DNA of 64,000 nt from a virus. Its lineage: Duplodnaviria; Caudoviricetes. The notes under the pieces were generated by a model. It was not told the origin of the DNA and searched no databases. It saw nothing but the letters and a program-made list of their open reading frames with translations. Location of the stretch: IMG/VR virus record IMGVR_UViG_3300020190_000004. The stretch is one strand, 5' to 3'. Positions within the stretch are counted from its first letter, which is position 1; each line of letters opens with the position of its first letter. A program made the position numbers and the translations under genes. Positions 1-64,000 of this stretch are shown here, piece by piece.

Positions 1-2417
1 AGTATGTCACAGCAAGTTCCTGTTCCACTACTGCCGGTTGGCCCAGTAGGTCCAACCGCTCCAGTAAGTTCAAATACAATTATGTTAGACGAAAGCGGTG
101 TTCCGTAGTATAAACTATTAAAACCAGCGCTTGCGATTGGTATCAAGTTTGTTAACTTGACAGATATCAAATCACCAGTGTCGAGTTCTAAGGCAACCGA
201 AACATTTACCTGTGATTTAGGACCTGTGTAATTATCAACGCTGCTAGTAGGACCAAAGCTGTTGCTTTGTAAGGTATAGAACTTATGACCCAAAGGTGGG
301 TTAGATCCTGGCGTAATCAGGGTAATGTCATATTCATCATCGACGGAATCGTATGTTACGTGAAATAGAGTAGTAGGATCTATGAATCTGTTAGTGGTAG
401 CACTAACTATAAAAAACGGTACTCGTGATAGCGAATTCGTTCCGCATGACCAAGGTCCGTTTCCTATTAAGTCAACACTCTGGCCTTTGTGATTTTCAAG
501 TGTGTGAACTACACCATCTGTCAGCGGAAACATCGGCAGGTCATTAACCAAGAGTTCAGCTTTTAAGAAGCCTGCGTAGTTTAAGTTATATGTAATAAAG
601 TAAGTGCCTGTCGCCGGCACAGTGACATAATCATTCACACCAAGCCAAGAAAATCCGTTATTCACGCGAGGGTTTCGGTCCCACTGGACATTAGCAGTAG
701 CACCGGGCGGTAGTGGGTTGTGGTCCCATTCTCCACCTTCAGGTAAATAGGCTGGAATATCAATGACTCTTAGTGCTGATCCTGCGGGTCCAGTCGCTCC
801 AGTCACACCAGTGGGTCCAGTGGGTCCAGTGGGTCCAGTGGGTCCAGTGCGTCCAGTAGGGCCTGTAGCACCCGTGGGTCCTGTAGCACCCGTAGGGCCT
901 GTAGCACCCGTAGGGCCTGTAACTCCTTGAGAACCCGTGGGTCCCGTAGGTCCTGTAACACCTTGAGGGCCTGTAGCACCCGTGGGTCCAGTGGGTCCAG
1001 TGGGTCCAGTGGGTCCAGTACCTCCTGTTCCACCCGTAGCACCGATAGGACCTCCACCGAAACCGTAAATCCTTATGATATCTCCGTCTAAAATTGATTG
1101 CGCCAGGGAATAACTGTAGTGATTGCGTACTACCTGAAATAAAGTGTGATTAAATCTATCGATCAAGAATTGGTCTGATACATAAGAAATGTCAGCCTGG
1201 TAATAATCTACCTTATCTCTCCAATCTTTAATAAGATTTTGTGGACTATGGTTAGGTGCGTCAAAAGTTTGCCATGCATCGCTCCAACTCCACGGTCTTA
1301 ACTCGTGAGTAGAACTTGCAGATGTGTATGAAGGGGGAACGTAAACTAACCCCAAGAATAGTTTGTCATCGCTAAGAATAGGCCAAGGAGAATAGGTATC
1401 ATATATTAAATGATCAGCTACATCACCAATTGAAAATATGGTACTGCTGTTAGAAAGCGTAGCATTTTCACTAAGCGTAATTGTAGTCCCTGATATGTTT
1501 GTTACATAAGTTCCTAGCGGAATTCCGTTACCTATAACAATGTCTCCGGTAACGCCAGGCATTGGGTGTACATTGGTAATAGAGTTAACTCCTGCTACAG
1601 TATTACCAACAAAAGCATAAAGGGTTCCGTTAGTATATGCAACCGCAAAAGAGTTATCAACAGGACTTAAACTTAAAGTTGCTGGAGAAACATCAACTGT
1701 ATCAATTACCCCCGCACCAGTATAACCAATGGCTGAAGCAGTAACGCCAATCCCAAGCCCCGGTCCAATAATAATGTCGCCGATGTTAATTGTCCCTGTT
1801 CCTAAACCAGCCAAATTACTTACGTCAAGAATGGAGTTTCCAGCTGTTCCTGAAGCCATGAAAGTAGTAGCACGACCTGTGTTATACGGTATCCCTTGAA
1901 CAGCACCAATTGCTCCTAAGTATTCCGTGCCTGATGTCCCAGGTACCATCGCCGGTGGAGCGGGAGATGGGAATCCGCTTTCTAGATATACAATATCAAT
2001 CCGCGCTTTGTTTACGTAGGTGTTATCGACGATTTGTATGTCTCCGTTAATTAAGGCTTGTTCATGGTAATAGTTTCTTCCGTATATTCTACCAACACCT
2101 GTCTCAACTTGCACCCACGTTGCTGCTCCTACTGCTGCTACAACATTAGGCTTTTGTACCTTTAGGCCTGATAAAATTGAGGGTTCGGTATTAGGCTGAA
2201 TAATCTCAGCGCCGTCTTGTGTATAAAGTTTACCTTTATCAAAATCAACGATCTCTTCTCCACGATAAATGGTTCTACCGCCGAAGTCTGTAGGGTTATC
2301 AACGTGGTTTGTCCCAGGTATAGCGCTCTTTGGTCTAGGCCAAGATTCTGCGGTAGAATTAAAGTACTTGTTAATTCTACGAACAAACGATGTTATAAGG
2401 TTAGTTTTTCCAGCCAC
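1..2417 (-). CDS. Large collagen-repeat virion fibre/structural protein (partial, runs off the window start)
   Basis: Not in the ORF track. Manual translation from GTG at 2417 ([19 protein letters not shown]...) stays open to position 3. It contains beta-rich Gly/Thr segments, a (Gly-X-Thr)n block, a C1q/BclA-CTD-like beta domain and the start of a second GPTGPTG block at the window edge. Confidence 0.8.
781..1050 (-). repeat. Collagen-like (Gly-X-Thr)n coding repeat, 9-bp units such as CCAGTGGGT and CCTGTAGCA
   Basis: Tandem 9-bp units encoding GPT/GAT/GVT in the frame of the <1..2417 gene. Confidence 0.9.
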
Positions 2418-2839
2418 TACTCAGTCGGGTTTTCTTTTTCTTTATTTAGCACATCTCGTAAGATAGCTGCGTATTCATAGTCTTCTCTCTCAATCGCTTG
2501 TTTAAGAGCAGCTTCCATAGATTCTCGTGACTGGAGGTTTTCCTCAAAGTGAAAATCCATTATTCGGAAAATGACTCTTATGTCACCTATGCTAGATCTC
2601 TCTCGCTCCCAGAAAACTACCCAACTACCATGTGAAATGTAGTTAAGGTGTTCCTCATTCATATGATTGAGAAGACTTCTTAGTTCTTCTTTTAATTCTG
2701 GTATGTTTGGTGTTCTGTGAATGATTTGTTTATCATGCTCAAATTCCCAAAGTATACCAAGTTTCTTATGGTAGCCTTTTATCTTAGCCCAGTCAATCAT
2801 ATTAATGACTCTGCTAATGGCTCTGTCTATAAGGTCCAT
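2417..2839 (-). CDS. Hypothetical protein with C-terminal UVR (UvrB/UvrC) motif
   Basis: C-terminal [24 protein letters not shown] matches the UVR coiled-coil pattern. Confidence 0.75.
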
Positions 2840-2871
2840 ATTTCAAAACCTTTTTTGTAAAAATCTTTTTC

Positions 2872-3414
2872 TTAGATAAATGATCGCCCGTTAAGACCGT
2901 CATTTCCAAGTAAGTACCCTCTAGCAGTACCCGGATTTAGAATTTCCTTTATGGAAATTGCATATATTGCTCCTGCTACAAAAATATCTCCAGGTAATAC
3001 CGCGTACTGTCCTGAAGCAAGAATAACTTCCATCTCATCCCCAGAACCAACGGAACCAGGAACAGTAGAAAATACTAAAGCCGCTGGTGTAAAATCATTA
3101 GCGCTGGGTGCATCAGGATCAAATAATAAAAAATCGTATTGTCCGGAGGATCCAGCTGGTGCTGTCCACGCCGCTCCGGTAATAGTCTTCAGTGTTAAAC
3201 TATTAGGTGCAACTAATGCATCAACTTGATAACTTGCAAAAATGTCGGATGTATCTCCTTGATAAATGGTTACAACATAACCAGCTAATGCCGCAGCATA
3301 AGCTGCATCACTTACGGATATATCCGAAGAACTGGCGGTAACAGTGCAGCGCCCTTTTACAGTTTGCTGGGCATAAGACCTTGCAGCCATAGGGTAAATT
3401 CTTGTGTATATCAT
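2872..3414 (-). CDS. Hypothetical protein, probably virion structural (beta-rich)
   Basis: 180-aa ORF, Ala/Ser/Thr/Gly-rich, preceded by a GATATATA late motif. Confidence 0.65.
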   Translation of the reverse strand: MIYTRIYPMAARSYAQQTVKGRCTVTASSSDISVSDAAYAAALAGYVVTIYQGDTSDIFASYQVDALVAPNSLTLKTITGAAWTAPAGSSGQYDFLLFDPDAPSANDFTPAALVFSTVPGSVGSGDEMEVILASGQYAVLPGDIFVAGAIYAISIKEILNPGTARGYLLGNDGLNGRSFI

Positions 3415-3438
3415 GTCTTATTGTATTTCTATTTTGAG

Positions 3439-3446
3439 TATATATC
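3439..3446 (-). promoter_or_regulatory. Putative late promoter GATATATA
   Basis: Exact motif recurs upstream of at least 11 structural/late genes in the window. Confidence 0.6.
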
Positions 3447-3474
3447 TTGTGGATTGATTGTATAAAAACTTACT

Positions 3475-4415
<941 letters not shown>

Positions 4416-4419
<4 letters not shown>

Positions 4420-4907
4420 AGTACCAAGAATGTATTTTCATCTATAAGAAAGACACCGTCTCTCTCTAATTTTAAGTATGAAGCATCGTTTACATCAAGA
4501 ATGTTTTTTCTTGCCCATGTGCCTATTACTTTCCATTTTGCAGTAAGTAAGTCAGCATCTAGTGCATTTTCTCCACCTATACTGGTTATATATGTATTTA
4601 CTGCAACATCTTCTCCCTCGGGCATTATAGGAATTTCTTCTATAGTCATTTTCTTTTGTAAGTGACTTTCAACAGCTTCAATAGCAACATTGAGATATTC
4701 TTCACTTCTAACATAAGTATGTAGCCTATTTGCGGGAAGCCTTTTGATAGTCCTATCACTACCCTGATCTATGATATACAGAGTCTCATAGTATTGTTTT
4801 TCAGTTGGTAAATTCCAATATGCTGCATCAAGATCCCCCCAACTTATGGTGTATCCTCCGCCCGCAATAGCAACTCCTTCGTCAAGCTGTTGATCTGTGT
4901 AATACAT
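4416..4907 (-). CDS. Hypothetical protein
   Basis: 163-aa ORF, start overlaps the upstream stop (TAATG). Confidence 0.65.
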
Positions 4908-6058
4908 TAACTAGCTAACATAATTTTGATAGGTAAGTCATAATCATGTGGGTTCTTAAGCCACAATGACTCTATGTATAACTTGTCTGTGTCTGTGATA
5001 TCTTGCGCTGTAGTATGTAAGTAGAAATCACCCATGTTTCTCCACGTTACGACTGAGGGCGACCATACATGTGAGAGTGTTTGCGTTAAAGCAGGAAAGC
5101 TATCTCCTATAGCAATATCTGTTGAAAAGAAGTAACCGTCCATTTCTTTAACTAACCCTCTTCTTAGATTATTTCCACTTGCTTTAATTAGATCACCCTT
5201 AGCAAAGTGATAACCTATATGATCTGGACTGGATTGATTCCAAGTCCAGTTAACAGAAGCGTTTGCGTTATTTAGGATAGGGTTAGCGGTGATAGGAGAA
5301 CCAGGATTTTTAATTCTAAAGTAATCTTCTTCAAACGCGTATTCAATATACTTCTTATTTGATTTCATATCCCCAGATGCATCTAAACACCCACATGAAC
5401 TTAGCACATTTGCTTTGTAGTAATCTGGGTATATTAGCATGATTTTAACCCGCGGTCTTTCATACTTAAGATACGGTACAAGTAAATTTCCTGGGTGAAC
5501 AAATGGGAATGGCAAGTATCCGCCAAAACCGTCTAAGTCAAAGCTAAATACATGCCTATACTTGACACCTCTCTTAGACGCTGTTACAAATAAAGGTGAA
5601 TTGGGACCGACAAACTGCGATGCATCGAATGATACCAGGTTCTTAATCTTTGTAGAACCGCTAATCGCCGTAGACAGAGCAGTCTGGAAATCTATAAATG
5701 GCTCAGAGTTTTCATCGACGGTAAATGATATCGTTTCTATTAGATTTAAGTCTACGTCATATAATGAGTAAGAATGAGAAGTGCCATCTCCGCAAAAATC
5801 TGCGTTAGCAATAAATGCAAACTTTTCATTAAGAGGCCACTGAACTCCTAAACTTGAAACGTCAATCTTTTTTATCTCACCTGCTTTAAGAGTCATTGAC
5901 CTTTCTTCATAGTTTGTAACTGGTACAAACAGTTTTTGAAGATCAACGGACAACTGCGTTTCAATCCCTTTGACTATTCCGGCCTTCTTACATTCAGTAA
6001 TTCTAAAAGCAAGTATGCTGTAGTCAGGTGGACATTTAATAGGTGGCTTGATTGACAT
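4907..6058 (-). CDS. Hypothetical protein, probably structural
   Basis: 383-aa ORF in a tightly packed operon with fibre genes. Confidence 0.7.
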   Translation of the reverse strand: MSIKPPIKCPPDYSILAFRITECKKAGIVKGIETQLSVDLQKLFVPVTNYEERSMTLKAGEIKKIDVSSLGVQWPLNEKFAFIANADFCGDGTSHSYSLYDVDLNLIETISFTVDENSEPFIDFQTALSTAISGSTKIKNLVSFDASQFVGPNSPLFVTASKRGVKYRHVFSFDLDGFGGYLPFPFVHPGNLLVPYLKYERPRVKIMLIYPDYYKANVLSSCGCLDASGDMKSNKKYIEYAFEEDYFRIKNPGSPITANPILNNANASVNWTWNQSSPDHIGYHFAKGDLIKASGNNLRRGLVKEMDGYFFSTDIAIGDSFPALTQTLSHVWSPSVVTWRNMGDFYLHTTAQDITDTDKLYIESLWLKNPHDYDLPIKIMLAS

Positions 6059-6076
6059 TTTACATAAACGGTTCTT

Positions 6077-6847
6077 TTACATATTCACACCCGGCATTAT
6101 TTGAGGGTTCATGAATGATTTTCTCCCCTCTCTTTCTGGTGTGCGAGATTTTTCTTTATAGTTTTCAATATCTTTTTGCGTAAGTTCCCCTGACTTTTGT
6201 AGAGCTTCTATTAATTCAGGATCAACTTCACCTCCTGCGTAATCAGGTTCTTCTGCAGGCATATCTTCGATTTCATACGGCGTAAAGGCTAAAGCGCTTG
6301 GCTCGTCTGTAATATCTTCTTCTGTAGGAGTAGGAAGTTTGCCTTCTTCTCGAAGTTCATTTACTTTTTCCCACACACGTTTCTCTACTTCTTTGTTATC
6401 TGTGTCATCATCTTCATTAGGTTTAATGTAATCAACAAGAGACTTAATAAAACCTAGTGCTACGAGAGGGAGAACTGCTCCACTAATTACAGCAAGAACC
6501 CTCTTTTGGAAAAGAGGTTCAGAATCTGTCAAACCAAAGAGGTCAACCCAGGCTTGGTAATCATTTAGATTCACAAATGCGAAATAAGTGTTTCCCATCA
6601 TTTGCATTAGCGTTAAAATGATAAACAGCCCCCATATAAGAGTCTTGTTCATCTTCTTAAGAGCAATGATAGAAGCAAGAGAAGCTGCCGCCCCGATCTC
6701 AAACGCAATAGCAAGTGATACTGCTAGCCAATCAGGGTTTGACAACTTAAAAAAGTCAATTACGTGGATAGTAGAAATCAAACTTACAATAGCATACAAG
6801 GTGACAAACGTCCCGATGACAAAGTATTTGACCGTTTTTGTATTCAT
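6077..6847 (-). CDS. Multi-pass membrane protein with acidic C-terminal tail
   Basis: About four hydrophobic N-terminal segments followed by an acidic, Pro-rich tail. Confidence 0.7.
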   Translation of the reverse strand: MNTKTVKYFVIGTFVTLYAIVSLISTIHVIDFFKLSNPDWLAVSLAIAFEIGAAASLASIIALKKMNKTLIWGLFIILTLMQMMGNTYFAFVNLNDYQAWVDLFGLTDSEPLFQKRVLAVISGAVLPLVALGFIKSLVDYIKPNEDDDTDNKEVEKRVWEKVNELREEGKLPTPTEEDITDEPSALAFTPYEIEDMPAEEPDYAGGEVDPELIEALQKSGELTQKDIENYKEKSRTPEREGRKSFMNPQIMPGVNM

Positions 6848-7137
6848 TACTTTTCTAGTTTCTTTAATTCTTCATCGATGGCAGATTGACGCTGCACATC
6901 AAGAATTTTTCTGTCGGTTGATTGAATCATTCGCTTCTCAACTTTCAGGCCTTCAATCTGTAAATCTTTTCTTGTCACTGTTATCTGCTCAAGACTGTCG
7001 ATTTTTTGTGAAAGGGTGTCAAGTCTTTTATTCACAGACTTATTTGGGTTTCCGCAGGTATTGAAGAATATCAATATGACTACTACTAAAAGTACTTTAG
7101 TACCATGCGTACTTACAAATTCATTAATCTTTTTCAT
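6847..7137 (-). CDS. Putative lipoprotein/coiled-coil membrane protein
   Basis: Basic N-terminus, hydrophobic stretch ending FFNT-C-G (lipobox-like), then heptad repeats. Confidence 0.6.
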   Translation of the reverse strand: MKKINEFVSTHGTKVLLVVVILIFFNTCGNPNKSVNKRLDTLSQKIDSLEQITVTRKDLQIEGLKVEKRMIQSTDRKILDVQRQSAIDEELKKLEK

Positions 7138-7143
7138 CGATAG

Positions 7144-7725
7144 TTATTTCGTTAATTCTTCTTGTATTTCTTTCAACACACTATCTTCGTTCTCGATATC
7201 TATCCCGCTGTCAATAGCAGACTCAAGAGTACCACGATCTCTAACCAATTGATCAATCTCAGCACGATCATTTTTTGAACGGCTAAGAGCGTCAGTCACT
7301 GGCTTAAGAAGGTCATTTACAAACGAAGTTGCGTTCGTTAAGCCTTTACCTTCAACTTTGGTTAAGAAGTAGTAAACAGCTTCAACAGCAAGAGCTGGTA
7401 TAAGTAATTCTTTAGTCTTATTCTTAAGAATATCCTTTTGCGCGTCTTCTATTTGGCGAGTTGCCTCAATCACACCGAGTGCCTCGCTAAATTTCCAACT
7501 AGCATCTTCCTTCAAGAAATTTAATATAGAAGATGCTGTTTTAGTACCGCCTTCTATAATGTACTTCTTGTTTTCAATTTCTTTTTCCTTTGCTTCGATT
7601 TTTTCGCTAAGTTTCTTAACCATATCGGCTCGCATGACGTTTCTAACTTCTATTTCTTCTTTTTTAGAAACGATTTTTGCATTAATTTGTTGTTCTTGTG
7701 TTTCCATAATTTTTGATTTGTCCAT
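7144..7725 (-). CDS. Coiled-coil hypothetical protein
   Basis: 193 aa, K/E-rich helical; GATATATA immediately upstream. Confidence 0.7.
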   Translation of the reverse strand: MDKSKIMETQEQQINAKIVSKKEEIEVRNVMRADMVKKLSEKIEAKEKEIENKKYIIEGGTKTASSILNFLKEDASWKFSEALGVIEATRQIEDAQKDILKNKTKELLIPALAVEAVYYFLTKVEGKGLTNATSFVNDLLKPVTDALSRSKNDRAEIDQLVRDRGTLESAIDSGIDIENEDSVLKEIQEELTK

Positions 7726-7727
7726 TG

Positions 7728-7735
7728 TATATATC
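7728..7735 (-). promoter_or_regulatory. Putative late promoter GATATATA
   Basis: Exact recurring motif. Confidence 0.55.
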
Positions 7736-7746
7736 TTGTTTATTTA

Positions 7747-8226
7747 TTAGAAGAGTTTCATTAAAAGATCCCATAGATAGGTAATTGCACTGAATGTCCA
7801 TGTATCTAACTTAGTTAAGAAAAATGTTAATACGAAAATTAACCAGATAAAAACTTTCCAAACTGTTAAGTAACTAAAGATTGGCACATAAACTATCAAA
7901 AAAGAATTAGTATCATTTACTTGTTCGTAGGCAGGTGATACTGAGTAACCTAAGCCAATTTTATCAATGTAAAGGTTCATTGGTTTAAGTCTATCAGCGT
8001 ACTTAATTTTGAGTATCTCAATCGTGTCCCCGTCGTCTGTTGGGGACTGAGGATTAAGTACCGTGTATATGCGCCCAACCCAATCAGCTCTCAGATTAAA
8101 CGATTCCCAATCAGAGGTTTTTTTGTGTTTTCTGATAGTTTTCATTACGTATCTCCAATTACTTAAGTCTATCCACAATAGACGAAGACCTCTAGCCTTA
8201 AAGAAATTTTTTAACCATGTAATCAT
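7747..8226 (-). CDS. Hypothetical protein with C-terminal transmembrane segment
   Basis: 159 aa with hydrophobic YLTVWKVFIWLIFVLTFFL. Confidence 0.65.
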   Translation of the reverse strand: MITWLKNFFKARGLRLLWIDLSNWRYVMKTIRKHKKTSDWESFNLRADWVGRIYTVLNPQSPTDDGDTIEILKIKYADRLKPMNLYIDKIGLGYSVSPAYEQVNDTNSFLIVYVPIFSYLTVWKVFIWLIFVLTFFLTKLDTWTFSAITYLWDLLMKLF

Positions 8227-8834
8227 AATGCTTCTTGGTATTTTTTTAGTAACGCTGGATCTCTTTTGACAATTTCAGCCCTGATTAACCTGCGAGCTTT
8301 ATGTATGCGCGTTCTTACTGTATTTACTTTCCAGCCAAGATCTTCAGCGATTTCATCGTATTTCTTTTTCTCAACCTCACGAAGAGTAAGAACTTCTTTG
8401 TACATGTCTGGTAAGTTATTGATTTCTTCAAGAACGATGTCGTGTAATCTTTCAGTAGTATTTACAAATTCATCTTCAGCAAAATCAGGTATATCATAGC
8501 CCACTTTGGCTTCAACGTTGATACCCATCTCTTTCATTGCATCGTATGAATATGTTTTCTTTTTACTGCGGAAGAATAGCAAAGCTTCGTTGCGGGCGAT
8601 TCGGTAAACCCAAGTAGAAAAATTCCAATAAGGGTCGTATTGGTGAATTTTGCCCCAGACTTTGGCAAATGTAGTCGCGATAACTTCTTCACGATCGTCC
8701 ATGTTTGGTAGCATTTCTCGCAAGTACATACTGATACCAGGTTTCATTCTGTAGTAAACAGCGGTGAAGTCCTTTTCTGTGCGAGTTTCAAAAAAGTTAA
8801 GACCTATTCTTTGAAGTGTTTGTTTTTCGTGCAT
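8223..8834 (-). CDS. ECF-family RNA polymerase sigma factor (sigma-70 regions 2 and 4)
   Basis: Region 2: VIATTFAKVWGKIHQYDPYWNFSTWVYRIARNEAL. Region 4: LPDMYKEVLTLREVEKKKYDEIAEDLGWKVNTVRTRIHKARR. Confidence 0.9.
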   Translation of the reverse strand: MHEKQTLQRIGLNFFETRTEKDFTAVYYRMKPGISMYLREMLPNMDDREEVIATTFAKVWGKIHQYDPYWNFSTWVYRIARNEALLFFRSKKKTYSYDAMKEMGINVEAKVGYDIPDFAEDEFVNTTERLHDIVLEEINNLPDMYKEVLTLREVEKKKYDEIAEDLGWKVNTVRTRIHKARRLIRAEIVKRDPALLKKYQEAL

Positions 8835-8852
8835 ATATTATTTTTTGTTTAC

Positions 8853-8913
8853 AGTATAAAAATAACTAAAAATTTTCATATAGTAAACCATTTTTCTAAT
8901 AAGTTATTAACAA
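8853..8913 (-). promoter_or_regulatory. Variant host-type (Bacteroidota sigma-A-like) early promoter with upstream TGTTAATAAC box
   Basis: TTTA-N19-TATTTTTA-TACT plus TGTTAATAAC; resembles three better-conserved copies at 30611, 34085 and 60221. Confidence 0.5.
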
Positions 8914-8914
8914 C

Positions 8915-9385
8915 TTAGCGACGGTTTATTGTTGTGTAATAATCTTGGTAGAGAGATTTTATGTCACCGTACATAATGCCGTAATTGTCAAGTATTTGTA
9001 GGTGTTTAGTTTCGCGGTATTCTTCGATCCAGTATATGTACTTGAACCCAGCATTTACTAGGACTTTTGTACATACACTACACGGTGAGTGACTAAGTAA
9101 AACAATGTAGTTTTCAGGATCACTCTCACGAAATTTAGCTATCATGTTCACCTCTGCGTGAATGAACCCTGATAAACCAGGATCAAGTGATTCTTCCTCA
9201 GTACCTGTAGTGGAATTAATAGGCGCATCAGGAAAGCTTCCGTTGTAGCCAAAAGATGCTATCTTCTGAAACTTTCGGTGAACCGATATTGCGCCAACTT
9301 TGAGACGAGAAGACGTAGACAGCTTGGATATCTGTTCAAGTATATTTACAAACGTGTCTACCTTTTGAACTATTCGGGGGGTCAT
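8915..9385 (-). CDS. cd: dCMP deaminase (cytidine/deoxycytidylate deaminase family)
   Basis: Zn motifs HAE...SPCSVC, plus the KVGA and GYNG motifs. Confidence 0.9.
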   Translation of the reverse strand: MTPRIVQKVDTFVNILEQISKLSTSSRLKVGAISVHRKFQKIASFGYNGSFPDAPINSTTGTEEESLDPGLSGFIHAEVNMIAKFRESDPENYIVLLSHSPCSVCTKVLVNAGFKYIYWIEEYRETKHLQILDNYGIMYGDIKSLYQDYYTTINRR

Positions 9386-9390
9386 TCAGA

Positions 9391-9675
9391 CTATTTTGTC
9401 TCAGATTCTTCTGCTACCGGCTCAGCTGATTCTTGTGTTATTTCTTCCTTTGCTGATTCTTTAATTTGCGTAGGTAGAATTTGGAAAAATTCAGCTACTT
9501 CATTGTAAGGAAACTCCCCGACGAACTGGACGATTGAATTTAGTTCTTGTTCGCTGTAGTTAAAACCGTCACGGTTGATTAGGTTCATGTAAGGGAACAC
9601 TGCGGAAAATTTCTTAGTGTTCAAAAGAGCTGTTGCTCGCGTCTTAAACTCTGGGGTTACTGTGTAGTTTTTCAT
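9391..9675 (-). CDS. Hypothetical protein
   Basis: 94-aa ORF with an ECF-type promoter upstream. Confidence 0.65.
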   Translation of the reverse strand: MKNYTVTPEFKTRATALLNTKKFSAVFPYMNLINRDGFNYSEQELNSIVQFVGEFPYNEVAEFFQILPTQIKESAKEEITQESAEPVAEESETK

Positions 9676-9696
9676 GATTGAAGTTAATGATTTATT

Positions 9697-9724
9697 GTTT
9701 ATATAACGGTTTTGTAAATAGTTC
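9697..9724 (-). promoter_or_regulatory. Putative ECF-type (middle) promoter GAAC-N17-TATAAA
   Basis: One of 12 intergenic (G/A)AAC-N17/18-TATAA elements. Confidence 0.65.
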
Positions 9725-10297
9725 TTAAATTTTGCTTACATTTTTCAACAACAGTTCGTTTGTGTTAGGCAGGTCCATCCATTCAGTAATGGCTTCATAA
9801 AGATCTCCAATCTTATAGAATGGATTGGATATTGATATATCGTAGTTTTCAAAAAACTTAAAGTCTACTTCATCAGCTTCAATTCTTCTGTCTACGCTAT
9901 CAGCGTTTCCGCCTCTTTCATACATGCGATTCTTTCTGTACTCGAGCGGTATATCAAAGTATATGACAAGTGAATCACGCCTGTCTTGTTCTGATAAATG
10001 TGATAAACCCACGGGTGTCATAATGAACACTGAGTTAAGTGTGTGAAATTGCTCGTGTGTGGTTCCATAGTACCAGTCATTAAACACAACGTACTCAAAC
10101 CACAAACCTTTCTTTATCATATCATTAAACTCACTCTTACTCAAAAAGTAATAGTCAGACCCATCGGTCTCTTCATCTCTTGGTGGTCTTGTTGTGTAAG
10201 ATACTTGATAAGGCATACCAAACCACTGCTCGCATATCTTTCTTGCGTGATCTTTACCGGCTGCTGACTTTCCAATCAGTATGATTCTTTTTTTCAC
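9725..10297 (-). CDS. gmk: Guanylate kinase
   Basis: P-loop GKSAAGKD, SYTTRPPRDEETDGSDYYFL, and WYYGT. Confidence 0.9.
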   Translation of the reverse strand: MKKRIILIGKSAAGKDHARKICEQWFGMPYQVSYTTRPPRDEETDGSDYYFLSKSEFNDMIKKGLWFEYVVFNDWYYGTTHEQFHTLNSVFIMTPVGLSHLSEQDRRDSLVIYFDIPLEYRKNRMYERGGNADSVDRRIEADEVDFKFFENYDISISNPFYKIGDLYEAITEWMDLPNTNELLLKNVSKI

Positions 10298-10581
10298 GCT
10301 TTTCTAAATAGGGATGTTATACATAAATATATTATACCTGCTTCAAAGAAGTTAAGTGTTAATTCTGGGTTGACATACTTACTTAAAATAATGTATTGTG
10401 CTCCATAGAAAGCAAGGTACATGAAAACTAACTGAAAGATTTTGCTAAGCTGCGGTATTTTCTTTTCTGGTTTATTTTCATTCGTGCTTGGCTCTTTAGG
10501 ACCAGACTCATCCTCGCCGGGGTTAGCTCTGAAGCTGACAAGCTTTTGTCGCAAGTAATTTGTTTTGTCTTTATCGTTCAT
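10294..10581 (-). CDS. Small membrane protein
   Basis: Two hydrophobic C-terminal segments. Confidence 0.6.
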   Translation of the reverse strand: MNDKDKTNYLRQKLVSFRANPGEDESGPKEPSTNENKPEKKIPQLSKIFQLVFMYLAFYGAQYIILSKYVNPELTLNFFEAGIIYLCITSLFRKA

Positions 10582-10600
10582 GTGTTTCTCGTGTTATAGT

Positions 10601-10628
10601 ATTTATATTAAGATATTGAATTTAGTTC
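10601..10628 (-). promoter_or_regulatory. Putative ECF-type promoter GAAC-N17-TATAAA
   Basis: Matches the recurring bipartite motif. Confidence 0.6.
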
Positions 10629-10663
10629 TCGGTACAATATATAAAGTAGATGACATCTGTTAC

Positions 10664-10699
10664 AAAAAAGAATGAGGTATGAGTTAATACCCATACCTC
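10664..10699 (-). terminator. Rho-independent terminator
   Basis: 11-bp stem GAGGTATGGGT/ACTCATACCTC (one G-U), 4-nt loop, followed by ATTCTTTTTT. Confidence 0.7.
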
Positions 10700-10732
10700 T
10701 CGTTAAGATTCTTCTAATGTCTTCTATTTGCT

Positions 10733-10936
10733 TTAGTACTCGTGTTCATCGAGTTCTTTGTTAGAACTCTTTATTCCAGGTGTAAAGTATCCTTTTTGTT
10801 TATTAAAAGCCGCTGAAAACATTTCCCAACCCTTGTCGTTAACAGGTGGTTGTACTACGTATTTAGGAGGCGTGTAGTCACTTGTCATCCCTTTTTCGAA
10901 TTTATCGAATTTAGGAGTCTTTTTCTTACTGCTCAT
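10733..10936 (-). CDS. Small hypothetical protein (likely start MSSKKK at 10936)
   Basis: ATG overlaps the 3' end of the upstream gene; the ORF track start at 10981 is probably too far upstream. Confidence 0.55.
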   Translation of the reverse strand: MSSKKKTPKFDKFEKGMTSDYTPPKYVVQPPVNDKGWEMFSAAFNKQKGYFTPGIKSSNKELDEHEY

Positions 10937-11225
10937 AATTCTTTCCTTCAGTTCTTTTCTGCTTTGCGATTTCAGAAGCACCTGCTAATTGCTTGCGCTT
11001 CTCTTTTAAGTTGTTTTTATCTACCTCAAGTTTAAGTAACTTAATGTCGATTTCTAAGATTTGAGCTTCAAAGTCTTGCTTGTTCTTTATGTGAGCTTTA
11101 CGTTGGTTAGTGAGGTCAGCAATCTGAGCAAGTAACTCAGCGTTGGCCCCGCTTGTGTCAGCATTCGCCTCTTCATTAGCCGAATACTTCATTTTCTCCC
11201 AGTCACTAAATCTTGTCATTTTCAT
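10926..11225 (-). CDS. Coiled-coil protein with capsid-targeting-like N-terminus (MKMTRFSDWEK...ANEE)
   Basis: Heptad-rich; GAATATATA late-like motif at 11230-11238. Confidence 0.6.
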   Translation of the reverse strand: MKMTRFSDWEKMKYSANEEANADTSGANAELLAQIADLTNQRKAHIKNKQDFEAQILEIDIKLLKLEVDKNNLKEKRKQLAGASEIAKQKRTEGKNYEQ

Positions 11226-14200
11226 ATTGTATATATTCATCTGCTAAACAGAAATCTACATCAATTATAGAGTAGTTAACTGCATAGTACTCGTGTTCAT
11301 CGAGAACAACTGCGTGTTCCCATTCAGTGCCAATTAACTCCTGAGCCATGACACCTATGAATCTTGTGTTGCTATCCCATACATATGTAAATTCATATAT
11401 GTTAATGCCTGACGGAGAAACGCCTATAAGTTTAATGTTATCTTTTAATCTTCTGTCAGATGTATTCATTACACCTGTAACGTTTAAATTTTGTACAGTT
11501 AAGTTAGAAAGCGCTGATTTAACGGCTTGTGCAATCGCGGTGGCGTCGCCGCCTCCGCCTCCGCCTCCGCCTCCGACAATTGAACCTGGGGTCGGGGAAG
11601 ATACAACGTTTTGTGCAGTGTTGCCTATAGCCCCTAATTTCTCTCCCAGGGTTTGCGTCAAATCCGCTCCAGGAATCTCCGGATCGCCCGCCTTATAGAT
11701 GCTAGCAGCAATATCACGCATAGCTTGTATTTTGGATTCAATAAGACTAAAGTCGGTGTTTGCGACTGTAACTACAGCGTCAGTCCAAATTTTGTAAGCA
11801 TTTATACCATCAGGTGTCATTACCATGAAGTTGTGACTGAATGTACCCATGTCTTTAGCAAATTGTGTAAACGCCTTTGTGAATCTTTCAAATGGTGTGA
11901 CCATGTTAGAAAGTCTTTGCATCTGATTGGTAAAGTGCCATAGGTTTTGCAGCGCAGGTATGTTCATGTCTCTTTTCATAGTCCTGCCAAGTATTGACAT
12001 ACTTACATCGAAGGAAAGTATTAGTTGATCCATCGGGATGTTTTTGTCCTTGGCCTTTTGAAATATATCAGTTGCTCTGTAATAAAGCAATGATGCCGTA
12101 ACGTTTTCTTGTAAACCAGGATTGATATAAGTGTGGAAATTCCACAAGGCGTCTTTCAACACACCTACACTTTTTGAAATAAGTTCAGCACCGGATATGT
12201 AACGTTTAACTGGCCATATGAAAGGAGAATTTCCAGCAAATTCTAGTCCATATACTTCAGGATATTTTGCACGAACTTTCATAATCACAGCGGTAGCTTC
12301 AGAATACAATTCAGTAGTTTCAATCAACAATTCAAATGTTGGGTTTATCGTATTATCAAGATGCCACATCATGTGGGTTAGTCCTTCATAGTTTGCGTGT
12401 GCCAAATGACCAGCTTCTGATAATGCGCCTGGAAAAAATGTTAAGATATCATACAAGTTAACTTTAGCGTCAGCAACCATGTCAGTGAAATTAATAACCT
12501 TTCCTGGCACCAATTTAGGATTTCCTTTCTTATCTTTAACAACCTCTTGTTGAACAAATTGCCCGCTTCCCATCTTGATGATTGCGTCAGCTAGTACGCC
12601 AATTGGTTCAGCTACTTCACCCATCGCTTCAATACCTGACTTAACATCGCCAAAGACTATACCAAAGAAACTACCGCCTCCTGCGTATGCTCTACCAAAA
12701 TCGCCAAGAGGGCCAGCTAAACCGTCTAAGATTTTTCCAATACCCGCTGCTGCCAGCTCAAAGTGCCCTTCGTTAAGAGTTATTACTTGGTCAGGAACAA
12801 CCTTTGCTTTGGGAGTTCCTGGGTTAATTACCTTTTGAGTAATCACTTGCATTTGTGCCATTTTGATAACACCTTCAGCAAGACCACCCAAAGATTCACT
12901 AAGGAGACCTAAACCTTCAAGTCCTTTTTCAACATACCCGCCAGAGAACCAACTGCTGCCTTCTTCCATAGCTTTACCAAAGTCTGTAAGAGGTGTGGCT
13001 ATCCAAGAAAGTATAGTTCCTACATTTGATCCAGCATTAGCAAAGTCGACCCAAGATAGTTTTCTTACGTAATCTGGAACTATCTTGGTTCCGCCTTTTC
13101 CGTCATCAATCACTTTATTTACAACGACTTCCAAGTTAGCCATTTTTACTATACCTTCAGCAAGACCTCCCAAAGATTCCGATAGAGTTCCAAGACCTTC
13201 AAGACCAATTCTCATATAGTCAGGACTAACCCAATCTGACCAGAAGTCCCACCAGCTACCTGATCCGCCTGTACCGCCTTCAAGTTGCTTACCAAAGTTA
13301 GTAAGTGGTTCTGTCAATGACACGATAAGAGCACCCACGTTCTTACCAGCCTGGGTCATCATGCCCTCCGTAACCTGTCTGATTTTGCCGGGTACTACCT
13401 TAGCGTCAGGTGTCCCTCTACCTACAATCGTTTGTTCAATGAATTCCATGTTGGCCATCTTGGCCATTCCTTCTGCAAGACTTCCCAAAGACCCAGATAA
13501 AGTGCCGATTCCTTCAAGACCTATTCTCATGTAGTCTTTGCTGACTAGGTCAGCAAAGAAGTCAAGCAACCCTCCGCCGCCTCCCGTCCCGCCTTCAAGT
13601 GCAATACCAAAGTCAGTTAGCGGAGAAGTCATACCAGCAAGAAGCGCTCCTACGCTTAATGCAGCTTGTTCCATCATTTGCGGCGTAACTTTCATTACTT
13701 TGCCGGGGACGAGTTTAGCGTCAGGTGTCCCTTTATTAACTATTTCTTGGGTTATGAACTCCATGTTGGCCATCTTGGCCATCCCTTCAGCAAGGCCTGT
13801 TAATGAGCCAGATAGAGTGCCTAAGCCTTCAAGACCGATCTGCATGTAATTAGGACTTATTGCATCTGCAAAAAAGGAAAAGAATCCGCCTCCGCCTGTT
13901 CCACCCTCAAGCTGAATACCAAAATTAGTAAGTGGTGCTGTTAGCGTAGAGAGAAGGGTGCCTATGTTAGTAGCAGCAGCTTTGAAATCGCTTTCCTGGA
14001 GCTTTGTCACTTTATCAGGCACGATCATTGCCTCCTTAGTACCCTTGTTAATCACTTTGTTTTGAGTGACTTCAAGATTAGCCATCCCCTGAATACCGGT
14101 AGCAAGCGTTGTTAAAGATTCTGTTAAAATGCCAAAGTATTCAACTCCAGTAGCAATGTACCCGTCACTAAACCAACCGCTTCCTTCATCAAGAGCTTTT

Positions 14201-17200
14201 CCGAAGTCCATAAGAGGCGATGTAATGTTACTAAGTATAGCACCTATGTTTGTAGCAGAAGCTGTAAAGTGCCCTTCATTTAATTTAATGACTTTTCCAG
14301 GTACGATCATTGCGTCCTTAGTGCCCTTGTTAATCACTTCGTTTTCAATGACTTCAAGACTAGCCATCTGCTGAACACCTTTAGCAAGAGTAACCATACT
14401 ACTCGAAAGCTTGCCAAACATATCTAAACCCATTTCAATGTAGCCATCGCTAAACCAACTACTTCCTTCGTCAACAGCTTTACCGAATTCCATAAGGGGC
14501 GAAGTGATTGCGCTAAGAATAGCATTTATGTTTTTGGCAGCTGCTGAAAAGTCAGACTTATCGAGTTTTCTAACATCACCCATGACAAGTTTAGCGTCCT
14601 TAGTGCCCGGGTTAATTACAACGTTAGTCATTACTTCCAGGTTAGCCATCTTAGCTACACCCTCAGCAAGAACTACCATAGAGTCGCTAAGTTTAGGCAT
14701 CATTTCAAGACCGGATTCAATGTAACCTGCTGTAAACCAACCACTGCCTTCGTCAACAGCTTTACCAAATTCCATTAGAGGGTCTGTTAAGCTGGTGAGA
14801 ATTAACTTGATGTTTTTACTAGCTTCTTTAAAGTCAGACTTATCAAGTTTTCTAACTTCGCCCATCACAAGTTTAGCTTTATCTGTCCCAGGGTTGATTA
14901 CAACGTTGGTCATTACTTCCAGGTTAGCCATCTTAGCTACACCTTCAGCAAGCGTAGCAATAGAGTCCGCCATAATAGGCATCATCTCAAGACCCTTCTG
15001 CATAATGCCTTTTGTAAACCAACTACTACCAACTGAAGCAGCCATACCAAACTCCATTAAAGGGCCTGTTAATGTAGTAATCATTAACTTGATGTTATTG
15101 GCAGCGTCTTTAAAGTCGCTTTTCTTGAGTTTACGAGTTTCTCCTAAAACAAGTTGAGCTTTATCTGTTCCAGGATTAGCTACCACCATTGAGGTAACTT
15201 CAAGATTGGCAATCTTAGCAACAGCCTCCGCTAATGTTGTTATTGCATAGCTTGCGGTTGCCATTGCTATAGAACCGTACATAATAAGATATGCTGAAAT
15301 AGGATTGCCCATGATAGCAAAGCCTTCAAGTATTGCGTAAGCCAATGAAGTTATCATATCTCCCATCAGCTGACCAGTTTTCTTATCATACTTGACTTGA
15401 TTAAATACCGCGACTGCTCCTGTTAAAGCAATTATCCCCGCTGATGCAAAAACCAAAGACGTACCACCAAGAATCACAAAAAGAGCTATCAAAGGAAAGC
15501 CCAAAGAAGCTACCGAAAGACCTAATACAGAAATAGAGTCAGCGAGAGCATGTATGTTATCCATGTTTATTCCAGGTAACGAACCAATTACTGCAACCAC
15601 GCCAGCAAATACCATTAAAGGTATAGCTGCCGTTTCGAGAGCAATGGATCCAATAATAACAAGGGCAGCTAAAAGAGGTATACCAAATATCGCGAATGCG
15701 CCGGCTAGCAGTATGATGGATCCAGCAAGTGCTGCTGCGCCAGCGATTACTCTCGGCGCGTCGAGGAAAGAATAGATAGCAAGAACGGCAGAAAATATCA
15801 TTAAAGGGAAACTTGCCTTGCCAAGAGTAAAAGACCCTAAATGTATCGCTGCAGCAATAACAGGAATACCCGCAAGAGCAAATGCACCACCTAATAGTAC
15901 AATACTAATGGCAAGCGCACCAGCTCCCAAAATTATCTGCGGTGCGAAGAAACCAGCAACCAGAGCAGCAGCGCCAATTAGCATGGTAGGGTTTACCATC
16001 TTTTGAACCGCTTGAGCACCAAAGTCAATCCAGACCGCAACCTGTCCCGCAAGCGCAAAAGCACCGGAAAGAAGAGCTATTGCTACCGAAATTACTACAC
16101 CGCCCAAAAGAACTTTCATCGGAAATAGCCCTGCGATAAGTAATGCAACAGTGAGACTCAGGATAGGTTTAGTCATACTGTTAATAGCAGTTGCTGCCAG
16201 CGTTATTTCAGGGAATAAAGCGGCGGTTGCTCCCATCACGAGTAAAAGAACCCCCATCGCTAATATGAAGGTAAGCGCACCGATAGCGAACGTTTTAGCA
16301 AATAAACCTATAAGTACGAATGTTAAACCTAACCTAAATGCAACACCTGCAATTATGCTGATTGCTTCAGCGGCAGTGAGCACTGCGGGAAATAGCTTGG
16401 CTACTGCTCCAAATATAAGGAGCATAGCTCCTACTGTTAAAGCAAATACCAAGGCACCTATAGCAAACTGTTTAGCAAAAAATCCTATCAGAATGAATGT
16501 TAAAGTTAAACGGAACGCAGTACCAGCTATTGCAGCAATACCAGCAGTGGCTATTGCAAGCTGAGGCACTGCCATTGCAACCAATCCAAATATAAGAAGC
16601 ATGGCAGCAACAACGATTGCAAAAACCAATGCACCTTTCGCAAAAGGGACCATGAGTAGCGATATGATAGTCATTCCCAATGCAAACATAATAGCACTGC
16701 CACCTATACCTACAAGCTCTGCTACTGCAGCTACATTAGTGACCGCAGACGCAGCTAGCAAACTAAATAGTGATAACATGGCAAATACTACAACAGAGAA
16801 TACCAATGCGCCTAAAGCAGCCATTGGTGCTAAAAATAACCACGCAGCCATAGCAAGACCGAATAGCGCTGCCCCTCCGGCTACGCCCATAAGTTCTACA
16901 ACAGCGGCCATGTTTGTTGTGGCGTTCATAAGAACCCCTGATAAAATACGCAGAGTCATCGCAACTGTTGCCCCAAAACCAGCAGCACCCGCCATAGATA
17001 AAGGTGTCAAGACAGACATCGCAGCCATGTCTTTCATAAACGTGCCTGCGTTACCAAGGATAGCGTTCATAAGATCAGCTGTTGCTTGCATCTTCTCAGT
17101 ATCCATTTCCTTGGTGGCTTCATCTAATGCAGTTACGATATCGTTGATAACGATTGCAACATTAGACCCTAAACTCTTATCTATAGATTCTGCCTCGGAA

Positions 17201-17427
17201 AGTGCTTTAATAAGTTCTGCCAAGGCTTTTGCTGATGAAGCAATATCACCCGCATCGATTTTTTCTCCCTTTTTTTCTTCCTTGCCTTTGTCATCATCCT
17301 TGCCATCCTTGCCACCTTTGCCACCTGTATTCTTTTCAATTTTTTCAAGAATCGCGTTGATAGGTGCACCTGGGCCTAAAAGCTTATTGAGTTGTTGACC
17401 TATATACTGTGCATCTGCATTCGCCAT
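11206..17427 (-). CDS. Tail tape measure protein with C-terminal peptidase S74 (intramolecular chaperone) domain
   Basis: 2073 aa, directly downstream of tube/gp26/gp51-like genes; Ala/Gly-rich helical hydrophobic repeats; ends GGGGGGGG...NT-SDRRLKDNI...YEFTY...FIGVMAQEL...YAVNYS. Confidence 0.8.
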   Translation of the reverse strand: MANADAQYIGQQLNKLLGPGAPINAILEKIEKNTGGKGGKDGKDDDKGKEEKKGEKIDAGDIASSAKALAELIKALSEAESIDKSLGSNVAIVINDIVTALDEATKEMDTEKMQATADLMNAILGNAGTFMKDMAAMSVLTPLSMAGAAGFGATVAMTLRILSGVLMNATTNMAAVVELMGVAGGAALFGLAMAAWLFLAPMAALGALVFSVVVFAMLSLFSLLAASAVTNVAAVAELVGIGGSAIMFALGMTIISLLMVPFAKGALVFAIVVAAMLLIFGLVAMAVPQLAIATAGIAAIAGTAFRLTLTFILIGFFAKQFAIGALVFALTVGAMLLIFGAVAKLFPAVLTAAEAISIIAGVAFRLGLTFVLIGLFAKTFAIGALTFILAMGVLLLVMGATAALFPEITLAATAINSMTKPILSLTVALLIAGLFPMKVLLGGVVISVAIALLSGAFALAGQVAVWIDFGAQAVQKMVNPTMLIGAAALVAGFFAPQIILGAGALAISIVLLGGAFALAGIPVIAAAIHLGSFTLGKASFPLMIFSAVLAIYSFLDAPRVIAGAAALAGSIILLAGAFAIFGIPLLAALVIIGSIALETAAIPLMVFAGVVAVIGSLPGINMDNIHALADSISVLGLSVASLGFPLIALFVILGGTSLVFASAGIIALTGAVAVFNQVKYDKKTGQLMGDMITSLAYAILEGFAIMGNPISAYLIMYGSIAMATASYAITTLAEAVAKIANLEVTSMVVANPGTDKAQLVLGETRKLKKSDFKDAANNIKLMITTLTGPLMEFGMAASVGSSWFTKGIMQKGLEMMPIMADSIATLAEGVAKMANLEVMTNVVINPGTDKAKLVMGEVRKLDKSDFKEASKNIKLILTSLTDPLMEFGKAVDEGSGWFTAGYIESGLEMMPKLSDSMVVLAEGVAKMANLEVMTNVVINPGTKDAKLVMGDVRKLDKSDFSAAAKNINAILSAITSPLMEFGKAVDEGSSWFSDGYIEMGLDMFGKLSSSMVTLAKGVQQMASLEVIENEVINKGTKDAMIVPGKVIKLNEGHFTASATNIGAILSNITSPLMDFGKALDEGSGWFSDGYIATGVEYFGILTESLTTLATGIQGMANLEVTQNKVINKGTKEAMIVPDKVTKLQESDFKAAATNIGTLLSTLTAPLTNFGIQLEGGTGGGGFFSFFADAISPNYMQIGLEGLGTLSGSLTGLAEGMAKMANMEFITQEIVNKGTPDAKLVPGKVMKVTPQMMEQAALSVGALLAGMTSPLTDFGIALEGGTGGGGGLLDFFADLVSKDYMRIGLEGIGTLSGSLGSLAEGMAKMANMEFIEQTIVGRGTPDAKVVPGKIRQVTEGMMTQAGKNVGALIVSLTEPLTNFGKQLEGGTGGSGSWWDFWSDWVSPDYMRIGLEGLGTLSESLGGLAEGIVKMANLEVVVNKVIDDGKGGTKIVPDYVRKLSWVDFANAGSNVGTILSWIATPLTDFGKAMEEGSSWFSGGYVEKGLEGLGLLSESLGGLAEGVIKMAQMQVITQKVINPGTPKAKVVPDQVITLNEGHFELAAAGIGKILDGLAGPLGDFGRAYAGGGSFFGIVFGDVKSGIEAMGEVAEPIGVLADAIIKMGSGQFVQQEVVKDKKGNPKLVPGKVINFTDMVADAKVNLYDILTFFPGALSEAGHLAHANYEGLTHMMWHLDNTINPTFELLIETTELYSEATAVIMKVRAKYPEVYGLEFAGNSPFIWPVKRYISGAELISKSVGVLKDALWNFHTYINPGLQENVTASLLYYRATDIFQKAKDKNIPMDQLILSFDVSMSILGRTMKRDMNIPALQNLWHFTNQMQRLSNMVTPFERFTKAFTQFAKDMGTFSHNFMVMTPDGINAYKIWTDAVVTVANTDFSLIESKIQAMRDIAASIYKAGDPEIPGADLTQTLGEKLGAIGNTAQNVVSSPTPGSIVGGGGGGGGGDATAIAQAVKSALSNLTVQNLNVTGVMNTSDRRLKDNIKLIGVSPSGINIYEFTYVWDSNTRFIGVMAQELIGTEWEHAVVLDEHEYYAVNYSIIDVDFCLADEYIQYENDKI
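12450..15270 (-). repeat. About 10 tandem 94-105-aa repeats in the tape measure protein
   Basis: Recurring LAEGVAKMANLEV..VINPGT.DAKLV.G.V.KL...F...A.NI..IL..LT.PL.EFG.A..EGS.WF; nucleotide-level copies 282 nt apart (14629 vs 14911) and 315 nt apart (13447 vs 13762). Confidence 0.85.
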
Positions 17428-17454
17428 CTATGGGTTTGTCTATTGTGATTTTTG

Positions 17455-17462
17455 TATATATC
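17455..17462 (-). promoter_or_regulatory. Putative late promoter GATATATA (tape measure gene)
   Basis: Exact motif directly after a terminator hairpin. Confidence 0.6.
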
Positions 17463-17494
17463 AAAAGACCCGAGACACAACGGTCTCGGGTCTT
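17463..17494 (-). terminator. Rho-independent terminator
   Basis: 12-bp perfect stem AAGACCCGAGAC/GTCTCGGGTCTT, 6-nt loop, short T run. Confidence 0.7.
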
Positions 17495-17512
17495 AGGCGA
17501 AAGTCTATATTT

Positions 17513-17848
17513 TTAGAAAAACTTCGGCATACTCGGCATACTCGGCATACTCGGCATACTTGGCATTTTAAAGCTTCCGGGGTTAAAGCTTGATGATTGC
17601 GCCCATGAAGGTAAACCTTGGTTAGCGTTTCTCATCATATCAGCAGCTCCGCGTCTAGCATCATCCATGCCGCTAGTGGATTGCTGTTCTTTTTCCTGTT
17701 GCTTTCTGGATTCATTTTCCCTTTCGTTCCAATTCTTAAGGTTGTCCATCAGCATTTCTGCTCTCCAAAATTCGAAGCGATCAAGCTCAGACGGTTGAAG
17801 ACGAAGAATTTTAAGCATGAGGAACTCAACCTCAAACCAATTCTCCAA
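17513..17848 (-). CDS. T4 gp51-like baseplate hub/tail assembly protein (possible TTG start at 17848, or a frameshift extension of the upstream gene)
   Basis: SLENWFEVEFLMLKILRLQPSELDRFEFWRAEMLMDNLKNWNEREN resembles small gp51-like proteins that follow gp26 in T4-like cyanomyoviruses. Confidence 0.55.
   Translation of the reverse strand: MENWFEVEFLMLKILRLQPSELDRFEFWRAEMLMDNLKNWNERENESRKQQEKEQQSTSGMDDARRGAADMMRNANQGLPSWAQSSSFNPGSFKMPSMPSMPSMPSMPKFF
17524..17559. repeat. 9-bp tandem repeat x4 (TCGGCATAC) encoding (MPS)n
   Basis: Visible tandem repeat at the 3' end of the gp51-like gene. Confidence 0.85.
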
Positions 17849-18845
17849 AGATATCTGAAATAAGGAAAATAGACTTGACTCCTGACTGAAAGTTAAGCGG
17901 AGCAGTGGCCTCCGTCCCACTCATTGAACGATAGCGAACTTGCGGTTTAACCGAAGATGCTAGCATGTCAACTAATTTATCCATAACGGAGATCTTTTGC
18001 AATGACCATGTATACGATTCTTGCACAGCTTTATCATACACATTCTGATTAACACTTTTCCAATCCGGAAAAAGAAAAGGTGCGTACTTAACGAAAGATT
18101 TATCAAAGTTTGTACCGCTTTGTTGACGTTGCTTTAAGTAATTCTTGATGAATAGCATTGTTCCAAGAGACGGTAAATACATTTTGAAATTTTCACCGTT
18201 TTTCATACGAATATCAAAGCAACGATCGTTGTTATCAAAGTAATTCATTAATCTCTCATCTGCATTAAAGTAATCAATAACATCTTTAGTTACTTCTACT
18301 CTTTCTTCAAGACCTTCATCATTAGTAACAGTTACAAACATTTTATTTTCACCGTTCTTAAATGTATAGTCACGAATAGCAAAGATTAGATAGAAACGGT
18401 CAATTTCCTTTAGATCTTTGTATGTACCGGGTTTACCAGGCACTTTAATGCGAGCACACTTATCAACAATAAAGTTAAGCATGTCATCAACACCTAATAA
18501 GTCATTTTCGTCTATCGTTGACCAGTGGCGTATCTCAGCAACTGATGCAGAACGAATAGCAACTTGTGTCCCCGGTTCGTAAAACATACCCCCTGATGGT
18601 AGGTTTTCTAATGGAACAGTTTTCCAACCAAGCTCATTAGCAATTGGATCTTCTTCCTCATAAATTTTGAACTTCTCTGCTTTACCAAGTGAAGTTGGTT
18701 GTGCAATCAGAACGGGATCTTCTGCAACAGTTTCAACTTCAACTTTTTTAGCAGCAGCGGCAGCAGCAGCTTCTTCTTGCTGGGCAAGTAATTTGGCTTC
18801 TCGTTCAATCTGCTCTTTAAAGTCGTTGTTTTGTTCTTCTGACAT
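17832..18845 (-). CDS. T4 gp26-like baseplate hub assembly/tail chaperone protein
   Basis: LPSGGMFY...VAIRSASVAE...DLKEIDRFYLIFAIRDYTF pattern; located between tube and tape measure genes. Confidence 0.65.
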   Translation of the reverse strand: MSEEQNNDFKEQIEREAKLLAQQEEAAAAAAAKKVEVETVAEDPVLIAQPTSLGKAEKFKIYEEEDPIANELGWKTVPLENLPSGGMFYEPGTQVAIRSASVAEIRHWSTIDENDLLGVDDMLNFIVDKCARIKVPGKPGTYKDLKEIDRFYLIFAIRDYTFKNGENKMFVTVTNDEGLEERVEVTKDVIDYFNADERLMNYFDNNDRCFDIRMKNGENFKMYLPSLGTMLFIKNYLKQRQQSGTNFDKSFVKYAPFLFPDWKSVNQNVYDKAVQESYTWSLQKISVMDKLVDMLASSVKPQVRYRSMSGTEATAPLNFQSGVKSIFLISDIFGELV

Positions 18846-18863
18846 ATAAAATGGTTTTGTTTA

Positions 18864-18891
18864 ATTATATATCCATTGGCAAGAAAAGTTC
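18864..18891 (-). promoter_or_regulatory. Hybrid promoter: GAAC-N18-TATAAT overlapping GATATATA
   Basis: Both recurring motifs coincide (GATATATA at 18866-18873). Confidence 0.55.
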
Positions 18892-18914
18892 TTATTTTTG
18901 GGAAATTTGTGAAT

Positions 18915-18940
18915 AAAAAAAGGGAGCCAGAGCTCCCTTT
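18915..18940 (-). terminator. Rho-independent terminator after the tail tube gene
   Basis: Stem AAAGGGAGC/GCTCCCTTT, 4-nt loop, T-tract. Confidence 0.8.
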
Positions 18941-18958
18941 GTAGTAGTTTGATTAAGA

Positions 18959-19516
18959 TTAGAGAATTGTCTCTTCCCAGTAATCACAACGTAATGTGAA
19001 TCCGGTGATTTTGTAGATATCGTTACTACCAAAATCTGTTTCAATAGGAGTGATAGGCGATGTTGGGAAACATATCGGGAACTTAATCTGACGGAAGATA
19101 TCACCATTCTTGTTAAAGTAGTTGATGATCATCGGTCCTCCAGTGTAGTCCTTTTTCAATCCCATTCTTCCTGTAAGTGGATCATAGATAAGATCACACC
19201 ATTTACGAAGTGCTTTGTAGCAATACATTGAGTTTGCATCGTCAAGGTTGACTTCGAAATCAAGTTGTACATCGCAAGTAGTTGCATCTACCATACCACC
19301 AGCAAACGAACGTTTAGCTGATTTGTATTTTTGTTCAACAACTGCCGGTGAACGGTTAACATCAACTCCACCAACTTTAAGAACGTTTTCCATTACTAGA
19401 GTCCAGCCTGTAACAGCAGCAGGAGGCTGTAGTGTAACCTCAAACTGTGCCAAGTACACCGGCTCGTACTGAGCCATGGCGGCTTTGGAATTTCTATAGT
19501 GCGGTAATCCTGCCAT
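18959..19516 (-). CDS. gp19: Tail tube protein (T4 gp19-like)
   Basis: 185 aa after the sheath gene; ALRKWCDLIYDPLTGRMGLKKDY, final CDYWEE. Confidence 0.85.
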   Translation of the reverse strand: MAGLPHYRNSKAAMAQYEPVYLAQFEVTLQPPAAVTGWTLVMENVLKVGGVDVNRSPAVVEQKYKSAKRSFAGGMVDATTCDVQLDFEVNLDDANSMYCYKALRKWCDLIYDPLTGRMGLKKDYTGGPMIINYFNKNGDIFRQIKFPICFPTSPITPIETDFGSNDIYKITGFTLRCDYWEETIL

Positions 19517-19547
19517 AGTATTTTAGTTTTCTTTTATTTATTCAATG

Positions 19548-19555
19548 TATATATC
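19548..19555 (-). promoter_or_regulatory. Putative late promoter GATATATA
   Basis: Exact motif upstream of the tube gene. Confidence 0.6.
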
Positions 19556-19559
19556 TTTC

Positions 19560-22500
19560 TTATACTGCAGCAAATCCGCCTGAAGCGATTGCACCAGTCT
19601 TAAGAACTGTAATACGGTTAACGAATTTCTGTAGCCCTCTCGTTGGCTCGATTCCGATGTCAATGATACCAAAGTTTTGGTCAATGATTTCGTTAGTGTT
19701 ATTGGTATCGTCCATAATAACCGAGAATGCTTGAATACCTCCAGCGTTTCTTACAACATCAAGATATGTTTCAATGATTGTGCGTATTTCAAGACGTGTA
19801 GCAGCATCGTTAAACTCAAACAAGTAGTTTTGTAAGATTTCAATAACACCTTCTTCAACTGTAATAAGCAAGTCACGAACATGTAAGTTGTTGAATGCTG
19901 ATAAAGTTCTTTGGTAAGCAGTCTGGTTAGCGAAGATCATTGGACCAACGTTGCGAACAACTACGATGGGGTTAAGACCTGCTGGTTCGAGATATTCACG
20001 GTCCTTCAACAAGAAGTCATATTCAAGTCCTACGAATTTAGGGTCAGAAATAACACCTCTTCTTGGACCAGCGACGATAGCATAAGGGGTTCCGTTCACG
20101 AATTTAGCAACGAAGTTGTTAGAAACGTGAGCAGCAGGTGGGATACTGATGTTCTTACCGTTTTCTCTAAGGATAACGTTAGGTGTGAAGACCCCAATAA
20201 ATTTAGCACCGTTCTCTTCATCAGGTAAACCCCAAGTATAACTTGGACCAAGGCTTAAGTTACCACCTGTAGAAATGTACTCGGTGTTAAGCACTGGTTT
20301 AGGGTTTCCTGAAGCAGCGTCAGGTAATTCAGTGAATCGCGGGTCAGTGCTTGCTTGGAATTCAGCCATAGAAGGGGCGTTCAATAAAGCTAGACACTGT
20401 TGACGATTCTTAGCTAATCGACTCAAGTATTGTTTTGGGCCCATTCCTGGCTCAAGACCACCATTGAATGTGTCAATGATGTAACGGAATTGAATCACGT
20501 CTCTTGAAGCAAGAGTTTCACCAATGTTTGTAGTCTCAAGAACACTAAGTATTTTTTCAAGTTGAGCAGGAGTACCAGGTATATGATAATCTGTCATCTT
20601 AAACCCAGATAACTGAGTGAATTGGAAACGATCAGCAAATTTCTGAATCGGTGTAAACTTAGTAATATAAGAAATACCCGAAGTAGTTGTAGTACCAGGT
20701 ACTTCAATTACAGTATATTCAAAATAAGGAGATCCTGTAGCAGGATCTAATTTCTTAACTTTAGAAGTAACTCTTGTAAGTTTAGGAGAAACGATGTCAT
20801 TATTCACAACGAAATCTCCAACTTCTAGATTAACAGAATTTGTTTGGCTAAGTTTGAATTTCTTACCGCCGCCGTAAAGTCCTGGGGTTTCAATCGCAAT
20901 GTTCGACTGAATGTTTTTAGCCAACGAAGAATATGCAGCAAATACATTTTCACCAAGAGCAGCAGGTAACTGAATTGTTGTATCGATGTAAGTGTTATCA
21001 AGAGTAGCAAAGTTTGTAGTAGGGTTTTGTAAAGCTGTATCAGCGAACTGGCGAACGATTGTTCCTGGTAAGCCGTAAGCAACTTTTGAGTACTGATTGA
21101 TATTTTTACCCCAAATAGAATCTACGTTTAAGTAGTTGTATTGTGAAGCACCAGAACCGTACTTAACACGATCTCCGTCAACTAAAAGGTTTCCGTTAAT
21201 GTTTTTAGACAATTTTGAACCAGGATAAGACTCGATGTACGAAATAGTTGCAATGTTAGAACCTGTTAATGTAGGATCAACACCGACAACAGCAGCTGGG
21301 TCAGCGAATCCTGTAAATTGTTGACCACCGGGAAGTGTTATGATTACTTGTGCAGCAGCAGCAACACCTAATACAGTAAATGCGTTTAGACCAGCAGCAG
21401 TAAGAATGTTGACTCCACCATAAGTAGGGGATGATAAAACTAAATCGTAAGCATCGGTAGTAGCAAAAGTACCGTAGATATGAGCTGTACCGTAAACAGT
21501 TCCAGATGATGCGTCGGTAATTGTTACATTATTTTCTGCTGCGGCATTAGTAGTTTGTCCTAAACCTTCAACGTTTGCGATAGTAGAAGCACATTCAGCA
21601 ATGTAACCAAAAGTATTACCGAAACCTTGTTGCAGGTTAGGAATCAAATCTTGAGCACCTACCTCTGTTGTAGCCCAAACTGTTACTCTAAGAGCACTAG
21701 GCTGTTGGTAAGCAGCGAATTCATCAGCAGCAAAACCGGCTACACACCATTTGTTTAACCAAAGAGGCCCGCCAACTGTTAATGAAGTGTTTACGATGAT
21801 TCGGTCTACACCAGGAGAAAAGGATGGTATGTAAGAAGCAATTTCAAAGTACTTTGTATACCCAGGAGCTTCAACCAAGATCACATCTCCGACTGTGATA
21901 ACAGGAGTAAGGTTACTAAAGCTTTTTATGTCGATAGTGTTAGCTAAGGTAGGAACTGCTGCAGCAACAGTTTCTTCGATGTAATCACTTTCAGGACCAG
22001 TTCCGTAAAGAGCGCTGTAGTAATCTTTATCTTGACGAACAGGGTTTGACAAGTAAATCAACAAGTCGGTTCCTGTGTCAACAATGTTACTTACTTTAAC
22101 GTAGTCATTAGGAGTATCACTGTCGTTAATTGTTAAAGCACCGTTAGATAAAACAAGAGATCTTGTGTTTAGTACAGAAGCAATATAGTCCCACTGTGAA
22201 GGTGTGAAGATGATGTCACTTGGAATAGGTCGAGGTAATACAAGAACGTTTCCAAATTTACCAGCAGCACCGCCTGTAGCAACAGAGCGTATGTATGGTT
22301 CAACAGATCCTGTAAGAGGGCCAAATGATTGTAGAGTCGTTTGTGATAAAAGGTTGTCATCTTTACCGGTGAAGGAAAGAACCGACTTTATAGGAGTGTT
22401 GTATGACAAGAAGTCAAGAATATCGTCAGTAGTGTTAATCAAAGTATTACCAATCATATCAACCTTGTAAGTTGAATTGGCGTAATCTTCTAGAACGTCT

Positions 22501-23399
22501 TGGTTGATGTTTAGGAATAAACCAGTTGTAGCAACTTGTTGATTAACGATTACATCGATAGATTGATTACTTCCGTTGTTATCAAGGAAGTCAGGTATAA
22601 TGCAACCTGTAAATGAACCTGTTAATGTAATTCCATCAAGGGACAAGAATGAGTTAAGACGATCAGCGCGTAGACCACGTAAGTCAAAGAACTTGCTGTA
22701 AAGAGGATCTTTTGCAAGTAGAGGCAAGTTAGTCCAGTCGCCGCGTACAATGAATACGTCTACGAAATAATCAGACATAAAGTCAGACTTGTAAACGAAT
22801 GTTGGTATTTCATCAGCACCAAAATAGTCTTGAGCAGTAACATTGTACTGACTAGCATTTGTTGATTTTCTGATGATTACGCTTTGCGCTTGTTGACCAA
22901 GGTTTACTACGTTAAACAATCTACCGCGGTTAGCTGGTTTGCTATCCACAGTTGCTTGTAGGTAATCTGTGTCTGGATAGAAGAATCTTTCTTTGTTGTA
23001 GAAAGAAGCGTAGAGTGCTCTAGTAATGTCACCGTTGTTTTCATTTGCCGCAAGTGCAAATGATCGATAATCTACTGCGTCTCCACCTTCATTAACTGGG
23101 ACATTGTTTAGTGGTAAGAGGTTTAATGCGAAGATTGGACCTGTTCCGAGTGAAGTTTCAATTGCACGATGGAAGAAAGATCCACGAGCTTCAAGTGAAG
23201 AGTCTATTGTACCGAAAACTCTTCTTGCTGTGCGAATATCCCGCAAAAACACCGGAGAGTTAAAAGGGCCAATTCGTGAAAACCCAACGACCAAGCGGAT
23301 TGTCTGAGTTGATACAACGATAAACTCAGAAGCATCGAACTCGATTGTGTATATTCCAGATGCTTTGAATCTGTTAAGATCAAGAGTGATTTTAGCCAT
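19560..23399 (-). CDS. gp18: Tail sheath protein (T4 gp18-like), enlarged
   Basis: N-terminal VGFSRIGPFNSPVFL; C-terminal ANQTAYQRTLSAFNNLHVRDLL...YLFEFNDAATR...DDTNNTNEIIDQN...IEPTRG. Confidence 0.9.
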   Translation of the reverse strand: MAKITLDLNRFKASGIYTIEFDASEFIVVSTQTIRLVVGFSRIGPFNSPVFLRDIRTARRVFGTIDSSLEARGSFFHRAIETSLGTGPIFALNLLPLNNVPVNEGGDAVDYRSFALAANENNGDITRALYASFYNKERFFYPDTDYLQATVDSKPANRGRLFNVVNLGQQAQSVIIRKSTNASQYNVTAQDYFGADEIPTFVYKSDFMSDYFVDVFIVRGDWTNLPLLAKDPLYSKFFDLRGLRADRLNSFLSLDGITLTGSFTGCIIPDFLDNNGSNQSIDVIVNQQVATTGLFLNINQDVLEDYANSTYKVDMIGNTLINTTDDILDFLSYNTPIKSVLSFTGKDDNLLSQTTLQSFGPLTGSVEPYIRSVATGGAAGKFGNVLVLPRPIPSDIIFTPSQWDYIASVLNTRSLVLSNGALTINDSDTPNDYVKVSNIVDTGTDLLIYLSNPVRQDKDYYSALYGTGPESDYIEETVAAAVPTLANTIDIKSFSNLTPVITVGDVILVEAPGYTKYFEIASYIPSFSPGVDRIIVNTSLTVGGPLWLNKWCVAGFAADEFAAYQQPSALRVTVWATTEVGAQDLIPNLQQGFGNTFGYIAECASTIANVEGLGQTTNAAAENNVTITDASSGTVYGTAHIYGTFATTDAYDLVLSSPTYGGVNILTAAGLNAFTVLGVAAAAQVIITLPGGQQFTGFADPAAVVGVDPTLTGSNIATISYIESYPGSKLSKNINGNLLVDGDRVKYGSGASQYNYLNVDSIWGKNINQYSKVAYGLPGTIVRQFADTALQNPTTNFATLDNTYIDTTIQLPAALGENVFAAYSSLAKNIQSNIAIETPGLYGGGKKFKLSQTNSVNLEVGDFVVNNDIVSPKLTRVTSKVKKLDPATGSPYFEYTVIEVPGTTTTSGISYITKFTPIQKFADRFQFTQLSGFKMTDYHIPGTPAQLEKILSVLETTNIGETLASRDVIQFRYIIDTFNGGLEPGMGPKQYLSRLAKNRQQCLALLNAPSMAEFQASTDPRFTELPDAASGNPKPVLNTEYISTGGNLSLGPSYTWGLPDEENGAKFIGVFTPNVILRENGKNISIPPAAHVSNNFVAKFVNGTPYAIVAGPRRGVISDPKFVGLEYDFLLKDREYLEPAGLNPIVVVRNVGPMIFANQTAYQRTLSAFNNLHVRDLLITVEEGVIEILQNYLFEFNDAATRLEIRTIIETYLDVVRNAGGIQAFSVIMDDTNNTNEIIDQNFGIIDIGIEPTRGLQKFVNRITVLKTGAIASGGFAAV

Positions 23400-23444
23400 T
23401 CTTTATACTATTATTTTTTGTCGAACCTGTATGATTCCTTTTTC

Positions 23445-23452
23445 TATATATC
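23445..23452 (-). promoter_or_regulatory. Putative late promoter GATATATA
   Basis: Exact motif upstream of the sheath gene. Confidence 0.6.
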
Positions 23453-23470
23453 TTATGTTTATTCATTTTT

Positions 23471-25306
23471 TTAATAAGTTCTACCTGGCCCTTTGCCTCT
23501 CAACTTATCCCCAAAAGAAAATTTCTGCCCGCTGATAAAAGACTGGTCGAAGTTTTTAATAACACGAAATACATCCATGACGTCTTCACCACTTCCTTCT
23601 GTTGACATACGCAATTCAACAGCCTTTTTTGTTGCTTCATCAACTTTATCATACATGTCCTCTACCATTTCATAAAAGTCAATAGAGTCAAAGTAAGTAA
23701 CAAGATTGACGCAAGTCATAGCAACATCATCATGCCCCATTTGCGATTCGTACCGTCCTGCATTATTTATACCAAAAGCTGACAACTCTTCAAATGTTTT
23801 GGATTCTGTTAAAACAATCCTTTTGTTATGTAAGAAATTTCTAAGTTCTCGAGAATATGATTCTTTATTGTCTTTTTGAATCTTTACCCCAAGTTTCATT
23901 TGATCATTAGCGATAGAATGCTTGGTATATAAGAAAATCTCAGGATAAAATTCTCGATGTCTTGATAGTCTTTCGAAAACCAAGTTACCCTTGAAATTAA
24001 TCTCCATCACAATCTTACAGTTCTCGTGATTATACAAGCTAAACGTAAGTATTTCTAAACACTTAGCCATTTCTTCCACGGATAACTTGTTTGACCTAAA
24101 CATACCAACTTGCTTTAATCTAAAAAAGCTGGTTTCATCAGCCCAGTCTCGAGTTTGCCTTATCATAGCAGGTGACTTAGGTTCTAGCTTAAATATGTTT
24201 ATCACTGTGAAGTCACGACCTACCCCATCGCCAATGTCTATAGCGAATATCATTTTATCGTCTTTGACACTAAGGTCAGTCGGGTCGTATTCAGGGTGCC
24301 ACTTTAAAACCTCAGCTAGATCTGGGTAATCTATCAGATCATCGATCTCGACGTATTTATAGTTTTTTGCTATTCTTTTAATAAAGTTTAGAGTTGCGCT
24401 TGATAAGAGAAGTCTTGATGACGCAAGAAATTGATTTCCATATTCTTGGTTAAATAATTCTTCGTTACCAAGGTTGGCAATTTCTCGTTTTTTCCACTCT
24501 TCATCTCTTCCTGGTACTTGCCACCAATCGACGCGTATGTGATGAAATGCATTTTTTCCTTGTAAAGCTCCTTGGTATATCTCGTAAAAGAGATTCATAC
24601 CATTTGGAGTAGAACATATAATCATCCTGGATATTTGGGAAGATGATAAGGTTGGATAAATTGAACGATAAAAAGGCAATAAGAAGTTGCTGTGAATGTG
24701 AGCAAACTCATCCGCGAATAACAAGTGAATGGTAAAACCAATAGCCGCTGTTTTGGTAGTTGCTTGTGAGAATAGACGATTACCGTTGTCAAATCTCATA
24801 CCTGTTACACCACCACTTACGATGCCTGGCTTCATAAAGAAAGGCAAGTTCTTTAAGATTACTTTAATTTTATCAACAATTTCGTTAGTTGTGGCTAACT
24901 TGTTAGCCACAACCATGCAGTTCCTATCGTAGTGAAAACATAGGTACCACGCAATAAAGATTGAAGATGTCACAGTCTTACCGATCTGGCGTGATGCAAG
25001 CATGACAGAAAAACGATTTTCCTGGAATCCTTTGAGCATGTCTTTTTGGTAATCACGAAGTGTTATTCTCCTAACCCCTTCATCTGTCATAGAGAAACAA
25101 TACTTTTCACCAAAGTAAACTACATCAGCAGCACACTTAGCCAATTCTTGTAACTCTTCTTGTGAATACTCAAAAACTACATCAGCTGCACGATACGCAG
25201 TGTTTTGATCATAGAAAGGAGAGAAGTCAGCGGTAAGACCGCTATCTATTCTTCCGACCATTTCATTAATCTTCTTACTGTTCCAAACTTTGCCCGTCTT
25301 CGACAT
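23471..25306 (-). CDS. gp17: Terminase large subunit (T4 gp17-like)
   Basis: Walker A ASRQIGKT, Walker B LFADEFAH, STPNGMNLFY, nuclease IDIGDG and GHDDVAM. Confidence 0.95.
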   Translation of the reverse strand: MSKTGKVWNSKKINEMVGRIDSGLTADFSPFYDQNTAYRAADVVFEYSQEELQELAKCAADVVYFGEKYCFSMTDEGVRRITLRDYQKDMLKGFQENRFSVMLASRQIGKTVTSSIFIAWYLCFHYDRNCMVVANKLATTNEIVDKIKVILKNLPFFMKPGIVSGGVTGMRFDNGNRLFSQATTKTAAIGFTIHLLFADEFAHIHSNFLLPFYRSIYPTLSSSQISRMIICSTPNGMNLFYEIYQGALQGKNAFHHIRVDWWQVPGRDEEWKKREIANLGNEELFNQEYGNQFLASSRLLLSSATLNFIKRIAKNYKYVEIDDLIDYPDLAEVLKWHPEYDPTDLSVKDDKMIFAIDIGDGVGRDFTVINIFKLEPKSPAMIRQTRDWADETSFFRLKQVGMFRSNKLSVEEMAKCLEILTFSLYNHENCKIVMEINFKGNLVFERLSRHREFYPEIFLYTKHSIANDQMKLGVKIQKDNKESYSRELRNFLHNKRIVLTESKTFEELSAFGINNAGRYESQMGHDDVAMTCVNLVTYFDSIDFYEMVEDMYDKVDEATKKAVELRMSTEGSGEDVMDVFRVIKNFDQSFISGQKFSFGDKLRGKGPGRTY

Positions 25307-25958
25307 CTTTATCCCTTTTAATTACTGCTTCTGCTTTCTTTTCTGGTACAGCTTCTCTTAAGATCTCCATTAGTTGCTTACCACCTCTGAACTGTGCACC
25401 GCCGTTATCAACCTCAACAGAATAGTCACCGGTTGATAACGAAGTAGGTTCTTCCGATTTCTTTATGCGGTAGTCTTCTTTTAAGTTTTTGTAGTTTTGC
25501 TCCATGATTACCATAAATTGGGCGAGATGTTTTACAATTTCCATCTTTGACCTTTGTAATGACGCAAGAACTTCAAAAGTTCGTGGGTGAGTATTTCCGT
25601 TGTCAATTTCTTCAAGAAGTTTAATGATAGCGTGTTCAGCCGTCTTCATTTGAAAAAGCAAATTAGAAACTGTGATTTTATCCACGGAATTCTTTTGCTT
25701 GACATACGGAATTTCTGATATGATATCTCGGTCAAGATAAAACTCAGCAATAGAATCGACTATGCTAGTCGATGTATTGTCAGATTCTTCCTTCACACGG
25801 TGGTAATCGAGGAACCCTGACGCAGTTCTTGAGGGAAGAATGCTTCTTGCTTCTTGGACCGCGTTTTGAACCTCGGTGGTGTCGATTGCGATTAATCGCT
25901 CGAGCTCGTCTTTTAAGTCAAGTTCTCGCTTTCTCTCTGGTGTATCTTTTCTTGGCAT
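25275..25958 (-). CDS. Probable terminase small subunit (gp16-like); likely start MPRKD at 25958
   Basis: Directly upstream of TerL; HPRTFEVLASL motif resembles gp16-type helices. Confidence 0.6.
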   Translation of the reverse strand: MPRKDTPERKRELDLKDELERLIAIDTTEVQNAVQEARSILPSRTASGFLDYHRVKEESDNTSTSIVDSIAEFYLDRDIISEIPYVKQKNSVDKITVSNLLFQMKTAEHAIIKLLEEIDNGNTHPRTFEVLASLQRSKMEIVKHLAQFMVIMEQNYKNLKEDYRIKKSEEPTSLSTGDYSVEVDNGGAQFRGGKQLMEILREAVPEKKAEAVIKRDKDVEDGQSLEQ

Positions 25959-25959
25959 A

Positions 25960-27966
25960 TTATTTAGTTTTACCGCTCCACGGCAACAGCAATCTCGGCA
26001 CAGCGTTATCAATAATTATCGCATAATGCGTATCTTGTACGATTGTCTGATTTAAGATTGTCATCTGTTTCATTAGATCGGTTTCAGTTTTGTTAAATAG
26101 TCTTATGTTAGTATACAGCAAGTTGCTAGCAGGTAACCTGTAATTGTAATCACCGCTTCCTGCTGTTCTAGGTTTTGCAGGAGCAACTATAGCCTTTGAG
26201 TATATATTCTCCAGATCTGTAGTTTGTTGTGGGGTAACTTCAGTCTCGTTCCACTTTCTTATCCAGACATCCAAAGATATTTGATTATAGTAATTACTTA
26301 CATTCAAAAAGAATGCATACCATGAACCCTCTATAACATTGTTTGGGAGAGCAAACACATGTTCTTCAGCGGGTGACTTAAATACAAAATATCTGCTAGC
26401 ATACAAAGAGAACTTCCAACCTGAGTTACTAGCTTCATCATAACCGTCGAGTAAAACTGTTTCGCTTGACTTCTCAGCAGTATAACCTGATTGCAAGTGC
26501 CATGTTGAATAAGTACTTGCTACAAAATCTAAGACAGCTTGCGGAACTTCCATAGTTATGGTTAAACCATTCATGGTTGAAACTTTACTTAAAAACTTTC
26601 CGTATAAACTAAACCCATTGTACCGAGTTATTTTGATTATATCTCCTGGTTCATAGTCACGATTTTGTACCGGTATGTTAAATGTAATTTGCTTAGGAAG
26701 AGTCATAGGAGGAATCATAATGATACCTTTAATAGGATCTTTAGGTATGATAACCTTTGGCTTCAATTCATTAAACCACCCCGTTAAAGATCTTTCTTCT
26801 GTTGCATCAATAGGGAATACAGCTTTTTCTCGGTAAACTACAGCATTAATAGGTTTATCTATATCGAATATCGATCTTAAGTCATATTGGGATTCTGAAA
26901 GGTATATACTGTAGTTTTGAACAACCCCTTGTGAAATGACAAGATCATCGTTTACAGTTAATCTAACTGGGTCATAATCACGGGAGCCGATTTTAGTATC
27001 ATATTGCTTAGGCTTAGTAGTCTTAATTTCATCTTCCCTGACTTCTTCTCCAAATCTTTCTTCGGCGTCCCATGTTAAGTTATCAAACTGTTCACGCAAG
27101 TCAGTAGGTTCGTATCGGTTGGACTTAGGTTGATACTTCTTAAGAGAAACTTTCCAATAAACTTCTCGCTGCATGATGTCTCTCCATAAGTAAGAACTCT
27201 CAATTTCATATATACGATTAACGATAGGGAAGTAAATGATATCGCGTTTCTGTGGTCCCGTCCCTACCCCAAAAATACTTTCGTAATAGTCTTTGACTAT
27301 TTGTATTTCAAAAGGCATTTCAAAGTCAAGACCCATTGGGTTAAATGATATCTTGCTATCAGGGAATTCGTTCCCTGGCACCAATACCTTAACACAGCAG
27401 GGATCTTCAACATCATACAAGGTCCACTCATGAAGAGTAAAGTCTCGTCCATTATAGAGAGGATTCGCTCTCGCGTACATTACATCATGACCAAACATTT
27501 GGTTTATCGTATACGCCAGTTCTTTATACAAAGCAACTGCTGCATTTACCGCGTAAGGCTTGAATGTAAAGTTTTCAATCTTTGTAAGATTGCTGATGTT
27601 TCCTTGCTCGGAAACAGTTAAAGGGGGGCGATATCCTAAGAATTTATCGTCAGCGTCTTCACACTGAGTAAATTCAACATATATGTCATTAATAGTAACA
27701 GGAAAGCCAGCTACTAAAGTATAGCGAAAATCTACATACAATTCATTACATGGATCAAGAATGGCTCCGCTTAATTCGGAAACATCCATCCAAGAAGTCT
27801 TTAGTTTATTAGAAGTACTCCACCTAAACTCCTTTTTTAAAGTACCAGCACCAGAGATATCATCTACTACTTTAGTAAGTTTATTCACATAGTAAAATGG
27901 CTTAGTAGGATTCTGCGAAAAGACAGCGAAGTCTCCAATCTTAGAAAGTGTAGCAATGCAACTCAA
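25960..27966 (-). CDS. Neck/head-completion protein (T4 gp14-like core) with extra N- and C-terminal domains
   Basis: GLDFEMPFEIQI...PQKRDIIYFPIVNRIYEIE resembles gp14; 668 aa with a beta-rich (LamG-like) C-terminus. Confidence 0.6.
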   Translation of the reverse strand: MSCIATLSKIGDFAVFSQNPTKPFYYVNKLTKVVDDISGAGTLKKEFRWSTSNKLKTSWMDVSELSGAILDPCNELYVDFRYTLVAGFPVTINDIYVEFTQCEDADDKFLGYRPPLTVSEQGNISNLTKIENFTFKPYAVNAAVALYKELAYTINQMFGHDVMYARANPLYNGRDFTLHEWTLYDVEDPCCVKVLVPGNEFPDSKISFNPMGLDFEMPFEIQIVKDYYESIFGVGTGPQKRDIIYFPIVNRIYEIESSYLWRDIMQREVYWKVSLKKYQPKSNRYEPTDLREQFDNLTWDAEERFGEEVREDEIKTTKPKQYDTKIGSRDYDPVRLTVNDDLVISQGVVQNYSIYLSESQYDLRSIFDIDKPINAVVYREKAVFPIDATEERSLTGWFNELKPKVIIPKDPIKGIIMIPPMTLPKQITFNIPVQNRDYEPGDIIKITRYNGFSLYGKFLSKVSTMNGLTITMEVPQAVLDFVASTYSTWHLQSGYTAEKSSETVLLDGYDEASNSGWKFSLYASRYFVFKSPAEEHVFALPNNVIEGSWYAFFLNVSNYYNQISLDVWIRKWNETEVTPQQTTDLENIYSKAIVAPAKPRTAGSGDYNYRLPASNLLYTNIRLFNKTETDLMKQMTILNQTIVQDTHYAIIIDNAVPRLLLPWSGKTK

Positions 27967-27987
27967 AATGGGTGAATATCTTTTCTT

Positions 27988-27995
27988 TATATATC
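27988..27995 (-). promoter_or_regulatory. Putative late promoter GATATATA inside an inverted repeat (27970-27999)
   Basis: Exact motif; flanked by GGGTGA/TCACCC. Confidence 0.55.
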
Positions 27996-28010
27996 ACCCG
28001 GTCTGGGAGG

Positions 28011-28076
28011 CTAGATTACTTCATCAATAATCTTGAGTTTAAGAGCTTCTTTAGGTTGGGGAAGCGTTACTGCCAT
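28011..28076 (-). CDS. Possible 21-aa micro-ORF MAVTLPQPKEALKLKIIDEVI
   Basis: ATG overlaps the gp62-like stop (TAATG). Confidence 0.3.
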   Translation of the reverse strand: MAVTLPQPKEALKLKIIDEVI

Positions 28077-28489
28077 TAGTCTTTAATTAGTTGTTCGAAA
28101 TTCTTTAATTCTTTTGCGAAGTCTTCCCCCAATATAAGAAGAGCGTCATCTACATCTCTTCGGGATATCTTGTGTATTTCACAGTACTTGCGAATAACAG
28201 CGTCGTCAACAGGTTGTGCAGCTTTCTTTTCTGCCTTAGCCTTAGAAGTTTTAACATACATCCACTGTGGAGTTCTGCTGTAACGTTGGCTTAAGAGCGA
28301 TTGCCAAAAAGTTACTGCTTGTCCTGGGTTAATCTTGATATGATTAAAGTAAGAAGCTTGAATAGGAAAACCAATACTACATAAACGATTAATCATAAAG
28401 ACATGTTTTCCTCGTTCATGCATTTTTGTTTTTCTAAACTCTTCGGGTTTAGCAACCATGTCATTTATGAATCCAAATAAATCGCTCAT
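28076..28489 (-). CDS. Clamp loader small subunit (T4 gp62-like)
   Basis: FMINRLCS...QWMYVK...VIRKYCEIHKISRRDVDDALLIL pattern typical of gp62-like proteins. Confidence 0.6.
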   Translation of the reverse strand: MSDLFGFINDMVAKPEEFRKTKMHERGKHVFMINRLCSIGFPIQASYFNHIKINPGQAVTFWQSLLSQRYSRTPQWMYVKTSKAKAEKKAAQPVDDAVIRKYCEIHKISRRDVDDALLILGEDFAKELKNFEQLIKD

Positions 28490-28818
28490 GCAGTTTGCCT
28501 ATTTGATATTTTATTCACCAAATCTTTTAAGTTCTTTGCTCTTAGCGCTAATTCATAATCTTCAGTGCTTACAAAGTAATCTTGCGCAAGGTCTAAACTT
28601 TCTATCATATCTTCTCGGTGCATCGTGATGTCAGCAAACGGGTACCGTGATTTTGTGTTTTCATAAAACTCTATAACCACAAGTTCATCAATGGTTGCGT
28701 CAGTTAACATTTTTTCTGTTGCGTCCATAGCGGTTTCATGAAGAATGTTCTCGTTTTCCCTTGACCATTCTACCAAAGTGTCAGCATCTTGTTCTATATG
28801 CACACGCGTAGGTTTCAT
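28486..28818 (-). CDS. Hypothetical protein with UVR-like C-terminal motif
   Basis: DYFVSTEDYELALRAKNLKDL. Confidence 0.6.
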   Translation of the reverse strand: MKPTRVHIEQDADTLVEWSRENENILHETAMDATEKMLTDATIDELVVIEFYENTKSRYPFADITMHREDMIESLDLAQDYFVSTEDYELALRAKNLKDLVNKISNRQTA

Positions 28819-28820
28819 TC

Positions 28821-29924
28821 TTAAAGTTTGAATTGCGAGAAGATATCTGCCTCAAAGGTACGAGTTCCGCTGATAAAGCGAGTACCTTCAAGTATAAAGT
28901 TCATGTCGTAATTGTGAGCGCTTAAGATTAAAGTATGTTCTTTTTCATAAGCAGCTTTGAATTTCTCGACAATCTCAGAAGGAATTACCCGCTCATCAAG
29001 AAAGACCAACTGTAAGTTTCTCTCTAGTCTGCTCTTAACAGCCTCGGTAGGAGCAACTTGCTTACATGTTGAATTGATACCGTTAGAGATCTCAAGTGCT
29101 CTGTTTGGCAAGTCATACACATCGGTAATAGGTTTAACCATTTGCATCACTTCATAGATACGAGCAGCTTTGGATGGTGTAACCCTATAGGTTTTTCCCT
29201 TGTTCTCCCATGTCCAGATTGACGGAACAGTATCTCCGGCGTCACCAATGATTACTTTCTCAAAGATAATGTAATCAGGGTCAATTTCTTCTATAGGAAT
29301 TGCAGAAGCAGCCTCGGCAATTAAGTCTTTGCTGCGGTTCATAAATGTTGAAGCATCAAATAGATCATAGTCTTCTTTCTTGAGCCATTCAGAAAAACCT
29401 TTAGGCGCCACGATCTTGCGGCTCTTAGAGTTTGGGTTGTAAACAACGATAAAGTTTTTACCATTACATTTGATACATTGAGTCAAGTCTTTGTCACCGG
29501 TAATGATAATAGCATCTTCGCCTTGTTGAAAAAGTTTTTCTGCCCATAGGTACATCAAGTCATCGCCTTCAGCGCGTTCTTCTTTAGAAACAATGATACC
29601 TTTTTTCTTTAGGATAGCACCAAACTCATTCATGCATTTATAGAATGCGTCCCAATCAATAACAGACTCGTCTTTCTCGCGATTGGTTTTGTAACCACCT
29701 TCTTCAATAAGAACTTCTTTTCTCCAAGACTTAGAGTCAATGGTAAAAATGATACGGCTGGGATTGCCAAACGAACGAATAGCGTGAGTCATGTCAGTCG
29801 CGATTTTGCGAATGAACATTTCTTGGTCAGTGTCAGTGCTTAATACTTTACCTTTCTTTGCGTAGCTGCCAAAAATGAAAAGCGTTTTATAGAACAAGTA
29901 GTTCCCGTCGAATATAAGATTCAT
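28821..29924 (-). CDS. rnh: 5'-3' exonuclease / RNase H (T4 rnh, PolI 5'-nuclease family)
   Basis: LIFDGNYL, FTIDSKSWRK, AEGDDL, ITGDKDLTQ, IGDAGDTVP. Confidence 0.9.
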   Translation of the reverse strand: MNLIFDGNYLFYKTLFIFGSYAKKGKVLSTDTDQEMFIRKIATDMTHAIRSFGNPSRIIFTIDSKSWRKEVLIEEGGYKTNREKDESVIDWDAFYKCMNEFGAILKKKGIIVSKEERAEGDDLMYLWAEKLFQQGEDAIIITGDKDLTQCIKCNGKNFIVVYNPNSKSRKIVAPKGFSEWLKKEDYDLFDASTFMNRSKDLIAEAASAIPIEEIDPDYIIFEKVIIGDAGDTVPSIWTWENKGKTYRVTPSKAARIYEVMQMVKPITDVYDLPNRALEISNGINSTCKQVAPTEAVKSRLERNLQLVFLDERVIPSEIVEKFKAAYEKEHTLILSAHNYDMNFILEGTRFISGTRTFEADIFSQFKL

Positions 29925-29937
29925 ATAATTTACTTTA

Positions 29938-29967
29938 GTTTTATATACCGCGAATGTACTATAGTTC
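29938..29967 (-). promoter_or_regulatory. Putative ECF-type promoter GAAC-N18-TATAAA
   Basis: Recurring bipartite motif. Confidence 0.65.
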
Positions 29968-30234
29968 TTTCGCCTTGCGTTGCCCTAATTTTCTAGTCCC
30001 GTATTGAACAGTAAATTCTGTGTATGCAACTTCGTTTTCAAAATTGTATTTGTCAAATCTAATGATGCCTTCTAGTGTAAATCTCTCGATAGTTTCACCT
30101 GATTGTAGATTCAAGAATGTTGGTTCATCCACTACTAGAGTATCTCCAACTTTGTATTTCACAGGATAGACTTCCCTACCAGAACTTTCTTTGATATCTT
30201 TCTTGACTATAAGTTTGTATTCTGCGTGTGTCAT
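29959..30234 (-). CDS. Hypothetical protein
   Basis: 91-aa ORF. Confidence 0.6.
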   Translation of the reverse strand: MTHAEYKLIVKKDIKESSGREVYPVKYKVGDTLVVDEPTFLNLQSGETIERFTLEGIIRFDKYNFENEVAYTEFTVQYGTRKLGQRKAKEL

Positions 30235-30239
30235 GGTGA

Positions 30240-30593
30240 TTAAGCGTTTAAAGATTCGTAATACAATTGTTCATAAGTTTTCTTTTCAGGATTTTCGTAC
30301 CAAGGATAATCATTTTTCCATTCAGGATGCAAGTGATAGTAAGATTCTGAAAGATAGATGAGTTGGTAGTTCCCGGAAGAACAAGAATCATCAATGTAGA
30401 TGTAACCTTTTTTAATAAGCGAAGATAGTACACCGCGTAATACTCTAGACGATTTACCTACAGGACGAACAAGATCGTTTACATCCATGTCAGAGAAACC
30501 AGGTTCTGCGTATAAACCATTAATGATTGCTTGAAGCGATTGTTTCTCTAGAACGGTAAGGTTCTCTTTGTCGATGATTTGTGAAATTTCCAT
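30240..30593 (-). CDS. Winged-helix-like hypothetical protein (putative early gene)
   Basis: LTVLEK..L..I...DVNDL...GKSSRVLRGVLSSLIKKGYI; follows a host-type promoter. Confidence 0.6.
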   Translation of the reverse strand: MEISQIIDKENLTVLEKQSLQAIINGLYAEPGFSDMDVNDLVRPVGKSSRVLRGVLSSLIKKGYIYIDDSCSSGNYQLIYLSESYYHLHPEWKNDYPWYENPEKKTYEQLYYESLNA

Positions 30594-30610
30594 ATTGATT
30601 AATTAATTAT

Positions 30611-30681
30611 AGTATAAAATTAACCAATAAAAACTTACAATGCAAACTTTAGTGAAACTTTTTTCAAAAAGTTATTAACAA
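30611..30681 (-). promoter_or_regulatory. Host-type (Bacteroidota sigma-A-like) early promoter element
   Basis: TGTTAATAAC...GAAAAAAGTT...TTTG-N20-TAATTTTA-TACT. Confidence 0.7.
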
Positions 30682-30923
30682 TAATTCCATTTCTCCATGA
30701 TACGTTTGATGTTTGCTTCAAACTGTCTCATCAAAACAGGTAGTTCATTTACCATTGGAATGTTTCCCTGAAAAACCATTTCTCGTTGTAGGTTCCCTTC
30801 ACGGTCAACAAAGTACATATAAGATCTTGCACCTATCTTAACAATATCAAATTTCTTTTCATCAAGTTTGCTGTACTTGCTCTTGATATACTTCTTTACA
30901 TCAGATACTCTCTTGATCTCCAT
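30675..30923 (-). CDS. Hypothetical protein
   Basis: 82-aa ORF. Confidence 0.55.
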   Translation of the reverse strand: MEIKRVSDVKKYIKSKYSKLDEKKFDIVKIGARSYMYFVDREGNLQREMVFQGNIPMVNELPVLMRQFEANIKRIMEKWNYC

Positions 30924-31167
30924 ATTCTTCCTCCTCTGTTTTTTCTACTTTTGTAAACGGATACTTCCCTTTGATGTTTTTGTTAAAGTAAGAACCTTGA
31001 GATTCTGCTTCGCAAAAAGAGTTGTAAACATCTTCAGGAACTTCTCCGTATTTGTATGAAGCACCTGACACAAAGTCAATTACCAATTCGTTGTAGTCAG
31101 GAGTCCATCGTGATCCTGTGATAAGTGAAGAATTCCATATCCTCCCTTCTGTTGTTACAAGTTCCAT
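30901..31167 (-). CDS. KTSC domain protein
   Basis: SSLITGSRW...ELVIDFVSGASYKYGEVPEDVYNSFCEAESQGSYFNKNIKGKYPF. Confidence 0.85.
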   Translation of the reverse strand: MELVTTEGRIWNSSLITGSRWTPDYNELVIDFVSGASYKYGEVPEDVYNSFCEAESQGSYFNKNIKGKYPFTKVEKTEEEEYGDQESI

Positions 31168-31168
31168 A

Positions 31169-32122
31169 TTAGCTATTCATTATTATTTGACATTCATAAA
31201 CTGCGGCAACCATAGAGATCGCGGGATCAATCACAGTTACTCTTTGTGATTGGTAGTGTGCTGCCTTAATTACAACTTGCGGTATCTTACCTGCAAGATT
31301 AGGCTGATTTTCCTTAATGTATTCTGGGAGTTCTCCGCCAAGGGAAGCAAGAACCTCATCAACTTTAGCACCGTAATTTGTCATCATAAACTTGTAAGTT
31401 TCAGATGGGTCGGGTTTAGGAGCACATACAAGTTCAAATATATCTCGGAAAGAGTAGTTAAGTTGCTTAATATCTTCAACCCGGATTTCTTTTACGCCTT
31501 GTATGATAAAGTTTTGCGTCTTGTTTAAGATAGATCGCATGTCAGGAAAGTTTCTCTTAACGAACTCAATGACAGCGTCTTTCTCGATAGCAATTCCTGC
31601 TTGTTTAAGAATTGACCAGGTTCTCTTAATAAACTCAACCATAACTTCTTTCTCTTCTTCTTTGTTAAGAAAGTCAAAAGATACACATGTGAACCGTGAT
31701 TGTACTGGGTCCGGCACTTTGTTAATGTAGTTACAAGTACCAATGAAACGAGCGGTTGCTGCGAACTTTTCTATAGTAGCACGAAGAGCTTTATAGAATT
31801 GGTCAGAAGCACCGTCCATCTCATCAAGAATGACTACCTTGTATTTCTCCGCGCCGTCAAGTAAACTAATAGTTGAACACCAGTTAGTAATCTTTTCACG
31901 TATAACATCAACAGAACTTTCATCAGAAACGTTTATGTATAGGTAAGGATAGTTACTTGCTAGTACTTTGGCAAGAGATGTCTTGCCTAAACCCGGAGAA
32001 CCGTAAAACAAGTAGTTTTGCTGTAGTTCACCGTTACCTATGCTTTTGCGGATCCTTTCAGGAAGGATCATTTGCTCCAACGTTTTGGGGCGGAATTTTT
32101 CTGTGAATAGTTCTTGGATCAT
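31169..32122 (-). CDS. gp44: Clamp loader large subunit (T4 gp44/RFC-like AAA+ ATPase)
   Basis: EKFRPK, GSPGLGKT, ILDEMDG, sensor SRF, FPDMRS. Confidence 0.95.
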   Translation of the reverse strand: MIQELFTEKFRPKTLEQMILPERIRKSIGNGELQQNYLFYGSPGLGKTSLAKVLASNYPYLYINVSDESSVDVIREKITNWCSTISLLDGAEKYKVVILDEMDGASDQFYKALRATIEKFAATARFIGTCNYINKVPDPVQSRFTCVSFDFLNKEEEKEVMVEFIKRTWSILKQAGIAIEKDAVIEFVKRNFPDMRSILNKTQNFIIQGVKEIRVEDIKQLNYSFRDIFELVCAPKPDPSETYKFMMTNYGAKVDEVLASLGGELPEYIKENQPNLAGKIPQVVIKAAHYQSQRVTVIDPAISMVAAVYECQIIMNS

Positions 32123-32140
32123 TTAATTTTAGATTTGATA

Positions 32141-32168
32141 GTTATATTCAAAAAGTATACTATAGTTT
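32141..32168 (-). promoter_or_regulatory. Putative ECF-type promoter AAAC-N18-TATAAC
   Basis: Recurring bipartite motif. Confidence 0.6.
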
Positions 32169-32384
32169 TTACACGTCCCAAATAGATTTCTTTCTCTTAA
32201 ACATTTTGCGCACGTCTAACCAAAGTGCAATCTTTCGTATAAGTCTTTTCATAGTTTGTGGTTTTTCTTTCTTCTTGGGAAACCTTCCGTGATTTCCCAT
32301 GCTATCATAGTCTGTGCAATATGCCATCGGAGATGGAAGATCACTGTAATGGCAGTGCAGATCTTCTTTGTTTTCTATTTCCAT
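32169..32384 (-). CDS. Small hypothetical protein
   Basis: 71-aa ORF coupled to the upstream gene. Confidence 0.5.
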   Translation of the reverse strand: MEIENKEDLHCHYSDLPSPMAYCTDYDSMGNHGRFPKKKEKPQTMKRLIRKIALWLDVRKMFKRKKSIWDV

Positions 32385-32839
32385 ATTGTTGCCTTTTTGT
32401 GTATAAATTCTGCTTTAAGCTTTAAGTAAAGACCATTGGTTCTTGCTTCTACCCAATAGTCGTAAAATAGTTTGGCCGACTTTGCTTTTTCGCTAGTAGC
32501 CCAATCAATTTCTTGGGGGAGAATGCTTCCGTCAACGTCATACTTCTTTCCACTTTTGTGGTTGGCATATCTTCGTGCGCGAGTGAATCCCATGTGGAGG
32601 TATTTCTTGCACATATCAGCACCTACAAAGTCACCGATTTCCAAGTAGCCTAAGAACTCTTGATAGATTTCTTTGCGTGAGATATCTGCTTCCCGAGTGG
32701 TCTTAAATCTCCAGATAGGGTGTAGCCTAGACTTGTAGGGTTCACAGATAAGCACACCTTGCTGGCCTCGACCAATCTCGTAGAGGTGTGGGTTCTTTTC
32801 GTAATCTGTTCCTGGCTTCCAAGCGTAGTCTTCCATCAT
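32375..32839 (-). CDS. DUF4385 family protein
   Basis: LYEIGRGQQGVLICEPYKS...WRFKT...DFVGADMCKKYLHMGFTRARRYANHKSGKKY. Confidence 0.8.
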   Translation of the reverse strand: MMEDYAWKPGTDYEKNPHLYEIGRGQQGVLICEPYKSRLHPIWRFKTTREADISRKEIYQEFLGYLEIGDFVGADMCKKYLHMGFTRARRYANHKSGKKYDVDGSILPQEIDWATSEKAKSAKLFYDYWVEARTNGLYLKLKAEFIHKKATIWK

Positions 32840-32849
32840 AGATCTTTAG

Positions 32850-32878
32850 GTTTATATTCAAATGTTGTATAACGGTTC
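32850..32878 (-). promoter_or_regulatory. Putative ECF-type promoter GAAC-N18-TATAAA
   Basis: Recurring bipartite motif. Confidence 0.65.
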
Positions 32879-33463
32879 TTACTTAAAGGGTGTACCTCCA
32901 ACCCAAAATACCAAAGACTTTCTTACCCCAGCTGATACCTTTTCTACCATGTGAGGTATATAAGTCGGGTAAGCGATGAAAGAACCTAACGCTCTTGGAA
33001 CTGTGTGTATACCGCCAGCCATGAAATAGAGATTACCTCCGCGATAGTCATCACTTGAACTCAACTGAACTGATACGGCAATCTTTCTTCCGCTAAACGG
33101 CGGAGGTGACGCCATGTCAACGTGCCAATCGTAATGATCACCTTCATGGTACTCACAGTACATAATGTGCTCAACCATATCAATAGGATCAAACTGCCAC
33201 ATCTTATCATTGGAGACTTTAATTAAATCATAAAGTCTTCCGTACAACCATGCTGACTCGTCGTTGTAATCTATCCAACCGCCTCGACAAGAACGAACTT
33301 CTGGGTTATACTCACCGTCAACGGTAGCATCAATAAGTTCGATTTTGTTAGTAATCTCTAGTATGCGATTAATCTCTTCTTCTGAAAGAGCAGACTCAAT
33401 CACACCTGGTGAAACCAGTGAAACTTCTTTTTCTTCGTGAAGAGCTTGACCTATTGCTATCAT
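32879..33463 (-). CDS. 2OG-Fe(II) oxygenase (PKHD-type)
   Basis: HxD motif DWHVD, RKIAVSVQLS, YRGGNL, HMVEKVSAGVRKSLVFW. Confidence 0.9.
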   Translation of the reverse strand: MIAIGQALHEEKEVSLVSPGVIESALSEEEINRILEITNKIELIDATVDGEYNPEVRSCRGGWIDYNDESAWLYGRLYDLIKVSNDKMWQFDPIDMVEHIMYCEYHEGDHYDWHVDMASPPPFSGRKIAVSVQLSSSDDYRGGNLYFMAGGIHTVPRALGSFIAYPTYIPHMVEKVSAGVRKSLVFWVGGTPFK

Positions 33464-33756
33464 GCGATTTCGTTAGATACAATTACGTGATATCCACGGT
33501 TATTCTTTGGTAGAATAGTCACCCACTTGTTAGTCTTGCAGTGCTCAACGATAGACTCGTATTGATTTTGCGTATAAACATTTCGACCGTGTCCGGGGTT
33601 TAAGCGTCGACCCATCGGAATATCTTTTAAGTACGGAAACTTTAAGATTTCTATCTCGCGGTAAAAGTGCCCCAGGGTAGGGTAATACTTTTTGGTTTGT
33701 AGCACATCTTTAAGTTGTGCAATTACATCTAGGGTTTTCTTTTGAAATTTTGCCAT
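33460..33756 (-). CDS. Hypothetical protein
   Basis: 98-aa ORF. Confidence 0.55.
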   Translation of the reverse strand: MAKFQKKTLDVIAQLKDVLQTKKYYPTLGHFYREIEILKFPYLKDIPMGRRLNPGHGRNVYTQNQYESIVEHCKTNKWVTILPKNNRGYHVIVSNEIA

Positions 33757-33767
33757 GTTTTTATGTT

Positions 33768-34067
33768 TTAGAAGTTGTTATTGTTTGGGTTAGTAGTTCT
33801 TGGGTACTTTTCAATGATAGAAAAAATGTCAGTTATTCTGCAAGCAAGATCCACGTCTACATGAGTGATTGCTGCAAGTTCATGCGAAAAGATTGCAACA
33901 TCAGAATAGTCATATCCGTCAAAAGCACCGTATAGCCAGTTTTCCATGATAGATGTGGAAACGGCAAGTGGGCAGTCATGCAAATCATTGATTACGTCAA
34001 GAATCATATGACGTGTTTTAGAATCCATGTTCTCGTGACGATTAAAGTAAGTTATCTGTTTTTCCAT
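33768..34067 (-). CDS. Hypothetical protein (putative early gene)
   Basis: 99-aa ORF after a host-type promoter. Confidence 0.6.
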   Translation of the reverse strand: MEKQITYFNRHENMDSKTRHMILDVINDLHDCPLAVSTSIMENWLYGAFDGYDYSDVAIFSHELAAITHVDVDLACRITDIFSIIEKYPRTTNPNNNNF

Positions 34068-34084
34068 ATCGATTAATTAATTAT

Positions 34085-34154
34085 AGTATAAAATTAACCA
34101 AAAGTTTTGTGATATGCAAATTTTTATGAAACTTTTTTCATAAAGTTATTAACA
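34085..34154 (-). promoter_or_regulatory. Host-type (Bacteroidota sigma-A-like) early promoter element
   Basis: TGTTAATAAC...TTTG-N20-TAATTTTA-TACT. Confidence 0.7.
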
Positions 34155-34180
34155 AAAAAACCAGGGGTCCGGGCCCCTGG
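34154..34180 (-). terminator. Rho-independent terminator after the portal gene
   Basis: GC stem CCAGGGG/CCCCTGG followed by T7. Confidence 0.8.
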
Positions 34181-34218
34181 AAAAAACTCAATTCTGGTAT
34201 AGAACTGAGAAGTGTTTT

Positions 34219-35835
34219 TTACATGCCCATTCCAGCATTCTGAATTTGTTGAGCAAGTTTCATATCCTCAAGATCTGTTTCCGCTTTATCTTTCATCATG
34301 CGTTCATTAGTAGCAATATCGTCTTGAGACATTTTTAAGTATTTCTCGACCACGAACTTAGGAGTAAAGTAAGGCACATCAACATCCATCCCAGTAGCAT
34401 CCTTCTTCTTATCCATGATTCCCATCATAGAGGTAACAAAGTCAACGCGTTTCTGCATGATATCCATATTCTTAAGTTCTTCAAAGACGTTATCCTTGTT
34501 AAATGTAACTGCTAGTGTAGACTTAAAAAGCTCGTCTTCAGCTAATTCGGGGTATATAATGCCCATTTGAATAAATAGCGGTTTAAGAAGAATTTCTTGG
34601 TAGATTGAACGAAGACGAGTAATGAATTTAAAGAAGCGTATTTCTTCTCGGTCAATTCCATCAGCAGCGGCAGCGTACTGACCACCACCGCCTCCACCCA
34701 TACCTTTATCAAATCTTGATGCCGGTATCTTAGAGTCTTCTATAAGTTTATCTTTAAAGTATTGGAGTGTTCCGGGGTCATTCATGTCAAAACCTTCTCC
34801 ACCCATCACCGATATATCTGGAGATTCACCATTCTTAGATGGGAATAAGTAGTTCTTGTAGAACTGCATTGAAGGAGAACCGTTGATTGATAGTTCACCT
34901 GAATCTTGGTCAAGGTTAATATCTTCTTTATAGATGTTAATCATTTCAGCAAGCGCCTCCTTTGCTTTTTGTGGAGACTTTGTACCAATCGGTACAACCA
35001 TCTTAAGACGATATGATGAGTTCATAATGTTCCAGATAACTTTAGAGTTCTCCATAATACGAAGAAGGTTAAAGGAACGAACCATTCTTTCCACATATGA
35101 TACACGACCGGTAAAGTTACCTTTTGCATAAGAGATGTAAATAATCTGCGAATCAAGAAGAACTCTTTTCATTGAAGGGACCTCTTCATATTGCACCCAA
35201 ATCTTTTTGTAAACTCCATCGCTAGATTTCTCAACGCCCGGTCTTAATGAGATAGGGTCAAGTTCCTTAAAACCTACAATGTTTTTACCGTCCGGGTCAA
35301 AGATGATTTCAAAGGCAATGAATCCGTCGATAAGTAATTGTCTGAAATAAGACCACCCATCATGCCCTTCACTAAAGTGAAAGTGGGAATAAATCTTTTT
35401 GAACTGTTGGTTAATTTCTACCACAACTTCTTTTTGTGTTTCAGGAGATAGTATCTCTCGTACTTTGCTGATATCCGGTGAACAGAAGTAGTTTGAGTCA
35501 TCATATACAATAGCTTCATCAGCGATAGTATCAACGACAAACTCAATTTCTGGGTTCATCGAAAATTTTCTTAAGTAATCTCTTCTAGCCTTGTAGTCTT
35601 TGTCAAAGAATGCAATAAACTTTTTCTGACCTACATCAGAAAGTGCTAGTGAATATAAAAATTCTTCAGGTAGATATCCCTGGTTACCAAATTCAGCTTC
35701 GGTTACACCGACTGCTCGTGATTGCTTAACCACCATATCGTCATAACGCATGCCAAGGTTTGCCAAGTTCTTAAGACTCTTGGAAATTTGCCCGAAAATT
35801 GGGTTTACGCCTATTCTATCAATGAACCCAGCCAT
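34219..35835 (-). CDS. gp20: Portal protein (T4 gp20-like)
   Basis: PEIEFVVDTIADEAIV, YFRQLLIDG, FNLLRIMENSKVIW, QYFKDKL...KIPASRF, DREEIRFFKFITRLR. Confidence 0.9.
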   Translation of the reverse strand: MAGFIDRIGVNPIFGQISKSLKNLANLGMRYDDMVVKQSRAVGVTEAEFGNQGYLPEEFLYSLALSDVGQKKFIAFFDKDYKARRDYLRKFSMNPEIEFVVDTIADEAIVYDDSNYFCSPDISKVREILSPETQKEVVVEINQQFKKIYSHFHFSEGHDGWSYFRQLLIDGFIAFEIIFDPDGKNIVGFKELDPISLRPGVEKSSDGVYKKIWVQYEEVPSMKRVLLDSQIIYISYAKGNFTGRVSYVERMVRSFNLLRIMENSKVIWNIMNSSYRLKMVVPIGTKSPQKAKEALAEMINIYKEDINLDQDSGELSINGSPSMQFYKNYLFPSKNGESPDISVMGGEGFDMNDPGTLQYFKDKLIEDSKIPASRFDKGMGGGGGGQYAAAADGIDREEIRFFKFITRLRSIYQEILLKPLFIQMGIIYPELAEDELFKSTLAVTFNKDNVFEELKNMDIMQKRVDFVTSMMGIMDKKKDATGMDVDVPYFTPKFVVEKYLKMSQDDIATNERMMKDKAETDLEDMKLAQQIQNAGMGM

Positions 35836-35858
35836 ATTTAGTTGTTATTTTGATTTTG

Positions 35859-35866
35859 TATATATC
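35859..35866 (-). promoter_or_regulatory. Putative late promoter GATATATA (portal)
   Basis: Exact motif. Confidence 0.6.
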
Positions 35867-35998
35867 CACTTAAAACCGCCTGCTTAACTTCTTTCGCCCT
35901 CTAAAGACTTTATCAATATGCCTTATTCCTAGTCGTAGGTTTGCATTTAAGCTATTTTCTTATATTCTTTTTGTTTCAGGTGTATACCTTTTACCAAT

Positions 35999-36027
35999 GT
36001 TTATATACATGAGTTCTTTATTAGTTT
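35999..36027 (-). promoter_or_regulatory. Putative ECF-type promoter AAAC-N18-TATAAA
   Basis: Recurring bipartite motif in a 210-bp intergenic gap. Confidence 0.55.
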
Positions 36028-36045
36028 TGCCGGATAAATCCGTGT

Positions 36046-36777
36046 TTACATTCCTGGTTTAGTAAATCTCTTTTGTATTTTCTTTGCACCCTCTGGGTCT
36101 GGTTTTCTTGGGTTCTTTAATTGTTCTGATCTAAACTTGGTGTATTCAGTCCACACTTTAGCCGGCGGCATTCCTATAAACTCTTTGGGTATAAAGTACG
36201 GAAGCATTTCATAATCGCTAAATTCTATAAGAACTGGCTCCATTATTCTAGGAAGAAGGTAATTTCTAAATCCCCACTTATAGCCAATCTGCCCACCTCT
36301 GTCGAACATCTTGGAGATAAAGTCCCAATTCTGTAAATTTAGGATAGCATTTTTCATTAAGCCTACCTGGCCTTTAGAGACAAGTTCTTTAGCTTGATCC
36401 ATGTCTTTCTTAAATGCATCTTCATAAATTGACAGAAGCTGAAATCTTTGAGATTCGGGAAAGTAATTTAAGTTAAGACCCTGAACTATCAGATTTCCGT
36501 TAGCTGTTGTAGACTGGCCGTGAACTAGTACAAACGGTCTCTTGTCATAGTAAGGCAACTGCTTTGCGTACAAAGGATCATACTTAAATGTGTAAAAGCG
36601 CCCGGGTATAAAAAACTTAAGTTTCTTTGCTAACACACGTTCGCCTGGGTCGAAGAGTTCCTCTACTTTAAACGGCTGCTTAAAGTATTTCTTCTCTAGA
36701 TAAGGATATGCTTCTTTGCGAAGTTTGTCTTTATCTTTTGTGTTGTTGTATCTTGTAAACGCGTTATCTAACATCAC
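36046..36777 (-). CDS. DNA end protector protein (T4 gp2-like)
   Basis: GRFYTFKYDP...LPYYDKRPFVL...GLNLNYFP. Confidence 0.75.
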   Translation of the reverse strand: MMLDNAFTRYNNTKDKDKLRKEAYPYLEKKYFKQPFKVEELFDPGERVLAKKLKFFIPGRFYTFKYDPLYAKQLPYYDKRPFVLVHGQSTTANGNLIVQGLNLNYFPESQRFQLLSIYEDAFKKDMDQAKELVSKGQVGLMKNAILNLQNWDFISKMFDRGGQIGYKWGFRNYLLPRIMEPVLIEFSDYEMLPYFIPKEFIGMPPAKVWTEYTKFRSEQLKNPRKPDPEGAKKIQKRFTKPGM

Positions 36778-37280
36778 TTTCTAAATAAGAAGTCTTCAGT
36801 TACTACAATGAATTTGTAACCTCTACCTTCTGCATATTGTTTAGCTGCAGCAAACTTAGCTCGATTAGTTAACCAAGTCGATAGTGCATAATTATAGTTT
36901 TTGAGTTTCTTAGTAGTCATGTTACCTTCAAGAATTGGCTGAACCAAAGAAGCTGCTGGTTTAACCTCAGCAATAAAATCTTCGAAGCAGTCATCGCGTT
37001 GAACACGCATATAAAAGTCTACATAATAAGTATGTTCTCTACCGTCGATGGGACTTGTGTATTTAATACCAAGAGGCTCTGAAGACCACTTTAAAACTTC
37101 TTCATTAAGATCACAATACCGGCAGAACCTAAACTCCCATGAAGAACGATAAATGATTTTACTTAAATCACCAATGTACTTATCAGGGTTTTCTAACTTG
37201 TAATATCCTTGTCTGTAACCGCCTCTGTGCGTAGGCTTGTTTGATTTTATATCACTCATAATGAATACTTTATTAATCAT
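36774..37280 (-). CDS. gp4: Head completion nuclease (T4 gp4-like, TnsA-like endonuclease)
   Basis: ENPDKYIGD...IIYRSSWE...WSSE...YYVDF...EVKP...KFAAA..YAE.RGYKFIVVTE. Confidence 0.9.
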   Translation of the reverse strand: MINKVFIMSDIKSNKPTHRGGYRQGYYKLENPDKYIGDLSKIIYRSSWEFRFCRYCDLNEEVLKWSSEPLGIKYTSPIDGREHTYYVDFYMRVQRDDCFEDFIAEVKPAASLVQPILEGNMTTKKLKNYNYALSTWLTNRAKFAAAKQYAEGRGYKFIVVTEDFLFRK

Positions 37281-37311
37281 TATGGCGCCATAATGATTAC
37301 TTTATTATACA

Positions 37312-37656
37312 TTATAGACTATAGAGATTTTCGTTGCTTAAAGATACCTGGTCCGTTGAACTAAGAGGGTGAAGTTTTCTCCAGCCTTTAGCAAAGCCGT
37401 TCTTTATGATTTGTGTATAGTAAGCAAACGGATACTTTGACTTTTCAGGGTTGTAACTTCTCCAGTATTTCACAACATCCATTAGTGCAAAAGCAATACA
37501 ATCTTTACGATCTTCTTCATCTTTATATCTTAGCTTTTTAGAAGCACCTTCTGCCATAAGCATAAGCATTTCAATAGCTCTTGGTGTCAATTCATTTTTT
37601 TCTTTAGATAGAAGAATTTCTTTTCTAAACTCTTCAGGGTTTACATAATTTGCCAT
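37312..37656 (-). CDS. gp55: Late-transcription sigma factor (T4 gp55-like), short form
   Basis: YVNPEEF...DRKDCIAFAL....YWRSYNPEKSKYPFAYYTQIIKNGF. Confidence 0.8.
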   Translation of the reverse strand: MANYVNPEEFRKEILLSKEKNELTPRAIEMLMLMAEGASKKLRYKDEEDRKDCIAFALMDVVKYWRSYNPEKSKYPFAYYTQIIKNGFAKGWRKLHPLSSTDQVSLSNENLYSL

Positions 37657-37664
37657 AAATTTAA

Positions 37665-38294
37665 TTAGTTTGGGGTTCCGGAGGCTGATACTTCAGTTTC
37701 AACGTCAAGACTCTTTAAGTAAGCCGTTAGTTCAGAAACACAGATATCTAAAGAATCAAAGGAAAGTTCCGAGTTTTCCTCAACAGTTTTCTTTAGTTCA
37801 GCTATATCTGAAATGATGCCTTTAACCGAGTCAGACAATCCTGAAACAAATCCTGTTAGTTGGTCGGGTTTATTTTCACCAGTTTTAGGATTTGTTTGGG
37901 TATCGGTCTCAGAATTATATACACCATACTCAATTAGTTTTGGGATCTCAATGTATTTCTTAAGTACCTTGAATTTCTTTGACCCTCCCAGCATGATAGC
38001 AACCTCATCTTGGTCACCGCCGCTGGTGAATTCAACAGCTTTAACAAGGACTTCTTCCCCAGCGCCAGCGCCAGGGAAGTCCTTGGAAAGTTTTCCTTTT
38101 ACATATTCATCGGATTCTTTAAGGCCCACGGTGGCACCGTCGCCTTGAGTCGTTAATTCCAGATCATTGCCCGGTTGAGATTCAGATTTTCTCTTAACAA
38201 CCTTTATATCAGTAGGGATGACTATTTTAGTTGTTCCGTCTTCAAGCTCAATAGTTAAAGTTTTGTCGGCTTGATTAGCCCCTGTGACTATTGC
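37665..38294 (-). CDS. -1 frame continuation of the 38288..39871 gene (the track's GTG-start ORF 37665..38129 is its distal part)
   Basis: The frame is open from the A9 run (38295-38303) to 37665, with no ATG/GTG/TTG before 38129. Confidence 0.6.
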   Translation of the reverse strand, partial: AIVTGANQADKTLTIELEDGTTKIVIPTDIKVVKRKSESQPGNDLELTTQGDGATVGLKESDEYVKGKLSKDFPGAGAGEEVLVKAVEFTSGGDQDEVAIMLGGSKKFKVLKKYIEIPKLIEYGVYNSETDTQTNPKTGENKPDQLTGFVSGLSDSVKGIISDIAELKKTVEENSELSFDSLDICVSELTAYLKSLDVETEVSASGTPN

Positions 38295-39871
38295 TTTTTT
38301 TTTAAGTACTCGACTTCATCACCAACACCAGCACCTAATCCTTCAGTTACATGAGTAAGCTCAGAAACTTGTTTCTGAATTTTGTAATACTCATCTTTAA
38401 GATTGGAAATCTCTTCATCGATAGCAGAAACCAATTCTTTTATCTCATCGCTTTCACGAATTTCAGTATCAGCTATATTTTCGATTTGTTGCTTTCTTTC
38501 TTCAAGATGTTTGATAGCTGAAAGGTATTCTCCTTTCTCTTCATTTAGTTTGTTAATCTTTGCTTCTTCGTTAACGATAAAAGTATCAAAAGTTAAACCT
38601 AAATCAAAATTAGCAAATTCCAACACTAAGTTACGTGATTGAACCGCGTTACAGTCATTATAGAATTTGCTTTCTTTCATAGCAACATCTACTGTATTGA
38701 TGTATGTCTTATCGCCAAGAACAAAGATATCAGCTCGACGATTAGGATTGCTCTTAGGATAAACCGACTTAACAAAGTCAAGTTCAAAGATTGCGTCCCA
38801 GTTCTCAACGATTTTACCCACCGCTGTAATAACTTCCTTTTCATCAAAGCGGAAGATTCCAGAATTAAGGTATACCGCATGGAATTCATTGATAGTTACT
38901 TTTTTATTATTGATGTAGATTCCTAATCCTTCAGATTCTTCAACAAGTTCTACCTTTTTGTCTTTTGAAAAGATTTTCATGCGATTCTCAGAAACTTCAA
39001 CATTTGGTTGGCTCATGAATGCTGATAAGAAAGTAAAATAGTCAGGTAACTTTTTGTATTCTTCTTCAACAAGAGGGCGCATTTTTTCACCGCTCTTAAC
39101 ATAAGCTTTACCGTTCACAGCAAAGATTTCATCAGATTCGGTAACGATTACCGGAGAATAAACTTTTCCGATGTGAGCGTTATTTATGTTTCCTTTTAAT
39201 TGGAAAGATCTTTCAGATTCAACAACCACATTGTATAAAGATTTGATTGTTGGATCGTAAGCATGTTTGCTTAAACTTTCGATTAACTTAGAACGATTAG
39301 TAGAAGTTCTGCTGTTTAAGTAAGTATCGATGTCTTTTTCTAAACTTGACATGATAAAGTTAGATCTGCTATTCTTTGCTTCGTGAACAGCTTTGTAAAT
39401 CTTAATATCTTCTGCGTATTTCTCGCAGTTAGCTGTAAGAGTATTTAAGCTTTCTTTAATAGCCGGTTCAAAAGAATACGGTGAAAGAACGGAGATTAAA
39501 TTCTCAGCAACCAACCACTCAGGCTGATTTGCCATGCTGCCTAATTTCTCAAGCATGTATAATAAACTTGGGTGTTTAGACAAGTCAGAAGAAGCTGCTG
39601 CCTCTAATACTTTCTTAACTCCTAAGTTATTCATTCCATGAATTCTCTTCTCAATCTCGACGAATTCTCTTACTTCTGATTCTTGTATGTTCTCCAATGC
39701 AGAGATTAGAGATTCTGCTATAGCGTTCTCTGCTTTCGCCGCATCAGCAGGTGAAAGGTTAAGGTAAGAATACTCAGCATGTTTCTTAAGTGCTTCATTA
39801 CAAGCAGCGATAGCATCGGTTGATCCAGATTTAGATATGAATCCCTCAATTCTTGTTTTGATTTTTAACAT
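38288..39871 (-). CDS. Large helical/coiled-coil late protein (possible head internal/scaffold-type protein); extendable by -1 slippage
   Basis: 527 aa, GATATATA upstream, ends at TTA AAA AAA AAG CAA TAG. Confidence 0.75.
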   Translation of the reverse strand: MLKIKTRIEGFISKSGSTDAIAACNEALKKHAEYSYLNLSPADAAKAENAIAESLISALENIQESEVREFVEIEKRIHGMNNLGVKKVLEAAASSDLSKHPSLLYMLEKLGSMANQPEWLVAENLISVLSPYSFEPAIKESLNTLTANCEKYAEDIKIYKAVHEAKNSRSNFIMSSLEKDIDTYLNSRTSTNRSKLIESLSKHAYDPTIKSLYNVVVESERSFQLKGNINNAHIGKVYSPVIVTESDEIFAVNGKAYVKSGEKMRPLVEEEYKKLPDYFTFLSAFMSQPNVEVSENRMKIFSKDKKVELVEESEGLGIYINNKKVTINEFHAVYLNSGIFRFDEKEVITAVGKIVENWDAIFELDFVKSVYPKSNPNRRADIFVLGDKTYINTVDVAMKESKFYNDCNAVQSRNLVLEFANFDLGLTFDTFIVNEEAKINKLNEEKGEYLSAIKHLEERKQQIENIADTEIRESDEIKELVSAIDEEISNLKDEYYKIQKQVSELTHVTEGLGAGVGDEVEYLKKKQ

Positions 39872-39895
39872 TTTTCAAAGATTATTTTCTTGTAG

Positions 39896-39903
39896 TATAT
39901 ATC
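39896..39903 (-). promoter_or_regulatory. Putative late promoter GATATATA
   Basis: Exact motif. Confidence 0.6.
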
Positions 39904-39924
39904 TTGTTTTGTTCCGCATTTTTA

Positions 39925-41466
39925 TCATTGGATTTGAATTTTTCCAATGACAGGTTCTACTTCAATAAGCGTCCCTGTGTGTTGTCCAGTAACTATATTA
40001 TTTATCTCAATGTAATTTTGTCCAAAATCAAAGGAAACTATAACAGAACCGGCGGGTATGCCCAGTCCTGACACAACTTTACCCGTCAAGTCGCCATTTT
40101 GTAAAAGGGTGCCTAATGACGGAAACACATTAGTTATTCTCTTATTAGCAGGCGTTGGTAATGTATTGTCAACATCTCCGGTAAAAGTAACAGTATTTAG
40201 AAGATAGCCAAAAGTCAGTTCGGTATTTGCATCTTCTATCTTAATCTCAATTTCATTAAGAGGTGTTACCCAAAAGTCGGCACCTGAAAAAGTTATAGTT
40301 GCACCGGTAACGCTTCCACTTTGAACTACAGCCTGAATATCTGGCGGCGACGGCGGGTTTACTGGGTTTGGTACCGGTCCAATTACCGACATTTGTATTG
40401 AATCGCCGTTAGTGTATGAAAAGCCTTGGTTTAATATAACAACTGAGTCAACTGAACCAAATACATTTGTAATAGCTCTAATTTTTGCATCCCTGCCGGT
40501 GTCAGAAATAACTGCAAGTTTTTGCGGCTCGCTGTCTATCTCTATTCCGTTGATATCAAAGAATGGAATTTTCCAATCATACGCTCCGTTGTTATTAATG
40601 TTATTGGCAAACTTGACCCATGTAGAAGATCCAAAAAGTCTGTAGTATAGGTTAACTCTTTGTATAGGTCCAGTGTTTGTCCAGGTTATAGGAAGAATTC
40701 CATCTGAAAAGTATTTTTCATTTGCGTTAGGAGTTTCAATTGTAAATCTTGGTGCTACATATCTTTCAGAAGAAGTATCTTGTTGATTAAACCCTGACAC
40801 ACGGTTTGAGTTGCTTCTTTCTGTTGTTGAGTCAAAGACTGGGTAATAAGTTTCAACAGTTATACCAAACTTAACAGTTGTTCTTGCATTTGTCTGGTAA
40901 GTAAATTCAAAAGTTTTGTCTACTGTGTAGTCTTCAGAAAAGCTTGCTTGGCATGGTATTCTTAATCCTCTAAAGTTAACCGAGAATACTTGTACTTTAT
41001 AGAATGTTTCCATGACTGCTTGTTCAATCTTGAAAGCATCTAGGTTGGTGTCTACTTCTACCTCTACATCAAAGTTCATTGTGATAGGCAAAGAGTTTAA
41101 GTAAGCACTAAACGTTTGTAATTGACCGTTTACTTCTTTAACATAATTGCCTCTCACAAAACGGTGAGTCATTTTTGCTGTGTCGATGGTCTTTGCTGTC
41201 ATTGTTGCAATCCCTCTTGGTATTACATCATAGTTTCCGTCAGCGTGACGAGGGTTAATACAATCATTCCACTCTAAAAAGTAGTCTTGTAAGAATCTTT
41301 CATCGCCACCCATGTTATAGAAGAACGGAACGTATACCGTATCTATAGAAGTATCTGATAAGATGTTATCAAAGAAGATTTTGCTGTTAAGCAGGTTAAC
41401 AAACCCTACTATGACAGCTCGTGAATGGACGTTATCGGTGTTGTATTTATGTAAAAATTCTCCCAT
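39925..41466 (-). CDS. Tail terminator/sheath stabiliser (T4 gp15-like) with C-terminal Ig-like extensions
   Basis: VYVPFFY..G.ERFL...PRG...LPITMNFDVEV...DAFKIEQAVMETF; then ITWTNTG...VNLYY...NNNGAYDWKIP. Confidence 0.7.
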   Translation of the reverse strand: MGEFLHKYNTDNVHSRAVIVGFVNLLNSKIFFDNILSDTSIDTVYVPFFYNMGGDERFLQDYFLEWNDCINPRHADGNYDVIPRGIATMTAKTIDTAKMTHRFVRGNYVKEVNGQLQTFSAYLNSLPITMNFDVEVEVDTNLDAFKIEQAVMETFYKVQVFSVNFRGLRIPCQASFSEDYTVDKTFEFTYQTNARTTVKFGITVETYYPVFDSTTERSNSNRVSGFNQQDTSSERYVAPRFTIETPNANEKYFSDGILPITWTNTGPIQRVNLYYRLFGSSTWVKFANNINNNGAYDWKIPFFDINGIEIDSEPQKLAVISDTGRDAKIRAITNVFGSVDSVVILNQGFSYTNGDSIQMSVIGPVPNPVNPPSPPDIQAVVQSGSVTGATITFSGADFWVTPLNEIEIKIEDANTELTFGYLLNTVTFTGDVDNTLPTPANKRITNVFPSLGTLLQNGDLTGKVVSGLGIPAGSVIVSFDFGQNYIEINNIVTGQHTGTLIEVEPVIGKIQIQ

Positions 41467-41471
41467 TTACG

Positions 41472-41479
41472 TATATATC
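41472..41479 (-). promoter_or_regulatory. Putative late promoter GATATATA (5 nt from ATG)
   Basis: Exact motif. Confidence 0.55.
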
Positions 41480-43154
41480 ATTCAATCTTTTCTAGCTTGA
41501 CATTGGAAAAACCGTTATTCTTCGAGATTTCTAAACGATAATCAAATATCTCTGTGGGTAATTGACTGTGGTTTATCACAAAGATGTTTAAGTTAAGTTC
41601 TCTACAAGTCTTATGCAAAACTTTTAGAATATGGTAAATACCGTCGCTATCTATAGATGAAAAGATTTCATCGAGGAATATAAGGTTTACCCCAGCAAAT
41701 TTCATTTTCATCAATCGAATAAGAGCGAGCAAAGCTGTAAAGTCAATTTTCTTTCTCTCACCAGTACTTAATTGATCAGGAGATACGTTAAAGCCGAGAT
41801 GTTGTATACTAACTTCAAATTCTTCATTAAAAGAAACCCGGTAGTCCATGTTTAAGTCCTGTAATACTTTACGAATTTCTGAATTAAGCAAAGGCAAGAT
41901 TCTTTTTATAGCAGTTAACTTAACACCTTTATCCCCAAAGATGTCTTCAATGATTTTGTAAAAGTTTGCTTTCTTTTCTTCGATATCTTTGCGATGAATT
42001 GCTTCATCTTTCTTTGTCTTAGAGTCATCGATGATGTTATTAAGCGAAGCTGTTTGACTATCATCAATTACCGATGTGTCAATGTTTTTATGTTCTTGTG
42101 AGAGAGAAGATCTTTGAGTTGAAGCAACGATCTTATTCTTATTCATGGTATCATACATTTCTTGTAGCTTTGCTCTCTTTTCTGACACTTCTCTCTGTGC
42201 AGTGCGAATTTTTTCAATTTCTTCCTCTGCCTCGCGATTCTTTTTAATATATTCCTCAAGAAGAGACTTGTGGTAGTCTGATGTAAGATCGCTTTCGCAA
42301 GTAGGACACTGTCCACCTTCATATAGACTAATCTTTTTATGTCTATCTTTACATTCATACTCAAGGGATAACTTAAGAGAGTCCCAAGAATTAAGAGATT
42401 CTTGGAGCTCTTCATCTTTCTTATTGACATTCGTTAGATATTCAGATGCTTTTTGAATATAAGAATCTAACTTTCGTATCTTTTCTTCTAGTTCTGCTTT
42501 CTTTTCTTCGCCGTCTTCTTTAAGCTTTTCATTGAGATTCTTAAGCTCATTTTGGGAATTTTGTATCGTTCTTTCTAAGACAGAAAGTTCGGTTAAGATG
42601 CTTTCAGCTTGTTCTTTCAAAACCTTTATCTGATACCTTACTTTCCATTTAATAGAGCCCAATATCTCCAAACCAAAAAGTCTGTCTATGATCATACGTT
42701 TATCATGGACCCGCATAGATATAAAACTTTTGAAATCATTTATGGAAAGACTTATCATATTATTGAAAACATAGAACGGTATTCCTAGTATTTCATCTTC
42801 AAGAAATTCTTGCATGTTTTTCTTACCCGCTTGGTCGTATTCTATGCCGTTTACAAACAGCTTGAATACATTAGGTGCTATGCCTCTCTCGATAGTTACC
42901 AATGTAGTTGGATTCTTTTCAAGATTGATTCTACAAAAAGCATTTCCGTTAAAACGATTTGGTATGTCACGCAAATGTTTGTTATCAAGTTTGCCGTAAA
43001 GGCCAAACTTAATTACATCAGATATTGTGCTTTTACCTGCGCCATTAGAACCAACGATCAGATAAAAGTTACCCTGCTGATCGTCAAATGTTATCTTCTG
43101 GGTATTATTTCCATAAGATCCAAAGTTTCTCCATTCTATACTAGTTATTTTCAT
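41478..43154 (-). CDS. gp46: Recombination endonuclease ATPase subunit (T4 gp46/Rad50/SbcC-like)
   Basis: GSNGAGKST, zinc hook CPTC, signature LSTGE, Walker B FLDEIFSSID. Confidence 0.95.
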   Translation of the reverse strand: MKITSIEWRNFGSYGNNTQKITFDDQQGNFYLIVGSNGAGKSTISDVIKFGLYGKLDNKHLRDIPNRFNGNAFCRINLEKNPTTLVTIERGIAPNVFKLFVNGIEYDQAGKKNMQEFLEDEILGIPFYVFNNMISLSINDFKSFISMRVHDKRMIIDRLFGLEILGSIKWKVRYQIKVLKEQAESILTELSVLERTIQNSQNELKNLNEKLKEDGEEKKAELEEKIRKLDSYIQKASEYLTNVNKKDEELQESLNSWDSLKLSLEYECKDRHKKISLYEGGQCPTCESDLTSDYHKSLLEEYIKKNREAEEEIEKIRTAQREVSEKRAKLQEMYDTMNKNKIVASTQRSSLSQEHKNIDTSVIDDSQTASLNNIIDDSKTKKDEAIHRKDIEEKKANFYKIIEDIFGDKGVKLTAIKRILPLLNSEIRKVLQDLNMDYRVSFNEEFEVSIQHLGFNVSPDQLSTGERKKIDFTALLALIRLMKMKFAGVNLIFLDEIFSSIDSDGIYHILKVLHKTCRELNLNIFVINHSQLPTEIFDYRLEISKNNGFSNVKLEKIE

Positions 43155-44247
43155 AGGATTTCTTTTCTTCCATTTCTATAAGAGCTTCATGATACAAGCG
43201 GTTGCTCACTTCTTTTAGCTTTTCTTTAATCTGTCCTGTGTAAGGCAAAACATCTACATAATTTTCTATCATTGTAAGTAGACTTATTTCTTGTGATAAG
43301 CCGTCATTGCCAATTTCTTCAACAGATTCAGATTCTTCATCTGTTATGATAACATGATTGATTCTTCTATAGCCTGTAAAGTTCTCAATAAATGATGAGA
43401 ACGGAAACTTAAGGGACCAATGAGGCGTGATTAAGATATCAACAAAGTTATTGTAAAAAAGCTCTTGTAACTCATCAATGCTTTTCTCCATGATCCATTC
43501 TAATCTGTACTTTAAAAACTTGGGGGAAACAACATTTTCCCAGCATTGTTCTTGGTCTGTCTCAAGATCATATAACCAAACTGCTTTAGTATTACCCATA
43601 TCTGAACGAGTAAGTTCATAGGGGGTTCCAAGCATTCTCAAGTTTTTAAGTTTTTGTGAAAAGTGAATGTGACCTGAATAAACCCTGTTGTAACCTACAA
43701 ATATCTCTACATCATTACCTTCTTCTATCTTAGTGTAACGATTAAATGATAAACCTTTCACGTCAGCGTGACAAAACATTACATCAGCAGAATTAGCAGG
43801 ATCTTTAACAATGTCAGATAAATCGTGGTGATCTTCAACCCAAGGTAAGAAAAACATTTTCTTACCGCTAAGCGTTTCAACCATAGTAGGTTCTTCAAAG
43901 ACGGTTATATTTGACATATGTTTGAATATCTTCATGGAGTTAATCTCGTTTGAGTATTTCATAAAGATATCGTGATTACCCACAATTGTGTAAACGGGCA
44001 TGATATTGGTTATGGCCTCCATGATATGAATTGCTTTATTCATTACATAAAGGTTGATTGACTGTCTTGAGTCAAATGTATCACCACAGTGTACTACGAT
44101 ATCGCCCGGTCGACCGTGCTCTTTAAGAAGTGGTATGAATTGATTCATAAAGAAGTTCTCCATGATATCCATCCACTCTCTTGAGTTAGACCTAACCCCA
44201 AAGTGAGTGTCAGACACTAACCATACTCTTTTTGCATCGATTACCAT
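43141..44247 (-). CDS. gp47: Recombination endonuclease nuclease subunit (T4 gp47/Mre11/SbcD-like)
   Basis: SDTHFG, GDTFD, VGNHD, SGHIH. Confidence 0.95.
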   Translation of the reverse strand: MVIDAKRVWLVSDTHFGVRSNSREWMDIMENFFMNQFIPLLKEHGRPGDIVVHCGDTFDSRQSINLYVMNKAIHIMEAITNIMPVYTIVGNHDIFMKYSNEINSMKIFKHMSNITVFEEPTMVETLSGKKMFFLPWVEDHHDLSDIVKDPANSADVMFCHADVKGLSFNRYTKIEEGNDVEIFVGYNRVYSGHIHFSQKLKNLRMLGTPYELTRSDMGNTKAVWLYDLETDQEQCWENVVSPKFLKYRLEWIMEKSIDELQELFYNNFVDILITPHWSLKFPFSSFIENFTGYRRINHVIITDEESESVEEIGNDGLSQEISLLTMIENYVDVLPYTGQIKEKLKEVSNRLYHEALIEMEEKKSYENN

Positions 44248-44672
44248 TAGAATAGTCTTTTAATTTTTCGTTTGGAAAAGATATGATACTTGGTATCAAG
44301 TTCTCTTAGAATTCTTTCTTTATGAACAGGCGCTAATTCATTATAGAGAACCTCATAGGGAATGCTCATAAACTCGGCTATGTTAATGAATTTATCAATA
44401 GCCGATATGTCAGCGTTATCAGGAAGTCTTTCTTCAAAGTAATAGTAAATGTTGGCAGCCTCACTCTTGGAAACTTTCTTGCTCTTCGAGAACTCTTCGT
44501 AGTATACTGATGTTAAGAATATCTGATAGATATCTTCTTGCAGTTGATTTTCTACAAACTCGTCATGTGCGTCTTTAGAAATAAATTCTGACTTAGCACT
44601 TATCTTACCAAAGATTTCGTACTCAATCTCACCTGTGTTGAATTTGTTATTAAAGATTTTGTCTTCTTTCAT
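44247..44672 (-). CDS. Hypothetical protein
   Basis: 141-aa ORF coupled between helicase and gp47. Confidence 0.65.
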   Translation of the reverse strand: MKEDKIFNNKFNTGEIEYEIFGKISAKSEFISKDAHDEFVENQLQEDIYQIFLTSVYYEEFSKSKKVSKSEAANIYYYFEERLPDNADISAIDKFINIAEFMSIPYEVLYNELAPVHKERILRELDTKYHIFSKRKIKRLF

Positions 44673-45973
44673 TAGTCATTGATTATTTGTGAGTCCAGAT
44701 CTTCGATTATTCTCATTAGGTCATAATTAATTAAGAACTTTTTTCTACTGTTTTTGTAACCATCGTCACGGTTTGCGATTAGTTTTAATGTGTACTCGCG
44801 GTTTGCGTGCATTACTTCATCTTGTATGATACCAAACATAGCGTCCACTGTGTGACCGAGCGCAGAAGATTCTGAAATGTTTGTTGCATTTAAGTCAGTG
44901 CTTCCAAAACCGCTACGGTTAACCTGTGTGGCTGTAATGACTGCCCAATCATTTCTCATTGCCATAGCTCTTAAATCTTCAGCAATTTGTTTGATCTTCA
45001 TGTACATATTCTCAGTATTAGGATTTCTCCAGTTCTTAAGTATGTTTACATAATCAAGAACAATTACCTTAAACTTAAAGCCTTTTAACTCTTCCATTTT
45101 TTTAAGCCACATTTCAATATCGGGAACGCCTGCAGCTGAAGTTGGAAATTCTTTAACGTAAAGTTTGCCTGGGACCTGTAAGCTATCATATCCTACGTTG
45201 GTAAGTTTCTTTTTCATGCCCACAGAGTCCTCAGCATTTTTACCATACTCTCTCATTGTGATACCAAGTAAGTTTGCACCAAGACGTTTTACAACTTTTC
45301 TATCTCTCATTTCAAGGGACAAGACGGCAGTGTTGTAACCTAATCTTACGCTGTTAGCAGCCATGTTAGCAAGCCAGATTGACTTACCAATCTTCATTTC
45401 ACCGATAAAACAAAAAAGTGCTTTAGAGTAAAACCCACCGCCAAGTACAAGGTCAACATAAGGAAAACCGGAGCTAAATGTATCTGTAGTGGGCTGATTA
45501 TGAGAGTCAGGATTAAAGAAATCAAGGCCTTCATCAAAACCAAACTGTATGTTGTTTCTGTCATTAATTAGAGACTTGGCGGTTTGTACAACTTCTTTAA
45601 CATTTTCAGCGTTAATGCTAGTAGTCTTTAAGTATGAAATAAGATCATAAACCGATAGGTCAAGATTCTTATATTCTATCCAAGCTTCTGAAGATTCTCT
45701 TAGCCATTCTTCATCATATTCGCTTAGGTCATTTTCAAAAAGAAGATGAATTTTGGACTCAGTCAAGTCTTCTTGCAGCCCTCTTGTTTTAGTAATTTCA
45801 ACTACTTGATTTTTTGTTGGTGCTTTTCCGTACCTGCCAATAAATTCTACTGATAAGTCATATATCTTTTTAATGTCTTCTGACTCAAAGAAGCGAGGCT
45901 TTACAATGTTTGTAAGCTCTTTCTTGTCCATCAAGTAATGATAGAATAATTTTTCTAAATGTGTTGATACCAT
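44672..45973 (-). CDS. gp41: Replicative DnaB-like helicase (T4 gp41-like)
   Basis: Walker A GEMKIGKS, LSLEM, VLDYVNI, TATQVNRSG, ISESSAL. Confidence 0.95.
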   Translation of the reverse strand: MVSTHLEKLFYHYLMDKKELTNIVKPRFFESEDIKKIYDLSVEFIGRYGKAPTKNQVVEITKTRGLQEDLTESKIHLLFENDLSEYDEEWLRESSEAWIEYKNLDLSVYDLISYLKTTSINAENVKEVVQTAKSLINDRNNIQFGFDEGLDFFNPDSHNQPTTDTFSSGFPYVDLVLGGGFYSKALFCFIGEMKIGKSIWLANMAANSVRLGYNTAVLSLEMRDRKVVKRLGANLLGITMREYGKNAEDSVGMKKKLTNVGYDSLQVPGKLYVKEFPTSAAGVPDIEMWLKKMEELKGFKFKVIVLDYVNILKNWRNPNTENMYMKIKQIAEDLRAMAMRNDWAVITATQVNRSGFGSTDLNATNISESSALGHTVDAMFGIIQDEVMHANREYTLKLIANRDDGYKNSRKKFLINYDLMRIIEDLDSQIIND

Positions 45974-45979
45974 ATAGTT

Positions 45980-46006
45980 GTTATATACATCTTGGATAAA
46001 TAGTTC
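45980..46006 (-). promoter_or_regulatory. Putative ECF-type promoter GAAC-N17-TATAAC
   Basis: Recurring bipartite motif; only 6 nt from the helicase ATG. Confidence 0.6.
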
Positions 46007-46319
46007 ATACCCAACGGTGGCTATTCAGCTTATATGAGTTTGCTGAAGATTTGATTAGGTCTACATTAAAGTCTGCGGTTTCTTTATCTTCGGAAAGGTA
46101 GTCGAGAAAACCTCTTAGGTCTTTAATAGTGCCTAACACAATCTTCATTCTTTTCCAAATGGATTCTGCTGTGAAATCTTTCTCCAGCATATCCTGGTCC
46201 TCTAGTGTACTCACCAAGATATACTCGAGATCCTGATGACTTGGGTAGCCTTTCAAATCTTGGTATATCTCAAGTGCGTACTTTACAGGAAGCTTTCTAT
46301 GATTAATCTTCTGAGCCAT
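46005..46319 (-). CDS. Hypothetical protein
   Basis: 104-aa ORF overlapping the uvsX end. Confidence 0.6.
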   Translation of the reverse strand: MAQKINHRKLPVKYALEIYQDLKGYPSHQDLEYILVSTLEDQDMLEKDFTAESIWKRMKIVLGTIKDLRGFLDYLSEDKETADFNVDLIKSSANSYKLNSHRWV

Positions 46320-47565
46320 CGCCGATATCCATTATGTCATCAGATATTTCACTTAAGTCATCTATCGAAGTGATGTTCGGTAACATGAATGTTTTCTTAA
46401 TTATGTTCTCATCAAGATCTCTTAGCACTTCTTCAGTAATAACTTTTGAAGTAAAGAATTCGTTAGGTGAAACAGTACATCCAATGTGTCGAACTGCAAT
46501 CGTGCGAGCGGTTGGTTTATCTTCAAAAAATAGTACTTTTTCGTTACCCGCGGCATCTTTATGAACAAAGCGAGTTTTGTTGATTTCTGTTCTCTTTTCG
46601 TTATTTGGTTCATCAGGACCGTACCACTTATCGACTTCTTTTTCAGTTAATAGCTTACCTTTTTGAATGCCAGCAGTTTCCCAGTTAATGAACTGTTCTA
46701 AACCAACGTAAGGATTCATACCTTTATAGAAGCTAATATGAAACTTAACAGGAAGAGGGCGAGCAAAGCGATTCTTAGCTGGTTTAGAAGTTACTACGAT
46801 ACCAGTTTTCATAGCGAATCCGTTTGCACCAATAGCGCCTTCTTTAAGACCAGCTTTAGATAACTGAACAATGATTGAAGCATTGTAGATTGCACCACCT
46901 CCGCCAGAAATTGTTTGTCCTGGGATAAACGAACCTATGGAAGCATAAGTGTGGTTAGTGAATATGAAAGGTATCTTAAATTCAGCTAAGTCTGTAGTAA
47001 TTACACGGAAAAGAGAACGAAGATCTTGCTGCTTCGTCATATCTTTCTTTTCACTACCTGAAGCTGCATCAGCGCGTTCTTTGGTAGTTGCGAGGTTTCC
47101 CAGTGAATCCAAGACAAGCATGATCTTTGGAAGTTCGGTGCCTTTATCCTTTGCTTTCTTTAATTGGTCACACAAGTTTGTAACAAAGTGACGTACTTCA
47201 AGTGAAGTGCTTACGGGTTGGTAACGAACGCCTTCTGGGTCGATGCCAAAGTTTTTCATCGTGTCTTCGTCTACGGCAGCTTCGGAATCACAGTATATAA
47301 TATGATATCCCATCCTCTGAGCTTCACGGCAGGCATTCAGGGTTAAGAAAGTTTTTCCGGTTCCTGACTCCCCTGCGAAGCAAATAGATCTGCTGTTTGG
47401 GATACCACCAAAAAGTGACCCTGTTAATTGCGCGTTAAATAGATAGTTGCCTGTTGGAATGTATTCATCTACTTTGGAGAAAGTGTTGTGAGTGATGATA
47501 GAGCCTTTAGGATTGATCTTAGTAAGTGCTGCATCTAATTCTGCGAAAGAAATTTTTTTTGCCAT
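46303..47565 (-). CDS. uvsX: RecA/UvsX-like recombinase
   Basis: AGESGTGKT, YCDSEAA, LVLDSLGNL, IFTNHTY, SGGGG, KNRF. Confidence 0.95.
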   Translation of the reverse strand: MAKKISFAELDAALTKINPKGSIITHNTFSKVDEYIPTGNYLFNAQLTGSLFGGIPNSRSICFAGESGTGKTFLTLNACREAQRMGYHIIYCDSEAAVDEDTMKNFGIDPEGVRYQPVSTSLEVRHFVTNLCDQLKKAKDKGTELPKIMLVLDSLGNLATTKERADAASGSEKKDMTKQQDLRSLFRVITTDLAEFKIPFIFTNHTYASIGSFIPGQTISGGGGAIYNASIIVQLSKAGLKEGAIGANGFAMKTGIVVTSKPAKNRFARPLPVKFHISFYKGMNPYVGLEQFINWETAGIQKGKLLTEKEVDKWYGPDEPNNEKRTEINKTRFVHKDAAGNEKVLFFEDKPTARTIAVRHIGCTVSPNEFFTSKVITEEVLRDLDENIIKKTFMLPNITSIDDLSEISDDIMDIGDGSED

Positions 47566-47566
47566 G

Positions 47567-47731
47567 TTATTTGATTTTTTTAAGTTCTGTCAAAGTTAGT
47601 TCTAAATCAGTGATTACTGAGTGTAACGGGTTTGACGGTTTTTTTTCGTATTCAGCTTTTGCCAACAGAATAGCAGCCCGAATGTTGCCTTCTATTCCGT
47701 CTAAAAGATTTTCTTCTTTTTTCTTTGCCAT
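47567..47731 (-). CDS. 54-aa hypothetical protein missed by the ORF track
   Basis: Manual translation MAKKKEENLLDGIEGNIRAAILLAKAEYEKKPSNPLHSVITDLELTLTELKKIK; the stop abuts the uvsX start. Confidence 0.6.
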   Translation of the reverse strand: MAKKKEENLLDGIEGNIRAAILLAKAEYEKKPSNPLHSVITDLELTLTELKKIK

Positions 47732-47785
47732 GATATTTACATTTAAGAAAAGATTAGCCTAATAAACTTATAGTGCGTATTATTT

Positions 47786-48028
47786 TCATACTTCTTCTTT
47801 TAGTTTTTTAGAATTCTTTCTAACATGCTTGACCCATTCACCTGCTATATCTTCATCTACATCAACCAGTCTCTCGGAAGATTGGACTTTTATCCTCTTC
47901 ACCTTGGCAATCGTTTCACGAGTCGGCTTGTCTTGAAGCTTATTCATCTTGGTTATCATAATTAGATATCCTACCATGTAGAGTACAAAGATGATTGTAC
48001 CCACAATAAACATTCCTGTGTTTTCCAT
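47786..48028 (-). CDS. Small membrane protein
   Basis: N-terminal hydrophobic helix MFIVGTIIFVLYMVGYLIMI. Confidence 0.6.
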   Translation of the reverse strand: MENTGMFIVGTIIFVLYMVGYLIMITKMNKLQDKPTRETIAKVKRIKVQSSERLVDVDEDIAGEWVKHVRKNSKKLKEEV

Positions 48029-48226
48029 TTATTTTCTTTTACGGTGATCGTTTCTACGTTGTCTGATGGCTATAGCAAAAGCCAGTATTGAAGGAACCCA
48101 AATTCCCACAAATATACCTTCTAGTTTCTGCCCACTGAACCAAAGGGAAACCGAGTAGAGAAAAGAAATGAAGGCAAGTACGACGGGGTAATAGAGCCCC
48201 CAGAATTCAATTAGTTTGTTTTTCAT
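48029..48226 (-). CDS. Small two-helix membrane protein
   Basis: YPVVLAFISFLYSVSLWFSGQKLEGIFVGIWVPSILAF. Confidence 0.65.
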   Translation of the reverse strand: MKNKLIEFWGLYYPVVLAFISFLYSVSLWFSGQKLEGIFVGIWVPSILAFAIAIRQRRNDHRKRK

Positions 48227-48237
48227 AGTTTTTGTTT

Positions 48238-49416
48238 TTAGAATAGTTGTGTTTTGACGATTAGTTCCGGCGAAAGCGCTGGTAAGCCAGTTGCTGCAAT
48301 GAATCGGTTAATTGGGTCAATGATACATTTTGCAAATTGTATGTCATAGTTAATAGGTGGAGCAATTTCTATCGGGTAGTTTCCAGGTAAGTAAGCAAAT
48401 ACATTTTCACCACCTTCGTTGTTCTTTGCATAATAGTATCTTACCTTATCTCCGCTTTTAATTAGCTGATACTTCCCTTTCCATTTGCTGTTATTTAATA
48501 AGTAATTGTGGAATCCTGCTGCGCGAGCGTGCATGGGACAGTGGTCATTAATGATAAACCGTTTACGGTCTTCAGATATTGCTTTTTCATAATCATTAAC
48601 ACTGGCCGACATAGAGATATTTTCAATGTTATCAAGCATAAAGGCTTCTTTTTCTCGCTTCAGCAAATCAGCAAATTTTCTCATGTTGAGTTTGTTTCTT
48701 TCTCTGAAGATTATTTTCAAAAGTTCTTTAAGTTTGTTACGAGCAAATAGAGGAGTTGAAGATTGAACAATTTCAACTCCAACCGCTTTGATTTTGTGCA
48801 AAGAATCATAGTATATACCGTCACCTGTGCCGTCTTTCCAAGAAAGATCCAAACAGTACTTTTTCTTTTTTAACAAGATTGCGGAGTAAGAGATAGTTTC
48901 CATTTCCAAAACCTGAATGTTTTCGGTACCAGTTTTCTCAGCATAAGACTTGTAAGCTTTCTCGATGTATTCTTTTATACGATGCTTATAGATTAGTTTA
49001 AGTAACTGGCGAGGGTCGCCTTCCCAATCACAGCCTCTAACCACATCTTCAAAAGTAATGTAACAAGAGTCAGTATCACCGTAGATGGAAACTTCTTTGT
49101 TTATTTTATTAACTTGGTTAAGACCTATGATTTTATGAAGCTCTTTATCACGATGCCAAAATTCAAGGAAGTAACGGTTAAAGATCTGTGCGGCAAATGC
49201 TCTTACCTCTTGTCCTTGCAGCGTAATTGCTTCAGCTACTTTTACATTATACCCGATAAAGTATGGAGAAGCAGTTGCACCGTATACTGAGTTAATGAAA
49301 ATCTTAATTGCTTGTTCCTCATTTTTCTTGAGATTCATAAGAACTTCCAAACGATTTATCTCTGCAATTATTTCTTCCCGACTTGAGGTCTTAGGATCAA
49401 TTCTGCAGTTCTTCAT
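48238..49416 (-). CDS. Family B DNA polymerase, C-terminal half (fingers helix, palm, thumb)
   Basis: Motif B KIFINSVYG and motif C YGDTDS; lacks motif A and the exonuclease domain. Confidence 0.95.
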   Translation of the reverse strand: MKNCRIDPKTSSREEIIAEINRLEVLMNLKKNEEQAIKIFINSVYGATASPYFIGYNVKVAEAITLQGQEVRAFAAQIFNRYFLEFWHRDKELHKIIGLNQVNKINKEVSIYGDTDSCYITFEDVVRGCDWEGDPRQLLKLIYKHRIKEYIEKAYKSYAEKTGTENIQVLEMETISYSAILLKKKKYCLDLSWKDGTGDGIYYDSLHKIKAVGVEIVQSSTPLFARNKLKELLKIIFRERNKLNMRKFADLLKREKEAFMLDNIENISMSASVNDYEKAISEDRKRFIINDHCPMHARAAGFHNYLLNNSKWKGKYQLIKSGDKVRYYYAKNNEGGENVFAYLPGNYPIEIAPPINYDIQFAKCIIDPINRFIAATGLPALSPELIVKTQLF

Positions 49417-50181
49417 CTAATCAGCTTTTCCTATAATCATTTTTGTTTCAGACTCAATAGAGTGGAATATAAGACGGTCTTCATTCATGTATACCATCAA
49501 GTCTTCTTTGTCAAGATATGCAAACTGAGATTTGTAAACAGATACGTTTACTTCGATATCTTTGTTTTCAACCGAAAGCAAGTGCTTGTTAAAGCTTTTT
49601 CCACTTGCAGCAACTTCGCCATCTTTAAGGTTAAATGAAAGCAATTTTTGATCAGAGTCAATACTTGATAGAGCATTTACTTGAGATTGCAATTCTTTTG
49701 TAAGAACGAAGTTTACTTCAGCAGAAGCAACATCACCGATACGATCCATCATTTCATCTGTAATGTGTGTGAATAAACGAAGAGTTGCACATTGAAAGTT
49801 AATTTTAAGTGAGTCATTTTTTAAGATGATATCAGTACCAACCGTTCCGTCTGCTGTTTTTTCTGTAAACAGATTAAAAGTAACTTCAGATCCTTCAAAG
49901 TGAGAGAAAGATTTGATAAGTTTGTCAAGTGAGTAAACACCTAAGATAACCGGAGAAGTTACATCTTCAGGATTTGAGAATACCCGGCTAAGTTCGATTT
50001 TTGAAGACTTGACTACACTTCTTTCAGGCGTGTGAGTTTTTGCTTTTAAGTATTCGCTGTCGATTTCGATTAGAAGACTTCCTGAGATTGATGAGAATCG
50101 CTTAAGAAAGTTAGTTAGTTCCGCTGTTGATGTTAACTTGAGTTCCAGCTTTTGTGCAGTTGTTTTTTCTAATGTTTCCAT
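49417..50181 (-). CDS. gp45: Sliding clamp (T4 gp45-like)
   Basis: 254 aa; FLKRFSSISGSLLI...GVYSLDKLIKSFS pattern; abuts the PolB C-half. Confidence 0.75.
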   Translation of the reverse strand: METLEKTTAQKLELKLTSTAELTNFLKRFSSISGSLLIEIDSEYLKAKTHTPERSVVKSSKIELSRVFSNPEDVTSPVILGVYSLDKLIKSFSHFEGSEVTFNLFTEKTADGTVGTDIILKNDSLKINFQCATLRLFTHITDEMMDRIGDVASAEVNFVLTKELQSQVNALSSIDSDQKLLSFNLKDGEVAASGKSFNKHLLSVENKDIEVNVSVYKSQFAYLDKEDLMVYMNEDRLIFHSIESETKMIIGKAD

Positions 50182-50201
50182 TTTTTGATTGTTTATTTAA
50201 G

Positions 50202-50230
50202 GTTTATATTCAATACTTAATAATTAGTTT
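50202..50230 (-). promoter_or_regulatory. Putative ECF-type promoter AAAC-N18-TATAAA
   Basis: Recurring bipartite motif. Confidence 0.6.
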
Positions 50231-50862
50231 TAGATGATTTGGTCAATTAACCCATACTTTAAGCAAGTCTTTGCATTCCACCAAATGTCTTTTGATAAGA
50301 TGTTATCCATTTCCTTTTCTGGTATTTTAGAGTTTTCTTTGTACCAATCTTTTATGGATTTCATAATGTTTGCGTTGTTGGACATTTCTTCTTTAAGTTC
50401 GGAGTATTTTCCCCACCCACCGTTTCTTAGCTCATGTACAAGCATGAAAGCATTCTTTCGCATTAAGCGTTTAGTTCCTGCAATAGAAGCAAAAGTGGCT
50501 CCTGACGCAGCGCAGCCTTCAACAATGGTTACGATTGGTACTATGGCGCTGATTCTTTGTATCGTATCAGCCATAGCAAAAGCTGAAAAGACTTCTCCGC
50601 CATAAGAATTAATGTGTAACCAAATAGGAGAGGGTTGACCAACTTCATGCATGCTTGAGAATGCTGTCGGCGCAAGACGCATTGATAGGTCTTGTAGTAT
50701 TGCATTTAATTTCAAGGCTGATGCAGGTGTGATAGGCGCATAAAACCAAATATGATCGCCAACTACTTTGATGTCATGATAGTTGTATAAATTTTCGCCG
50801 TCTTCGTCTTCATCACTTCTTTTAACAGGTATTCCTCTGTTATTCATCGGTGTCTTCTTCAT
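50230..50862 (-). CDS. clpP: ClpP-like serine protease
   Basis: LHINSYGGEV, GCAASGAT (catalytic Ser), MLVHE (His), DIWWNAKTCLKYGLIDQI. Confidence 0.85.
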   Translation of the reverse strand: MKKTPMNNRGIPVKRSDEDEDGENLYNYHDIKVVGDHIWFYAPITPASALKLNAILQDLSMRLAPTAFSSMHEVGQPSPIWLHINSYGGEVFSAFAMADTIQRISAIVPIVTIVEGCAASGATFASIAGTKRLMRKNAFMLVHELRNGGWGKYSELKEEMSNNANIMKSIKDWYKENSKIPEKEMDNILSKDIWWNAKTCLKYGLIDQII

Positions 50863-52297
50863 CGTTATTTGTGTTTGAGAATACTTCTATTCCGTCGATT
50901 TCTTCTTCTTCGGAAAATAAGTCAGTTATTGAATTTGTTCTGTTTTGTGTAGCTCTTTTCATAGAAGTATCTTCCATAGATTCGTAAGCCTTAATTGCTT
51001 CTGTGAGTTCAATTCTTTGCTTTTCAATATCAGTGGTAAGTTCTATAATCTTATTATTGGTTCTTGTAAGTTCATCCTCGGAGAGGGATCTCAATAAGAT
51101 AGCATTTAATCGACGCCTGATAGTATCAGCGTTAGGAACACCTTTGGTTATTTTGTTAAGAAATTCATCGATTTCTTTTTCATTCCACATTTCTTTTTTC
51201 TTTTCAATCATGAATGTAAGATATTGTACTTTTCTCTTTAAGAATTCAAGTTCATCTGTGTTGATATTAAAGAAGTACGTTAGTCGCTTAACGCGCAAGT
51301 CTGCCAGCCGGTAACGATAGTCAGTAATGTAGTCTTCAACTCTTTCGTACTCAAGAACAAGACCGTCTTTTACAAACACTGGGGTTTCAGTTACCAGCAT
51401 TTTAACCGACTTGTTAACTGCGTCTAAGAAAGATTCCCACTCAGCAGTGTTGCCTGTAAACTTAAGTAATATGTCAATGTTAGTTGAAGAGTTGTTGGTT
51501 AAGCGAACGCTTGGGTAACTTGTAAGAACGCTATCTAGTTTCTTTAAGAAAGCACCGTATCTCATAAGAGGAGGCAATTCAGTAACTCTGATAGTCTTTT
51601 CTTTTTCGTTCTTTTCAAGTACACCTTCAATTAACCAAGTTTTGTTCATACCCTTAAAGCGAGTAATTTTACCAGTGAAACCTTTGAATTTGGGATGTAC
51701 TTCTTTAGCTTTGCCGTCTAGGAATTTTTGAATATCTTTAAGATCTCGCGGCAAGACTGTAGTTTTGTAACCAACCGCAATACCTACGATTGTGTTTGTA
51801 AGACCTATCGGTAAATCTACCCATAAAGGATTCCAAGATCCTTCTTCATTCTTGTGATTTAAGAAATCACTCTTTCTAATCATCTCAGATATCGCAGGGT
51901 TTATCTTAACAGAGGTATATCTTGCTGCAGATGCTTCCTGATTGATAGGGGTTCCAAAGAACCCGTCGCCTACCAGTAATTGCTCACTATTGCCAAATGG
52001 TCGAGCAAGTTTGTTTATCGCACCAGTTAGAGACTTGTCACCGTGATGGTAACCGTCACTGATACAAGATCCTACGAGTGATATGGTTTTGTTAAAGTTT
52101 GCAGGAGCATTTACCATTATGAAACGCTGTACGTTTGTTAGTCCATCGTAAAAGGATGGGATTCCTCGGTTTTCTAAAACATACAATGCGTAGTTTCGAA
52201 AGTTTGTATCTATTTGCCGGGAAATGTTTAGCGGATATGCTTTCTTCTTCAAGATACTTAGGGTTTTAATTTTGTGTTTTATATACACAAAGGGCAA
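50840..52297 (-). CDS. gp52: Type IIA topoisomerase, cleavage subunit (T4 gp52/GyrA-like); true start possibly TTG at 52252
   Basis: IPSFYDGLTNVQR, YHHGD, catalytic AARYT. Confidence 0.9.
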   Translation of the reverse strand: MPFVYIKHKIKTLSILKKKAYPLNISRQIDTNFRNYALYVLENRGIPSFYDGLTNVQRFIMVNAPANFNKTISLVGSCISDGYHHGDKSLTGAINKLARPFGNSEQLLVGDGFFGTPINQEASAARYTSVKINPAISEMIRKSDFLNHKNEEGSWNPLWVDLPIGLTNTIVGIAVGYKTTVLPRDLKDIQKFLDGKAKEVHPKFKGFTGKITRFKGMNKTWLIEGVLEKNEKEKTIRVTELPPLMRYGAFLKKLDSVLTSYPSVRLTNNSSTNIDILLKFTGNTAEWESFLDAVNKSVKMLVTETPVFVKDGLVLEYERVEDYITDYRYRLADLRVKRLTYFFNINTDELEFLKRKVQYLTFMIEKKKEMWNEKEIDEFLNKITKGVPNADTIRRRLNAILLRSLSEDELTRTNNKIIELTTDIEKQRIELTEAIKAYESMEDTSMKRATQNRTNSITDLFSEEEEIDGIEVFSNTNNDEEDTDE

Positions 52298-52305
52298 CCA
52301 AGTTC
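52276..52305 (-). promoter_or_regulatory. Putative ECF-type promoter GAAC-N18-TATAAA
   Basis: Recurring bipartite motif. Confidence 0.65.
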
Positions 52306-52992
52306 TTATTCGTATCTAATTAGGTCGTACTTCCAAATAAGTTTAACAATGTATCTAGCAATTTCGCTATCAGACGGGAAATGAATACCCATCTTGACCC
52401 TGCTTTCTGCTATTCTTTCAGCAAGGTGTTCTAGTTCACCGCGATAAAGTGGGTATTTTCGGCTGTAGTATTCAGCAAGATTAAAAGATGACGTTGCATG
52501 CCCACTTGGGTAAGATGCGCTATTTGCATCTGTGTGTATAATTGGGAAAAGAGGTAAGCGATATGCTTTACCTAATTGATTAGGTCTAGGTCGATTAATT
52601 TCTTCCTTAAGATAAAAAAGAATAGCTTCAGTTTGTGAATCAACGCCTTTCAGTTCTCCCATAGTTTCTTTTATGCCTTTAGCCGCAAAAAAGTCTAAAA
52701 AGACTTGCTCATAAGATTCTTCTGCCTGTCTTGCAAAAACTATATCTTCTGGCGTTACAGTTTTCATCATTGACATAACGGTCTGTATGTCATTCTGAGT
52801 TATTTCGCTGTAATTGGTAGGTGCTTCTTTTATAATTTTTTCGGCAAGTCCTTTATCAACAAAAAACTTTTTAATATGATTATCTGCATCATTAGCTATT
52901 TTATACAATTCAAGGGTTGGATTGCCAAATTGAATTGCGTTGATTTCATCAGCAGGCAAACTGTCTTTATATTCTTCGTATAGTTTTATCAT
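52306..52992 (-). CDS. PAP2-superfamily phosphatase/haloperoxidase-like protein (likely start MIKLYEEY at 52992)
   Basis: C1 K-X6-RP (KEEINRPRP), C2 PSGH, C3 SRVKMGIHFPSD. Confidence 0.85.
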   Translation of the reverse strand: MIKLYEEYKDSLPADEINAIQFGNPTLELYKIANDADNHIKKFFVDKGLAEKIIKEAPTNYSEITQNDIQTVMSMMKTVTPEDIVFARQAEESYEQVFLDFFAAKGIKETMGELKGVDSQTEAILFYLKEEINRPRPNQLGKAYRLPLFPIIHTDANSASYPSGHATSSFNLAEYYSRKYPLYRGELEHLAERIAESRVKMGIHFPSDSEIARYIVKLIWKYDLIRYE

Positions 52993-54038
52993 AAGTATTT
53001 GTAGCCAAACATATTTGTACAAACATGCATTTCTGTTCTAAAAGTTGGCTCGTCTTTTGTGGTAAGGTACACAAAGTATGTACACAGTTGAATTAGTCTC
53101 TTAACTGCATATTCACTCATGATTCCGTAATAGTCTTCATAAATACATTTATAGATAAGAGGGACCATGTTTGAGAACAATCCCGGTGTAGAATTTGACT
53201 CAATGAAGAAGTGTTTGCCGTTTCTATCAATAGCAATGTCAAGCCCGGCGATGTTGAGAGTTGGGTTGATGTCGAAAATAACTTTTGCTATATGATAACA
53301 TTCTTTAACGCTTAAACCTTTAACATCTTGTGGTTCTACTTGCGTCCAAGAAAAGTTAGATTTTTCGCGGTTATCGAGTTTGTCTTCAGTCATTCCAGCT
53401 TCGTTTACTCTTAATGACTTGGCTTTATCATTAAGCGGGTCTCTACGAAAAACTGAAAGCATTCTGATACCCGTGTTCTTTCCTCTAAAGAAAACTATTC
53501 TAAACTCCTGATCAATTTGAATTTGCTCTTGGTAAATGTCAAAACCTTTAACCAATTTGTTTAATCCTGTTTTTGTAGAAACTTTTTCTACACCACGAGA
53601 TTGATATGTGTTTGATGCTTTAGCAATAATGGGAAACTTAAGTTCTTTCTTTGCTTCAGCTGGTGTAAAAACTGTTTTAGGCAGCCAAGGAAAATCAAGT
53701 TTCTTAAGTATTTTAAGAGTGTCAAGTTTACTAACTACAATCCCGTGTGGGGCGTTGTAAACTTTATCAGCTGTAAGCAAGTCATGACCTATAGTATCGC
53801 TTATTCCGTACTTTTCGATTAATGACTGTTTGTCCCACAGTAATACAGGAAGCGTTTGTTCAATAACATCACTTAAGTATGTATCAGGGCTGTCACAAAA
53901 TTGGAAGATCTTTGCGATATTCTTTTGAACATTTTGCTTTTGCTCCATGTCCATCGTGGAAAACATAACAACTTTACCAAACTCAACAGGTTCGGTGGCA
54001 GATGCTTTAACAAAGAGATCAAAAGGATCAACTCTCAT
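52989..54038 (-). CDS. RimK-like ATP-grasp ligase
   Basis: FPIIAKA..TYQSRGVEKV, YQEQI....EFRI, AGLDIAIDRNGKHFFIESNSTPG. Confidence 0.8.
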   Translation of the reverse strand: MRVDPFDLFVKASATEPVEFGKVVMFSTMDMEQKQNVQKNIAKIFQFCDSPDTYLSDVIEQTLPVLLWDKQSLIEKYGISDTIGHDLLTADKVYNAPHGIVVSKLDTLKILKKLDFPWLPKTVFTPAEAKKELKFPIIAKASNTYQSRGVEKVSTKTGLNKLVKGFDIYQEQIQIDQEFRIVFFRGKNTGIRMLSVFRRDPLNDKAKSLRVNEAGMTEDKLDNREKSNFSWTQVEPQDVKGLSVKECYHIAKVIFDINPTLNIAGLDIAIDRNGKHFFIESNSTPGLFSNMVPLIYKCIYEDYYGIMSEYAVKRLIQLCTYFVYLTTKDEPTFRTEMHVCTNMFGYKYL

Positions 54039-54050
54039 TTAGGAAGTTTC

Positions 54051-54410
54051 TTATTTAAGAGTAAGAAGGTACTTAAGTTTCATCAAGTCAGCCCTCGCTT
54101 CATCACGGATGTTTGCAATTTCGCTATCTTGTTCTGCAATGAACGCACCTGTCAAGAAATCATCCATAGTCTCAATAAAAGCTTCTATTTTAAGATTATC
54201 ATAGTCGGCAAAAGTAATTTGCTTGACCCCGCCAAACTTAGGACGTTGGTATTTACCGCTATAAACTTCTATTAATCTATCAAATCTTTCATTTAAGTCT
54301 TCGTAAATTAACCCAAAGGCGTTATGTTCTGCGTAAGATTCAGTTTGCCAGTGAAGAATTCTTAATTGACCCTGAATCTGTATTATGTTTGCTAACAATT
54401 CTTTTTCCAT
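54051..54410 (-). CDS. Ferritin/Dps-like four-helix protein (DUF5856-like)
   Basis: LHWQTESYAEHNAF..IYEDL....DRLIEVYSG; C-terminal NIRDE....L.KLKYLLTLK. Confidence 0.75.
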   Translation of the reverse strand: MEKELLANIIQIQGQLRILHWQTESYAEHNAFGLIYEDLNERFDRLIEVYSGKYQRPKFGGVKQITFADYDNLKIEAFIETMDDFLTGAFIAEQDSEIANIRDEARADLMKLKYLLTLK

Positions 54411-54430
54411 TTGTATGTTTATTGTTTTTG

Positions 54431-54438
54431 TATTTATC
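54431..54438 (-). promoter_or_regulatory. Late-promoter variant GATAAATA
   Basis: One-mismatch variant of GATATATA. Confidence 0.45.
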
Positions 54439-54464
54439 TTTTAGCGAATTATGTGTTTCATCTT

Positions 54465-54857
54465 TTACTTGTTATTTCGCGCCCAATCAATAAAAGCTTG
54501 TATTTTTTCTATGCAATACTTAGCTAACCAGCGACGATATTCAGCGCCTGTTCTAAACTGCTCAACACCATCTACTTGTGATTGCTTCCAAGCAGCTGAT
54601 TTGTCTTGTCCAAAAAGAGGCAATTCTCTTGCATCTTTCAAAAGAAGCTGTAATTCTTGGTCGTTTTTATCGTCAAGTGCTTTATTAAACTTGTTAAGAA
54701 GATTTTCATAAATCTCAATTCTTATAGTCTCACCTAACCAATTTTCAGCTTCTGGATCAGCATACACTTTAACTTTACCAGCTTCAAGTTCAATGCTGAT
54801 TGGAGTAGTTAAATCTCTACCACCTTCATTAAGCCAAGATTCGTAGGATTTGACCAT
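54465..54857 (-). CDS. Putative capsid-internal protein (CTS-like leader MVKSYESWLNE)
   Basis: Leader resembles the T4 capsid-targeting sequence ending in L-x-E. Confidence 0.65.
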   Translation of the reverse strand: MVKSYESWLNEGGRDLTTPISIELEAGKVKVYADPEAENWLGETIRIEIYENLLNKFNKALDDKNDQELQLLLKDARELPLFGQDKSAAWKQSQVDGVEQFRTGAEYRRWLAKYCIEKIQAFIDWARNNK

Positions 54858-55397
54858 CTACTTCTTGGTATTTTCTAGGTATTTCTTAAACTCTGTGCAA
54901 GCTTTCATAACTTCACCTTGGTCGCTGAGGTCGCTGATTACATAGTCAAGTGAACCTTCGTCATCGCTGGCAAAAACACCGCCAATTACAAACTCTGAAC
55001 CGTTGTAAGCAAGTTCACTGTAGTCTAACATAGTTAAAAGGTTGTATTCAGTATCCGCAACCGGAATATACAACTCATTAGCAAAGTTAGAGCTGTCAAT
55101 AACAGTGTTATCCACGTCAAGCTCTATACCGCATCTTTTGAATGCATCAGCAACATACTTAAGAAAAGGTGGTACGTCTTTCTTAATAATTCCAGTAAGT
55201 GGAACAGGTTTAGCCTTCTTCATTGCCTCAACGGCAACAGCTTCTACTTCTTTCTCTTCCATTTCATCGGAGTTTTTGCCGGTTCCGTCTAACATATACG
55301 AGCCTACTTCCCATAAGTCAGCGTCTACGCCCTCATTGTAGTTAATACCTTCACTGATGTTTGAGAAGTATTCGTTAATGCTTTTTATGTGTTTCAT
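54858..55397 (-). CDS. Putative capsid-internal protein (leader MKHIKSINEYFSNISE)
   Basis: Acidic protein with a CTS-like leader. Confidence 0.65.
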   Translation of the reverse strand: MKHIKSINEYFSNISEGINYNEGVDADLWEVGSYMLDGTGKNSDEMEEKEVEAVAVEAMKKAKPVPLTGIIKKDVPPFLKYVADAFKRCGIELDVDNTVIDSSNFANELYIPVADTEYNLLTMLDYSELAYNGSEFVIGGVFASDDEGSLDYVISDLSDQGEVMKACTEFKKYLENTKK

Positions 55398-55398
55398 C

Positions 55399-55911
55399 TT
55401 AGATGATTATGTTTTTAAGATTAAACATTTGAGCGCTATCCCAGTTTCCACGAGGATTGTCCATTACCTGATAACTGCAGCCGTACATAACGGATACTTT
55501 TAAGTATAATTTTTTTCCAGCAGAATCTTCTACTTCAAATATCTTAAAAGCGTTAGCGCTATCACCAAAACCGACAACTGTAAAAGTTTCTGGCCGGGTT
55601 TGGAACGTGCCTTCAAATTTAGCACCGTCAGATATTTTGTTAATGAGTTTTTTGCCATTCATCTCCATTTGCATAGGGGTGATGACTCCTTCATTTAACA
55701 AAGACTCATTTGAAGACTTGTACATATTTTCAATAAAAGTCTCAAATTCTTTTCCAGACTTTTTGTCCTTTACGGTCATTTTGTCTCCACTAATCTTCTT
55801 TACCTCAAAGTTGAATCCCTGTACCGCATTACCTACAGTATCACCAACTTTAATGTCTTGGTTGGCTTTGCCTTCGTTCAAGAAGCTTTCAAATGTGTGT
55901 ATGTGTTTCAT
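55399..55911 (-). CDS. Putative capsid-internal polyprotein (leader MKHIHTFESFLNE; internal LLNE site)
   Basis: Two small beta modules, the first KOW/SH3-like, separated by SNESLLNE. Confidence 0.65.
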   Translation of the reverse strand: MKHIHTFESFLNEGKANQDIKVGDTVGNAVQGFNFEVKKISGDKMTVKDKKSGKEFETFIENMYKSSNESLLNEGVITPMQMEMNGKKLINKISDGAKFEGTFQTRPETFTVVGFGDSANAFKIFEVEDSAGKKLYLKVSVMYGCSYQVMDNPRGNWDSAQMFNLKNIII

Positions 55912-55925
55912 AATAGATGTTTTTG

Positions 55926-56444
55926 TTATGCTTTTCTGTCATCTAGTCTAAAAGAAGATGTGTACATTCTCTGAGATGGCATATCCAGGTTTGTACCTGC
56001 CATGTCAAAGAACTTGGCAAAATCTGCATTATCTTCTAAAGAGCTGTAGTCAAATCCTAATCGGTCTTTTGGGTCATTTAGATTAGCAAAGATAAAGAAA
56101 GCATTTCCCTTCTCAGAAAAGCCTAATGTGTCAAGGTCGAATTTGCCAGGACAGCAGTCTTCAAGAATCTTTGGAAGAGCGTCAAGTGCTTTTTGTGCAA
56201 AGGCGTATATTTTTGTTTTACGATCGTAGATGGCTTTTGCATTTTCTTGTGCCCAGTCTACTGTATAGTACTTGTCTTTAGCAGCCTCGTTAAGGTCTTC
56301 GCCTTCTTCAAGTGCATCTTCTTTTATAGTGTATTTCTTTCCCTGAAATTCAAACTCTTTTAGACCTTGCTTCTTTGCATTTGCCAAAGCAGCATGAAAT
56401 GCATTCTCGTTTAAGAAATTTTCAAATGATGATATGTGTTTCAT
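55926..56444 (-). CDS. Putative capsid-internal polyprotein (leader MKHISSFENFLNE; internal LEE/LNE sites)
   Basis: CTS-like leader and internal L-x-E motifs. Confidence 0.65.
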   Translation of the reverse strand: MKHISSFENFLNENAFHAALANAKKQGLKEFEFQGKKYTIKEDALEEGEDLNEAAKDKYYTVDWAQENAKAIYDRKTKIYAFAQKALDALPKILEDCCPGKFDLDTLGFSEKGNAFFIFANLNDPKDRLGFDYSSLEDNADFAKFFDMAGTNLDMPSQRMYTSSFRLDDRKA

Positions 56445-56470
56445 AGTCTCTGATTTTTTTTTGACCAGAG

Positions 56471-56478
56471 TATATATC
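56471..56478 (-). promoter_or_regulatory. Putative late promoter GATATATA
   Basis: Exact motif heading the CTS cluster. Confidence 0.6.
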
Positions 56479-56483
56479 AGGGA

Positions 56484-58286
56484 TTAGATCCTCCCTTCTA
56501 ACCAACGTTTTCTCTTGTCAGCAGAATTTCCAAAGGCAATTTCCATGTATTTGCCAGCTGAACGATCTATGCGAATCTTAAACATCTTGCGTTCTGCCAT
56601 AACCATTTCCCAGTCTTGTATACTCAATGAACCTAACCCTTTAAGATAACGAACATTTTTGTAAGGAGTTCCGCTTTTCTCAAACTCGCCCCACTCATGA
56701 AGAGAATAGAAGTATTGTCTTTTGTTCTTAACTTCAGCAGAAACAAGCGGAGTAATTAAGATATGAAGTTTGCCAGTTTCAATCACTTGTGGAAACCACT
56801 TATAGAACAAGTTAATCACCAACGAAGCGATGTGACCTATTCCATCAGGGTCCCAATCGGTAGAGATGACAACGTTTGAGAATGCACATTTACTTCCGTC
56901 TCGTGGTTCAAGGTTAAGAATGTTCATCAAGTCAATGATTTCATTATTAGAACTCAAGTCACTTAAGTTTCTTGCGTTCTTAATCTTGCCCTTTAACGAA
57001 TACACTGCATCAATCCGCGGATCTCGTTTCTGTAAGATTGAACCCATAGCTGAAGAACCTTCAACTATGAAAAGAGATCCTTTGCTTTGTGAAGGCGGAA
57101 AGTACTTATCGCTTATGCGTTTGCTTGCAGCTTTCTTCTTGTTCTTGATGTTTTTAAGATCTTGTGTTTGAGTTCTTTCATCAATCAGTTTACGAACAGT
57201 TTCGTAAAACTTAGTTTTCTTGAGAGACTGATTAATCTTTTTGTTAAAGTCAGTCAGTAAGTGCTGTATTTCCCAACGACCTGCCGCGTACTTGGTTTTG
57301 TTTTGGTCAGCAAAACGAACCAGCTTAGGTGGAAAGTTAAGAATAAGAAGAGTCTCGTAAAAGTGATGAGCTAATGTATAGTCAAAGATGTCATTCACCC
57401 AGTCAGTAAAAATCTTTTGGTGAATACCCGTACATATAGCGCCGTTTACGAATGAAGCAGATGTTGCATTTTCGTATCGATTCCATATCACAAACATTCC
57501 CATCTTGCCCTTAAACACAATCGCGTCTTCTGGCAAGAATGACTGGTTAAGTTCAAGTTTTGTGTTGTCAAAGAAGAACTCAATCTCCAAGTTACTGATA
57601 ACAGGGTCTTGATTCTTTAAGAACTCCCGAAAGATGAACATGGTGTGTAAGTATTCTTTATCCCAAGTACATCCTTTGAAAATGTCAGTGCGTGGAATGT
57701 ATCTTACAGTAGTACCCGTTTGTGAATTGCGTTTTTTCTTGTCAGTGGTTTCTCGTTTTTTCTCAAAGCGGTTCCACTGAATGTTGTACTCTATTTCATT
57801 GTTAATTGTGGTAATAACAAATTCTTCCGAAAGCATGTTCACAAGAGCAGCACCCACTCCATTAGTACCAATTAAAGAATCATTTGAGTTTTCATTATAG
57901 AAGTTTGAACCAGCTCTTAACATTGACATTGCTGTCTCAACGTTGGATTGCCCTGTCTTTGTGTTTGCCTTTTCAGCGTTAATGAATCCGCCACCAGTGT
58001 CGGTTACTTCTACTTCATTATTTTTTGAATTAATCTTAACGATGATTTTAGGCATTACGCCCTTCATTCTCTTTGCTTCATCAAAAGCATTGTCAACGAT
58101 TTCATTAAACATCTTATAGAATCCTACAGATATGATCTTGTTCTTTGCAACAAGTTTTCCATTCTCCACGATCTGTACGCTTTCTTCAGATTTCTCAACC
58201 GAACCAATATACATGGTTGGTCTGTGTGTCACATGTTCAAAATCTGATAGTGCTACAATTTCTTTGTTAGATTTTTGTTTTGTCAT
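56484..58286 (-). CDS. Type IIA topoisomerase, ATPase/TOPRIM subunit (T4 gp39+60 / GyrB-like)
   Basis: EHVTHRPTMYIGS, EIVDNAFD, GTNGVGA, VEGSSA, LKGKIKN, TDWDPDGIGHI, YLKGLGS. Confidence 0.95.
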   Translation of the reverse strand: MTKQKSNKEIVALSDFEHVTHRPTMYIGSVEKSEESVQIVENGKLVAKNKIISVGFYKMFNEIVDNAFDEAKRMKGVMPKIIVKINSKNNEVEVTDTGGGFINAEKANTKTGQSNVETAMSMLRAGSNFYNENSNDSLIGTNGVGAALVNMLSEEFVITTINNEIEYNIQWNRFEKKRETTDKKKRNSQTGTTVRYIPRTDIFKGCTWDKEYLHTMFIFREFLKNQDPVISNLEIEFFFDNTKLELNQSFLPEDAIVFKGKMGMFVIWNRYENATSASFVNGAICTGIHQKIFTDWVNDIFDYTLAHHFYETLLILNFPPKLVRFADQNKTKYAAGRWEIQHLLTDFNKKINQSLKKTKFYETVRKLIDERTQTQDLKNIKNKKKAASKRISDKYFPPSQSKGSLFIVEGSSAMGSILQKRDPRIDAVYSLKGKIKNARNLSDLSSNNEIIDLMNILNLEPRDGSKCAFSNVVISTDWDPDGIGHIASLVINLFYKWFPQVIETGKLHILITPLVSAEVKNKRQYFYSLHEWGEFEKSGTPYKNVRYLKGLGSLSIQDWEMVMAERKMFKIRIDRSAGKYMEIAFGNSADKRKRWLEGRI

Positions 58287-58324
58287 TATTTTCTTTTAGA
58301 TGTCTTTAAGTTTTAATTGTATAG

Positions 58325-58351
58325 ATTATATTACAGTAAAGATTAAAGTTC
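58325..58351 (-). promoter_or_regulatory. Putative ECF-type promoter GAAC-N17-TATAAT
   Basis: Recurring bipartite motif. Confidence 0.6.
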
Positions 58352-58379
58352 TTAGAATGTCATTAGCTTAACTATTCTT

Positions 58380-60206
58380 TTATATTTCGCTGTATAAAAG
58401 AACTTTAACACCTTTGGATTGAGCAGTTCTCATTTTAGAACTTGTTGATCCTAAATCATCGGTAAACAATACTTTAGCTTCATTTAAACTTGTGTGATGA
58501 TAGCCTTTGGACTTAGCGTAAATTAGGAATTCTTCTTTGGTCTTGAATCCAGCTGACTTCGGTGAACCTGTGAATTCACAGCCTATCGAGTCAACAGCAA
58601 TCCTTTCAGGAAGAGTTATCTTGATGTAAGGGGACAAGCTCTCAACCATCATGTTATATTCTTGGCGGCGTTTACCTCCTAATTCAAATCCCGCGATTAC
58701 ATCTTTCTGTAAACCGGAGAAACTGTAATCAATACCCGCGAGGTAGTTGCCAATTTGCTTTGCTGTAGTCCAACCCATACCGTCAACTCCCATAAGCATA
58801 ACAAGATCTCGCGGTTTGAGTTCAGAACATTTCTCAATTTCTTTGAATAGGTTATCTAGTGTTTTTCCTGCCTTAAAGAATCCTGAACCTATAAGCGTTT
58901 CTTTGCTCATCTTGGTTGGGTTTAGCAAGTCAGCAGGATTCTTAATACCTGCTTTCCAGATTAGCTTTGTCATAGCACCACCAACACCGTCAAGACCTAA
59001 AACATTAACACCGTTATGAAACTTATACCAGGATTTGATTTCACAATTCTCATTTTCACACATTAGGTGGATTCCTTTTACTACAAGTTTGCTTCCGCAC
59101 TTACAAGATTCTGGGTGTTGAAAACCTGCGGTATCTCCAGCAACTACTACTCGAGTAATCTGCGGTATGATATCACCAGATTTTGCGATAGCAACCACAG
59201 CACCAGGAACGGCGCCTTTTTCTTTAAGATAGCCTAAGTTAAATAGAGCAGCGCGAGAAACCGTAGAACCATCAAGATCAACAGGTTCCATTACAGCTAC
59301 TGGAGTAACCTCTCCAGTCTTTCCGTATTGCCAAGATATGCTCTTGATTTTTGTGATTGCTTCTTTAGGAGGAAACTTGATGGCAACCGCCCAGTTAGGA
59401 TCGTGAGAGTTTTCACCCCAAGCAGATCGCAAGCCTTCAGGCGCTTTGATTACAAAACCGTCAAGTTGGTAATCCGAGTTTTTGCGATACTCAACCATAT
59501 CATCATATGCTGATTGAAAGTTTTCAATTCCGCAGTAAAAAGTATGAGCAGTATGTTTGAACCCTGAAATTCTCGGGGCAATATAGCGAATCTCTTCATC
59601 AATATGTTGCCTTACCTCAAGAGGGATAAAGTCAAGATCCGCAAGTATTGACGGCGAATTGTCATCGCGATTAAGAACACCAGCAACATAGTTACGAGGA
59701 TTCTTAAAAGTTGCGTATTTCTCATTGAATGTAGATACTTTAATTACCACTTCACCGCGTACTTCAACGATTCCTTTAAGATCTATAGTCTCCGGTATGT
59801 TATGTTTTACCTTGTCAGTAATATCGCGCCCTTTAGTTCCGTTACCGCGAGACAGTACTTGTAGAAGTTTACCGTCTTGATAGATTGCGTTACCTGCATT
59901 TCCATCATATTTAGGTGTTACCTCAAAGGAAGTAGCGCCAAACTTGTTCATCCAGTTTGTAGCAGATTCTACTGGTGCTGCACCTGATAAACTTGCTTGA
60001 TACTTAGCAAGAGATAACATTGGTGATGGGTGAGAATACTTTGCTTTGCGATCCTCAGCACCCACGATATGTGGAGCATCAGAACCCATACTGATTAGTT
60101 CTTGTTCAAGAGAGTCAAATTCATCATCAGATAAAACAGATTCACCAGAATAGTATGCCTCTTTGGCTTGAAAATAAAGTTGTTCTAACTCGAAGCGATT
60201 ACTCAT
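58380..60206 (-). CDS. ligA: NAD-dependent DNA ligase with C-terminal BRCT-like domain
   Basis: HPSPMLSL, TPKYDG, SRGNG, EVRGE, NPRNYVAG, DGFVIK, AIKFPP, TGEVTPVA, KSGDIIPQI. Confidence 0.95.
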   Translation of the reverse strand: MSNRFELEQLYFQAKEAYYSGESVLSDDEFDSLEQELISMGSDAPHIVGAEDRKAKYSHPSPMLSLAKYQASLSGAAPVESATNWMNKFGATSFEVTPKYDGNAGNAIYQDGKLLQVLSRGNGTKGRDITDKVKHNIPETIDLKGIVEVRGEVVIKVSTFNEKYATFKNPRNYVAGVLNRDDNSPSILADLDFIPLEVRQHIDEEIRYIAPRISGFKHTAHTFYCGIENFQSAYDDMVEYRKNSDYQLDGFVIKAPEGLRSAWGENSHDPNWAVAIKFPPKEAITKIKSISWQYGKTGEVTPVAVMEPVDLDGSTVSRAALFNLGYLKEKGAVPGAVVAIAKSGDIIPQITRVVVAGDTAGFQHPESCKCGSKLVVKGIHLMCENENCEIKSWYKFHNGVNVLGLDGVGGAMTKLIWKAGIKNPADLLNPTKMSKETLIGSGFFKAGKTLDNLFKEIEKCSELKPRDLVMLMGVDGMGWTTAKQIGNYLAGIDYSFSGLQKDVIAGFELGGKRRQEYNMMVESLSPYIKITLPERIAVDSIGCEFTGSPKSAGFKTKEEFLIYAKSKGYHHTSLNEAKVLFTDDLGSTSSKMRTAQSKGVKVLLYSEI

Positions 60207-60220
60207 TGATTTTTAATTAT

Positions 60221-60291
60221 AGAATAAAATTAACCAAAATAATCATATAATGCAAACTTTTAAGCAACTTTTTTCTAAAAGTTATTAACAA
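60221..60291 (-). promoter_or_regulatory. Host-type (Bacteroidota sigma-A-like) early promoter element
   Basis: TGTTAATAAC...TTTG-N20-TAATTTTA-TTCT. Confidence 0.7.
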
Positions 60292-60733
60292 TTCTTTCTA
60301 GGTTTTCTGATCGCGTAAGTATTCGCCACGTCATATCATACAGCTGCTCTACAGTCGCAACAAATTCTATCCCGGGTTTATTCCACTCGTGTGGAGCAAT
60401 AAGAGACAAGAAAAGAGTGTTATCATCACGTGTATACAGATGATATACTTCACCGGCATCTGGTTTAAAGTTAAACTTTGCACGATACACCAAGAGGGAG
60501 ACTAATCTTCTTTCTTCTAGTTCTGTGTATTGCTTTTTAAGAAGTTCAACTTGCTCCAAAATTTGTTTCTTTTGCATCTCAACTTGCTCGTTCATGGCGG
60601 CAGCTGACTTGCTCAAGATAACACCCATTTCAGTAGGTCTGAATGCAGGTGCACTTATGTTATGCCCATAAGGAAGTAAGCCGGGATATACCGGCATCAT
60701 GTTCTCGTCCTTTTGCGTAGGATCTTTTTCCAT
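60275..60733 (-). CDS. DUF2452 family protein (likely start MEKDP at 60733)
   Basis: LLPYGHNISAPAF...QILEQVELLKKQ...AKFNFKP..GEVYHLY......FLSLIAPHEW. Confidence 0.75.
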   Translation of the reverse strand: MEKDPTQKDENMMPVYPGLLPYGHNISAPAFRPTEMGVILSKSAAAMNEQVEMQKKQILEQVELLKKQYTELEERRLVSLLVYRAKFNFKPDAGEVYHLYTRDDNTLFLSLIAPHEWNKPGIEFVATVEQLYDMTWRILTRSENLERIVNNF

Positions 60734-60734
60734 C

Positions 60735-60819
60735 TTATTTAATTTGATGGTCATCTACAGCCATCGCATGTTTGCTTTTCATTATACCAGCAATTTCCTC
60801 AAAAGAATAAATTTGCCAT
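60735..60819 (-). pseudogene. Possible internally deleted gene remnant (metallophosphoesterase-like termini)
   Basis: ATG-MANLFF-stop, then out-of-frame YSFEEIAGIMKSKHAMAVDDHQIK-stop abutting the next ATG. Confidence 0.3.
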
Positions 60820-60822
60820 GTA

Positions 60823-60859
60823 GTTTATATACAACAAAGGCTCTGGAGTTCCCAGAGCC
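60823..60859 (-). promoter_or_regulatory. Terminator-like hairpin (GGCTCTGG/CCAGAGCC) whose loop carries the GAAC of an ECF-type promoter
   Basis: 8-bp stem 60839-60859; GAAC-N18-TATAAA at 60823-60851. Confidence 0.6.
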
Positions 60860-60882
60860 ATGTTGCGTTTGTGTTGTTTGAA

Positions 60883-61536
60883 TTATTCTAGAACTTTTTT
60901 AAGGACGGCACATTTTTCATATTCCTCGGTTTCAAGAAAGTATGTTATCATTTGATTTACGATAGTTTCACGATCTTGTTGAGATTCAACTCTTACAGTA
61001 ACACTTTCTTCATCGATGATTATATTCTTCTTGAAAGAATCAGGATCTTTGCTAATAAAGTTATATACCTGTCTATAGAAATCCTTTATGTTATCATCAA
61101 AATTTTCATCATCAGGTTTGTATACCCATTCTTCTTTAGGAAGATAGCGTTCAAATGTTTCAAGAGGGTCTCTTGTATTACCAAAAACTCGGTTATACAT
61201 GAGTGCATTCTGTAAAGAAATTAAAACTCCGGTGTCTATTTCATCAGATGTGAATTTATAGTCATCGGGGTCTGTTACTTCCCAGTCAGAAGGGAGTTGC
61301 TGCGAAGGCACTACCAACACTGTTCCGTACATAGCAACCTGAAAGAAAAAAGAAGCTATGGTATTTAGCGGTTCACCTTTTTTCTTTGCTTTTTCGTCGT
61401 ACATAACCCAAACAGGTCCGATCTTAAAAGGTTCAATGAAACCGTCCACTGTATCATTAAGATCCTGTAGGTTAAACTTTCTACCTTCAGGTCTCATGAT
61501 TTTTACTACATTGTCTAAACCGATTTTTAGTGCCAT
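60883..61536 (-). CDS. DUF3846-like protein with C-terminal UVR-like motif
   Basis: LQDLNDTVDGFIE...YDE......PLNTIAS......YGTVLVV; ends YFLETEEYEKCAVLK. Confidence 0.65.
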   Translation of the reverse strand: MALKIGLDNVVKIMRPEGRKFNLQDLNDTVDGFIEPFKIGPVWVMYDEKAKKKGEPLNTIASFFFQVAMYGTVLVVPSQQLPSDWEVTDPDDYKFTSDEIDTGVLISLQNALMYNRVFGNTRDPLETFERYLPKEEWVYKPDDENFDDNIKDFYRQVYNFISKDPDSFKKNIIIDEESVTVRVESQQDRETIVNQMITYFLETEEYEKCAVLKKVLE

Positions 61537-61542
61537 ACTTTA

Positions 61543-63399
61543 TTAAACTATTTCACAAGCTCCACCAGCACACGCTGCTTCACTTTTAAGATCAGTAGCG
61601 TCCTCTAATTCTATCACGTTCTTTAGATTTATATCTTTAATGTGATAAGACAATTCATCAAACTGTTCTTTTGTGATATCTTCAAACGGTGCTTGTGTAT
61701 AAGTACCACCGTCATAAGGTAAAACTGAAAGTCCGTTATAGCAGTGTTTGTTTTTCCACATCCAGTCTCCTATAGTATCCCATTCATCAGACTTAACGCT
61801 AATCGTGGCAGATATATTATGCGTATTGTTACCGGTCCTGTGACCAGGTTTTATCCAGTCAAGGTAAACACGTTTAACACGCTCAAGCAAGTCCATGGAA
61901 GATTCTGTTCTCAAGATTGCTCCTTCAGGTGCTTTAATTGGAATTTCAATTACTGCGGTAGTTGTAGGAGAGAAAAACTCATCTTTAACAAGTTCTGGGT
62001 GATTAATAGCCAAGAACGAATACATTGCTTCATTTTTTCCTACTCGCATACGACGAACGTAATAGTCGTTATGCCAAGCATGAATTCCTGAAGAACAGCC
62101 TAGAACAAGAGATGAAGTGCCAGACGGTTTAACGGTTGTAGTACGAGCTGCTCTGTTAATTCCGATAGTAGAAGCAATTCTAGCGTTTTCTTCTTTAACT
62201 GCTTCAGCGGCAGCTTTCATATCAAGATTAAGAACGCGGCCAGAACCAATTCCTGTCATACCCACACCAATAAGTGCATCTTTCTCAGTGTTACGTTTCC
62301 ATACTGGACGCAAGTAGTGGAAGTCAGTATAACCTGCTTGAAGAGTTCCAACGAAAGCAGCAGCTTTACATCTTGCCTCGTATTCTTCTTGAGAATCTAC
62401 ATCATCTACATTAACTTCTGTTAAATTACAGAATTGAAATGGACGAAGAGCAATTTCACAGCAAGGATTAGTGCCCCAGTCTTTATCGTTATTAAAGTAA
62501 ATTCCCGGTTCGCCTGAACCACTTGCTTCAATCTTTTTCCATAAATCAACAAAATCTTCTTTCTCAATTTTGTTGCGAAGAATCACAGCGCTGTTGTTTG
62601 CTCTTCCACGTTGTGGGTTAAGTTCCCACCAGTTTCCAAACTTACAAGTACGCATATCTTCATCATCAAACGAGAATAAAGAGATAAGAGCAGCTCTGCG
62701 AATACCACCAGCAAGAACTGCATCGGCAATGTGACAAACGATGTCATGAACTTCAATCGGAGATAGCATCTCGCCGTCTTCTTTTCTTTCAAGAATTAGT
62801 TCTATGTTCATAAGACATCTCTTTAAAGGCTCAGGACCCGGCGCCTTACCACCAGAGGTAACAAGTCTTGCACCTTTGTGGCGTATATCTGAAAAGTCAA
62901 ATGCTGGTTTATATCCTCCATAAAAATATGATTTCATCAAGTACTTAACTGCATCAGCCCATCCTTCAATAGAATCACTGATTAAATATCTGCGAGATTT
63001 TCGCGGTTTGCTAATCTCTGGTAATTTTTCGATGTGGTGACATTGTACACTATAACCAACACCCGTCCCTCCTAATAGAAGAAACATAACTTCTCCAAAA
63101 GCTCTCCAATCATCGATTGGTAAATAAGCACAGTTGTAAACTCTGTTTGGTGAAATTTCAATAGGCTTACCTCCAAATTGAAGGGATCTCATTGAAGGAA
63201 GAATCTTTTTGTTTTTTACGAAGTTTTCGTAAACGTTTTCAATCTCATCTGCGAGCTGTGGGTATTTTTTCTTGTGCATATCTTTGTTGCGGTCAACGAT
63301 CTCTGCCCACGATTCTCGTCTTTCTTTCCCCGGTAAATACTTAGCGTACTTAGTGAATACCGTTATTTCACTAAGGACCTCAATCGACTTGTCTTTCAT
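61543..63399 (-). CDS. nrdJ: Class II (adenosylcobalamin-dependent) ribonucleoside-triphosphate reductase
   Basis: LPSMRSLQFGG, VYNCAY, GGIRRAA, TNPCCEI, FCNLTE, VKPSGTSS, terminal ACAGGACEI. Confidence 0.95.
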   Translation of the reverse strand: MKDKSIEVLSEITVFTKYAKYLPGKERRESWAEIVDRNKDMHKKKYPQLADEIENVYENFVKNKKILPSMRSLQFGGKPIEISPNRVYNCAYLPIDDWRAFGEVMFLLLGGTGVGYSVQCHHIEKLPEISKPRKSRRYLISDSIEGWADAVKYLMKSYFYGGYKPAFDFSDIRHKGARLVTSGGKAPGPEPLKRCLMNIELILERKEDGEMLSPIEVHDIVCHIADAVLAGGIRRAALISLFSFDDEDMRTCKFGNWWELNPQRGRANNSAVILRNKIEKEDFVDLWKKIEASGSGEPGIYFNNDKDWGTNPCCEIALRPFQFCNLTEVNVDDVDSQEEYEARCKAAAFVGTLQAGYTDFHYLRPVWKRNTEKDALIGVGMTGIGSGRVLNLDMKAAAEAVKEENARIASTIGINRAARTTTVKPSGTSSLVLGCSSGIHAWHNDYYVRRMRVGKNEAMYSFLAINHPELVKDEFFSPTTTAVIEIPIKAPEGAILRTESSMDLLERVKRVYLDWIKPGHRTGNNTHNISATISVKSDEWDTIGDWMWKNKHCYNGLSVLPYDGGTYTQAPFEDITKEQFDELSYHIKDINLKNVIELEDATDLKSEAACAGGACEIV

Positions 63400-63405
63400 T
63401 GCTTT

Positions 63406-63723
63406 TTAATCTTTTTTGGGTGTTTGTTTGTAATACTTTAGAATTAGTCCACTGAGAGGTTTCACGTGCTTTCTCCATTCTTCGTTAAGAATAAGTTCTA
63501 ACATAATCATTGGCCGGAACGTTTCTGAATCAATCCAGGTGTGGATCCTAAAGTCTTCATAATTGCCTGCGTATTTCTTTAAATAATCAGCAATTTCCCT
63601 CAGGCGGTCTGGGTTGTCCTGTAAGTCTTCCATTGTGAAGTGAAAGTGCTTATAAATTGACGGCCGGTCAACGCTTTGCTGTAAGCGCTCAATAATTTGA
63701 TTGTGTATATTCATGGGTTTCAT
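63406..63723 (-). CDS. Hypothetical protein
   Basis: 105-aa ORF coupled (ATGA) to the PolB N-half. Confidence 0.55.
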   Translation of the reverse strand: MKPMNIHNQIIERLQQSVDRPSIYKHFHFTMEDLQDNPDRLREIADYLKKYAGNYEDFRIHTWIDSETFRPMIMLELILNEEWRKHVKPLSGLILKYYKQTPKKD

Positions 63724-64000
63724 TGTATATATTTTTTAAGTTGCTCAATTTCTTCTTCTATTTGCATGTAGTTTTTCTTGGCAACTTTGCGTTTTCCGTA
63801 GTATTCTGACAGAATTGTTCTAAAAGCACTGTCGGTATCTTTTTGAAAAACTGCGCCAGACGAGCACACAATTTCAGTGTTAAGATTTACCTCGGATTCT
63901 TTGGTAACATTTTTAACATATGATTCAGGTGATATGTTCCACTGTCTCATGATAGACGGATATAGTGATGCGAAGTCAAAAGAAACCACCCATTCATAAA
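63720..64000 (-). CDS. Family B DNA polymerase, N-terminal half (3' end only; gene starts beyond the window)
   Basis: YEWVVSFDFASLYPSIMRQWNISPE (motif A), then fingers helix ILSEYYGKRKVAKK...QLKKYIQ-stop. Confidence 0.9.
   Translation of the reverse strand, partial: YEWVVSFDFASLYPSIMRQWNISPESYVKNVTKESEVNLNTEIVCSSGAVFQKDTDSAFRTILSEYYGKRKVAKKNYMQIEEEIEQLKKYIQ

Follow-up and report, generated by a model that had tools for sequence, protein, structure and literature searches.

A T4-gp43-type family-B DNA polymerase divided at the finger tip between two distant genes in an uncultured giant lake phage and its relatives

Finger-tip-split polymerases have been described as gp43A/gp43B in Aeromonas phages 25, 31, 44RR and 65 and in Acinetobacter phage 133 (Petrov et al. 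2006, 2010, as cited in PMC3061061). According to the summary given there, the two cistrons are adjacent in these T4-related phages, lying 2 bp to 3 kb apart (PMC3061061). The polymerase of phage PhiKZ is separately encoded as DNAP-N (gp82) and DNAP-C (gp50), which were seen by cryo-EM as a stable 1:1 complex (bioRxiv 2026, PMC13648687). In Methanothermobacter thermautotrophicus, the genes of a split PolB are located 85 kb apart and give an active two-subunit enzyme (Kelman et al. 1999, as cited in PMC3061061). An engineered Pfu polymerase cut at the finger tip reassembles from its fragments with full activity and wild-type kinetics (PMC3061061). A different kind of arrangement is that of fractured genes, which combine split inteins with a free-standing homing endonuclease (Dassa et al. 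2009, PMC2677866).

Here we report that the family-B DNA polymerase of an uncultured T4-related giant lake phage is made up of two genes, both on the minus strand and separated by 14.3 kb, in a stretch of 64,000 nt (the window, meaning all of the DNA that was analysed). The N-half (458 aa) carries the exonuclease motifs and motif A, and the C-half (392 aa) carries motifs B, C and KKxY. The family-B motifs A (DxxSLYPS), B (KxxxNSxYG), C (YGDTDS) and KKxY are all present, divided over two ORFs rather than placed on the single continuous polypeptide usual for the T4 gp43 type. The combined size is 850 aa, compared with about 900 aa in gp43. The PF00136 profile covers positions 59-146 in the N-half piece and 151-451 in the C-half piece, so both pieces abut within the profile. 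In the alignment with RB69 gp43 the N-half extends up to about residue 491 and the C-half spans residues 554-887; RB69 and T4 gp43 are the closest solved relatives of both halves. Alignments with 44RR gp43A and gp43B and with RB69 place the break in the loop joining the two fingers helices. Sequence comparison confirms that the halves together correspond to one T4-gp43-like PolB cut at the finger tip. Our main reading, to which we assign a probability of about 85%, is that the replicative gp43-type PolB of this phage consists of two independently translated, unspliced halves joined non-covalently into an obligate heterodimer.

The likeness to gp43A/gp43B extends to the polymerase family, the break site, the presence of two separately translated ORFs and the lack of an intein. 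The end of gp43A and the start of gp43B in Aeromonas phage 44RR2.8t (44RR) fall within about 10 residues of the corresponding ends in the window phage, and gp43B of 44RR has 391 aa against 392 aa for the C-half here. In contrast, the gap is 49 bp in 44RR and 14.3 kb here, with 16 genes including that of the clamp; the halves of related megaphages are up to more than 200 kb apart and on opposite strands, and the split is the majority state in a very large uncultured clade. An initial reading of the window from its letters alone (the sequence-only reading) had pointed to gp43A/B as a finger-tip split with neighbouring cistrons, which stands; widely separated PolB halves as such are not unprecedented, being found in PhiKZ and Methanothermobacter. 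PhiKZ likewise has a phage family-B polymerase in two subunits with the active-site aspartates on different chains, but it belongs to a divergent polymerase clade and its break interrupts a large insertion of the palm instead of the finger tip. It also uses a monomeric clamp-derived Rhc subunit, whereas the clamp of the window phage is a standard two-domain one of the PCNA/gp45-like type, accompanied by a gp44-type loader. The Methanothermobacter enzyme is archaeal, and its break falls within the palm, some 83 residues beyond the finger-tip site. Split Pfu shares the cut site, but is an artificial, bicistronic, archaeal enzyme.

The 3' end of the N-half gene, comprising the last 92 codons and the TGA stop, occupies 63720..64000 (minus strand; translation, PF00136). 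Its reading frame at 63720-63998 runs through DFASLYPS to KRKVAKKNYMQIEEEIEQLKKYIQ and then stops, so that motif A is found in a gene ending at 63720, as first read, together with the first fingers helix; the gene extends past the window edge. Retrieval of the full N-half beyond 64000, proposed from the window alone, was achieved with an independent contig (L001:8304-9680), which encodes the complete protein of 458 aa with PF03104 and PF00136. The exonuclease motifs ExoI (DxE), ExoII (NxxxFD) and ExoIII (YxxxD) are present, with D98-I99-E100, N188...D193 and Y284-N285...D288 invariant in the N-half alignment (A2); DIE, NxxxxD, YNxxD and DFASLYP are the motifs invariant among homologues.

The C-half gene, at 48238..49416 on the minus strand (translation, PF00136, RB69 gp43 alignment and alignment A3), is indeed a separate gene that starts at 49416 and carries motifs B and C, and the 14.3 kb distance holds when measured from the N-half stop to the C-half start. 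The protein begins with MKNCRIDPKTSSREEIIAEINRLEV and comprises the second fingers helix, motif B (KIFINSVYG), motif C (YGDTDS), KKKKY, the thumb and a C-terminal ...TQLF. Invariant among its homologues are KxxxNSxYG, YGDTD and KKKY (K184-K185-K186-Y187; alignment A3). The KTQLF ending singled out earlier is present; ...TQLF is conserved and the final LF is invariant in all 28 of 28 homologues. The position and conservation of this tail suggest that it is clamp-binding-like. A trimeric clamp ring binding the polymerase tail would fit the invariant LF and the gp44-type loader encoded in the window.

Could the two halves be joined into one polypeptide by trans-spliced RNA or a split intein? Split inteins do occur at motif C in relatives of the same gene, namely those of L017, Lak-A2 and LR756500, and the phage group is rich in mobile elements. 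In L017, C1 is fused to an N-intein, followed by a free endonuclease gene and then by a C-intein fused to C2, and the same C-intein block occurs at motif C in Lak-A2 and LR756500. These fractured genes are readily recognisable and serve as an internal control: nothing of the kind is seen at the finger-tip break or in the window, where motif C of the C-half is uninterrupted and the finger-tip ends are without intein blocks. Fused relatives align residue for residue over the break site, straight to a continuous finger tip, and neither half has extra residues at its end. The N-half does not end in an N-intein, nor does the C-half open with a C-intein, whose closing HN would precede Ser, Thr or Cys. 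There is no non-coding space at either end of the break, as the N-half TGA stop and the start codon of the next gene share an ATGA and the clamp TAG stop directly abuts the C-half ATG; no spare sequence is left for an intein or intron. Rfam at gathering thresholds gave no match over the whole window, hence no intron RNA core was recognised. In megaphages, moreover, hundreds of kb separate the halves, which are encoded on opposite strands. We consider such joining very improbable, and the absence of intein and intron signatures noted at the outset is borne out by the direct alignment to fused relatives, the abutting genes and the Rfam search. A conserved KYxxIDP at the start of the C-half was considered as an intein fossil and rejected, because fused relatives have an alignable, partly similar stretch inside their continuous finger tip.

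As the source is a metagenomic assembly, the separation of the halves might be an artefact of a chimeric or rearranged contig, and misassembly had been named at the outset as something that would undo the finding. The order of N-half, 105-aa gene and RNR gene is the same in independent JGI and Logan contigs, of which four cover the N-half in full or at its 3' end and another two start within the block that holds the RNR gene. The C-half protein is present on 12 contigs. The phage occurs in the lake samples JGI 3300021091, 3300021092 and 3300021424, and public collections include a 238-kb contig. Twelve contigs of related viruses have the same split, as do six published phage genomes, each with its own gap. 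Near-identical DNA was absent from the phage collection. With independent assemblies repeating the arrangement, we regard an artefact as extremely improbable. The split is real and conserved, not an error, given that the same cut is common to hundreds of relatives including Lak megaphages.

A search at E<=1e-10 recovered 448 clusters of C-half relatives, and among the best 120 of these nearly all are about 392 aa long; for the N-half there were 1365 clusters, with nearly all of the best 120 at 455-466 aa. Stand-alone C-halves account for 95 of the 150 top representatives at 50% identity. The arrangement is therefore not peculiar to one phage, since hundreds of protein clusters have the same gene boundaries, and judging from these comparisons most members of a large clade, Lak and the 460-735 kb megaphages among them, have the split polymerase. 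Every N-half among the relatives stops after the first helix and nearly every C-half has a Met before the second; in LR756501, an exception, the C-half frame is open further upstream. The distance between the halves is far from constant. It is 12.0, 16.0 and 19.3 kb in IMG/VR contigs of close relatives, about 10 kb in LR756500, 130-280 kb in LR756502 and LR756504, and about 220 kb, on opposite strands, in the complete Lak-A2 genome. Across Lak-A2 and the 460-735 kb megaphages, gaps range from 10 kb to more than 200 kb, often with the halves on opposite strands. Synteny in relatives, named at the outset as a check, shows both halves kept apart and the order of clamp gene and C-half conserved.

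The halves might also be decaying or redundant remnants, with replication carried out by another phage or host polymerase. A second, minimal split Pol III alpha has been described in jumbo phages of the same group (Iyer et al., PMC7824862). Against this, the catalytic motifs are all invariant in dozens of homologues down to about 50% identity, and both halves are kept at full length in hundreds of clusters. An intact PolB elsewhere, which the sequence-only reading saw as grounds for refutation, was not found: there is no further PolB-like piece in the 64,000-nt window, and a search with PF00136 in an 84%-complete relative, Lak-A2 and three megaphages matched only the known pieces. The window moreover encodes a full T4-type replisome that would need a PolB, with a clamp, gp44-type loader, DnaB-type helicase, UvsX and gp46/47. 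Redundant remnants are in our judgement quite improbable.

The 14.3 kb between the halves (49417..63719) contain 16 genes of 100 aa or more, all on the same minus strand, as established from the ORF list, Pfam and PHROG; the sequence-only reading had put the number at about 17. In order, they encode a 105-aa protein without assigned function, a class II RNR-like protein, DUF3846 and DUF2452 proteins, an NAD-dependent DNA ligase, a GyrB-like topoisomerase II subunit, four further proteins without assignment, a PHROG 858 protein, an ATP-grasp protein, a PAP2 protein, a topoisomerase IV A-like subunit, a ClpP-like protease and the sliding clamp.

The clamp gene (49417..50181, minus strand) encodes a protein of 254 aa that had no match in Pfam and PHROG searches. 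Its AlphaFold2 model (pLDDT 91.3, pTM 0.85) has the two-domain fold of PCNA/gp45 sliding clamps and matches PCNAs in Foldseek with probability 1.00 and TM 0.6-0.7. According to the model, the protein folds as a PCNA/gp45-type clamp. The direct coupling of the C-half to a sliding clamp, suggested from the start, is upheld by the TAG-ATG junction and by this predicted fold. On the other side of the C-half is the gene of a UvsX/RecA-like recombinase (46303..47565, minus strand; Pfam RecA), a conserved downstream neighbour. The synteny of clamp, PolB-C and UvsX recurs in L007-L019, and phage 44RR has the T4-type gene order; on this comparative basis the block probably marks the ancestral gene-43 locus. 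We also considered a clamp/C-half fusion through read-through of TAG as Q, as in Lak phages. This was rejected: TAG is an ordinary stop in the window, where 42 genes end with TAA, 13 with TGA and 11 with TAG and 90% is coding under table 11, and the clamp genes of relatives end with a TAA overlapping the ATG. Scanning for the T4 late promoter TATAAATA gave three matches in the window, none of them in 47-64 kb and not above chance, and sigma-70 and terminator scans of the window were at chance level.

Multimer modelling of the two halves, put forward as a check, predicted a large and confident interface. The complex of the N-half and C-half scored an ipSAE of 0.87, compared with 0.00 for the best of three controls; the mark applied is reached by 58 of 80 solved complexes and 2 of 110 mismatched pairs, a calibration that is rough here, with own alignments used. 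Three model runs agreed in at least 95% of contacts, and the partner pLDDT was 88 in all of them (floor: at least 87). The most confident predicted contacts are between palm strands, connecting N-half residues 369-373 with C-half residues 119-122 and 172-176; the palm sheet is rebuilt in the model, and the fingers helix hairpin forms an additional part of the predicted interface. Reassembly through antiparallel helices, as originally envisaged, is consistent with the modelled hairpin, but the helices would not be the sole interface, the palm strands being the more confident part. As intact PolB structures have already been solved, the high score may reflect memory of, or likeness to, those structures.

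Under the main reading, motif A and the first palm strands that carry it would come from the N-half, along with the N-terminal domain, the 3'-5' exonuclease and the first of the two fingers helices. The C-half would add the second fingers helix with motif B, the remaining palm with motif C and KKxY, the thumb and the clamp-binding-like tail. The break would lie in a surface loop at the finger tip, and the two polypeptides, each translated on its own and left unspliced, would associate by completing a shared palm beta-sheet and by pairing the fingers helices as a normal antiparallel hairpin, giving an obligate heterodimeric polymerase that travels with the clamp of the phage. Direct observation covers the gene structure and how it is conserved, and shows that splicing elements would have no room; that the halves assemble and are active is suggested by the structure model and by split enzymes with activity, namely those of T4 relatives, Pfu and PhiKZ. 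A point that counts against the proposal is that no mechanism ensuring equal amounts of the halves is apparent, their genes not being coupled to each other. The halves could act apart or with other partners, the N-half for example as a free proofreading exonuclease and the C-half delivered with the clamp, which would suit their different gene neighbourhoods and the coupling of the C-half to the clamp gene instead of the N-half. The two catalytic aspartates are, however, on different chains, that of motif A belonging to the N-half and that of motif C to the C-half, so neither half could polymerise alone, and the model predicts a large, confident shared-palm interface. Separate action is in our opinion improbable.

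The halves are automatically annotated as "DNA polymerase elongation subunit (family B)" or "hypothetical", and a comparative survey of jumbo phages described the group with a classic family-B polymerase (PMC7824862). The finger-tip split itself is known from gp43A/B; for its wide separation and clade-wide occurrence we found no description in the searchable literature, subscription papers aside, and the same holds for any finger-tip split in Lak or huge phages. If a two-subunit replicase with genes placed anywhere in the genome is confirmed for Lak-type and other giant phages, their polymerase phylogenies and completeness checks must join the halves. The finger tip would then be a site that tolerates a permanent break in a replicative polymerase over long evolutionary time. 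A broader proposal holds that the finger-tip split is the ancestral, selected state in the clade of Lak phages, megaphages and freshwater relatives, with an obligate heterodimer whose halves are separately regulated and exchangeable, and with at least six re-fusions, and adds that an open finger tip might alter nucleotide selectivity, as happens in split Pfu; we hold this to be doubtful. Fused forms are few and scattered among the split ones, and would provide a natural series in which to follow how the gene of an essential enzyme splits and fuses. In the nearest fused relative, the whole polymerase gene follows the clamp gene, at the place where the window has the C-half alone. In the main reading, the C-half occupies the ancestral place of gene 43, with the clamp gene on one side and uvsX on the other, and the part coding for the N-half is found 14.3 kb upstream in the lineage of the window and anywhere in the genome in megaphages.

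All genes at 46-64 kb of the window are carried by the minus strand, according to the ORF list, and two of them encode parts of a family-B DNA polymerase (PolB) of the T4 gp43 type. The 3' end of the first gene, the N-half (63720-63998, minus strand), runs off the window; it encodes motif A (DFASLYPS) and then a long helix ending ...EEEIEQLKKYIQ, and its TGA stop shares ATGA with the ATG of the next gene. The second gene, the C-half (48238-49416, minus strand), is an ORF of 392 aa that begins MKNCRIDPKTSSREEIIAEINRLEV, and its translation continues through motif B (KIFINSVYG), motif C (YGDTDS), KKKKY and the thumb region to the end ...KTQLF. The Pfam profile PF00136 is matched at its positions 59-146 by the N-half piece and at 151-451 by the C-half, which are therefore consecutive parts of one domain; no further PolB piece was found within the 64-kb window. 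The complete N-half (458 aa, PF03104 and PF00136) was recovered from an independent JGI contig, where a dUTPase gene precedes it. Aligned with RB69 gp43, whose fingers we take to be residues 469-572, the N-half extends to about residue 491 with 12 more residues following, and the C-half begins at residue 554 with 31 residues ahead of that point. This places the break at the finger tip.

The split is a genuine feature and widely conserved. Independent JGI and Logan contigs share the order N-half, 105-aa gene, RNR gene: in four of them the N-half is complete or represented by its 3' end, and two more begin within the RNR gene block; the exact C-half protein is present on 12 contigs, the longest of 238 kb. 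Database matches to the C-half form 448 protein clusters (90% identity, E<=1e-10), the best 120 of them nearly all about 392 aa long, and the best 120 of 1365 clusters matching the N-half are nearly all of 455-466 aa. Among the top 150 of 2507 hits (50%-identity representatives), stand-alone C-halves, defined by a Met start within 110 residues of motif B, account for 95, and full-length fused enzymes for 10. The exonuclease and polymerase motifs are all invariant in the alignments of both halves, as is the C-terminal LF of the C-half (28 of 28 sequences).

Three related IMG/VR contigs carry both halves on the same strand with gaps of 12.0, 16.0 and 19.3 kb. The closest records in the phage collection searched are those of Lak megaphages and of uncultured phages with genomes of 460-735 kb, and the halves are separate in all of them: about 10 kb apart on the same strand in LR756500, and on opposite strands in the complete circular Lak-A2 (about 220 kb apart), LR756502 (about 130 kb), LR756504 (about 280 kb) and LR756501 (far apart). 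In each of these genomes the N-half stops soon after the first fingers helix, and in nearly all the C-half has its Met start just ahead of the second; in LR756501 the open frame extends further upstream, and the start is less certain. The C-half there (L028:2300-3910, LR756501.1) is a 572-aa open frame with an additional insert separating motifs B and C and an extension that looks TPR-like, and may be an N-terminally extended form. Searches with PF00136 found no additional PolB in an 84%-complete relative, Lak-A2 and three megaphages. Relatives of both halves from a 425-kb contig (P0242/P0338), and P0060, are publicly labelled as 'Candidatus Pacearchaeota archaeon' or 'Bacteroidota bacterium' MAG proteins; their sources are probably giant-phage contigs binned into cellular MAGs.

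Separate genes could still yield one chain if the halves were spliced. The two halves add up to 850 aa, too few to accommodate an intein, an Rfam search of the window gave no match, and neighbouring genes abut or overlap both break-side gene ends, the N-half stop and the C-half start. Fused relatives such as P0366, the nearest (877 aa; identity to the split form 44% in the N part, 52% in the C part), are continuous through the finger tip and align to both split ends with zero residues left over. Splicing of the halves is therefore very unlikely.

Inteins do occur in this gene in relatives. At L017:8035-10837 (IMGVR_UViG_3300031951_000268) the C-half is a fractured gene comprising C1 with an N-intein, a free 366-aa endonuclease-like ORF, and a C-intein with C2; the C-intein ends ...ILVHN, followed by Ser, and the cut falls exactly at motif C. 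The same C-intein block is also present in Lak-A2 and LR756500, so the polymerase in these three genomes is encoded by three genes. Other relatives have a contiguous mini-intein, e.g. P0189 (566 aa, Pfam Intein_splicing). The intein-bearing relatives serve as an internal control: splicing elements in the PolB gene, where present, are obvious. No element of the motif-C intein kind was found at the finger tip.

We infer that the two products assemble into an active, clamp-binding polymerase. In a complex model the halves are arranged as within intact PolB, with an ipSAE of 0.87 where the best of three controls reached 0.00, a result that may reflect likeness to the intact PolB structures already solved and is not necessarily independent evidence. 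Of 80 solved complexes, 58 attained the ipSAE mark, and of 110 mismatched pairs, 2 did so, counts that are only rough owing to author-made alignments. At least 95% of contacts agree among three runs, and partner pLDDT is 88 in all three (tool floor >=87). The sequence-only reading had proposed that the halves rejoin through an antiparallel coiled coil. The helices do pair in the model, N-half helix 428-457 packing against C-half residues 1-73 as an ordinary fingers hairpin, but they form only part of the interface, the most confident contacts being between palm strands (N-half 369-373 with C-half 119-122 and 172-176). Pfu polymerase split at the finger tip retains full activity, and T4 relatives naturally have finger-tip-split gp43 variants (PMC3061061); DNAP-N and DNAP-C of PhiKZ form a stable 1:1 complex (PMC13648687). 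These cases support the two-subunit reading.

The 14.3-kb gap contains 16 ORFs (ORF list, Pfam, PHROG): in order, a 105-aa unknown, a class II RNR-like protein, DUF3846, DUF2452, an NAD-dependent ligase, a GyrB-like subunit, four unknowns, a PHROG 858 protein, an ATP-grasp protein, PAP2, a topoisomerase IV A-like subunit, a ClpP-like protease and a 254-aa protein. The last has no match in Pfam or PHROG; its model is a two-domain clamp (pLDDT 91.3, 36-sequence alignment) resembling PCNAs in Foldseek (probability 1.00, TM 0.6-0.7). The C-half ATG comes immediately after the TAG stop of this clamp gene. The ClpP-like gene (50230-50862, minus strand), between the topoisomerase A-like and clamp genes, overlaps the former by 23 nt and is missing from that position in some relatives (L014, L015, L017).

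All close relatives share one block of genes, topoisomerase A, (ClpP), clamp, PolB-C, UvsX, and LR756500 also keeps its clamp, PolB-C, UvsX part. The block retains the T4 order 45 ... 43 ... uvsX, the 45 ... 43 part by comparison with phage gene order. The fused P0366 gene follows GyrB-like, topoisomerase A and clamp genes in that order, with the clamp gene immediately before it, and that clamp is 37% identical to the clamp in the window. Judging by where the fused gene lies, the C-half is at the ancestral gene-43 locus, and it is the part coding for the N-half that is located elsewhere.

Nine fused forms are scattered on a quick tree without outgroup, built from the C-half between motif B and the C-terminus and thus excluding the finger tip itself. 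At least eight state changes are needed, six of them forced by well-supported branches, and a constraint tree grouping the fused forms was rejected (AU p = 0.0016); as the tree covers the C-half only, such changes could also be simulated by phages swapping halves. The scatter could reflect repeated fission or repeated re-fusion.

At L016:8715-10000 and L013:3220-4505, 39 codons from the 5' end of the C-half are duplicated (72% identical) directly after the clamp gene; a 373-aa reverse-strand ORF comes next, and the full C-half gene starts only beyond it. The arrangement looks like a mobile-gene insertion with partial target duplication. Downstream of the C-half in L013, L014 and L016 (e.g. L016:11445-15857), uvsX is broken into three (residues 1-68, 68-208, 207-420); the intervening inserts measure 0.7 to 1.7 kb and may be introns, inteins or endonuclease genes. 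In the window uvsX is intact.

Finger-tip-split gp43 and two-gene PolBs are already known as a kind. In Aeromonas phage 44RR, the gp43A/gp43B break site equals ours within about 10 residues, and gp43B has 391 aa. Unlike in the known splits, the halves here are dispersed (14 kb apart in the window, and at any genome place on either strand in megaphages), the clamp gene sits between them abutting the C-half, and the split is the majority state over a very large uncultured clade including Lak. In a comparative study of jumbo phages, the group's enzyme is termed a classic family-B polymerase, and the only split reported is that of a Pol III alpha (PMC7824862); a survey of PolB diversity makes no mention of the split (PMC7544198), and we found no published report of this PolB split in the searchable, openly readable literature.

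Elsewhere the window encodes portal gp20, large terminase, gp44-type clamp loader, gp46/47, DnaB-type helicase and UvsX, all core functions of the T4 type; the phage is a member of the T4 superfamily. A 2073-aa ORF (11206-17427, minus strand) is without a Pfam match. Two collagen-repeat proteins (3-2417 and 3475-4419, minus strand), one of which matches the BclA C-terminal domain weakly and below the cut-off, are probably fibres.

Follow-up and report, generated by a model that had tools for sequence, protein, structure and literature searches.

T4-like leader peptides on a four-gene cluster between the topoisomerase II subunit genes of an uncultured giant phage: candidates for head-packed, protease-trimmed cargo

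The gene cluster and its surroundings

Four open reading frames, p4 to p1, lie tightly packed on the minus strand between the two subunit genes of a DNA topoisomerase II. The analysed window comprises 64,000 nt of the IMG/VR record IMGVR_UViG_3300020190_000004. The source is an uncultured, giant, lake-dwelling phage distantly related to T4; genomes of the lineage have a size of about 240 kb. Read along the minus strand, the locus contains the following features:

56484..58286, minus: DNA topoisomerase II large subunit (T4 gp39-like; phrog_543, E 1e-104; Toprim and HATPase_c domains), upstream flank
56470..56478, minus: GATATATAC box, 34 nt ahead of the start codon of p4; putative late promoter for the operon
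55926-56444, minus: p4, 172 aa; leader MKHISSFENFLNE, nt 56406-56444
56286..56294, minus: internal L-N-E of p4, aa 51-53, predicted cut between E53 and A54
55399-55911, minus: p3, 170 aa; leader MKHIHTFESFLNE, nt 55873-55911
55690..55698, minus: internal L-N-E of p3, aa 72-74, predicted cut between E74 and G75
54858-55397, minus: p2, 179 aa, acidic; extended leader MKHIKSINEYFSNISE, nt 55350-55397, predicted cut between E16 and G17
54465-54857, minus: p1, 130 aa, helical; variant leader MVKSYESWLNE, nt 54825-54857, predicted cut between E11 and G12
54441..54461, minus: leader stub ATGAAACACATAATTCGCTAA (MKHIIR, then a stop), vestige of a fifth cassette
54051-54410, minus: DUF5856 protein, occupant of the variable interval
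52989-54038, minus: ATP-grasp protein, occupant of the variable interval
52306-52992, minus: PAP2-like protein with a degenerate leader, occupant of the variable interval
50840..52297, minus: DNA topoisomerase II medium subunit (gp52-like; phrog_551, E 6e-65; DNA_topoisoIV on the JGI calls), far flank

The gaps between p4, p3, p2 and p1 amounted to 14, 1 and 0 nt. JGI gene callers had called the same four reading frames on contigs from four metagenome samples, and the genes were adjacent with exactly the N-termini given in the initial annotation. Its description of the payloads as otherwise unrelated was also borne out: tblastn yielded no cross-matches beyond the leader, and the proteins fell into four distinct homologue families. 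p1 and p2 were conserved across the clade with 50-88 % identity, with p1 orthologues at the same locus in the related loci L003, L013 and L024. Homologues of p3 and p4 were absent from most relatives in a tblastn search of related loci. The mature products were acidic to neutral with pI values of 4.2 to 8.0, the lowest belonging to the mature part of p2 (pI 4.2). None of the four proteins matched a family in Pfam, PHROGs or NCBIfam. Profile searches against PDB sequences returned nothing for p2 and p3 and only chance-level rows for p1. Foldseek, which had been proposed as a check, recognised no fold at E <= 0.001 for the models of p1 and p3, neither in PDB for both models nor in BFVD for p3. 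The best hit of p3 in a wide VIA-align search, Z 6.5, was within the noise range, ESM Atlas provided no usable match for p4 and p2, and the cluster locus had no blastn match among 50,697 phage records.

Gene content is hypervariable in the interval that separates the two topoisomerase II subunit genes, a clear case of cassettes turning over at a fixed position flanked by conserved genes: 29 related loci held between 0 and 5 different leader-bearing (tagged) reading frames, and the content differed. Traces of exchange were also present in the DNA of the cluster. The 12-nt sequence ATGAAACACATA occurred in four exact copies within 2 kb, the fourth of them on the leader stub, and these copies shared codons beyond the prediction from codon usage (P about 0.001). 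The stub together with the four identical 12-mers marks local recombination. Upstream of the start codons of the cluster, a common sequence was not detected. The cluster sits among replication genes, a position that counts against a reading as head cargo.

The leader peptide

The leaders follow the consensus M-K-H-[ILV]-x-x-[FY]-E-x-[FY]-[LIV]-N-E, an amphipathic peptide with a length of 11-16 residues in p1-p4. In T4, ipII and ipIII start with MKTYQEFIAE and ipI with MKTFKEF (read from NC_000866). The prohead protease gp21 cuts after L/I-x-E, residues 4 and 7 serving targeting and residues 8 and 10 processing (PMC9026906). Aligned on the terminal Glu, the leader presents F/Y at P7 and P4, followed by L/I in position P3 and E in position P1. 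All four mapped positions agree, and the resemblance to the T4 capsid targeting sequence noted in the initial annotation holds. Aromatic residues (F/Y/W) occupied P7 and P4 in p1, p3 and p4. In p2 they were found in a shifted register as Y10/F11, so that the strict motif [FYW]xx[FYW][LIVMF]xE was missed; divergent homologues of p2 displayed the canonical spacing in an MK..FE.F leader, which was followed by a second site. Two p1 homologues carried MKHIQTFESFLNE in place of the variant leader.

The leader ends on LNE in p1, p2 and p4 and on ISE in p3. This [LIV]-x-E boundary was kept in 15/15 homologues of p1, 14/15 of p2, 7/7 of p3 and 18/18 of p4. The boundary Glu was invariant for p1 (Glu11) and p2 (Glu16) as well as for p4 (Glu13, 18/18 in alignment A2), and a small residue, in most cases G, A or S, usually came after it. 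Conservation was weaker at the remaining [LIV]xE triplets of the four families, with the exception of an IFE in p3 that was kept in 14/16 homologues, but this triplet is followed by Val and located within a folded strand.

A search with the strict motif, which had been suggested as a check, matched the N-termini of 3 of the 73 reading frames of the window, and these were p1, p3 and p4. From the internal frequency of 7 matches per 20,000 residues, about 0.5 N-terminal matches were expected. In the related genome G001 the motif was present at 27 N-termini, an 11-fold enrichment (p = 6e-16), and 9 of the 32 internal matches were situated in the scaffold. About 8 % of the G001 reading frames are tagged, far above T4, and some of them encode enzymes, for example a homologue of PAP2 and a protein whose HxGH motif is nucleotidyltransferase-like. 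Since the tag is attached to enzymes and to so many reading frames, it may serve something besides cargo loading. Two further leaders listed in the initial annotation fared less well. MKMTRFSDW on the reading frame 10926-11225 contains no [LIV]xE, and the G001 homologue lacks a leader; this candidate is not supported. The PAP2-like protein of the window starts with MIKLYEEYKDS and has no cut site, whereas its homologue in G001 opens with the canonical leader MKSFQEWLSE.

At the conserved leader residues, codon identity was equal to the expectation from codon usage (18 leaders, two genomes); codon 2 was always AAA. Conservation of the leader acts on the peptide, not on the DNA.

Two-module architecture of p3 and p4

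p4 consists of the leader, a mini-module of ~30 aa, a linker and a C-terminal module (aa 54-172). p3 is arranged similarly, with the leader, a small beta module (aa 14-60), a linker region that holds a degenerate internal leader, KEFETFIEN, and a conserved C module (aa 75-170). The AlphaFold model of p3 had a pLDDT of about 90 in the C module and below 50 in residues 1-33 and 61-73; the internal site is placed in a predicted disordered linker between two folded modules. Three internal sites had been named initially. The LLNE of p3 was conserved as [LIVM]-x-E in 16/16 homologues, with an invariant Glu74 and Gly, Ala or Ser as the next residue. The LNE of p4 was kept in 10/11 homologues, usually followed by Ala, while the LEE of p4 was present in only 2/7 and was dropped. 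The internal sites of both proteins retain solely the [LIV]-N-E core; the aromatic part is lost.

The modules also occur independently of each other. In p3 homologues of 113 aa the leader was directly followed by the internal site and the C module. Each of the two p4 modules, mini-module and C module, also turned up on its own behind a leader in further proteins from metagenomes, and stand-alone homologues of the p4 C module began immediately after the same L-N-E site. Homologues of p3 and p4 had differing inserts, or none, between leader and internal site. Many phage proteins from metagenomes contained the p4 mini-module flanked by [LIV]xE sites, and Pfam yielded nothing informative on the larger proteins that carry it. 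Thus, p3 and p4 possess conserved sites between independently occurring modules, as polyproteins should; p1 and p2 are not polyproteins, and the proposal, originally made for the whole cluster, is to be restricted accordingly.

Putative late-promoter box

The cluster had been placed behind a late promoter. Within the box, GATATATA at 56471-56478 occurred 11 times in the window versus 2.2 expected copies. All 11 copies were intergenic, on the coding (minus) strand and 10-53 nt before start codons, and the genes behind them include those for sheath, tube, portal and other virion proteins. The coding strand of G001 bears 32 copies of the GATATATAC box and the opposite strand two; one copy precedes the protease-scaffold gene. 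A gene for a gp55-like late sigma factor is located at 37312-37656. The T4-type late promoter TATAAATA was absent at the cluster and unenriched in the window, and scans for sigma-70 promoters and terminators remained at or below the shuffle expectation. The late promoter is therefore retained as a putative lineage-specific box shared with virion genes, not as a match to the T4 consensus. That the box is common to virion genes supports late expression of the operon.

Protease, scaffold and capsid protein in relatives

The evidence for a protease, for scaffold repeats and for an LNE site in the capsid protein comes from relatives only; the topoisomerases of the relatives with protease are 45-80 % identical to that of the source. 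Within the 64-kb window, neither an S77 protease nor a scaffold gene was found. A gp21-type S77 protease (Peptidase_S77, PF03420) was detected above the cut-off in G001, G004 and G005. The G001 and G004 proteases form a fusion with a scaffold in which Y-x-E-Y-[LIV]-A-E is repeated 8-15 times; the G001 gene for this protein spans 189221-191092. Scanning metagenomes for the protease-scaffold protein recovered 80 relatives. The capsid protein of the relatives keeps SLNE followed by G at about residue 43. A complex prediction for the p4 leader region and the G001 scaffold repeats gave a score of 0.00; it was run without controls and counts neither way. The correlation of leaders with scaffold repeats is a weak comparison across four lineages.

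Comparison with known systems

The T4 internal proteins IPII, IPIII (both MKTYQEFIAE) and IPI carry a capsid targeting sequence that is removed by the gp21 prohead protease (Mullaney and Black 1996, reviewed in PMC9026906 and PMC3012670). As in the cluster, a short N-terminal propeptide is attached to otherwise unrelated proteins; P7 and P4 are aromatic, P3 is aliphatic and P1 is Glu, and the L/I-x-E site, cut in T4 and predicted to be cut in the cluster, usually has a small residue next. The payload genes are likewise poorly conserved between relatives and located in variable loci, and a gp21-type S77 protease belongs to the lineage, as read in relatives. The differences are considerable. With an added MKH-I-x-x the leader reaches 13 residues and ends on L-N-E instead of I-A-E; the payloads are acidic to neutral, whereas T4 IPII and IPIII are basic; and a second, internal site divides some of the tagged proteins into two parts. 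The lineage carries dozens of tagged genes per genome versus three to five in T4, and its protease is fused to a scaffold of leader-like repeats. The closest cultured relatives of the source are only about 30 % identical in the topoisomerase, and the tag and cut of this lineage are predictions from sequence.

The giant phages phiKZ, 201phi2-1 and SPN3US have propeptide-bearing ejection or inner-body proteins that are cut by gp175/gp245, proteases of the families S80/S77 (PMC5694885, PMC9026906). Their propeptides have mostly >100 residues and are not one common short peptide (PMC5694885). The present lineage would share with these phages a large cargo of many proteins, the cut after Glu at a short motif, several redundant sites in the propeptides and cargo genes that are tandem paralogues. 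The S80 model, too, gives a score for the G001 protease. The cleavage motif of phiKZ-type phages has a small residue at P3 instead of L/I, and the lineage described here differs from them by its T4-type head genes.

By portal similarity, Tenacibaculum phage PTm1 (Shirahamavirus) is among the closest cultured relatives; Sphingomonas phage PAU scores similarly. The portal of PTm1 is only 28 % identical, its genome contains no match to either leader DNA pattern, and its scaffold lacks repeats of the type aromatic-xx-aromatic-[LIV]-x-E. PTm1 is nevertheless alike as a jumbo T4-like myovirus with a Bacteroidota host, and its major capsid gene is directly preceded by a fused gene for "prohead core scaffolding protein and protease".

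Interpretation

We assign a probability of about 0.65 to the reading of the cluster as a late operon for head-targeted, protease-trimmed cargo at a hypervariable site between the topoisomerase II subunit genes. p1-p4 are probably packed into the capsid, and by analogy to T4 we infer docking, cleavage, packaging and ejection. The leader would be an N-terminal propeptide with the same role as the capsid targeting sequence of T4. Its aromatic P7 and P4 would dock the protein into the prohead scaffolding core, itself composed of Y-x-E-Y-[LIV]-A-E repeats, and a gp21-type (S77) prohead protease would cut after the Glu of [LIV]-x-E. This cut would free the mature protein inside the head, and delivery with the DNA could follow. 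Predicted products of a single cut are residues 12-130 of p1 and 17-179 of p2. Each of p3 and p4 would unite two tagged cassettes and receive two cuts, giving the predicted products 14-74 and 75-170 for p3 and 14-53 and 54-172 for p4. Tagged cassettes would be swapped at the topoisomerase interval by recombination at the leader-coding DNA. The payloads may possibly act in counter-defence or host takeover.

Tagged proteins could instead be parts of the core or the assembly machinery, like T4 gp67 and gp68, that use the leader to enter the prohead core, assist in building or sizing the large head and are afterwards cut and mostly expelled or left as inert filler; a function directed at the host would then not be involved. 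The scaffold is made of leader-like repeats, and the motif may just mark core membership; p3 and p4 are predicted to be cut to small pieces of 40-61 aa, as are T4 core proteins (PMC9026906), and the identity of p1 and p2 across the clade (50-88 %) resembles structural helpers more than arms-race genes. For essential assembly parts, however, a variation from 0 to 5 tagged genes at the locus between close relatives is unexpected; p3 and p4 are without homologues in most relatives, and the C modules are compact and folded (pLDDT about 90), not coiled-coil scaffold. We judge a core function unlikely. The exact agreement at the four positions mapped in T4 and the recurrence of the same LNE site in the capsid-protein propeptide and in the scaffold repeats argue against a tag unrelated to the capsid, be it the propeptide for another protease or a localisation, stability or translation-initiation element of late genes. 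A ClpP-family gene is indeed located at 50230-50862, three genes past the downstream end of the cluster, but the [LIV]-N-E core kept by the internal copies suits a Glu-directed site-specific protease, not ClpP. Codon 2, always AAA, corresponds to a known initiation preference, but beyond this codon the peptide is conserved rather than the DNA. Even with about 8 % of the G001 reading frames tagged, enzymes among them, a purpose apart from the capsid appears quite improbable.

Very little probability is given to a functionless peptide, the repeated gene start being a DNA-level recombination cassette like the PeSL modules of T4-type phages. The four exact ATGAAACACATA copies within 2 kb, with their codon sharing (P about 0.001), and the highly variable gene content of the locus would be in line with such a cassette. 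Outside the 12 nt, however, synonymous sites vary according to codon usage while the amino acids are kept (18 leaders), nothing is shared upstream of the ATG, and the Glu boundary stays invariant within families whose identity has fallen to about 50 %. Recombination at the leader, moreover, fits the head-cargo explanation and forms part of it.

A broader form of the head-cargo explanation is more tentative, and we are inclined to doubt it: the leader might be a general, exchangeable label that loads dozens of proteins into the head, with new cargo born by recombination and fused cassettes split by the protease. If so, the cargo would amount to close to a tenth of the genes of the lineage, enzymes included. 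New cargo would arise through recombination at the leader DNA, fused cassettes would be separated inside the capsid, and the four genes of the cluster would give six mature products, one of them a mini-module peptide of 40 residues.

If the reading as head cargo is right, the "address and cut" principle of T4 works in a lineage that is only about 30 % identical in core genes, and the few internal proteins of T4 have been scaled up to a large, rapidly exchanged cargo set. The leader would then provide a simple sequence rule for the prediction of virion-delivered proteins in uncultured giant phages, and such delivered proteins would be prime candidates for counter-defence or host takeover. A tag this short would also be worth trying for the loading of foreign proteins into capsids. 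The cluster adds the fusion of two tagged cassettes in one protein, with a conserved predicted internal cut site.

Four adjacent genes with a common leader

Four adjacent open reading frames, p1 to p4, separated from p4 to p1 by gaps of 14, 1 and 0 nt, share a short N-terminal leader. We read them, with a probability of about 0.65, as a late operon that encodes cargo targeted to the capsid and trimmed by the prohead protease. On this reading the operon occupies a site prone to recombination, and two of its genes are fusions of cassettes whose products would be cut twice.

Features of the cluster and its surroundings (positions in the window)
56484-58286, minus strand: topoisomerase II large-subunit gene (phrog_543, E 1e-104), one flank of the cluster
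55926-56444, minus strand: p4, 172 aa, N-terminus MKHISSFENFLNE
56328-56405, minus strand: p4 mini-module (p4 aa 14-39), AFHAAL..AK..GL.EFEF.GK.Y, also in metagenomic proteins P0023-P0054
55399-55911, minus strand: p3, 170 aa, N-terminus MKHIHTFESFLNE
54858-55397, minus strand: p2, 179 aa, N-terminus MKHIKSINEYFSNISE
54465-54857, minus strand: p1, 130 aa, N-terminus MVKSYESWLNE
54441-54461, minus strand: leader stub ATGAAACACATAATTCGCTAA, 21 nt directly after p1, coding for MKHIIR, then stop
54051-54410, minus strand: DUF5856 gene, other flank of the cluster
37312-37656, minus strand: gp55-like late sigma factor

All genes of the 64 kb lie on the minus strand. Identical p1-p4 calls were made by the JGI gene callers on contigs from four metagenome samples, and a contig of 238,241 bp carries the exact p1 and p2 sequences. 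None of the four proteins matched Pfam, PHROGs or NCBIfam, and they did not match one another outside the leader; the initial annotation of four adjacent leader-bearing, otherwise unrelated genes was thus borne out. The strict leader motif, [FYW]xx[FYW][LIVMF]xE starting within the first 20 residues, was N-terminal in three of 73 window ORFs, all belonging to the cluster, for an expectation of about 0.5 derived from seven matches inside window proteins (about 20,000 residues). The protein p2 fails the strict spacing; its divergent homologues have a canonical MK..FE.F leader, then a second site.

Other window products include tail sheath, tail tube, large terminase, portal and a gp15-like neck protein (weak Pfam match, under cut-off), and T4-type replication genes are present. 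A nucleotide search against phage records gave no match. By topoisomerase the nearest cultured phages were T4-like (about 30 % identity), by portal the nearest records were uncultured huge phages and Lak phages (33-45 %), next Tenacibaculum phage PTm1 (28 %). Topoisomerases 45-80 % identical are present on 29 IMG/VR contigs; the one relative read whole, G001, has 238,475 bp and a topoisomerase 77 % identical. Near the portal gene (36774-37280 and 32375-33463), a TnsA-like endonuclease domain (PF08722), DUF4385 and a 2OG-Fe(II) oxygenase were observed.

Comparison with the T4 capsid targeting sequence

T4 ipII and ipIII start with MKTYQEFIAE, ipI with MKTFKEF (T4 RefSeq record). Packaging of IPIII requires only the first 10 residues; residues 4 and 7 chiefly govern targeting, residues 8 and 10 govern processing, and the prohead protease gp21 cuts after L/I-x-E (PMC9026906). 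Aligned on the terminal Glu (P1, the predicted cut following it), the common leader carries F/Y at both P7 and P4, P3 is L/I and P1 is E. It therefore agrees with the IPIII targeting sequence at four of four mapped positions, and the proposed likeness holds there. With T4 as the model, packaging, cleavage and ejection may be expected of p1-p4: the leader would direct them to the capsid as cargo, where the prohead protease would trim them, cutting the two putative fusions twice.

Predicted cut sites and modules

For each protein a separate homologue family was obtained by database searches, and [LIVM]-x-E triplets were scored in the alignments.

Conservation of predicted cut sites among homologues
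p1 E11: kept in 15/15; next residue G, S, R or A
p2 E16: kept in 14/15, Glu16 itself invariant; next residue G
p3 E13: kept in 7/7; next residue mixed (S, N, A, E)
p3 E74: kept in 16/16; next residue G, A or S
p4 E13: kept in 18/18; next residue mostly small (G, S, A, N)
p4 E53: kept in 10/11; next residue mostly A

The remaining triplets were kept in 0-67 % of homologues or lay within a folded strand. Among the internal sites named initially, LLNE of p3 (E74) and LNE of p4 (E53) are conserved, but LEE of p4 (2/7) is not. Both conserved internal sites retain the [LIV]-N-E core and have lost the aromatic positions, which suggests a division of labour, the aromatics serving targeting and the core cleavage.

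The C module of p3 (aa 75-170) recurs in 113-aa proteins made up of leader, directly x-[LI]-N-E and module, and in 185-220-aa proteins with unrelated inserts between leader and x-[LI]-N-E. Since a degenerate internal leader, KEFETFIEN, precedes SLLNE, p3 looks like two tagged cassettes fused. In its AlphaFold model the C module, a helix packed on a beta sheet, has a pLDDT of about 90, a small beta module (aa 34-59) is weaker, and the internal site is in a linker (aa 61-73) below 50. The protein p4 consists of leader, a mini-module of about 30 residues (AFHAAL...GKKY), a linker ending in LNE and a C module, the last found alone behind the leader in other proteins. The mini-module, with no family in Pfam, is found in many metagenomic proteins of various lengths, where it stands directly behind [LIV]xE-G/S sites, sometimes two in tandem. 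The p1 model is a helical bundle (pLDDT 69). Fold searches with the p1 and p3 models gave no significant match. The products expected after trimming range from acidic to neutral, p2 having the lowest pI (4.2).

Promoter box

The T4 late consensus TATAAATA was not enriched in the window and was absent at the cluster. The box GATATATA occurred 11 times versus 2.2 expected, usually with C or A as next base; all 11 copies were intergenic, on the coding strand and 10-53 nt ahead of a start codon.

Copies of GATATATA in the window (coding strand, minus)
3439-3446, 7728-7735, 17455-17462, 18866-18873, 19548-19555, 23445-23452
27988-27995, 35859-35866, 39896-39903, 41472-41479, 56471-56478

Genes behind the box include those for sheath, tube, portal, the gp15-like protein and a 2073-aa virion protein. 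The copy at 56471-56478 (next base C) is 34 nt upstream of the p4 start. G001 has 32 copies on the coding strand and 2 on the opposite one, with sheath and protease-scaffold genes among those preceded. The box probably serves this lineage as late promoter, standing in for TATAAATA of T4, and the genes driven by it would be expressed late. Because the box is read in this way, the late promoter first proposed ahead of the cluster is supported as an element common to virion genes, but not as the T4 sequence.

Protease, scaffold and capsid genes of related phages

PF03420 (Peptidase_S77) scored over cut-off in the related genomes G001, G004 and G005.

Head genes in relatives
S77 protease-scaffold fusion, 5-15 tandem Y-x-E-Y-[LIV]-A-E repeats of 14 residues: G001 189221-191092 (L031); G004 (L032); loci L062-L141
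Major capsid protein, N-terminus conserved across clades: G001 187328-189199; also L063, L074, L098, L113 and others

The G001 protease ORF (623 aa) runs on into a scaffold that repeats a 14-residue Y-x-E-Y-[LIV]-A-E-K unit eight times; the G004 scaffold has about 15 Y-x-E-Y-[LIV]-A-E repeats. Across 80 metagenomic loci, clades sharing 39 % or more identity with the G001 protein had mostly 2-14 repeats, while a clade 35 % identical has the fusion with zero repeats. PTm1 has the same fused gene, without repeats and without the leader. The adjoining capsid protein has LNE at residues 4-6 and, at about residue 43, H-S-L-N-E followed by G (ALNE followed by A in distant clades), likely propeptide cleavage sites.

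Spread of the leader and the variable locus

In G001 the N-terminal motif was found in 27 ORFs (11-fold enrichment, p = 6e-16). A strict DNA pattern coding for F-[ED]-x-F-x-N-E matched 14 times in G001, five times each in G002 and G003, once in G004 and not at all in G005, PTm1, Lak-A1, LR756500 and PAU; the reversed-pattern control gave zero matches. The interval that separates the two topoisomerase subunit genes contains, in the 29 relatives, 0-5 tagged ORFs, which belong to differing families and are interspersed with DUF5856, ATP-grasp and other genes; in relatives with a topoisomerase 49-60 % identical, the subunit genes are adjacent. Orthologues of p1 occupy the locus in three relatives and of p2 in one; none of p3 or p4 was found there. 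Of the genes in the interval, that for DUF5856 alone is constant in closer relatives. In the window it has GATAAATA upstream, and its product matches phrog_858, to which T4 rI.-1 belongs (T4 record label).

Alternative readings

Conservation could reside in the DNA or in the peptide. Across a set of 18 leaders drawn from the window and from G001, codon identity at conserved residues equalled the codon-usage expectation (for example P3 0.34 versus 0.33; P1 0.71 versus 0.75), with codon 2, always AAA, as sole exception, which argues that selection acts on the leader peptide. The four copies of ATGAAACACATA in the cluster share codons above expectation (P about 0.001), and the first 12 nt of the stub are exactly those of the p2-p4 leaders; together these point to local duplication or recombination at leader-coding DNA. 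The stub itself looks like the leftover of a fifth cassette that was lost or exchanged. That the leader is purely a DNA-level cassette is, given the codon comparison, very improbable.

The motif also recurs in the G001 scaffold, which holds 9 of 32 internal matches, and p1-p4 might be core-only assembly proteins; we hold this to be unlikely. Somewhat more doubtful still is a tag without link to the capsid, tied for instance to the nearby ClpP-family protease gene (50230-50862, minus strand; PF00574, 87 bits). The ClpP-family gene, labelled head maturation protease in PHROGs, adjoins the topoisomerase II medium-subunit gene, a position conserved in relatives.

Further tagged proteins

Two further leaders had been proposed. 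The one at 10926-11225 found no support, as no [LIV]xE follows the aromatics and the G001 homologue has no leader. The PAP2-like protein starts in the window with MIKLYEEYKDS, without a cut site, but its G001 homologue has a canonical MKSFQEWLSE and then some 90 additional residues; this second proposal has partial support. Leader-tagged enzymes, the PAP2 homologue among them, are encoded in G001 at 70495-71076 and 204037-204990, and one tagged protein has a nucleotidyltransferase-like GRFQPFHKGH motif directly behind MRHVQTFESFINE. G001 also has five paralogous leader-tagged genes (174543-177442 and 181335-181949; 182-279 aa) with ...GPNADLNHIDVS... in common; four stand in tandem, preceded by a GATATATA box. 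They are reminiscent of the arrays of paralogous inner-body genes in phiKZ-like phages.
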